Shown here piece by piece: positions 1-32,000 of a DNA stretch of 32,000 nucleotides. Made by a program: the position numbers and the translations under genes. The DNA is from Candidatus Saccharimonadota bacterium (GTDB taxonomy: Bacteria > Patescibacteriota > Gracilibacteria > Absconditabacterales > Absconditicoccaceae), in NCBI GenBank assembly GCA_000503875.1, contig CP006913.1, forward strand, positions 210,001-242,000. Reading direction: 5' to 3'. The notes beneath the pieces are model-generated. The model searched no databases, was not told the DNA's origin, and saw only the letters and a list, made by a program, of their open reading frames with translations. Numbering within the stretch: position 1 is the stretch's first letter; every line of letters begins with the position of its first letter.

Positions 1-768
1 CGTTATCTCATTATGTTGCTTATGCTTTTTACATTTCTTTTCGGGTCAGTAAGTTTTGCTCATCCTGGTAGAACAGCGTCAGATGGATGTCATTATTGTA
101 GAACTAATTGTGATTCTTGGTGAGTGGCTTGGAATCAAAGACATTGTCATTGAGGTTCAACAACGCCTAGCTATACACCTCCGCCTGTTTATCAACCAAC
201 GCCAACTGAGAAATGTCAATCGTCATACTGATCAAACTCCTATTATAATTCTACTTCTAACTCTTGTGATTGTAACTATTGATATGAGCTAAACTCAGCT
301 AAAACCTATTGTGTAATAGAAAAGACTAAAACACCAACAGAGGAATGTAAAGAAACATATTGATCAAACTCCTATTATGATACCACATCTGATGTTTGTA
401 AGTGTGTATCTTGATATGAGCTAAACTCAACCAAAACTTCTTGTGTAATAGAAAAGGAATGTAAAGAAATATATTGATCAAACTCCTATTATGATAGTAC
501 ATCTAATGCTTGTGAGTGTATATATAGATATGAACGAGATTCAGCTAAAAAAGATTGCATTAAATCGAAGATAATTGAAGAAAAAGCTAAGACACCTACT
601 GAAAAGTGTCAAGATAAATATTGATTAAACTCTTATTGATTAGAGAGCACTGATTGATTAGATGATTGTTATTGTAAGAATTGATATCAATGGTCTTTAA
701 ATAATACTAGTTGTGTTCTTAAAAAGAAGAAAACACGATGGAATTATATAAAAGATTTTTTTAATTAA
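1..768 (+). CDS. Secreted YHYH-motif protein with four Cys-rich tandem repeats (5' end at or beyond window edge; TGA=Gly)
   Basis: Frame 1 is open from the window edge to TAA 766-768 if TGA is sense (11 in-frame TGA by hand count). A hydrophobic leader ..MLLMLFTFLFGSVSFA is followed by HPGRTASDGCHYCRTNCDSWGVAWNQRHCHGG, which resembles the YHYH-family motif. Then comes a Pro/Thr linker and four repeats of the form C-x3-YG-x-NSY..C-x-C-x2-GY..C. Confidence 0.7.
199..725 (+). repeat. Four in-frame tandem coding repeats (about 115-140 nt each) encoding a 4-Cys module
   Basis: Repeat units start near 199, 331, 457 and 592. The strings tattgatcaaactcctattat and tgatatgagctaaactca recur. Each unit keeps two TGA codons at the YG and GY positions, except that the second position is AGA in unit 3. 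Confidence 0.8.
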
Positions 769-894
769 ACATTTATAAAACATTACTTACTCGCTGAATA
801 TTATGAACATATGTATATATAGTTGATAAAGATTTGAGAGAATATTTTAAAGGAAAAATCCAGAAGTAAAATTTTAATATATTATAAATGAATA

Positions 895-1242
895 ATGAGT
901 CTAAAACGGAAATTAACCCTGTCTTGATGTTTAACATTATTTAGTACAATAGCATTAAGCGTGTGAGCTACTTATTTCTCCTGAATTGATAAGTATTATC
1001 GACTTTTTATTTTATGAATTGTTTTTTGAACTGTTCAGATCTTGTTAAGTATTTTTCATAAAACAATAGAAGAAGAGTGGTATGAACAAGAAAAAAATAA
1101 TCATGCTGCAGTTAGAAGAAAAGAATGATATATGTCCGAACTAGAAGGAGCTTGCTTATATTGAGCAACAGAAGCAATAAAAAAATGAGATTTAGATGAA
1201 GCAAAAAAACTGAGCGATTTAAAGAATAGCTTTTTAAAATAA
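895..1242 (+). CDS. Hypothetical small membrane protein (115 aa, TGA=Gly)
   Basis: ATG 895 to TAA 1240-1242 with 8 in-frame TGA and no TAA/TAG. There are two hydrophobic segments (LTLFSTIALSVGATYF, LFILGIVFGTVQILLSIF) followed by a charged helical tail. No family recognised. Confidence 0.55.
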
Positions 1243-1270
1243 ATCTTTTATAAATATTATTGAAATTATA

Positions 1271-2320
1271 ATGAAAATAAGATATTTAGAAAAATTTGAA
1301 AAATCTTTTGAAAATATATTTGGTAAAAATATAGAGATTTTGAATAAAATTGAAAAGTTATGAGCAGAATATTTATTGTCTGTATCGAAACTTATAGATA
1401 AGAACAAACAAATATATATGTGTACATTAATTCCATGAACTAGATTGTTTTTTTATAAAAAAGAACATAGTATCATTTTATTAGACATTATTTCTATAGA
1501 CAAGGATAAAAAAATAGATTTTTTAGAAAAGAATGTGGTTAAAGAAACAAAAAGAAAAAAAATAAATAGAATAATAATGTTTATTTTATTTGTTTTGTTA
1601 ATAATAGTTATAATAGAGGGATCAAACCAACTTTCCGAAGTATATAAACAAAATGCAATAATCAAGAATGATTTATGATTAGTAGATTGACAACTTAGCA
1701 ATGAAGAGAAAAATATAATTACCGATAATGGTTTTTTTACATGAAATAATTATTCTAATTATACATGATCTATGTTTATAAGAGATGATAATACATGTGA
1801 TTTATTATATTCATGAGATTATAAAGAACTTATAATACGAGAAAATTTTAATACGCCTTCATTAGAAACATTGAGATCTACAGATTGATATCTTTCATAT
1901 TCTAAAGAATTTGAAATTCCTAAGTGAATAGAAAAAGCTTGGTTATGTATAGAATCAGATTTTAATGAAATAGGAAATTCTAAAAAGAATTATGCAACAA
2001 CATATTTTTTTATTGGTAAAAGAGAGTATGGTTGACATATAAATGTTTCATACAGCGATGAATATAATACTCTTTATGGCGATTGAAGATTTCGACCAAA
2101 GTCTTCGTCTAGACAGCCAAAATGACCAAAAATATATTTTGAGAGTCTTGATAACATAAAAGTTTATAACAGTACTATTTGAAATCATACTTCGTTGTGA
2201 AATGTATATGTAAATCCAATAGAAATGTTGAAAGATGGATGAAAAAAACGTATAGGATGATTTGTTGATAGTATGTATCAATGATGAGTAATTAAAGTTT
2301 TTAAGATATTTTATAAATAA
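1271..2320 (+). CDS. Hypothetical single-pass membrane protein (349 aa, TGA=Gly)
   Basis: ATG 1271 to TAA 2318-2320. I checked it codon by codon and found 18 in-frame TGA and no TAA/TAG across 349 codons of AT-rich DNA. It has one TM helix (INRIIMFILFVLLIIVII) and a C-terminal part of about 230 aa rich in Gly/Tyr/Asn. No family recognised. Confidence 0.65.
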
Positions 2321-2345
2321 TTTTTTATTTTCTAGAATATATCAA

Positions 2346-2573
2346 ATGACTGATTTATGGTTATGAGCTAGTCAAAATTGAAATTTATTACGAACTATTA
2401 TAAAGAGTAATTATGAATCGATTTTAATTATATTCGTAATTATATTTATTTTCTGGTATATAAAAGAAAATATCAAAGCACGGATTCGATGAGAGAAAGC
2501 AAAAGATGTTATTGAATGGTATATGACCAATAAAAAACAATCAGAGATAAATGATAAAGATATTAATTTATAG
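2346..2573 (+). CDS. Hypothetical small membrane protein (75 aa)
   Basis: ATG 2346 to TAG 2571-2573 with 3 in-frame TGA and one TM helix (ILIIFVIIFIFWYI). It is short, so the coding call is tentative. Confidence 0.4.
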
Positions 2574-2661
2574 TCTTTAATTAAAAAAATTCCACCCCAC
2601 TTACCATTGAAATCCCTCAACCAATATTTACAAAAACACTATCTTTTATTTTCTGTTCTCA

Positions 2662-2955
2662 ATGAGCATGGTAGTTACAAAAAACAAGAAGTCTCCAGCA
2701 AAAGCAAAGGCTGCGACTCTCAAAATCGAAGCATCTTGTGATAGTGAACAACTCTCTCAAGCAGTTGGTTCTTGCAAAAAAATGAAGTGTGGTACTCCAA
2801 AATGAAGCTGTATTTATATTATGGGACTTATCGGTGCAGCTATTTATTTCATCGGAAATGCTGTAGGATTTCGAGGCGGGGTAATAGCCTTCCTCAAAGC
2901 TATCGTTTGGCCAGTATTTTTGGTAAAATGATTATTGGCATACATAGCAATGTAA
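2662..2955 (+). CDS. Hypothetical small membrane protein (97 aa)
   Basis: ATG 2662 to TAA 2953-2955 with 2 in-frame TGA. The N-terminus is Lys/Ala-rich. The C-terminus is a hydrophobic hairpin (IYIMGLIGAAIYFIGNAVGF..VIAFLKAIVWPVFLV). A hairpin terminator follows. Confidence 0.5.
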
Positions 2956-2981
2956 TTTTCACTTCACTATATTCTCATACA

Positions 2982-3008
2982 ATCCAGAAGCAATTCTGGA
3001 TTTTTTTG
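2982..3008 (+). terminator. Rho-independent terminator
   Basis: The stem is atccagaa/ttctggat with a gcaa loop, followed by a T-run, immediately after the 2662-2955 CDS. Confidence 0.6.
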
Positions 3009-3020
3009 TTGCAAATTGTC

Positions 3021-3048
3021 TTGGCAAAAAATTTCTGATATATATAAC
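3021..3048 (+). promoter_or_regulatory. Candidate sigma70-type promoter for the 3077 gene
   Basis: TTGGCA (3021-3026), a 16-nt spacer, then TATAAC (3043-3048), about 30 nt upstream of ATG 3077. Motif match only. Confidence 0.3.
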
Positions 3049-3076
3049 CTAGCTACTTTATTTAACAGATATTCCT

Positions 3077-3793
3077 ATGTTCAACATATCATCATTTCTC
3101 TCCGATATCAGATCAACATTGAAATCCCTCTCAGATCCCAAAACGAGAGATTCTTTCCATCGTTTCTTCAAAGAACCAGTCACTGCCTATGGAGTCAAAA
3201 GTGCCCTCGTAGAAAAACTCGCCAAAGAGAAGTGGAAAGAGATCAAAGAGTTAGATAAGAAAACAATTTTCTGATTATGTGAAGAACTATTTAAATCTGA
3301 CTATTGTGAAGAAGCCTTCGTTGCCTGTAACCGAACCTATGCGTTGAGGAAACAGTACCAACCAGAAGATTTTCAGACTTTTTATAATTGGATAGAAAAA
3401 TATATAAATAACCGAGCGAAATGTGATACCTTCTGTAACCATACCATGGGAGCGTTTATCGAGATGTATCCACAATATATTAAAGAAATAAAAAAATGGA
3501 CGAAGTCATCCAATAGATGGGTAAAAAGGGCATCTGCTGTTAGCTTTATTGTACCAGCGAGAAGAGGAATGTTCTTGGCGGAGCTTTTCCAGATCGCTGA
3601 TGATTTATTGCTGGATTTGGACGATATGGTCCAAAAGGGATACGGATGGATGCTCAAGGTAGCCAGCCAAGCTCACCAACAAGAAGTTTTTGAGTATGTC
3701 ATGAAACATAAAGTAGTTATGCCCAGGACAGCCCTGAGATATGCGATAGAAAAAATGGATAAAGAATTGAAGGTCGAAGCGATGAAAAAATAA
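3077..3793 (+). CDS. DNA alkylation repair protein (AlkC/AlkD-like HEAT-repeat family), 238 aa
   Basis: Track ORFs 3077-3274 and 3344-3793 share a frame and are joined through one TGA at 3272-3274. Family-like strings are present: FHRFFKEPVTAYGVK, WVKRASAVSF, KGYGWMLKVAS, RTALRYAIEKM. Confidence 0.7.
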
Positions 3794-3796
3794 CGA

Positions 3797-3828
3797 AAAA
3801 CAGCCTGGCAAAAAACCAGGCTGTTTTA
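3797..3828. terminator. Bidirectional hairpin terminator between convergent genes
   Basis: The stem aacagcctgg/ccaggctgtt is flanked by an A-run and a T-run. It lies between the stop at 3793 (+) and the stop at 3850 (-). Confidence 0.7.
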
Positions 3829-3849
3829 GTAAGAAGAAAGATGTCGTCG

Positions 3850-5703
3850 TTATTTCTTCTTTTGTGATTCCATGAGTTGCTTTAATTCGCTTTCGCTCAT
3901 GTTATTAAGTTTATCTTTGAAATCCTCAAGATTTTTATGACTCTGTAAGGAGTCTCTTCTCTGAACATTCTGATTATATACAGATTGCTCATTTGAAGAC
4001 ATTTGGAGATGCAAGGTCAAATTTTTGAAATACTTAGCAATTACAGAGGCTTGTTTTGAATCAATATACTTGATCTCAACAAGATCACCTTCTTTGGTAA
4101 GCGCTAATTCTGATTGAAGGGTAGAAGTCACCATCACGGAGAAAGAAAATTCATTAAAATACAAATAATACTGCTTTCCTGTGGCGGAGATATCCCATCC
4201 AATTCTCGCTACTTTACCTTGGAAAGATATATCTTGTTGGGTAACTTCTGTAGAAATCTGCCCACCAATATTCATCAATAGTTTTTGGAATTCAATCAGT
4301 GCTTCTTGTGGAGTAGCTCCCAAAGCAACCTTACGATTTTCTGTTTTTACAATAGCAAGGCCTTGATAGGTACCATTTGATCCAATAACAGGAACTAAAG
4401 CAGCTAATGTGCCATACACATTTTCATAAATAATCTGATTGCTTGCATGCCATTTTTTGTATTTTACTTCAGCATTAACCGCATCGATAATATCTTGTTC
4501 TGTGCCACCACCAGAAGTAGTGTAGTATAAGAATTTACCAGTGCGAGCATCACAATACATCAGACCAGCCATTGCTTCGTCATCATTATTATCCGAAGTA
4601 ATGGGAACTACAAATACACATCGACCATCGATTGAATAGTTTATGGTTGGAGTTTCGCCTTCAACAATATTAACATGATACCAATTAGCGTTCCACCATC
4701 CATCTTTGTATTTACCCCAATTATCGATATAATTGTTAACGATCTCAGCGGGGATGATTCTGTCGATCCATGCATATTTAGCATCTGAGTTGGCTTTCTC
4801 GATCGAGACAAATTCGTCTTCGCCAGTTTCTGGGTTGAAAAGGATAACTCCTTCTACTACAAGTCCACCATATCCAATAGTTGGTTTACAAGCGGCAATT
4901 ACCCAGAAAATGTTTCCATTATCATCTTCTTCAAAAGCCCAATCTTCAAATATAAAATTACGATACTTCCGATAAAGTTTTCTCTCAAGATTATCTCCAA
5001 AAAAAGCCTCTGGAGTATATTTCATTTTCTTGTGAGTAACAAGGATCGGTTTTGCATTAGGATCAGTTGCGCTAATCTTTACATAGCCTGGTACTCCATC
5101 AGTACTTGTCCAAACTCTCCAGTTTTTAAAATCAAGAGGAATAAGATAAAAGTAATTGTCTCTGATTTTTTGAAGAGTGGTATATTTGGTAGCCAAAGGA
5201 AATTGACTTCCCAATGTATTTCCATCTTCAGTAATAGATGTTTTAGCTAAATAAATAGCAACTGAATCAGGAACAAGACGAAGGTGAGTAGGATCCAAAG
5301 GTTGGATTTCTTGAGACCAATGTTTTTGATTTTTGGTATCAAATTTGCCAATCAATGATGCATAATCATCAGTATTACCAAACATTGGGGAACTACCTAT
5401 TGCAGTAAAAATTATTACAACAAGAAGCACACCAGGAAACCAAGCAGCATGAGTTATTTCATCTGACATAACTCCGGCTACAAAAGCAGCGACAATCCAC
5501 CAGATACATAAAAGACCTGAGTAGAAACCTAGTAAAGGCCAAGCTGTAGATGGTAACCCAATATAAAGAATCAGCCATCCAAAAAGAGTAAAGAGAATAG
5601 CCATAATAATATAAGCAGCGCCTTTATCTTCTTTCTTTGTATCAGATATAAAGACAGGCAAGCCCCCAACGAGGGCAATCAACAATGCGATTGAAAAGTA
5701 CAT
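3850..5703 (-). CDS. Large membrane protein, 617 aa, four N-terminal TM helices plus a ~500-aa extracytoplasmic domain; family not recognised
   Basis: Intact ORF even under the standard code, with no in-frame TGA despite about 43 Gly by hand count. The N-terminal 110 aa are strongly hydrophobic. The tail is coiled and charged (SESELKQLMESQKKK). Confidence 0.8.
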   Translation of the reverse strand: MYFSIALLIALVGGLPVFISDTKKEDKGAAYIIMAILFTLFGWLILYIGLPSTAWPLLGFYSGLLCIWWIVAAFVAGVMSDEITHAAWFPGVLLVVIIFTAIGSSPMFGNTDDYASLIGKFDTKNQKHWSQEIQPLDPTHLRLVPDSVAIYLAKTSITEDGNTLGSQFPLATKYTTLQKIRDNYFYLIPLDFKNWRVWTSTDGVPGYVKISATDPNAKPILVTHKKMKYTPEAFFGDNLERKLYRKYRNFIFEDWAFEEDDNGNIFWVIAACKPTIGYGGLVVEGVILFNPETGEDEFVSIEKANSDAKYAWIDRIIPAEIVNNYIDNWGKYKDGWWNANWYHVNIVEGETPTINYSIDGRCVFVVPITSDNNDDEAMAGLMYCDARTGKFLYYTTSGGGTEQDIIDAVNAEVKYKKWHASNQIIYENVYGTLAALVPVIGSNGTYQGLAIVKTENRKVALGATPQEALIEFQKLLMNIGGQISTEVTQQDISFQGKVARIGWDISATGKQYYLYFNEFSFSVMVTSTLQSELALTKEGDLVEIKYIDSKQASVIAKYFKNLTLHLQMSSNEQSVYNQNVQRRDSLQSHKNLEDFKDKLNNMSESELKQLMESQKKK

Positions 5704-5720
5704 AGTTTTAGATTTTTAGG

Positions 5721-6026
5721 TTATTTTGTTTGTTGTAATGCTTGATTAAATTTCTCGTTGTCGAGAATTGTTTCCATTGGCATTTCCTTGACGGTTTTTG
5801 CTAATTCTCTGATCTTATCAGGAGAGAGTGTAAGATACATATTAGTCATTCTCGTGATGATAAATTCTGTTTTTTCATCCGAATAGCCTTCTCTCTTGAA
5901 ATAATCAATAGTTGCAAACAGACCAAATTTACAATCTTTCCTGTTTTGCTTATAGATAATAAGTGTCAAAACAGCAACGCAAATTGCTAGCGTTATTATT
6001 ACGGATTGAAGAAATATCTTTTCCAT
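5721..6026 (-). CDS. Small membrane-anchored protein, 101 aa, likely co-transcribed with 3850-5703
   Basis: Intact ORF with an N-terminal TM helix (VIITLAICVAVLTLIIY). There is a 17-nt gap to the downstream 617-aa gene on the same strand. No TGA. Confidence 0.6.
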   Translation of the reverse strand: MEKIFLQSVIITLAICVAVLTLIIYKQNRKDCKFGLFATIDYFKREGYSDEKTEFIITRMTNMYLTLSPDKIRELAKTVKEMPMETILDNEKFNQALQQTK

Positions 6027-6146
6027 GATAAAATAGTTTTTAATGACGACATCAATAAATAATATACATATTTAAATAGAAAAGTCAATAGGAAGTGAAA
6101 AATTGATATATTATTGATATTTAATATGAAAGTGTAATTATTTGGA

Positions 6147-7457
6147 TTAAGAAGAAATAATAGGTATACTAAATTTAACAACAGTTCATTTTCCAGGTTC
6201 ACTTCGGTCTATCCATATTTTTCATCAATGTCTTTCTACAAATTCTTTACACAGCAAGAGTCAAATTCATGTTCAACTTTCGTTGCCTGTTCATTTTCTA
6301 GACTCCGTTTTGTCTATTTTAAATAAATTTTCTTTTTGCTCTAAATTCATTCCTATTCCATTATCTGCGATAGAAACTAAGAAAGCGTTTTCTGTATTTT
6401 TAAATGCGACACGAATTTCTCATCATCTTCCACTGCCTCAGGTAAATTTAATAGCATTGGAAACTAGATTTCTTATGACGGTAGCTACCATCTGTTTATC
6501 AGCATATATAACGGTATCATCCGGTATATTGTTTTTGATAAAAATATTTTTTATAGCGGCTACTTCATGGAGTAACTTTATTTGTTCTAGTGTTTCAGTT
6601 TTGAAATCGAAGTTTTCTGGTTTAAATTTTACTGAAGATTGTGCTCTTGCTCGTTCCAATAAGGATATTAAGAGATTGTAAGATTTATTTGCTGAGTCGT
6701 TTATAATTCAAATATTTTCTTCAATTTCTTCCATGGTAAATTCTTTAAGATTGTTTTTTAATATATCAAGAAATCCCAAAATAGCACTAAAAGGTGATTT
6801 TAAATCATGAGCAATGATAGAGAAAAACTTGTCTTTGGCTATATTAGCCTCTTGGAGTTTTTTTTCCAATTCCATATGTTTGGAAATATCAAAAGCCATT
6901 CCTATAATTTCCTTTACACGTCCTGTTTCATCAAAACTAGGCGTGAAATTAACATCGAAATGAATAGATCATACCGTCAAAACGCCGTGTCGTTCTTTAC
7001 CTTCTGCTGCTAATTGAATTCATTGCATAATAACTTCATTATCTCCATAATGATTCCAAACATAATCACCTACGACTTGGTCTTTTTCAAGCCCCAATGT
7101 TTTCAATCCTTTTCCTTTGGAAAATGTAAATTTCATTGTAGAAGGATTTATCCCAAAAAAGACAGCATTCCCTTTTTCGATTAAGGTTTCAAATCTTCTG
7201 CTGTTTCTTTTATATTTAAGGGTATTCATTTCTATTTCAACTTTCTCAAAGGCATGATACTTAGTTATGAAACTCATAATATCATCATCTTTGATTGTGG
7301 CGAGAATAAGGTCTTCTATATGTAAACAACTGAGAATAGCTTCTTTAGTCGGTCCCATTATATTTTTTTCATGCTCCATCAAAAAATCTCTCAGGGTGTT
7401 TTTGTTGCAGCCATCAATAAAAATTCTGAAATTGTCTTTGTTGGTATTCAATGACAT
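6147..7457 (-). CDS. Soluble PAS-domain sensor histidine kinase, 436 aa (TGA=Gly)
   Basis: Three track ORFs (7020-7457, 6708-6899, 6438-6659) plus the unlisted tail share one frame and are joined only by TGA. H-box is FFSIIAHDLKSPF and N-box is VIRNLVSNAIKFT. G1 is IADNGIGM. G2 is [21 protein letters not shown], with many of its Gly encoded by TGA. Stop is TAA at 6147-6149. No TM segment. Confidence 0.9.
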
Positions 7458-7531
7458 TGAATAGGGTTTTCCCCCAAAATAAAGTCAGAGAGATGTAGTA
7501 ATATTGTATTCTATATACAGAACAGACAAGC

Positions 7532-7576
7532 AATGTCAACACAATCTATTGACATTTATTATAAAATAAATATTGT
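7532..7576 (+). promoter_or_regulatory. Candidate promoter (TTGACA-16-TATTGT) overlapped by a perfect 8-bp inverted repeat
   Basis: The repeat is aatgtcaa (7532-7539) and ttgacatt (7549-7556), separated by 9 nt. The right arm contains TTGACA at 7549-7554, and TATTGT is at 7571-7576. The element sits in the divergent region between the histidine kinase and the 7608 gene. Confidence 0.35.
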
Positions 7577-7607
7577 CTATTTTTAAAAATATGAACATAT
7601 ACTTCTT

Positions 7608-8102
7608 ATGACCTTATCAGAATCTTTAGATAATAAAAATATACCAAGTCCTGGCCAAGGACTTCGTTTTGTCAAAAACGAAGAAGGTGTTCGAGAATTT
7701 ACATCAGTAGATATTCCTCAAGATATAGATAAAGAGCCAGAAAGAGGAATTGTCTTGGTAGGGCATATAGGCATCGGACATATGGAAAAACTCAAAACAG
7801 AGATGCTCCATGTCTTACAACAACACGATGAGATCAAAGGGCCTATCGTTGTTATAGCAGGAGAATCTGCTTCATGATTGGAAAATCTATGACTCCAGTT
7901 ATCTGAAGAACAAATGAAAGAACTAGGGAAAACGAGAGAATTTCTCATTACCAAAAGAGATGAGATTGTAGATACCTTTATTTTCCCAAAAACGAAACTC
8001 CCTGATTTCAAACAAAGGCAAACATTTCATCACAATCAGTCGCCAAAAACCCAGTACAAAAAAGGGATGTGATACCAAAGAACAAAACAAAGAAGAAAAT
8101 AA
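7608..8102 (+). CDS. Hypothetical protein, 164 aa, basic C-terminal tail (TGA=Gly)
   Basis: ATG 7608, 3 in-frame TGA, TAA at 8100-8102. No family recognised. It ends in KKGMGYQRTKQRRK. Confidence 0.55.
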
Positions 8103-8158
8103 ATTGCTATTGCTAAGCAAATAAATAGAAGAGGAGAAAACAAAAAACAATAACGAGT

Positions 8159-8578
8159 ATGAAAAAGCATAAAATTCTCTTTATGGGATGGGATCCTTTG
8201 GAAAACAATCCTTCTTTACAGAAAGAATTAGAGGGTTTGCCTGATACCTTTGCCGTTATTTCTACAAAATCAGAAGTGGAAGCTATTCGTGAATTGTCTA
8301 TTGCAAAACGATCCAAGAAGAAACCAATACTAGCAATCGTTTTTAGAAGAAAATTTCTTGTTTTAAACAACCACATGGCTCGTGTTATTACAAGATCTGC
8401 AGAAGGTTATGATGACAAAAGAATTTCAATTTGTGTGATTAATCTAATAAACGACGCTCATGACGAAGAAGCTAAGTATTGTGGTATGTGCATACATCAT
8501 GACATGAAACCACATTTTGTACAAAAAGGGGATTGGGAAAAGGTATTCGAAATTTTAACGAATACGTTATGTAATTAA
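8159..8578 (+). CDS. Hypothetical protein, 139 aa, with receiver-domain-like alternating pattern but no phospho-acceptor Asp
   Basis: Intact ORF. By-eye pattern is KILFMG (beta1), FAVIST (beta2), PILAIVF (beta3, where a receiver has the acceptor Asp), ISICVI (beta4) and HHDMKP (the conserved K-P position). This is fold inference only. Confidence 0.5.
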   Translation: MKKHKILFMGWDPLENNPSLQKELEGLPDTFAVISTKSEVEAIRELSIAKRSKKKPILAIVFRRKFLVLNNHMARVITRSAEGYDDKRISICVINLINDAHDEEAKYCGMCIHHDMKPHFVQKGDWEKVFEILTNTLCN

Positions 8579-8609
8579 AAAGTGGGGGATTTATTCTTCT
8601 GCTTTTTTT

Positions 8610-11573
8610 TTATTTCTGACTCCAAACAACTTTTTTGTCTCCATTGATTTCTTTGAATTCAGATGCTTTTACTCTAATCTTATCTCAGATATTATAGTAT
8701 TTTTTCCAGTCAACTCCATCAGGAGCGACGATGAAATTCTTGTGAAGTAATCCTTCAACTCCTTTGACTGTGACAAACATTCCATAGTTATAACTTAGTT
8801 TTACATATCCATCATACGATTCACCTAGTTTGATATGAGAAATATCAAAGGCTCATTCACCGGCTTGTGGGGCAGGGGAGCTGATTACTGAAGTTGGTTT
8901 CGCTACTATATTGTTTTCTGGGGCTTTTGGTTCTTGTTGAGCAAGGAAGGCTTCCAATTTAGTTGTATTTGGACAAAATTTAAGCGAAGCTTTAAATTTC
9001 TCGACATTTCCAGCAAGTCCAAGCATAGTATCAAATTGTTGCAAGACATGTTCTTTACTTCCAATCCAGATAGCCAGAGGAATAGTATTTTCTATCGTCA
9101 TTGTTTGATGTTGATACATATCCACGGAGATATCAAGTTTTTTTCCTCCATCCAATGGTACATGAGTTCCTGCCTTGTATTTGAGATTTGCTTGATCATC
9201 CAATCATTTTGGTTTAGTCCACCAAATAGTTTTGTGGCTATTACTATCGGTATCAAACAAGATAGCATCTGGCTCTACGCCGTCGATAGCATACTCCGTG
9301 AACATATGAAGATGTTGTTGAACAAACATATCCTGAAGATTTTCAGCCTCTTCTGATGAAATTCCAAGTGATTCTAATTTTGCTTTTTCTGCTACTTTTT
9401 CTTGAACAGAGAAAGTCTTGTTACTCCATGCTTGCATAAGTTTTTCTAGTTGTCCTCTGGACATAGCGTATCTTTGTCTTGATTGTTTTCTTACTTTGTC
9501 GATAGTTTCTAGTGATCCTTCTGCTTTGATTGGCGGTAATGTCTTCATACTAAACGGATCAGAAGAAATTCCATCAATCATAAGTCTCGTATAGGCGGTA
9601 TATTTCGGCAAAGAAATCAAATCATTGACCTCAGCCATATTTTTAAATTGACTCGTCATTTGCGATGCATCATCGGATCAAATTGTCATACATACGGTTG
9701 TTCCTACGTTACCAAAGATAGCATCTTTGATTTCAGGCATCAACTGAGAAATATATTGGTTAGCAACGATCAACGCAAGTTTATATTTTCTGGCTTCCGA
9801 AAGGATAGTAGTAAATGATTCTGATGCGAAATTTTGAAACTCATCAATATAGAGATAAAATTCTCTTCTCAAATGAGCAGGAATATCGGCTCTTGACATG
9901 GCATCAATTTGAAATTTTGTCACCAAAAGCGAACCAATCATATTTGCATTATCTTCTCCGATTCTCCCTTTAGACAAATTTACCAAGATAATTTTTCCTT
10001 CATCCATTGCCTTTCTCAAGTTCAATTTGGTTCTTGGTTGTCCAAAGATATTTCTCACGAGTTTTGAAGACAAAAATTGTCCAACTTTATTGGTAATAGG
10101 ACCTGCTGCTTCTTCTCTTTGCTTATCATTTCGTTTATTAAATTCATTATTCCAGAACTTCAATACCACGCTATCTTTTACACAAGAAACGACTTCTTCA
10201 CGGAAATTTTTGTCGGTTAGCATTCTCAAAATATGCATCAAGGTAGCATTTGGATAATCAACAAGTGACAATACGATATTTCTCAAAATATATTCAAGTC
10301 TTGGTCATCGGCTATTTCCAAACAATTTTTTAAACGTTGAAACAACTCCAGATGCCACGAGATTTCTCTCTTCTTCGGTATCAGCTTGCAACAAGTTGAA
10401 TCCAATAGGAAAATCCGAATCCGCTACATCAAACAAAATCACGTCATTGATTCTATGGCTAGGAATATATTCAAGCACGGTATCAACCAATTCTCCATGC
10501 GGATCGAGCAAACAAAGCCCATTTCCCGCTTGCATATCACTGGCAATCAAGTTGGAAATCAAGGTAGATTTTCCGGTACCTGTCTTTCCCATAATATACA
10601 TATGTCTAAATTTGTCTTCTTTTCTAATTCCAAAGGTGATATTATCTCCTCTATAATCAGTTGTTCCTAGAATAGTAAGATCTTTGTCCGCATTTGGTGT
10701 ATTGTAGCTTGTAGGGAGATTGGTTGGGTAAGGAAGCTTTCTATACAAGGTATATTCCAATCCTTTCGTGAAATTTGCTACGGTAGGAAGATGAAAGAAA
10801 TTTACGGATTGATCGTAGGTCATAGCAATTTTTTTTGCTTTTTTTATAACTTTGATTTTTCCTCATTCGAAAAAGGTCGCAAAAGCAGATTTAATGTTGG
10901 CTTTGGTTGTTTCCAAAAGATATTTATCTTTGCTTTTTATGTGATATCACATAGTCATAAACAAGTCTGGCTTTTTTTCTTTTTTCTCGTCTTTCCCATC
11001 TTCGCCTTCCTTAGATTTCGGTGTTCGGAATCGTTTAATCACGTCATTAATAACTGCCAAGAAATTCTTTTTTACTTTAAATGTATAAGTAAATACGATA
11101 TCTAAACTAGAATCTGCATCTATAGTATTGTAAAGAGAAAGAATCGTAGTCATTGGATCCATGTAGGTCCCATCTCTTACGAAATCATCTTTGGAAAGTA
11201 CAGGAGCAGAATCTTTTCCTATAATATATTCTTGATGTGCATACAATTGAGGCGTTTCCACTTCCAAAAGATCAGAAGTAGGAAAACTTGCATAAAATGC
11301 ACTTTGAAAAAATTGCTTGAAATCTTTTGGAAGTCAAACAAAAAATTTAATAGAGCGACTGTTCCCTCTAATTAAGAAAGTAAGCTGTTTTTTTTTGAGA
11401 CTAATAAGATTCTTACTTACAGTTTCCCAGTGGTTTATTCCACGATCGTTATCTTTGAATGGTTTTATCTGAAAAAAGACAGTGTTCCCCAAAGTTGGAG
11501 ATTTTGGCGTGGAGGAGATTCAACCACTTACCCCAGCAAGCAAATTGCCGAGTTTTTGAGCAGATTCTAGCAT
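8610..11573 (-). CDS. VirD4/TraD-like (type IV coupling protein / HerA-FtsK superfamily) P-loop ATPase with C-terminal S1 RNA-binding-type domain, 987 aa (TGA=Gly)
   Basis: Five track ORFs (10947-11267, 10305-10823, 9678-10286, 9204-9659, 8853-9203) plus both unlisted ends share one frame. I verified the junctions codon by codon and found 9 TGA and no TAA/TAG. Walker A is MGKTGTGKSTL, followed by LLDPHGEL. Walker B-like motif is FYLYIDEFQNF, followed by LALIVANQYISQL. The C-terminal 80 aa (8613-8852), LGESYDGYVKLSYNYGMFVTVKGVEGLLHKN..IGDKIRVKASEF, fit the S1/OB consensus. Confidence 0.85.
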
Positions 11574-11746
11574 ATATTATTTTTTTGTTTGTAAAAGTAT
11601 TGAGAGAAATACTCCAATACTGATAGTGATTATATATAATTTACAAAAAAATGCAAGTAAATTAACTCGTTTTAAATCTTGTAATTTGATATACAAAGGT
11701 TATCACAAACGTAGTAGTTTTTTTTAACTTTCTATTTTTTTTGATA

Positions 11747-12001
11747 ATGAACTTACCTTGTGGTAACGAGTATGATCCTAAAAAATCAGTTTGGTGCAAA
11801 AGATTAGCCGAAAAAAACTTTGATATGAATGAATTTCGTTGTGATGACTATACGAAATGTATGGGGATGATTGAGGATGCAATTTGTAATTGTCTATCTC
11901 AAAAACCAATGCATATTGTGAAAACAAAGAAATCAATCCAAGAAGAATTAGTAAAAGAATTCGAGTTGCAGCCACAGAAAGAATTTTCCGAGGCAGTATA
12001 A
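11747..12001 (+). CDS. Hypothetical small Cys-rich protein (84 aa from ATG 11747)
   Basis: Intact ORF containing 6 Cys (CGNEY..WCKRL..RCDDYTKC..AICNC). No family recognised and the start is uncertain (TTG 11741 or ATG 11747). Confidence 0.4.
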   Translation: MNLPCGNEYDPKKSVWCKRLAEKNFDMNEFRCDDYTKCMGMIEDAICNCLSQKPMHIVKTKKSIQEELVKEFELQPQKEFSEAV

Positions 12002-12068
12002 ATATAAAAACACAGAATTTCATATACATTAAAATTATCGTCTTTTTTTTGCATAATAATAAAATCTG

Positions 12069-12099
12069 GATATACTTGTAAAAAGTATATTTTTATTTT
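12069..12099 (+). terminator. Weak AT-rich hairpin plus T-run
   Basis: The stem is atatactt/aagtatat with a gtaaa loop, followed by ttttatttt. The stem is AT-only, so stability is low. Confidence 0.3.
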
Positions 12100-12114
12100 A
12101 AAAACAAAAACACA

Positions 12115-13626
12115 ATGTCAGAAACAAACATCTTCCATGCCAAAACAAAATTAATCGACATCCAGGATGGAGAAGAACTTATCGTTCTTATCAATGAGCA
12201 AAATGCTTGGGAACACGGTATTAGTCCTTTGGATAAGGTAGTACTCAGATACAAAGATCAAGAACTTGTACTCAATGCAAATCTTACCAATAAACTCGTA
12301 AAACCAAATGAAATAGGTCTCTACAAAGACGTATCTCAAAAATATAAAATACCAGGTGATGCAACCGTAAGTGTGCATTTTACCCAAACCAATGGGAAAG
12401 CTATTGAGGCACTCAAAAAAGCAATCAATGGAAAAAAATTAAACTACAAAGAAACCTATTCGATTATGAAAGATATCGCAGATAATCGTTTTACCGATAC
12501 CCTGATTACCTATTATTCAGCAGTAGGATTTTTCAAAAAAGCAAGTGACCATGAACTCTATGAAATGGCAAAAGCTATGGCAGAGACAGGTGAAATGTTG
12601 CATTTTGATGGAGTAGTTGCTGATAAGCATTGTATGGGAGGAGTTCCAGGAAATGAGACAACGATGATTATGATTCCATTGCTTGCATCTCTTGGTATCA
12701 AAATGCCAAAAACTTTTTCCAAAGCCATCACTTCGCCAGCAGCGACAGGGGAATGTGTAAATGTCCTTATGGATATCTCTTTCTCCAAAAAAGAAATCGA
12801 AAATTTAGTGAAGACTCAAAATTCATGTTTGGTACGAGGTGGAGGGCTTAGTCTTGCGCCAGCAGACGAAAAACTCATCAAAGTTGCATATCCACTTTCT
12901 ATGCAATCATACTCAAGAACAGTTGTTTCTATTATGGCCAAGAAATATGCAATGGGAATTAACCATTCATTGATTGATATTCCTATGGGACCAACAGCCA
13001 AAGTACCTGATATGAAAACAGCAAAACGACTCAAGAAAAAATATGAATATGTAGGTAAAAAACTTGGTATGAAAGTTCATGTAGAAATCACAGATGCTAT
13101 GCAACCAATTGGTGCTGGTATCGGAGCTACGCTTCAAGTAAGAGAAGTGCTTAGAGTCTTACAACAACACGAACTTAGACCTATGGATCTCCAAAACAAA
13201 GCAGTTTTTCTTGCTTCCAAAATTATCGAACTCGTAGGGATGGCCAAAGGTAAAAAAGCGTATGAAATGGCATATCAACAACTTAAATCAGGTAAAGCAT
13301 GGAAAAAAATGCAAGAAATTATCAAAGCACAAAGAGGAAAAAACCCAAATATCAAATCAGAAGATCTCAAACTCGCAAAATTCAAGAAGGAAGTGAAAGC
13401 CGAAAAAGCAGGAACGGTAAAAGTTATTGATATGAAACTTATCAATCTGACAACAAGAGCATTAGGAGCCCCTATTGACGATCAAGGAGGTCTCTATCTT
13501 TGCAAGAAGCTTGGAGACAAAGTCAAGAAAAACGACATCATCTATGTTATGTACGCCAATCAAGAAAGCAAAATCGACATGGCACTAGAAAACCTAAAAG
13601 GGAAAAAAATGTATGAAATAAAGTAA
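12115..13626 (+). CDS. AMP phosphorylase (archaeal-type thymidine-phosphorylase family with N-terminal extension), 503 aa
   Basis: Intact ORF. It has an N-terminal extension of about 85 aa ahead of the glycosyltransferase core. DKHCMGGVPGN (the GGVPGN variant, not the GGVGDK I recall from thymidine phosphorylase) and SKAITSPAATGE are present. The ~500-aa length matches AMP phosphorylases rather than ~435-aa thymidine phosphorylases. Confidence 0.8.
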   Translation: MSETNIFHAKTKLIDIQDGEELIVLINEQNAWEHGISPLDKVVLRYKDQELVLNANLTNKLVKPNEIGLYKDVSQKYKIPGDATVSVHFTQTNGKAIEALKKAINGKKLNYKETYSIMKDIADNRFTDTLITYYSAVGFFKKASDHELYEMAKAMAETGEMLHFDGVVADKHCMGGVPGNETTMIMIPLLASLGIKMPKTFSKAITSPAATGECVNVLMDISFSKKEIENLVKTQNSCLVRGGGLSLAPADEKLIKVAYPLSMQSYSRTVVSIMAKKYAMGINHSLIDIPMGPTAKVPDMKTAKRLKKKYEYVGKKLGMKVHVEITDAMQPIGAGIGATLQVREVLRVLQQHELRPMDLQNKAVFLASKIIELVGMAKGKKAYEMAYQQLKSGKAWKKMQEIIKAQRGKNPNIKSEDLKLAKFKKEVKAEKAGTVKVIDMKLINLTTRALGAPIDDQGGLYLCKKLGDKVKKNDIIYVMYANQESKIDMALENLKGKKMYEIK

Positions 13627-13647
13627 ATCTTTACCCAATATATATCC

Positions 13648-14640
13648 ATGCCTCAAATTATCACCACCTTATGACCAGCAATTACTTCACCAGAAATCTT
13701 AAAGGACCTCTATACCCAATGAGTCCGTATCTTAAGAGCCAATTTTACGCATGAAACAAGCGAATCCATAGTAGTTAAACTAGCGATCATTCATGAGGTA
13801 GAACAAGAAATTGGTGGTAAATTTTCTTTGATGATGGATATCGAAGGACCAAGTATCAGAACAGGAAAACTTGATCGACCAACACCCTATAAAAAAGGAG
13901 AAAAATTTAAATTAATGGTCGTGGAAAAAATATTGGAAAACAATGATTTGTTTTGTGATTTTCCAGGTATTATCGATAATGTGAAAGTAGGGGATATCGT
14001 AAGAATTGAATCAGGATTGTTTGATACCATCGTTCGTGAAATAGGATCGGAATATATATTATTGGAAGCCCTCAATGATTTTACCATGACATCCAAAAGA
14101 CATATTAATCTCCCAGGTCTTCATATTGATATGCCAACTATTACGGACAAAGACAAACAAGATATTGCATATGCTCTAGAAGCGAAATTTGATTATATAG
14201 CTATTAGCTTTTGTAGAAGCGCTGCGGATATCCAAGAAGTCAGAAATTTAACAAACAATCAGATCAAACTTATCGCTAAGATAGAAAACCAAGAAGGACT
14301 CGACCATCTCGATGAAATTATCGATGCAAGTGATATGGTGATGGTAGCAAGGGGAGATTTATGAACAGAATTACCTCTAGAAAAGCTTCCAGAAGTCCAG
14401 ATGGATATCGTAAAAAAATGTAAATTCAAACATACGCCCGTCATTATAGCCACCCAGATGCTCAGCTCCATGGTGACCAGTCCTGCGCCTACTAGAGCAG
14501 AAGTATCCGACATATTCCTCGCAACCCTCGAAGGCGCAGACTATTTGATGCTTTCTGAAGAAACCACGATTGGACTTCATCCTGTGGAAGCCGTAAAGAT
14601 GATGAACAAAGTAATCGCCGAAGTCCAAAATGGCCGATAA
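13648..14640 (+). CDS. pyk: Pyruvate kinase, short form (330 aa, A and B domains only; TGA=Gly)
   Basis: ATG 13648; track ORFs 13828-14364 and 14401-14640 are in the same frame. The TGA codons complete TL-G-PA, TQ-G-VRILRANF and MVARGDL-G-TELP. The protein ends shortly after LSEETTIGLHPVEAVKMM, where canonical enzymes continue into a ~120-aa C domain. Confidence 0.9.
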
Positions 14641-14706
14641 AAATTTGACAGAAAGGGTATTTTAGAATATACTTATATAACGTAATTTATTTTTTTACTA
14701 TCACCA

Positions 14707-14913
14707 ATGAAACAACTTATCAAAAAAGTAATGTCAAAGACAAAATCATTTAGCCTTGTAGACTACAGTGTCCTCAAAGCATGTGTTTTCTTTTTTGGAC
14801 TTTGGATTGCAACAGTTATTCCTGTTATGACAGAAGTAAATCCATGGATTTATGGTACAGTTTGGGCTGTTTTATATATTTATTTAATCTGGAAAATTAT
14901 TAAAAAAGATTAA
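14707..14913 (+). CDS. Small membrane protein, 68 aa
   Basis: Intact ORF with two hydrophobic helices (ACVFFFGLWIATVIPVM, IYGTVWAVLYIYLIW), followed by a strong terminator. Confidence 0.5.
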   Translation: MKQLIKKVMSKTKSFSLVDYSVLKACVFFFGLWIATVIPVMTEVNPWIYGTVWAVLYIYLIWKIIKKD

Positions 14914-14930
14914 GAAAATATATTTTCAAT

Positions 14931-14958
14931 AAAAAAAAGCCGCAATTGCGGCTTTTTC
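14931..14958. terminator. Bidirectional rho-independent terminator
   Basis: The GC-rich palindrome gccgcaattgcggc is flanked by an A-run (5') and a T-run (3'). It lies between convergent genes ending at 14913 (+) and 14974 (-). Confidence 0.75.
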
Positions 14959-14973
14959 TTATATATATTTTTT

Positions 14974-15249
14974 TTAGTGATGATGATGACCACCGCAGCA
15001 TGCTCCATCTTTTTTGTTCTCACAGTCATCGTCTCCACCGCAACATCCCTCTTCTTTATGGGCGTGATGATGTCCATGTTGTGCTTCAGTTTGTTTTTGC
15101 ATATAAGCTAATGAATCAAAAAACCCACCAACCATTGCTTCCATGATTTGATCGTTAGAAAGTTTTTGGGTTGGGTAAATAATGTGTAATTCTGCTAATA
15201 ATCTATTAAATTCAGCAAGTGTTTTGTCTGATACTTCAATATGCGCCAT
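14974..15249 (-). CDS. Small protein with His/Cys-rich metal-binding-type tail, 91 aa
   Basis: Intact ORF starting 17 nt downstream of the pheS stop on the same strand. The C-terminal 35 aa are HGHHHAHKEEGCCGGDDDCENKKDGACCGGHHHH. The N-terminal ~55 aa show a strand-helix-helix pattern (AHIEVS / DKTLAEFNRLLAEL / SNDQIMEAMVGGF). Confidence 0.65.
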   Translation of the reverse strand: MAHIEVSDKTLAEFNRLLAELHIIYPTQKLSNDQIMEAMVGGFFDSLAYMQKQTEAQHGHHHAHKEEGCCGGDDDCENKKDGACCGGHHHH

Positions 15250-15266
15250 TTTTTTTATATTATAAA

Positions 15267-16286
15267 TTAAAATGATTTTGCAAATCTCAAATCTCCATTG
15301 GTAAAATATCTAATATCTTTGATTCCATATCTTACCGCTGCCAATCTACTCAATCACATACCAAAAGCGAAACCTGAATATTCTTTTGGATCAACTCCTG
15401 CTGTTTCCAAAACCTTAGGGTGAATCATACCAGCTCACAAGACTTCCATCCATTTTGACATAGTCTTTTCTCCCGTTTTTGGATCAGTAATTTCATATCT
15501 TGCGTCAATTTCGAAACCTGGTTCTACAAACGGAAAATATGCTGGTCTCATTCTTGTTTCTACGTCCTTTTTCAAAATAGCAGAAAGCAATTTTTCTATC
15601 ATATGCTTGGCATGAGCGATAGTTATCCCTTTATCAACAACAATTCCTTCAAGCTGGTAAAACATCGTATCGTGCGTTGCATCCATATTTTCATACCTAT
15701 ATACTTTGCCTGGAACAACTGCTTTCAAAGGAACTCCATATTTTTTGATCATAAAATTTTGCATTGCAGAGGTTTGTGTCCTCAAGATAAGTGGTTCTCC
15801 GCGAGGATCAGTTTCTTTGAGGTAAATAGTATCTTGCATTTCTGTTGCGGGATGAGTGAGAGGTATATTTACGGATTCAAAATTTTCAAATTTAGTAACA
15901 GCGTCAGTTCCATATTCAATGATAAATCCCATTGATTTACATACGTCTTCAGCTTCTCTTCTTACTTCTGCCAATAGTGAGCGATGACCTATAGTATAAG
16001 AAGACTTTTCCAAAGAAGAATCTACCAAATCTTTCTGAAGCGCTTCATTTATTTGTCCTATACTCAATTCTTGCACCTTAATATCATAGCTTTCCGTAAG
16101 AATAGCTTTTGCCTCAGACAATACTTTTCCTGCTTCTTTCTTTTCTTCAGGACTCAATGCTGCCATTTCCTTGAAAGCCAAGGTAAGTGTTCCTTGTTTT
16201 CCCAAATATTTTTGGAAAAAATCTTCAAGTTGTTCCAATGTTTTTATGATTTCAATTTCTTTCAAAGGCTGCTTATAATCGAACAT
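15267..16286 (-). CDS. pheS: Phenylalanine--tRNA ligase alpha subunit, 339 aa (TGA=Gly)
   Basis: Track ORF 15435-16286 continues in frame through TGA to TAA at 15267-15269. Class II motifs are present: LRTQTSAMQ, PGKVYRYE, FYQLEGIVVD, EVL-G-AGMIHPKVL, GFAFGM-G-LSRLAAVRYGIKDIR. No pheT is adjacent. Confidence 0.93.
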
Positions 16287-16355
16287 TTTGTATGATAATA
16301 ATGTAAAGTTTATAATTTTAACGTAATGAACTGAGTAATAAAAAAGATAAAATAA

Positions 16356-16545
16356 GACGCCAAAACTTCCCTAGAAGTTTAACGTCGATTTATATGCAGA
16401 TTAGAATTTCTAATCTGTCAAACAAAAGAAGGAAATCATCACCAAATCAACATAATCCGTAGCCAAAGCAGTAATTTGATTTTACTTGGATACTAAACTT
16501 AGCAAAGATATTGCCTTGATGATTGATGATTTTGTTTGCTTTTTA
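16356..16545. ncRNA. Candidate structured RNA in the 550-nt gene-free region (strand and class unknown)
   Basis: Hairpin A spans 16356-16386 (gacg..aaacttc/gaagttt..cgtc). Hairpin B spans 16397-16417 (cagattag/ctaatctg). A long imperfect hairpin pairs 16433-16450 with 16516-16532 and is followed by gctttttatt. No convincing ORF exists in either code. No Rfam-type motif was recognised by eye. Confidence 0.25.
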
Positions 16546-16836
16546 TTACGAAAGAATTCAATAACTTTCGACTTTGTTGCTTTAAATATGCTAAACAATT
16601 TATAGATTCTGATTTCTCTTTCAATGGAAAATTATAAAACATAAAAAGATGGGTTATTAAAATAAGAATATTACGTGGTAAACAAGAAAAAAATAAAAAG
16701 GCATCTATTTTTGAGATATTTTTGCATTCTTGTCAACCTTTAAAATCTATATTTTACACTATTTTTTTGCAGAATTCTCTTTTAGGGGTAAACTTAAGTA
16801 ATAACAAAAACATATTTTAAACTATAAAACAAAAGA

Positions 16837-17502
16837 ATGCATATCGACAATCTCATTGAAATGAGAAATCTTACCTGGGGATATCCAGAAAGTGCAATAT
16901 TATTATTTAATCACTATAATTTTTCTCTCAAAAAGGGGGAGTTTTGTGTGATTATGGGAAAATCAGGAACAGGGAAATCCACCTTGGCAAGAATTCTTAC
17001 GGGAGAAAAATCAGTAGGAGAAAAGATGGTGTACCATAAACATGAAGATATATCCAAATATTCAGATGAAGAAATGCAAACATATAGAAGAAAAATGGGA
17101 ATTATATTTCAGGATTATAAATTGATTGAATATATGACTGTTAAAGAGAATATTATCTATCCATTAGTGTTATACGGAGTAGGTGAGTCTATTATAGATG
17201 CTAAATACCAGAAACTCCAACAGAAATACAATATTAGTCATTTAGAAGATTTGCCGGTAAAATTCTTGAGTGCTTGAGAAAAACAAAAAGTAGCGCTTGC
17301 GAGAGCATTGATCCACGATCCAGAATTTATTATTGCAGATGAACCAACAGGAAATCTTGATTGGGAACATACCCAAACTATATGAGATCTTTTGATCCAA
17401 TCAAATCAAAATGGAAACACCATCTTATTGATTACCCATGATATCCATTTAGTAAATTATCTCAAAGAAAAACATCCAATCAGATTGGAAATGCTTGGTT
17501 AG
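16837..17502 (+). CDS. ftsE: FtsE-like ABC transporter ATP-binding protein, 221 aa (TGA=Gly)
   Basis: Walker A is GKSGTGKST. The Q-loop region is [19 protein letters not shown]. The signature LSA-[TGA][11 protein letters not shown] is followed by Walker [12 protein letters not shown] and the H-loop LLITHD. Stop is TAG at 17500-17502. The next gene is not an FtsX-like permease. Confidence 0.8.
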
Positions 17503-17546
17503 ATTGCGTGTAATGTTCTTTTATACTTTTTCGTTGTTTACTACTC

Positions 17547-18005
17547 ATGACAAAGAAATATACTATGTTAGATACGATAATTGAAGAGCTTAGTGTTTTG
17601 GATATTGCATGATATCTCAAAGAGGAGATTGAATCTTTGTTTAAAAACCTTCATTATTATAAATTACAAAATATTCATCAAAATATTGATGCACTCAAGG
17701 AGTACTTACATTTTCTTGATCATCATAGCACACAACAAATTCATGCTTTGGAATATATAGAAAATGCTGAAATACCTGAAGGGGATCATGATATCTTGTA
17801 TTATGTTTCACAGAAAGGATTGGAACTAGTGGGATCACAAAAAATTCGTCAAAAGATTTGGGAAGATCATTATAGTCTTTCTTATATTATGCAAGCAGTG
17901 AAATGATTTCTTTTGTTGACAGCCGATGAGTTTTGTAATGCCTCTCCTACAAGGATGTCTATCAATAGAATGTTACGAAAAAAACAATTAGTTACTACAA
18001 AATAA
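17547..18005 (+). CDS. Hypothetical protein, 152 aa (TGA=Gly)
   Basis: ATG 17547; track ORF 17637-17906 is in the same frame. It has 2 in-frame TGA and TAA at 18003-18005. It is helical and His-rich, with no TM segment and no recognised family. Confidence 0.45.
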
Positions 18006-18145
18006 ATATTGTCTTGTAATGATACTAGATTTCATTATATTCAACAATAGATAATGAGCTTCAGATCGTTTTTTCGGATTTACCTTTATTTAGGTTTGAG
18101 GTTACATACGTTTACAAATAGTTAATTATTTTTCTTGCTCATTAT

Positions 18146-18176
18146 CCCCCTCGGCTTTTCCGAGGGGATTTTTTTT
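18146..18176 (+). terminator. Rho-independent terminator
   Basis: The GC stem is cccctcgg/ccgagggg with a 5-nt loop, followed by an 8-T run. It lies ~140 nt after the 17547-18005 CDS and before the rplJ promoter region. Confidence 0.8.
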
Positions 18177-18201
18177 AAAATGATTTTTCTCAAAAAAGGG
18201 C

Positions 18202-18386
18202 TTGATTTTTATTCGTATTTTGTTAAAAGTACCCCGTAAACCAAAGACCGTAGGCAGTTAATTCTAACAAGAAACATAAGTTCCTACCGAGGATATTCAT
18301 AAAAATCAAGGAAGTATATACTTTCTTTTCTATGTAATAATCTCGATCTTGGTGATCGATTTTTTTAGTTTTAGAAGCATGTGTAA
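18202..18386 (+). promoter_or_regulatory. rplJ promoter candidate plus ~150-nt leader with terminator-like hairpin (possible L10 autoregulatory leader)
   Basis: TTGATT (18202-18207), a 16-nt spacer, then TAAAAG. The leader contains gtagg/cctac pairing (18250-18285 region) and the aagtatatactt palindrome. A tcgatc/gatcga hairpin (18343-18359) is followed by a 7-T run ending about 20 nt before ATG 18387. Confidence 0.3.
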
Positions 18387-18890
18387 ATGGCTATTACCAA
18401 AGACAAGAAAAAAGAGCTTTTGAAGCAGTATGTTGAAAGCCTTAAAAACGCAGGAAGCACGTACGTTATTAAACAAAACGCGATACCTGTAGACGTTTCA
18501 ACAAAAGTAAGAAAAGAAATGAAATTGGCCGATGCTAAATTTAATGTAGTGAGAAAGAGAATATTTCTCAAAGCAGTTGAAGAAGCTGGTTTAGAAAAGA
18601 TTGATTTGGCATTATTGCAATGAGCTACAGTAGCTATATTTGCAAAAGAAGAAGACTTTGCTCCTCTCAAAATTATCAGCAAGTTTGGTAAAGGATTTGA
18701 GAAAGCTTGAGAAAAATCATCATTTGATTTTCTTGGTGGATGGAGTGAAAAACAATGGAAAGATGGTGCATATGTAGCTGAACTAGCAAACATCCCATCA
18801 AAAGAAGAACTTCTTTCCAAATTTATGTACTTGTTGAAGTATCCAGTGCAATCATTTGCATGCGTACTTGATCAGGTTGCAAAAAAATAA
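18387..18890 (+). CDS. rplJ: 50S ribosomal protein L10, 167 aa (TGA=Gly)
   Basis: Track ORF 18387-18623 continues in frame through 2 TGA to TAA at 18888-18890. L10-like features are present (LLQ-G-ATVAIFAKE, LANIPSKEELLSKF), and the gene sits directly upstream of rplL. Confidence 0.9.
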
Positions 18891-18958
18891 GCATAGCTTC
18901 TGCTTGCTTAATATCTATGTATTAGATTATTCTTTATTTATATTATTATACTATAAGA

Positions 18959-19339
18959 ATGGAATTGACAACAAACGCACAAAAAGTATTGGATCTTATA
19001 TCAGAAATGAATCCAGTAGAATTAAATGGACTTGTAAAAGCTATTGAAGAAAAATTTGGAGTTAGCGCTGCTGCTATGGTAGTTGCTGGTGGAGCTGCTA
19101 CTGCTGATGCTGGAGCTGCTGCTGCTTCTGATTCTGTTAATGTTGAATTGACAGATGCAGGACAACAAAAAATTGCTGTTATTAAAGTAGTAAAAGAAGC
19201 TTTGAATTTAGGATTAAAAGAAGCTAAAGACTTAGTTGAAAAAGCGCCAGTTATTGTAAAAGAAAATGTTAAACAAGATGAAGCTGATGCATTGAAAGCT
19301 AAATTAGAAGAAGCTGGAGCTACTGTTTCTTTTAAATAG
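18959..19339 (+). CDS. rplL: 50S ribosomal protein L7/L12, 126 aa
   Basis: Intact ORF with an Ala-rich hinge ([21 protein letters not shown]) and a C-terminal domain [43 protein letters not shown]. Confidence 0.97.
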
Positions 19340-19388
19340 TTTTTCCTATTTGCTAAGTATTTCTTTATTTATTACGCAATTTTAGAGT

Positions 19389-20051
19389 ATGAGCATAACT
19401 ACAAAAGAAGTCGTTGATGCACAACTTCACATTGGTACATTAAAAAGTGAAGCACATCCTAAAACGTCAAAGTTTTGGGCTGATGTTGTTAATGGAGTGG
19501 TCGTTGTGAGTCCAGATGCAATAGTAAGCCAATTAGAAGCTGCTAAAGAAAAAATTCAAAAAGCAAAACAACAAGGAAAAGAAGTACTTGTAGTTTCAGA
19601 AAAGAAAATGTATGCAGAAGAATTGGAAGCATTGGGAACTAAATATGGAGTTAGTTATTTGAATTACAAAGTTCCTGGTGGATTTTTGACAAATTTTGAT
19701 ACATTGAAAAAAAGAATAGAATCAATGAATTCTATGGAACGCTTTTTGGAAACAGATACATATAATTCTTTAACAAAGAAAGAACAACTTGTATACAAAA
19801 GAAAGCTTGCTAGAGTATTCAAAATTTACAAATGAGTTAAAAATCTATCAAAAAAACCTGATTTGGTTGTAGTTTTGGATGGTTTAATGATGGAAAATTT
19901 TGTAAATGAAGTGGAAAAGCAAAAGGAAGTAGAGTCTATTCTCATTTGTGGAACAAATTTTCCAAGATGGTGGAAAGAAGATAGTTTGATTATTGCAAAT
20001 ATCAATAGTCATAAAAGTGTAGATTATATACTAACAAATATCTTATCTTAA
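19389..20051 (+). CDS. rpsB: 30S ribosomal protein S2 (divergent), 220 aa (TGA=Gly)
   Basis: Track ORFs 19389-19835 and 19863-20051 are in frame and joined by one TGA. S2-like features are HIGT..HPK, VLVVSEKK, VPGGFLTNF and PDLVVVLD. tsf is found downstream. Confidence 0.8.
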
Positions 20052-20061
20052 TCATTTGCTT

Positions 20062-20574
20062 ATGGATCAACAAAATCAATTAGAAATACCGGCAATACCT
20101 GTTGGTATTCAATCTTCACAAGAACAATACGTCCCAAGCAGTGTCGAAAAGAAAAAAGCACTGATGATGTATTTTCTTTTTGGTATAATTATCGTTATCT
20201 CCAATAAGAAGGTCAATGATTTTGAATTTTTCCATGTAAAACAAGCGATGTGACGATGGATGGTGTTTATTTTAAGTATATTAGTCTCTACTATTATCTT
20301 ATTTATTCCTCTGATTAAAGTAGTAGGAATACTTTGGTTATTGATAGTAATGGGGATATTTATTTTCCTTGCAAAACAAGCATGGGACGGTAAATATTAT
20401 CAAGATGTAACTAAATATAGTTTAGGTATATTTCCTTCATTATGAACATGGCTATTTTGATTGTTTGGTATTAGTTTCAATGATATGGAGCTTAATCAAT
20501 CAATACAAAATCAACCGCCTCAAAGCCAACCGTCTCAACCAATACAAGACCAAAATAATCAAAATAAATCTTAA
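20062..20574 (+). CDS. DUF4870-like small membrane protein with Gln/Pro-rich tail, 170 aa (TGA=Gly)
   Basis: Track ORFs 20056-20253 and 20260-20445 are in frame; 3 TGA; TAA at 20572-20574. It has TM helices and the FFHVKQA motif I recall from that family. The tail is NQSIQNQPPQSQPSQPIQDQNNQNKS. It is inserted between rpsB and tsf. Confidence 0.55.
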
Positions 20575-20604
20575 TTGTTAATTTTTAATTATTAACTATT
20601 ATGT

Positions 20605-21402
20605 ATGGCAATAGATATGACACTTCTCAAAAAATTGAGAGATGCTACCTTTGCTCCATTAGGAGACTGTAAACAAGCTCTTGAAGAAGCAAATGGAGAT
20701 TTCGATCAAGCTCAAGAAATTTTGAGAAAAAAAGGAATATTAAAAGCTGGTAAAAAAGCAGAAAGAGAAACTAACGAAGGTAATGTGAAACTTATCCAAA
20801 AAGATGGATGGTTAGCGGGGATTAAACTTCTTTGTGAAACAGATTTCGTAGCAAAAAACGAAACATTTGCAGAATTGATTGATCTTTTGTTAGAAAAAAT
20901 CATTGCTCATAAATCTGAAGTAACAAGTTTGGAAACAATAGATGCTGGATTATTAGAATCATTACAAACAATAATTGCAGAGTTTATTGGAAAAATTTGA
21001 GAAAACGTTCAAATTGGAGCTGTTATCTTAAACAATAAAACTGCATATGTATATAATCATCCAGGAAATAAAGTTGCTTCTATTATCTATTACGAAGGTA
21101 CAGATAATGGAATAGCTAAAGAACTTGCGTTACAAGTTGCTGCAATGAATCCAACATATCTTTCTTTTGATGATATTTCTACTCAAGAAAAAGAAGAATT
21201 GTTGACACAATATCGTGAAGAAATGGCTACAAGTGGAAAACCAGCAAATATTATTGACCAAATAATAGAAGGTAAATTAAGAAAAACATTGGGAGAATCT
21301 GTTTTGCTAGAACAAGAATACATTAGAGATGGAGGAAAAAAGGTAAAAGATCTTATCTCAGGTGATTTTGTAGTAAAATGATTCGTTAGGTTATCTATTT
21401 AG
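20605..21402 (+). CDS. tsf: Elongation factor Ts, 265 aa (TGA=Gly)
   Basis: Track ORFs 20605-21000 and 21145-21381 are in frame. The N-terminal UBA-like region is LKKLRDATFAPLGDCKQALEEANGDFDQAQEILRKKG. CETDFVAKNE and LALQVAAMNP are also present. Stop is TAG at 21400-21402. Confidence 0.92.
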
Positions 21403-21434
21403 ATTACATATTTTTATTTCTAGTATTATGTACC

Positions 21435-22001
21435 ATGAAAAATTATGAACTTGTCTTGTTGTTGAATCCATCTGTTCAAGAAAAAGAACAAAAGGAATTT
21501 CTTGCAAGTTTGGAAAAAGAAATACAAAAGAATATCGTTGAAAAAGACGATATAGGATTGTTGACTTTGGCTCATGACTTGTGAGAAAAGAAATGAAACA
21601 ACAAATTTTATTTTGTGTCATATTATCTCAATGCAGATACAGATATTTCACAAAAAATAAATCAATTTCTTTTGTATAACAAAATAGTATACAGATATTC
21701 TTTGTATTCTATGAACAAAACAGAAACACCTCTTTCTTTTCAACAAACACAACAAGAAATGCAAAAAGTTATTGATGGACGAGTAGAAAAGAAGAAAGGA
21801 AACAAAATGACGTTTTTTACTAAACCAGAAAATGAAAAATACGTTTCTTGGAAATCATTACCTATGCTCAAAAAATATATGACGAGGTTTGGTGATATTA
21901 AACCAAGAAAATATACAGGAAACCCAGTAGGTGTTCAAAAAAACTTGAGAAAAGTTATTATAAGAACAAGAGAAATGGGGCTTCTTGAATACGTAAAATA
22001 A
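21435..22001 (+). CDS. rpsF-rpsR: Ribosomal protein S6 - S18 in-frame fusion, 188 aa (TGA=Gly)
   Basis: ATG 21435. The first ~95 residues are S6-like (MKNYELVLLLNPSV.., DIGLLTLAHDL-G-EKK-G-NNKFYFVSYYLNAD). The last ~65 residues are S18-like (YVSWKSLPMLKKYMTRFGDIKPRKYTGNPVGVQKNLRKVIIRTREMGLLEYV). I read it codon by codon; only two TGA codons and no TAA/TAG occur between the two parts. Confidence 0.8.
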
Positions 22002-22045
22002 GCTCATAGTTTATAGTAAATAACTTTATATTTTTATATGTAATT

Positions 22046-22204
22046 ATGGCGAGTAAATTAAGAAGGGTTAGAAAATATTCCCGAAGAAAAAGACTCACTA
22101 AACACGGGTTTAGAGAAAGACTTCAAACAAAAAATGGTAAAAAGTTGTTAGCTAGAAGAAGAGCTAAAGGAAGAAAAAGCTTAACAGTTCAAAGAAAGAA
22201 ATAA
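22046..22204 (+). CDS. rpmH: 50S ribosomal protein L34, 52 aa
   Basis: [48 protein letters not shown] matches the L34 consensus (HGFR.R..T..G..vL.RRRaKGRk.Ltv). It is absent from the ORF track because it is shorter than the cutoff. Confidence 0.9.
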
Positions 22205-22300
22205 TTTTCGTCGAAAAAGAAATTCTACGTGAACCTAGACGATGTACAAGAAAAGAAATGAATGCACTCTTGTTTATTTTCTTAATGAAAAATAAAACCA

Positions 22301-26020
<3,720 letters not shown>

Positions 26021-26026
26021 TGGTTT

Positions 26027-26067
26027 AGAACATTAGGTATATTTTTCGATAAGTATCCTAATGTTCT
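26027..26067 (+). other. Intercistronic stem-loop between rpoB and rpoC
   Basis: A perfect 11-bp stem pairs agaacattagg (26027-26037) with cctaatgttct (26057-26067). The 19-nt interior can pair further. No T-run follows, so it is not a canonical terminator. Confidence 0.5.
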
Positions 26068-26108
26068 CCATTCTATAAAATATCATTTTAATTTTTTTTA
26101 AACAAAGC

Positions 26109-29921
<3,813 letters not shown>

Positions 29922-29991
29922 AATCTCTTGAAATACACTCGTAAATAAATAAAAGTAAAAACTGTCAATTTTTAATTTGTTTTTGAATAGT

Positions 29992-30264
29992 ATGGCACAC
30001 AAAAAAGCTGGTTGATCATCCGAAAACCTAAGAGACTCGAATCCAAAATATAGAGGAGTCAAAGTATTTGGAGGACAAACCATATCAGCAGGAAACATCA
30101 TAATTAGACAAAAAGGATCTAAATATGAGTGTGGAAAAAACACTTATGCTGGAAAGGATTTTTCTATTCATGCAGCCGTAGATGGGACTGTCTCTTTTTC
30201 TAAGAAAAATTTTGAAAGATTCGATGGAAGAAGATATCTCAAAACAGTTGTAAATGTAGAGTAA
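29992..30264 (+). CDS. rpmA: 50S ribosomal protein L27, 90 aa (TGA=Gly)
   Basis: MAHKKAG-[TGA 30013-30015]-SSENLRDSNPKYRGVKVFGGQTISAGNIIIRQKGSKY matches the L27 N-terminal consensus MAHKKAGGS. Stop is TAA at 30262-30264. Confidence 0.93.
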
Positions 30265-30291
30265 TTTTAATTTTATTAGTAATTGTAAAAG

Positions 30292-30522
30292 ATGACTATC
30301 GGTCCAAAGAAAAAAATATCCAAAACAGCTAGTCGTACAAGACACGCAACGTGGGAAACGATCAATCTTAAAAGAATGACAGCAACCTACCAAGTGGGAA
30401 AATGTTCAAACTGTGGAGCAAGAAAACTCGCTCACAGAGTTTGTCCTGTATGTGGATATTACAAAGGGAAACAAGTAATTACTATCAAAGCAAAAGGTGG
30501 AGAAAAAGTAATTGATGCCTAA
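30292..30522 (+). CDS. rpmF: 50S ribosomal protein L32, 76 aa
   Basis: [17 protein letters not shown] followed by the zinc-ribbon [25 protein letters not shown] matches the L32 pattern. Confidence 0.9.
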
Positions 30523-30581
30523 ATTGTTTAAGAAAGTACATATATCAACAATTAATTCTTAACTACTAATAATCACCTTGT

Positions 30582-31121
30582 ATGAATATAAGAAAAAGAA
30601 TTAATGCAAGAAAAGTGGCGCTGTCATATATTTATCAGCACTGCTTTTTTTGAAATCTCTTACATCACAAGTCCGCAATTGATGAATCTTTATTCATCGA
30701 TAATATTTTCCAAACACAAACAGAAAAGTTTGCAAAAGAAAAGGATGATTTTCTAGAAAAAATTGAAATATATCATCAATTCCCATTTGAAGAGCATGTG
30801 GAAGAATTTGTGGAAACATTCTTTGATGAGTGGACAAAGGAAGATATCGATTTTGATTATTTACTCAAGGTTGTTCCAGCAACATTTACCTTAGAGTCTG
30901 AACTTAGAGAAGAAGTAAATAAATATGCACAAACATTTTCTTATGACGACATGGATGTTATTGATAGAGGATTGTTCTTGTTGGGATACGCAGAATGGAA
31001 AGTATTACAAACCCCAAAAGAAGTAATTATCAATGAACTCATAGAATTAGCAAAAAGATATTCAGATGAAGGAGCTCCAAGGCTTCTCAACGGTATTATG
31101 CATAAAATTATAATGAACTAA
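30582..31121 (+). CDS. nusB: Transcription antitermination factor NusB, 179 aa (TGA=Gly)
   Basis: ATG 30582; one TGA; in frame with track ORF 30798-31121. NusB-like strings are ARKVALSYIYQ, DVIDRGLFLLGYAEW, PKEVIINELIELAKRYSDEGAPRLLNGIMHKI. Confidence 0.8.
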
Positions 31122-31147
31122 AGCTTACCGCAAGGTAAGTTTTTTTG
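31122..31147 (+). terminator. Rho-independent terminator
   Basis: The stem is gcttacc/ggtaag(t) with a gcaa loop, followed by a 7-T run, immediately after the nusB stop. Confidence 0.7.
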
Positions 31148-31205
31148 TTTGCAATAATCTTGCTTTTTACTATACTCAAAGACACATTTTTAGTGAAGAA
31201 AGCGA

Positions 31206-32000
31206 ATGATGATAATAGGAAATCAAGAAGCAAGAAATCGTCTTCAAACTTACTTAGAGCAGCATGCTGTTGCAAGCTCTGGGCAAGTGAGTTTTTTCCT
31301 GTTATATGGGCCTGCCAATATTGGCAAAGCTGCTATCGCACTCGAGCTTGCCCAGTCATATCTATGAATATATGCTCAATGATGACTTTTACATATCAAA
31401 GATATGTCAGCAATTCTCGGTAAAAAACATTCAATAAAAATCGCAGAAAAATCTGAAACAGAGGAATATAAAACATTATATGAAGAGCACCACTACCAAG
31501 ATTTATGAGTCAGAGAAATAAATAATTGGCTACAGCAATCAGCCTTCGGTTGATCAAAAATTCTTCTTATAGAAAATATTGAAAGAATGACTTCTGAAGC
31601 AACCAATGCTTTTCTCAAAGCTTGTGAAGAACCACTTCCAAATAGAGTTATTATCGCTACGACTTCCAATAAATCAAAAATATTGGAAACTATCCTTTCA
31701 AGAGCTATTTCGATTCCATTTTCTCCCTTATCAGAACAAGAAATGGAACAATATATCAAAGAAAAAAATATCCAGATACATTCTCCTGAGGTCAAGGAAT
31801 TGCTTATTATGATGGCAATGGGTAAGCCAGGAACATTAGAAAATTTCGCAGAGCAACTTGCCAAGGACGAAGAGCGACAAAACGATATTCAAAAACTGAT
31901 AAAAATACTTCCTTATCCATGAAAAATCGTAGAAAAATACAAAATCTTTGAAAAATTTAAAGAACAAGGAATTCTGGAACAGTTCTTAGACGGTTGGATT
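31206..32000 (+). CDS. holB: DNA polymerase III delta-prime subunit (clamp-loader AAA+), 3' partial (TGA=Gly)
   Basis: ATG 31206 in frame 0, with 6 in-frame TGA. Diagnostic strings are FFLLYGPANIGKAAIALELA, KILLIENIERMTSEATNAFLKACEEPLPN and ATTSNKSKILETILSRAISIPFSPL (SRC-like motif). The gene runs off the window end. Confidence 0.8.

Follow-up and report, generated by a model that had tools for sequence, protein, structure and literature searches.

The window, by which we mean the whole stretch of 32,000 nucleotides that was analysed, holds genes for the RNA polymerase subunits RpoB and RpoC, ribosomal proteins, PheS and a pyruvate kinase, together with AT-rich orphans and other genes (Table 1). 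Its GC content is 32%. The sequence is base-identical to GCA_003543185.1 (DPJE01000002.1). Sequencing error is excluded because each of three independent assemblies (from NCBI, from ENA and, based on a different run, from Logan) gave 0 mismatches. Pfam domains match end to end across in-frame TGA codons, and the proteins read through TGA extend to the C-termini of their homologues. No Pfam match was obtained for g01 or g07. In the repeats of g01, TGA occupies a constant place in the motifs Y-TGA-SNSYY and TGA-YELNS, and the ENA calls agree with the ORFs of g02 and g03.

Table 1. Genes of the window, with positions counted from its first letter and the recoded codons noted in each
Gene or block	Position	Strand	Domain match and codon content
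g01, 5'-partial Cys-rich repeat protein	1..768	+	11 TGA vs 4 GGN
g02-g04, three orphan genes, AT-rich (GC 0.23-0.28)	895..2573	+	TGA = 29/39 glycines
g06, AlkD-like DNA alkylation repair protein	3077..3793	+	Pfam PF08713, E=2.6e-58; 1 TGA, 2 CGA
g07, 617-aa membrane protein	3850..5703	-	0 TGA among 43 Gly codons; one CGA (aa361)
g09, histidine kinase	6147..7598	-	Pfam HisKA + HATPase_c; 15 TGA
g12, 987-aa HerA/TraG-like ATPase	8610..11573	-	Pfam DUF87, TrwB, TraG-D_C; 9 TGA, 4 CGA
g14, AMP/thymidine phosphorylase homologue	12115..13626	+	PDB 4GA5, E=1.6e-90; 0 TGA among 34 Gly codons
g15, pyruvate kinase, barrel domain only	13648..14640	+	Pfam PK, E=2.8e-87; 3 TGA, all on Gly
g18, PheS	15267..16286	-	2 TGA, both on Gly
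g19, FtsE-like ABC ATPase	16837..17502	+	one TGA = second Gly of LSGG signature
rplJ, rplL, rpsB, g24 (membrane protein), tsf, fused rpsF-rpsR, rpmH	18387..22204	+	Pfam; 10 TGA, 3 CGA
rpoB, 1239 aa	22301..26020	+	16 TGA
rpoC, 1270 aa	26109..29921	+	9 TGA, 1 CGA
rpmA (L27), rpmF (L32), nusB, holB (3'-partial)	29992..32000	+	Pfam; 8 TGA, 1 CGA

Gene prediction depends strongly on how TGA is read. With TAA and TAG as the only stops, a greedy non-overlapping set comprises 32-33 genes with a median of 193 aa and covers 91% of the window, whereas table 11 gives 44 genes, in fact fragments, with a median of 104 aa and 61% coverage. Freeing TAG or TAA instead of TGA in the same re-prediction did not regain the long genes. 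About 122 in-frame TGA codons are distributed over 23 genes, where they behave like GGA. The complete gene ends (n=32) use TAA in 27 cases and TAG in five, never TGA, and no gene of the window contains an internal TAA or TAG or a frameshift. The statement of the initial annotation that the genes look shattered under the standard code, with TGA as the sole break, is borne out by the public table-11 calls, in which pyruvate kinase and EF-Ts are each split into two pieces and RpoB into at least eight.

That annotation had also read UGA as glycine from a series of conserved peptides, and all nine TGA coordinates that it cited fall in frame with them. They include DSGAR-TGA-S of RpoC at 28410, QQPL-TGA-GK (25592), NSL-TGA-VISRMN (25283) and a further TGA (25166) of RpoB, ARGDL-TGA-TE of pyruvate kinase at 14362, GFAFGM-TGA of PheS at 15354 on the minus strand, and LSA-TGA-EKQ of the ABC ATPase at 17275. 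MAHKKAG-TGA-S of L27 at 30013 aligns with MATKKAGGS, and the kinase G2 box at 6261-6275, on the minus strand, reads TGA ACA TGA ATT TGA. Alignments with proteins of known structure place glycine opposite TGA in pyruvate kinase (3/3, at TIGPA, SGMNV and ARGDLGIE), in PheS (2/2, at LELGGAGM and GFAFGLGVERLA of the Thermus thermophilus enzyme) and in L27 (1/1), as well as in the LSGG motif of the ABC ATPase. Against Thermotoga maritima HK853, TGAs of the histidine kinase face GTGLG, HGG and GKG: the G2 box contains three, HGG two and GKG one.

The columns of RpoB and RpoC, taken from standard-code Patescibacteria orthologues (n=61 and n=52), provide a quantitative measure. TGA lies on columns with at least 80% glycine in 15 of 25 cases, the same rate as for GGA (75/117), and on Gly-majority columns in 17 of 25; the latter comprise 10 of the 16 TGAs of RpoB, eight of them at invariant positions (61/61), and seven of the nine in RpoC. 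The log-likelihood of glycine as the TGA residue is -37, and that of the next residue is -137. In 19 SR1 relatives, the 584 codons found opposite window TGAs include GGA 208 times, TGA 140, GGT 109, GGG 24 and GGC 17, so that GGN or TGA makes up 85% of them. The closest RpoB loci (64-80% identity) come mostly from SR1/Absconditabacterales MAGs, in agreement with the clade initially proposed, and all of them require TGA as a sense codon; the standard-code Patescibacteria RpoB, at about 45% identity, do not. At the level of sequence comparison, UGA is thus confirmed as a glycine codon, with UAA and UAG as the sole terminators.

A second codon departs from the standard assignment. The window contains 30 CGA and three CGG codons, and CGA is found on Trp columns in RpoC, the AlkD-like protein, AMP phosphorylase and L34. 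In RpoC, the column of aa737 is at least 80% Trp, and TGG stands there in 15 of 17 relatives. Among more distant homologues of g06, Trp is opposite aa86 in 81/90 and aa113 in 87/90; by manual reading of the alignment aa113 is the Trp of the AlkD motif SWWDSVD, a position left unpaired in the printed HMMER alignment. One CGA of g14 (aa241) falls on a Trp of 4GA5 (CLV-CGA-GGG for CLVWGGA) and another (aa305) is opposite TGG in one relative. Relatives carry only TGG (9) or CGA (8) opposite aa13 of L34, only CGA, TGG or CGG opposite aa65 of g24, solely R and W at aa422 and aa481 of g12, and almost solely these two at its aa183.

In all, 32 of the 40 pairings of window CGA codons in relatives are with TGG (20), CGA (8) or CGG (4), and AGA or CGT never appears among them; conversely, window TGG codons are paired with CGA 33 times and with CGG 21 times. 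A number of the CGA codons belong to orphans, for which no columns can be compared. The sole CGA on an Arg column is aa361 of g07, a gene with the appearance of an import. Judged by these alignments, CGA behaves as Trp in the window. CGG is probably also a Trp codon, as suggested by close relatives only, two of which have it on three Trp columns each; within the window, CGG occurs three times, each time on an uninformative column. The codons that remain for arginine are AGA/AGG and CGU/CGC.

We are therefore highly confident, on comparative grounds, that the window represents a housekeeping segment from an Absconditabacterales (SR1) genome whose code differs at two or more codons, with UGA as Gly and CGA as Trp. 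The initial annotation had instead adopted plain table 25, in which UGA is Gly and the other codons are standard, with CGA and CGG as Arg. This reading shares all the evidence on UGA, and it can invoke protein P0001 of RAAC1_SR1_1 at NCBI, in which TGA is translated as G and the four CGA codons as R, as well as the single CGA of g07 on an Arg column. However, each informative CGA of a native gene is on a Trp column or swaps with TGG, neither CGA nor CGG occurs in 20 genomes (the window and 19 relatives) at any of the 90 Arg columns conserved in RpoB/RpoC, and Codetta gives CGA=Trp for GCA_003543185.1 (PMC8629427). Plain table 25 is accordingly very unlikely: its glycine assignment stood, but the code was incomplete and a second recoding was missed. 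Because CGA behaves as Trp, table 25 alone mistranslates up to about 30% of Trp, and annotation with it is wrong at up to 33 codons of the window.

Code 4 of Mycoplasma and Spiroplasma also uses UGA as a sense codon in AT-rich reduced genomes, but for Trp. It is effectively assumed in the ENA gene calls, where the TGA of g06 is rendered as W in the derived protein P0121, and ORF length alone is unable to separate it from table 25. On the other hand, none of the 25 TGA columns of RpoB/RpoC is Trp, glycine is ahead by about 100 log-likelihood units, TGG is never opposite a window TGA in the 584 pairings with SR1 relatives, and TGAs occupy the invariant Gly motifs GTGLG, ARGDLG, GFAFGMG and KKAGGS. 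Such a code, which the initial annotation had already dismissed, deserves practically no credence here. The standard code combined with decaying pseudogenes, assembly errors, selenocysteine or read-through TGAs would account for the fragmented appearance under table 11, but it is negligible in probability, since TGA is the only interruption, with neither frameshifts nor internal TAA or TAG, the assemblies agree at each base, 19 relatives present the same pattern, the TGAs are on Gly rather than Cys columns, and the affected genes, such as rpoB, rpoC and those of ribosomal proteins, are essential.

The code with UGA as Gly and CGA as Trp is closely related to known systems. For NCBI genetic code 25 (SR1/Gracilibacteria), Shulgina & Eddy 2021 (eLife, PMC8629427) cite Campbell et al. 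2013 and Rinke et al. 2013. The window shares with it UGA=Gly, stops at TAA and TAG only and a low-GC Patescibacteria/CPR genome, and two of its proteins (g12 and g07) match SR1 bacterium RAAC1_SR1_1 (CP006913), whose NCBI proteins have G at TGA; g12 is 100% identical to P148_SR1C00001G0221 apart from the recoded codons. In contrast, CGA and CGG stay Arg in table 25. In PMC8629427, GCA_003543185.1 is listed with UGA as Gly, CGA as Trp and CGG as '?'. The Absconditabacteria reassignment of CGA/CGG to Trp described there concerns the same clade and the same assembly, and nothing essential differs; CGA usage is about 25 per 10,000 there vs 31 per 10,000 in the window. BD1-5/Gracilibacteria, a sister clade with the same UGA reassignment, belong to another order, and proteomics validated it there, with 97 peptides unique to UGA=Gly translation vs three for Trp (Hanke et al. 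2014, PMC4032931).

From this literature, a plausible mechanism can be drawn. UGA would be decoded by a tRNA-Gly whose anticodon is UCA and which GlyRS charges, and release factor 2 would have been lost. A tRNA(UCG) and a tRNA(CCG) with Trp identity elements, without tRNA(ACG), would read the CGR codons; for GCA_003543185.1, PMC8629427 lists tRNAs (ACG) 0, (GCG) 1, (UCG) 1, (CCG) 1 and (CCA) 1, and it takes the presence of RF2 as a flag for lineages that are not recoded. No tRNA gene occurs in the window, in 6-8.5 kb extra on either side or in the loci of the 19 relatives, and no release-factor gene in the window or the flanks reached. Low GC (32%) is the likely driver, by way of codon capture: because of it, UGA and CGR codons would already have been rare when they were reassigned. 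After reassignment, changes from GGA to UGA and from UGG to CGA would have built up at rates differing between genes.

For biology, the window cleanly confirms two reassignments that had been published before, and is no discovery. The main practical consequence concerns annotation quality. Public data contain the same DNA in three translations, none of them wholly correct, and the table-11 gene calls of GCA_003543185.1 are fragments. A correct translation requires UGA=Gly together with CGA=Trp and probably CGG=Trp.

The modestly new material is limited to the gene-to-gene unevenness of TGA use and to one gene, g07, that was likely acquired from an organism with the standard code; neither this unevenness nor the CGA exception of g07 was found in the sections consulted of PMC8629427. 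TGA use is highly uneven among the genes of the window. In the AT-rich orphans g01-g04, TGA accounts for 74% of glycines, and g02, g03 and g04 are each significantly TGA-rich in a binomial test. The opposite extreme is g07, whose product is identical to a RAAC1_SR1_1 protein and whose closest relatives, at 64-69% identity, come from contigs of standard-code Patescibacteria; no SR1 homologue of it was found. This gene was probably imported, fairly recently, from a standard-code Patescibacterium.

Both observations are relevant to the question of whether a change of code cuts a lineage off from horizontal transfer. Tentatively, and with the odds somewhat against it, the recoded-codon content of a gene might be a record of when it crossed the genetic-code boundary. 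If this were general, a code change would hold back gene transfer in a leaky and one-directional way, and TGA/CGA content would be usable for dating acquisitions. At aa361 of g07, the column of the CGA codon is R in 46/73 homologues, the three closest of which encode it as AGG or AGA, and the codon appears to be a donor-code CGA retained on an Arg column; in the present host it would be read as Trp, or ambiguously.

The window departs from the standard genetic code at two codons, TGA standing for glycine and CGA for tryptophan, and these codon-to-residue correspondences are the part of the reading demonstrated in the window itself. The initial annotation had proposed glycine for UGA under translation table 25. 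The glycine half of that proposal stands, but its other half, a code otherwise standard, does not, as CGA sits on tryptophan columns. For annotation, the lesson is that "table 25" does not capture the whole code of this organism. The finding is correct but already known, since the assembly was listed with both reassignments by Shulgina & Eddy (2021), and its interpretation is supported but incomplete.

Greedy, non-overlapping gene sets were built under alternative stop sets. With TAA, TAG and TGA as stops (table 11), 44 genes with a median of 104 aa, four of them of at least 300 aa, cover 61% of the window (GC 32.3%). With TAA and TAG only, 32 genes with a median of 193 aa, nine of at least 300 aa, cover 91%, and freeing TAG or TAA in place of TGA brought no comparable gain. 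Two greedy minus-strand ORFs (g10 and g13) looked spurious, and the plus-strand ORFs called by ENA were used instead; with rpmH added, the final set holds 33 genes. In-frame TGA codons number 122, spread over 23 of these genes, and gene ends are TAA (27) or TAG (5). Each of the nine coordinates cited initially holds a TGA that shares the reading frame of its quoted peptide, and the kinase G2 box reads TGA ACA TGA ATT TGA on the minus strand. A Pfam scan with TGA masked as X matched across TGAs the domains of the AlkD-like protein, histidine kinase, HerA/TraG-like ATPase, AMP/thymidine phosphorylase homologue, pyruvate kinase, PheS, FtsE-like ABC ATPase, L10, L7/L12, S2, EF-Ts, S6-S18 fusion, L27, L32, NusB and HolB; Rpb2 (RpoB) and Rpb1 (RpoC) domains were taken from precomputed gene calls.

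An RpoB scan of GTDB species genomes yielded 19 relatives (64-80% identity), many of them carrying an SR1 or Absconditabacterales label. In the 19, rpoB and rpoC are intact only with TGA as sense; in about 60 other Patescibacteria (about 45% identity) both genes are intact under the standard code. Against 61 RpoB and 52 RpoC sequences from standard-code Patescibacteria, 17 of the 25 window TGAs in these two genes fall on Gly-majority columns (15 on columns at least 80% Gly, 12 on invariant Gly) and none on a Trp column. The log-likelihood for TGA is -37 with glycine and -137 with the next residue. GGA lies on conserved Gly columns at the same rate as TGA (75/117), which rules out avoidance of conserved positions by TGA within proteins.

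Alignments to PDB structures place Gly opposite TGA in pyruvate kinase (3/3), PheS (2/2) and L27 (1/1), at the second Gly of the ABC LSGG signature and in the kinase motifs GTGLG (three), HGG (two) and GKG (one). When codons are aligned with those of the 19 relatives, the 584 codons opposite window TGAs include GGA 208, TGA 140, GGT 109, GGG 24 and GGC 17, and TGG never. Table 4 (UGA as Trp) and pseudogene decay, both dismissed at the outset, are excluded, as are selenocysteine and assembly error.

The TGA-free g14, a phosphorylase homologue, is exact in three records: NCBI (GCA_003543185.1, DPJE01000002.1, with the window at 91985-123984 on the reverse strand), ENA (ERZ936476, k127_941873, 264 kb, from sediment metagenome PRJNA167727) and a Logan assembly from another run. 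The whole window shows 0 mismatches to these records, so the TGAs are not sequencing errors. Apart from the recoded codons, the ATPase g12 and the membrane protein g07 are identical to proteins from candidate division SR1 bacterium RAAC1_SR1_1; the RAAC1_SR1_1 genome is CP006913 (PMC8080830). Three conflicting public translations of this one DNA exist. The table-11 gene calls of GCA_003543185.1 are fragments, of the kind initially described for the shattered genes; the ENA-derived P0121 has W where the AlkD-like g06 has TGA; and the NCBI protein P0001 (RAAC1_SR1_1) turns TGA into G but CGA into R. Such conflicts produce artificial G/W and R/W mixtures in the columns of SR1-family homologues.

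CGA occurs 30 times in the window, CGG 3 times and TGG 79 times. The sole CGA of rpoB and rpoC, at RpoC aa737, lies on a column at least 80% Trp. Among the window and 19 relatives, CGA and CGG occupy none of the 90 conserved Arg columns of RpoB/RpoC, and conserved Trp columns are filled by CGA or CGG in six genomes. The 40 codons opposite window CGA in relatives include TGG 20, CGA 8 and CGG 4, never AGA or CGT. Window TGG faces CGA (33) and CGG (21), and window AGA faces AGA, AGG, AAA, AAG and CGT. The only CGA of the Arg-rich L34, at aa13, is opposite TGG (9) or CGA (8) in relatives. At aa241 of g14, CGA is opposite the W of CLVWGGA in the T. kodakarensis AMP phosphorylase (PDB 4GA5). In more distant homologues of g06, the CGA columns hold W at aa86 (81/90) and aa113 (87/90); by eye, aa113 falls opposite the Trp of SWWDSVD in AlkD, although HMMER's printed alignment leaves them unpaired. 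The three window CGG codons are all on uninformative columns.

For g12, the best 120 matches are all SR1/Gracilibacteria relatives translated under mixed codes, with no standard-code reference. Among them, the columns at CGA aa422 and aa481 contain R and W exclusively, and that at aa183 almost exclusively, which is the signature of mixed mistranslation; G/W bimodality accompanies R/W. Of the 90 RpoB/RpoC columns with Arg conserved in standard-code Patescibacteria, 18 have AAA (Lys) in the window, and relatives tend alike, which may be AT-driven Arg-to-Lys replacement.

Shulgina & Eddy (2021, PMC8629427) report CGA and CGG as Trp in Absconditabacteria atop UGA as Gly. The window shares UGA Gly and CGA Trp with that code, and the source data of their paper list GCA_003543185.1 itself (UGA Gly, CGA Trp, CGG "?", GC 0.31), with tRNA counts (ACG) 0, (GCG) 1, (UCG) 1, (CCG) 1 and (CCA) 1. 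Proteomics validated UGA as Gly in the sister clade BD1-5 (PMC4032931). Following this literature, tRNA-Gly(UCA) would read UGA, RF2 would have been lost, tRNA(UCG) and tRNA(CCG) would have Trp identity, and codon capture would have occurred under AT pressure. The genes of this machinery (tRNAs and RF2) are absent from the window together with its flanks (about 46 kb of contiguous sequence in all) and from the 19 relatives' loci, where ARAGORN found no tRNA. No Rfam family matched the window at gathering thresholds; no ribosomal-protein leader, for instance, was detected ahead of rplJ.

The TGA share of Gly codons, 19% window-wide, varies strongly by gene (chi-square 147, p=1.6e-18). High TGA in g01-g04, at the window start, may stem from relaxed selection under AT pressure or from a different origin. 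Within g01, a repeated Cys-rich motif (Y-G-SNSYY, G-YELNS) has recurrent TGA codons.

Features of the window and share of TGA among their glycine codons
Feature	Position	Strand	TGA/Gly	Description
g01-g04	1-2573	+	40/54 (74%)	AT-rich orphans, GC 0.23-0.32
g07	3850-5703	-	0/43	617-aa membrane protein, no Pfam match
g09			41%	Kinase
g14	12115-13626	+	0/34	Homologue of archaeal-type AMP phosphorylase (T. kodakarensis 4GA5, E=1.6e-90)
Pyruvate kinase	13648-14640	+		330 aa only; barrel domain, without the usual C-terminal domain
91-aa protein	14974-15249	-		His/Cys-rich tail HGHHHAH...CCGGDDDC...CCGGHHHH, no Pfam match
ABC signature, FtsE-like ATPase	17266-17283	+		LSAGE, G from TGA (canonical LSGGQ/E)
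S6-S18 fusion	21435-22001	+		One 188-aa ORF, no ssb between
RpoB			19%	
RpoC			10%	

The 73 aligned homologues of g07 are essentially without alternative-code signatures, and the search found no SR1-labelled match. Its closest homologues (64-69% identity) lie on standard-code Patescibacteria contigs; those of the three closest (66-68% identity) have no in-frame TGA, and two have a gene ending in TGA. On one of them (L089), L27 and pyruvate kinase share only about 50% identity with their window counterparts. The sole CGA of g07 is on an Arg column, with AGG or AGA in the three closest homologues. To judge from these comparisons, this one gene was most simply acquired, apparently recently, from a standard-code Patescibacterium and has kept a donor-code Arg codon; if so, it is a small transfer footprint across the code boundary. 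The g14 gene also lacks TGA, but it uses CGA on a Trp column and is therefore no recent arrival of the g07 kind.

In the nucleoside-salvage route known from CPR bacteria, AMP phosphorylase catalyses the first step. Fourteen SR1 relatives carry the S6-S18 fusion at full length; two relatives' loci (L015, L017) encode S6 and S18 as distinct ORFs, and at a third (L018) only a separate S18 ORF was seen. Pyruvate kinase is likewise short (265 aa) on the standard-code CPR contig L089. The 91-aa protein, given its His/Cys-rich tail, may bind metal.

Follow-up and report, generated by a model that had tools for sequence, protein, structure and literature searches.

The bacterial ribosomal proteins bS6 and bS18 are canonically the separate products of rpsF and rpsR (e.g. 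PDB 1G1X, 1FJG, 3J9W). The two proteins form a heterodimer before binding the complex of S15 with the 16S central domain. Most bacteria carry the two genes in an rpsF-ssb-rpsR(-rplI) operon, with the order rpsF-priB-rpsR-rplI in E. coli. Fusions involving ribosomal proteins are known from eukaryotes, where eS31 and eL40 are made as ubiquitin-ribosomal-protein fusions and the chaperone-like non-ribosomal moiety is cleaved off. Here, we describe an rpsF::rpsR fusion in a stretch of DNA of 32,000 nucleotides (the window, 32% GC), whose nearest genomes are Absconditabacteria / SR1.

The two domains of the fused protein are recognizable by sequence and predicted fold, and the role and binding site are expected to be the same as for canonical bS6 and bS18. 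The fusion differs in being one covalent chain, and its S6 half is divergent, with an extra C-terminal helix and no acidic tail. The rpsF-ssb-rpsR order was seen in the code-25 locus L061 and the Dojkabacteria locus L070, the only loci with a detectable ssb. L061 keeps this order at the same position between tsf and rpmH as the fusion, whereas the fusion loci (the window and 59 relatives) encode one ORF without ssb and the fusion locus shows no detected rpsF 5'-leader RNA. Directly adjacent rpsF and rpsR genes (L062 and L064; L065-L071) resemble the fusion in having no gene in between, and the S6 of L062 and L064 carries the same C-terminal helix. At these loci, however, the two genes are kept apart by a stop codon and 50-200 nt of spacer, and the frame changes between them. 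As in the eukaryotic fusions, a ribosomal protein is made within a fused precursor, but S6-S18 joins two neighbouring ribosomal proteins and nothing indicates cleavage. The fused state is kept under selection while the parts are separate in relatives, as in a "Rosetta-stone" type fusion of interacting partners. The suspicion that this arrangement departs from the bacterial norm was well founded.

Fused proteins are already public, as a rule under the name S18 alone, and the few clusters with a name read either "30S ribosomal protein S18 [Ca. Absconditabacteria]" or, at JGI, "ribosomal protein S18/ribosomal protein S6". No published account of an S6-S18 fusion was found in the three papers covered. 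A survey of CPR ribosomal proteins describes bS6 as "large" in CPR with the fusion unmentioned (Tsurumaki 2022, PMC9297842). The fusion is likewise unmentioned in the Vampirococcus genome paper (Moreira 2021, PMC8080830) and in ribosomal-protein phylogenomics (Yutin 2012, PMC3353972).

The fused reading frame, its genetic code and conservation

Codon-by-codon reading of 21435-22001 (+) yields one frame of 188 sense codons, running from ATG 21435-21437 to TAA 21999-22001 (Table 1). The sequence-only reading had proposed this frame, with two TGA codons as the only stop-like codons on the way, and the two TGA listed in Table 1 are indeed the sole ones. Read with the standard bacterial table 11, the frame splits into pieces of 49, 32 and 128 aa. 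With TGA as Gly, Pfam Ribosomal_S6 (PF01250) matches residues 3-89 (E 1.2e-7, 32.3 bits, cutoff 27) and Ribosomal_S18 (PF01084) matches residues 134-184 (E 2.8e-10, 40.6 bits, cutoff 21), the latter covering profile positions 2-52 of 52. The NCBIfam S18 model TIGR00165 matches residues 123-188 with 39.8 bits, above its cutoff of 38.75, over profile positions 5-69 of 70. The S6 half reaches 23.8 bits against the equivalog TIGR00166, below the cutoff of 42.9, and is therefore a divergent S6. The precomputed Pfam match to S6 is also missing in about 10 of 47 orthologue clusters. At least 50 PDB chains of S18 match residues 119-187, with residues 9-76 of 3j9w_AR as the best match (E 3e-7). Conserved residues of the basic S18 set kept in the fusion are K156, R158, Q168, K169, R172 and R179. 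The ORF, both domains and the clade-wide conservation described below support S6 and S18 being encoded as a single in-frame polypeptide, as initially proposed.

Table 1. Features of the fused gene and its immediate neighbours, in window positions.
Feature	Position	Strand	Basis or remark
tsf (EF-Ts), upstream neighbour, 32 nt before fusion	20605..21402	+	Synteny
Complete fused rpsF::rpsR gene	21435..22001	+	188 codons and TAA stop, code 25
bS6 core, residues 1-94, beta-alpha-beta-beta-alpha-beta	21435..21716	+	PF01250, AF2, Foldseek
In-frame TGA, codon 50, read as Gly	21582..21584	+	Codon alignment and rpoB comparison
In-frame TGA, codon 54, read as Gly	21594..21596	+	Codon alignment
Lineage-specific S6 C-terminal extension, residues 95-117, including helix 102-116	21717..21785	+	Alignment of separate S6, AF2
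Fusion junction, residues 118-122 (EKKKG), probably flexible hinge	21786..21800	+	AF2 low pLDDT, ends of separate proteins
bS18, residues 123-188, essentially full-length	21801..21998	+	TIGR00165, PDB S18 matches
Internal ATG (Met125), non-conserved	21807..21809	+	Codon alignment of 60 orthologues
rpmH (L34), downstream neighbour, then rpoB, rpoC	22046..22204	+	Synteny, all loci

In-frame TGA codons also occur in housekeeping genes of the window, with 16-17 in rpoB and nine in rpoC. RpoB was compared with a solved RNA polymerase beta subunit (8i23_C), setting an X at each TGA. In the aligned C-terminal third, nine out of 11 TGA positions coincide with Gly, including sites in the universally conserved motifs AIFGEK, VGDKMAGRHGNKG, NPLGVPSRMN, QQPLGGK and DDVVGR. 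No TGA position coincides with Trp. Aligning 60 orthologous fusion genes by codon placed Gly codons of other genomes in the TGA columns (64% weighted). At columns 42, 154 and 183, TGA alternates to 100% with Gly, and the column of codon 54 contains TGA in 23 and a Gly codon in 15 of the 60 orthologues. TGA is never swapped with TGG in this alignment, the two TGG columns being free of TGA. These comparisons show that the organism reads TGA as glycine (genetic code 25). The earlier remark that both TGA codons sit at Gly-compatible S6 positions is borne out by the alternating Gly codons in orthologues and by the TGA sites on Gly in rpoB.

The fusion is conserved well beyond the window. A search among 5.8 billion protein clusters matched 47 clusters with 36-96% identity, nearly all 185-190 aa long and covering the whole query. 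A scan of loci, with one genome per GTDB species, recovered an uninterrupted code-25 ORF of 185-189 codons at 59 loci (L001-L059). The same unbroken ORF in 59 other species-level genomes excludes chance, and answers positively whether the fusion is conserved in related SR1/Absconditabacteria genomes. The gene order common to all loci is L10, S2, a small membrane protein, EF-Ts, the fusion, L34, rpoB and rpoC. The sequence-only reading had also raised the prospect of orthologues encoded as two genes. The two genes are fused throughout the SR1/Absconditabacteria relatives examined but separate in the code-25 loci L061, L062 and L064. Among 60 species, the sole interrupted fusion gene is that of a related MAG (L060:3817-4400), where a frameshift falls within the joining region. 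Compared to the closest relatives, the frameshift is a 1-nt deletion in a run of five A and probably reflects an error in the MAG consensus or assembly. Pairwise Nei-Gojobori estimates from 195 moderately diverged pairs put dN/dS at 0.31 in the S6 core and 0.40 in residues 95-122, with S18 lowest at 0.19. The 60-sequence alignment contains no indels between residues 95 and 122, which together with the dN/dS of 0.40 points to purifying selection on the joining region in the fused frame. The fusion is real and lineage-wide across all SR1/Absconditabacteria relatives examined.

The small predicted membrane protein upstream of tsf (window 20062-20574, +) has about 170 aa and a Gln/Pro-rich tail, with no Pfam match. 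Its gene separates rpsB from tsf, which normally neighbour each other, and is kept there in essentially all of the 60+ related loci, unfused outgroups included.

The junction and the formation of the fusion

AlphaFold2 was run with a 46-sequence alignment on two proteins standing for the window protein. The TGA-free orthologue P0016 was modelled with a mean pLDDT of 90.1 and a pTM of 0.84, and P0001, 96% identical to the window protein, with 89.3 and 0.83. The S6 part contains strands at 2-11, 34-44, 57-67 and 85-93 and helices at 16-33 and 69-79. The resulting beta-alpha-beta-beta-alpha-beta order (ferredoxin-like) of the S6 fold is present in both models, with the S18 helices following after the junction. 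Foldseek against the PDB retrieved S6 chains only among the best 50 matches (probability 1.0, target TM-score 0.7-0.85). In the sequence search of the PDB, no chain matched both halves. Several of the S6 alignments span 110-120 columns and hence reach the C-terminal extension. Helix 102-116 is confident in both models (pLDDT 95-96 for the block 101-110). The dip in confidence is confined to about residues 111-130, with pLDDT below 50 at 118-121 only (P0016). The high pTM argues that the S6 and S18 halves are modelled as one compact packed unit.

The segment between the two cores had been described as a linker of about 30 aa, which the comparison with unfused relatives overturns. Three code-25 loci carry separate genes at the tsf-rpmH position of the fusion. 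In L061, rpsF (135 aa), ssb (137 aa) and rpsR (66 aa) are separate genes. In L062 and L064, rpsF (127 aa) ends in a stop codon, and rpsR (67 aa) lies beyond the spacer in a different frame. Aligned to the fusion, the S6 proteins encoded separately at these three loci match across the supposed linker up to about residue 120, as do the stand-alone S6 proteins P0071-P0076. The fusion extension and the S6 of unfused relatives have the pattern F-x-F-x-x-[LV]-x-x-x-[LF]-x-K in common. In a profile search covering 1.84 billion representatives, S6 occurred as a stand-alone protein of 114-150 aa in dozens of cases, matching profile positions 1 to about 120, and several of these proteins end in an acidic tail. 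The S18 homology starts at about residues 119-123 of the fusion. The S18 of L061 begins at window residue ~123 (MAKKSYFNKDNEYLINWKS vs NKMTFFTKPENEKYVSWKS), and window residues 119-187 align to residues 9-76 of B. subtilis S18. Since S6 relatives align through the supposed linker, helix 102-116 is confidently modelled and S18 begins at about 119-123, the true junction has about five residues. The segment is instead largely the ancestral C-terminal helix of S6. The fused protein is a lineage-typical S6 (core and C-terminal helix, with the acidic tail gone), about five residues and a near-complete S18.

The simplest history would be a single deletion, as judged from the gene orders of fused and unfused loci. 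The ancestor would have carried tsf-rpsF-ssb-rpsR-rpmH, encoding an S6 already equipped with the extra C-terminal helix and an acidic tail. The deletion would have removed the acidic tail and stop codon of S6, ssb and the start codon of S18, joining the S6 helix to the S18 N-terminus via about five residues. Whether this happened once is less clear. In an rpoB tree rooted on L062/L064, the 50+ main fusion loci form one clade in 200 out of 200 neighbor-joining bootstraps. A more distant fused relative (L072:6001-6567, protein P0047) shows the synteny L10-L12-S2-tsf-fusion-L34-rpoB. The main clade, L072 and the unfused L061 can branch in three ways, which were recovered in 37, 101 and 62 of 200 replicates. 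With the replicates split over the branching order, the fusion may have had more than one origin or may have been lost once. P0058, a protein of 208 aa with three members on eight contigs, is another distant fused relative with the synteny of L072; it resembles P0047 and carries about 20 extra residues inserted exactly at the junction.

Product of the fused gene

We consider an inherited rpsF/rpsR fusion, created by deletion and producing one chain that serves as both S6 and S18, to be the main reading of the locus, with a probability of roughly 85%. Translation would start at the first ATG and read both UGA codons as Gly, giving one chain of 188 residues. From this single chain, the 30S platform would receive both S6 and S18. 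Once S15 is in place, the chain would attach to the 16S central domain as a ready-paired "heterodimer" of strict 1:1 stoichiometry, and the covalent linkage would spare S6 and S18 their bimolecular pairing step. Homology suggests binding to the 16S central domain, as do the basic residues conserved in the S18 part. The chain would stay uncleaved and would be the sole source of S6 and S18 in the genome. HMMs of S6 and S18 built from the fusion alignment detected no second copy of either protein in the 32-kb window or in any of the ~12-kb loci.

The alternative that survives best is a single precursor cleaved at the Lys-rich flexible junction (~118-122) into an ordinary S6 and an ordinary S18, in which case the fusion would only guarantee 1:1 synthesis. 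The junction is the sole low-confidence and presumably exposed segment of the models, it tolerates the ~20-residue insertion of P0058, and cleavage is familiar from the eukaryotic ubiquitin fusions. Yet the length of the junction is constant in 60 genomes, and its KKxGxK motif is a conserved piece of the N-terminus of S18. Neither a protease nor a processing signal was found. Nothing requires cleavage because the C-terminus of S6 and S18 are modelled as a compact unit (pTM 0.83-0.84). We regard cleavage as improbable, and retain the uncleaved chain as the preferred product.

Even less likely is that free S18 is additionally made by internal initiation at Met125, as the sequence-only reading had suggested. 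The window does have an ATG at residue 125 with an AGGA 9-12 nt upstream. The column of Met125, however, holds ATG in only six of the 60 orthologues and a start-type codon of any kind in 14 (GTG in six and TTG in two), with ATT, GTT, ATC and similar codons in the others. Residues 112-130 lack any ATG in 46 of the 60. Motifs resembling a Shine-Dalgarno (SD) sequence (GGAG, GAGG or AGGA) were found within 20 nt upstream of none of the 15 confident gene starts in the window, including 18387, 19389, 20605, 21435, 22046, 22301 and 26109. Since genuine starts lack such motifs, the AGGA before ATG 21807 is merely the coding sequence of a conserved Lys-Gly. No terminator-like site and no promoter-like signal in excess of shuffles was found inside the fusion or between tsf and the fusion. 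In these alignments, an internal start that would yield free S18 is not conserved, and the full-length chain remains the expected product.

The same stretches contained no Rfam family or rpsF leader, and the 32-nt gap behind tsf leaves no room for such a leader. The absence of SD-like motifs at gene starts suggests SD-independent initiation in this organism. The leaders before the gene starts of the window are AT-rich.

The weakest alternative, an assembly or sequencing error joining two genes or a TGA that is a true stop splitting the frame, could draw on the breaks at codons 50 and 54 under table 11 and on the frameshifted L060, but is effectively refuted by the unbroken ORF shared by 47 protein clusters and by 59 species-level assemblies of independent origin, selection operating in the fused frame, TGA standing for Gly in rpoB and orthologues, and the L060 shift being a 1-nt loss in an A5 homopolymer.

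The fusion is modestly surprising and leaves the understanding of ribosome function unchanged. S6 and S18 are the classic example of two ribosomal proteins obliged to pair before they bind rRNA. A natural, lineage-wide single chain shows that the S6-S18 pairing step can become covalent, and the fusion provides a ready-made construct for studies of 30S platform assembly. The fusion is a clean synapomorphy of the SR1 clade. How it formed, including the displacement of ssb from its usual place, is documented by the relatives that keep the genes separate at this locus. Given the NCBI name "S18" and an S6 half below the NCBIfam cutoff, bS6 may score as missing in automated marker surveys of SR1 genomes. 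Mis-scoring bS6 as absent would affect estimates of completeness based on marker genes as well as claims of reduced CPR ribosomes.

Further S6-S18 fusions and look-alikes

The profile search identified a second family of S6::S18 proteins with 194-196 aa (P0125, P0204-P0208; L073:5001-5591, L074:4149-4739). Genes of this family are located downstream of lexA-mutS-mutL in DNA of 40% GC using the standard code. The family recurs on several contigs and samples, with an identical protein in two independent samples, and the nearest named MutS shares only 37-40% identity with the neighbouring MutS. As in SR1, S6 is followed by S18 in one ORF. The sequences of the two families are unrelated beyond the shared domains though, and the junction of the second family is acidic. 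Going by these sequences, the second family would most simply be explained by an independent fusion. A broader proposition is that covalent bS6-bS18 is the only form across SR1/Absconditabacteria, stays uncleaved in the ribosome and arose independently in at least one other lineage, which we hold to be slightly better than an even bet. If true, the fusions would represent a recurrent, undescribed simplification of 30S platform assembly.

Eight additional candidates for S6-S18 fusions (P0116, P0128, P0136, P0155, P0167, P0176, P0179 and P0189) are singletons found on one contig each. Their sequences are proteobacteria-like, Bacteroidota-like or of other character. These candidates could be rare real events, or errors of assembly or gene calling. 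Marine gammaproteobacterial MAGs and SAGs (L065-L071) were considered as distant fusions and rejected, as a stop codon and a shift of frame separate the adjacent rpsF and rpsR. Searches by tblastn had merged both genes into apparent full-length matches. At these loci, rpsR immediately follows rpsF with neither priB nor ssb in between.

Two minor observations concern other proteins. In a relative, the called protein P0114 (114 aa) continues from S18 directly into L34 (…LLPYIRQEVNQRIYTLHTTMASKLNRVRKY…), through either a read-through in gene calling or a further local fusion. At the start of the window, a partial ORF (1-768, +) with 11 in-frame TGA and a signal-peptide-like N-terminus has a weak EGF-like match under the Pfam cutoff as its only match. 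Behind this N-terminus, the encoded protein has four or five Cys-rich repeats of ~40 aa (…YGSNSYY.STS..C.C..GYEL…).
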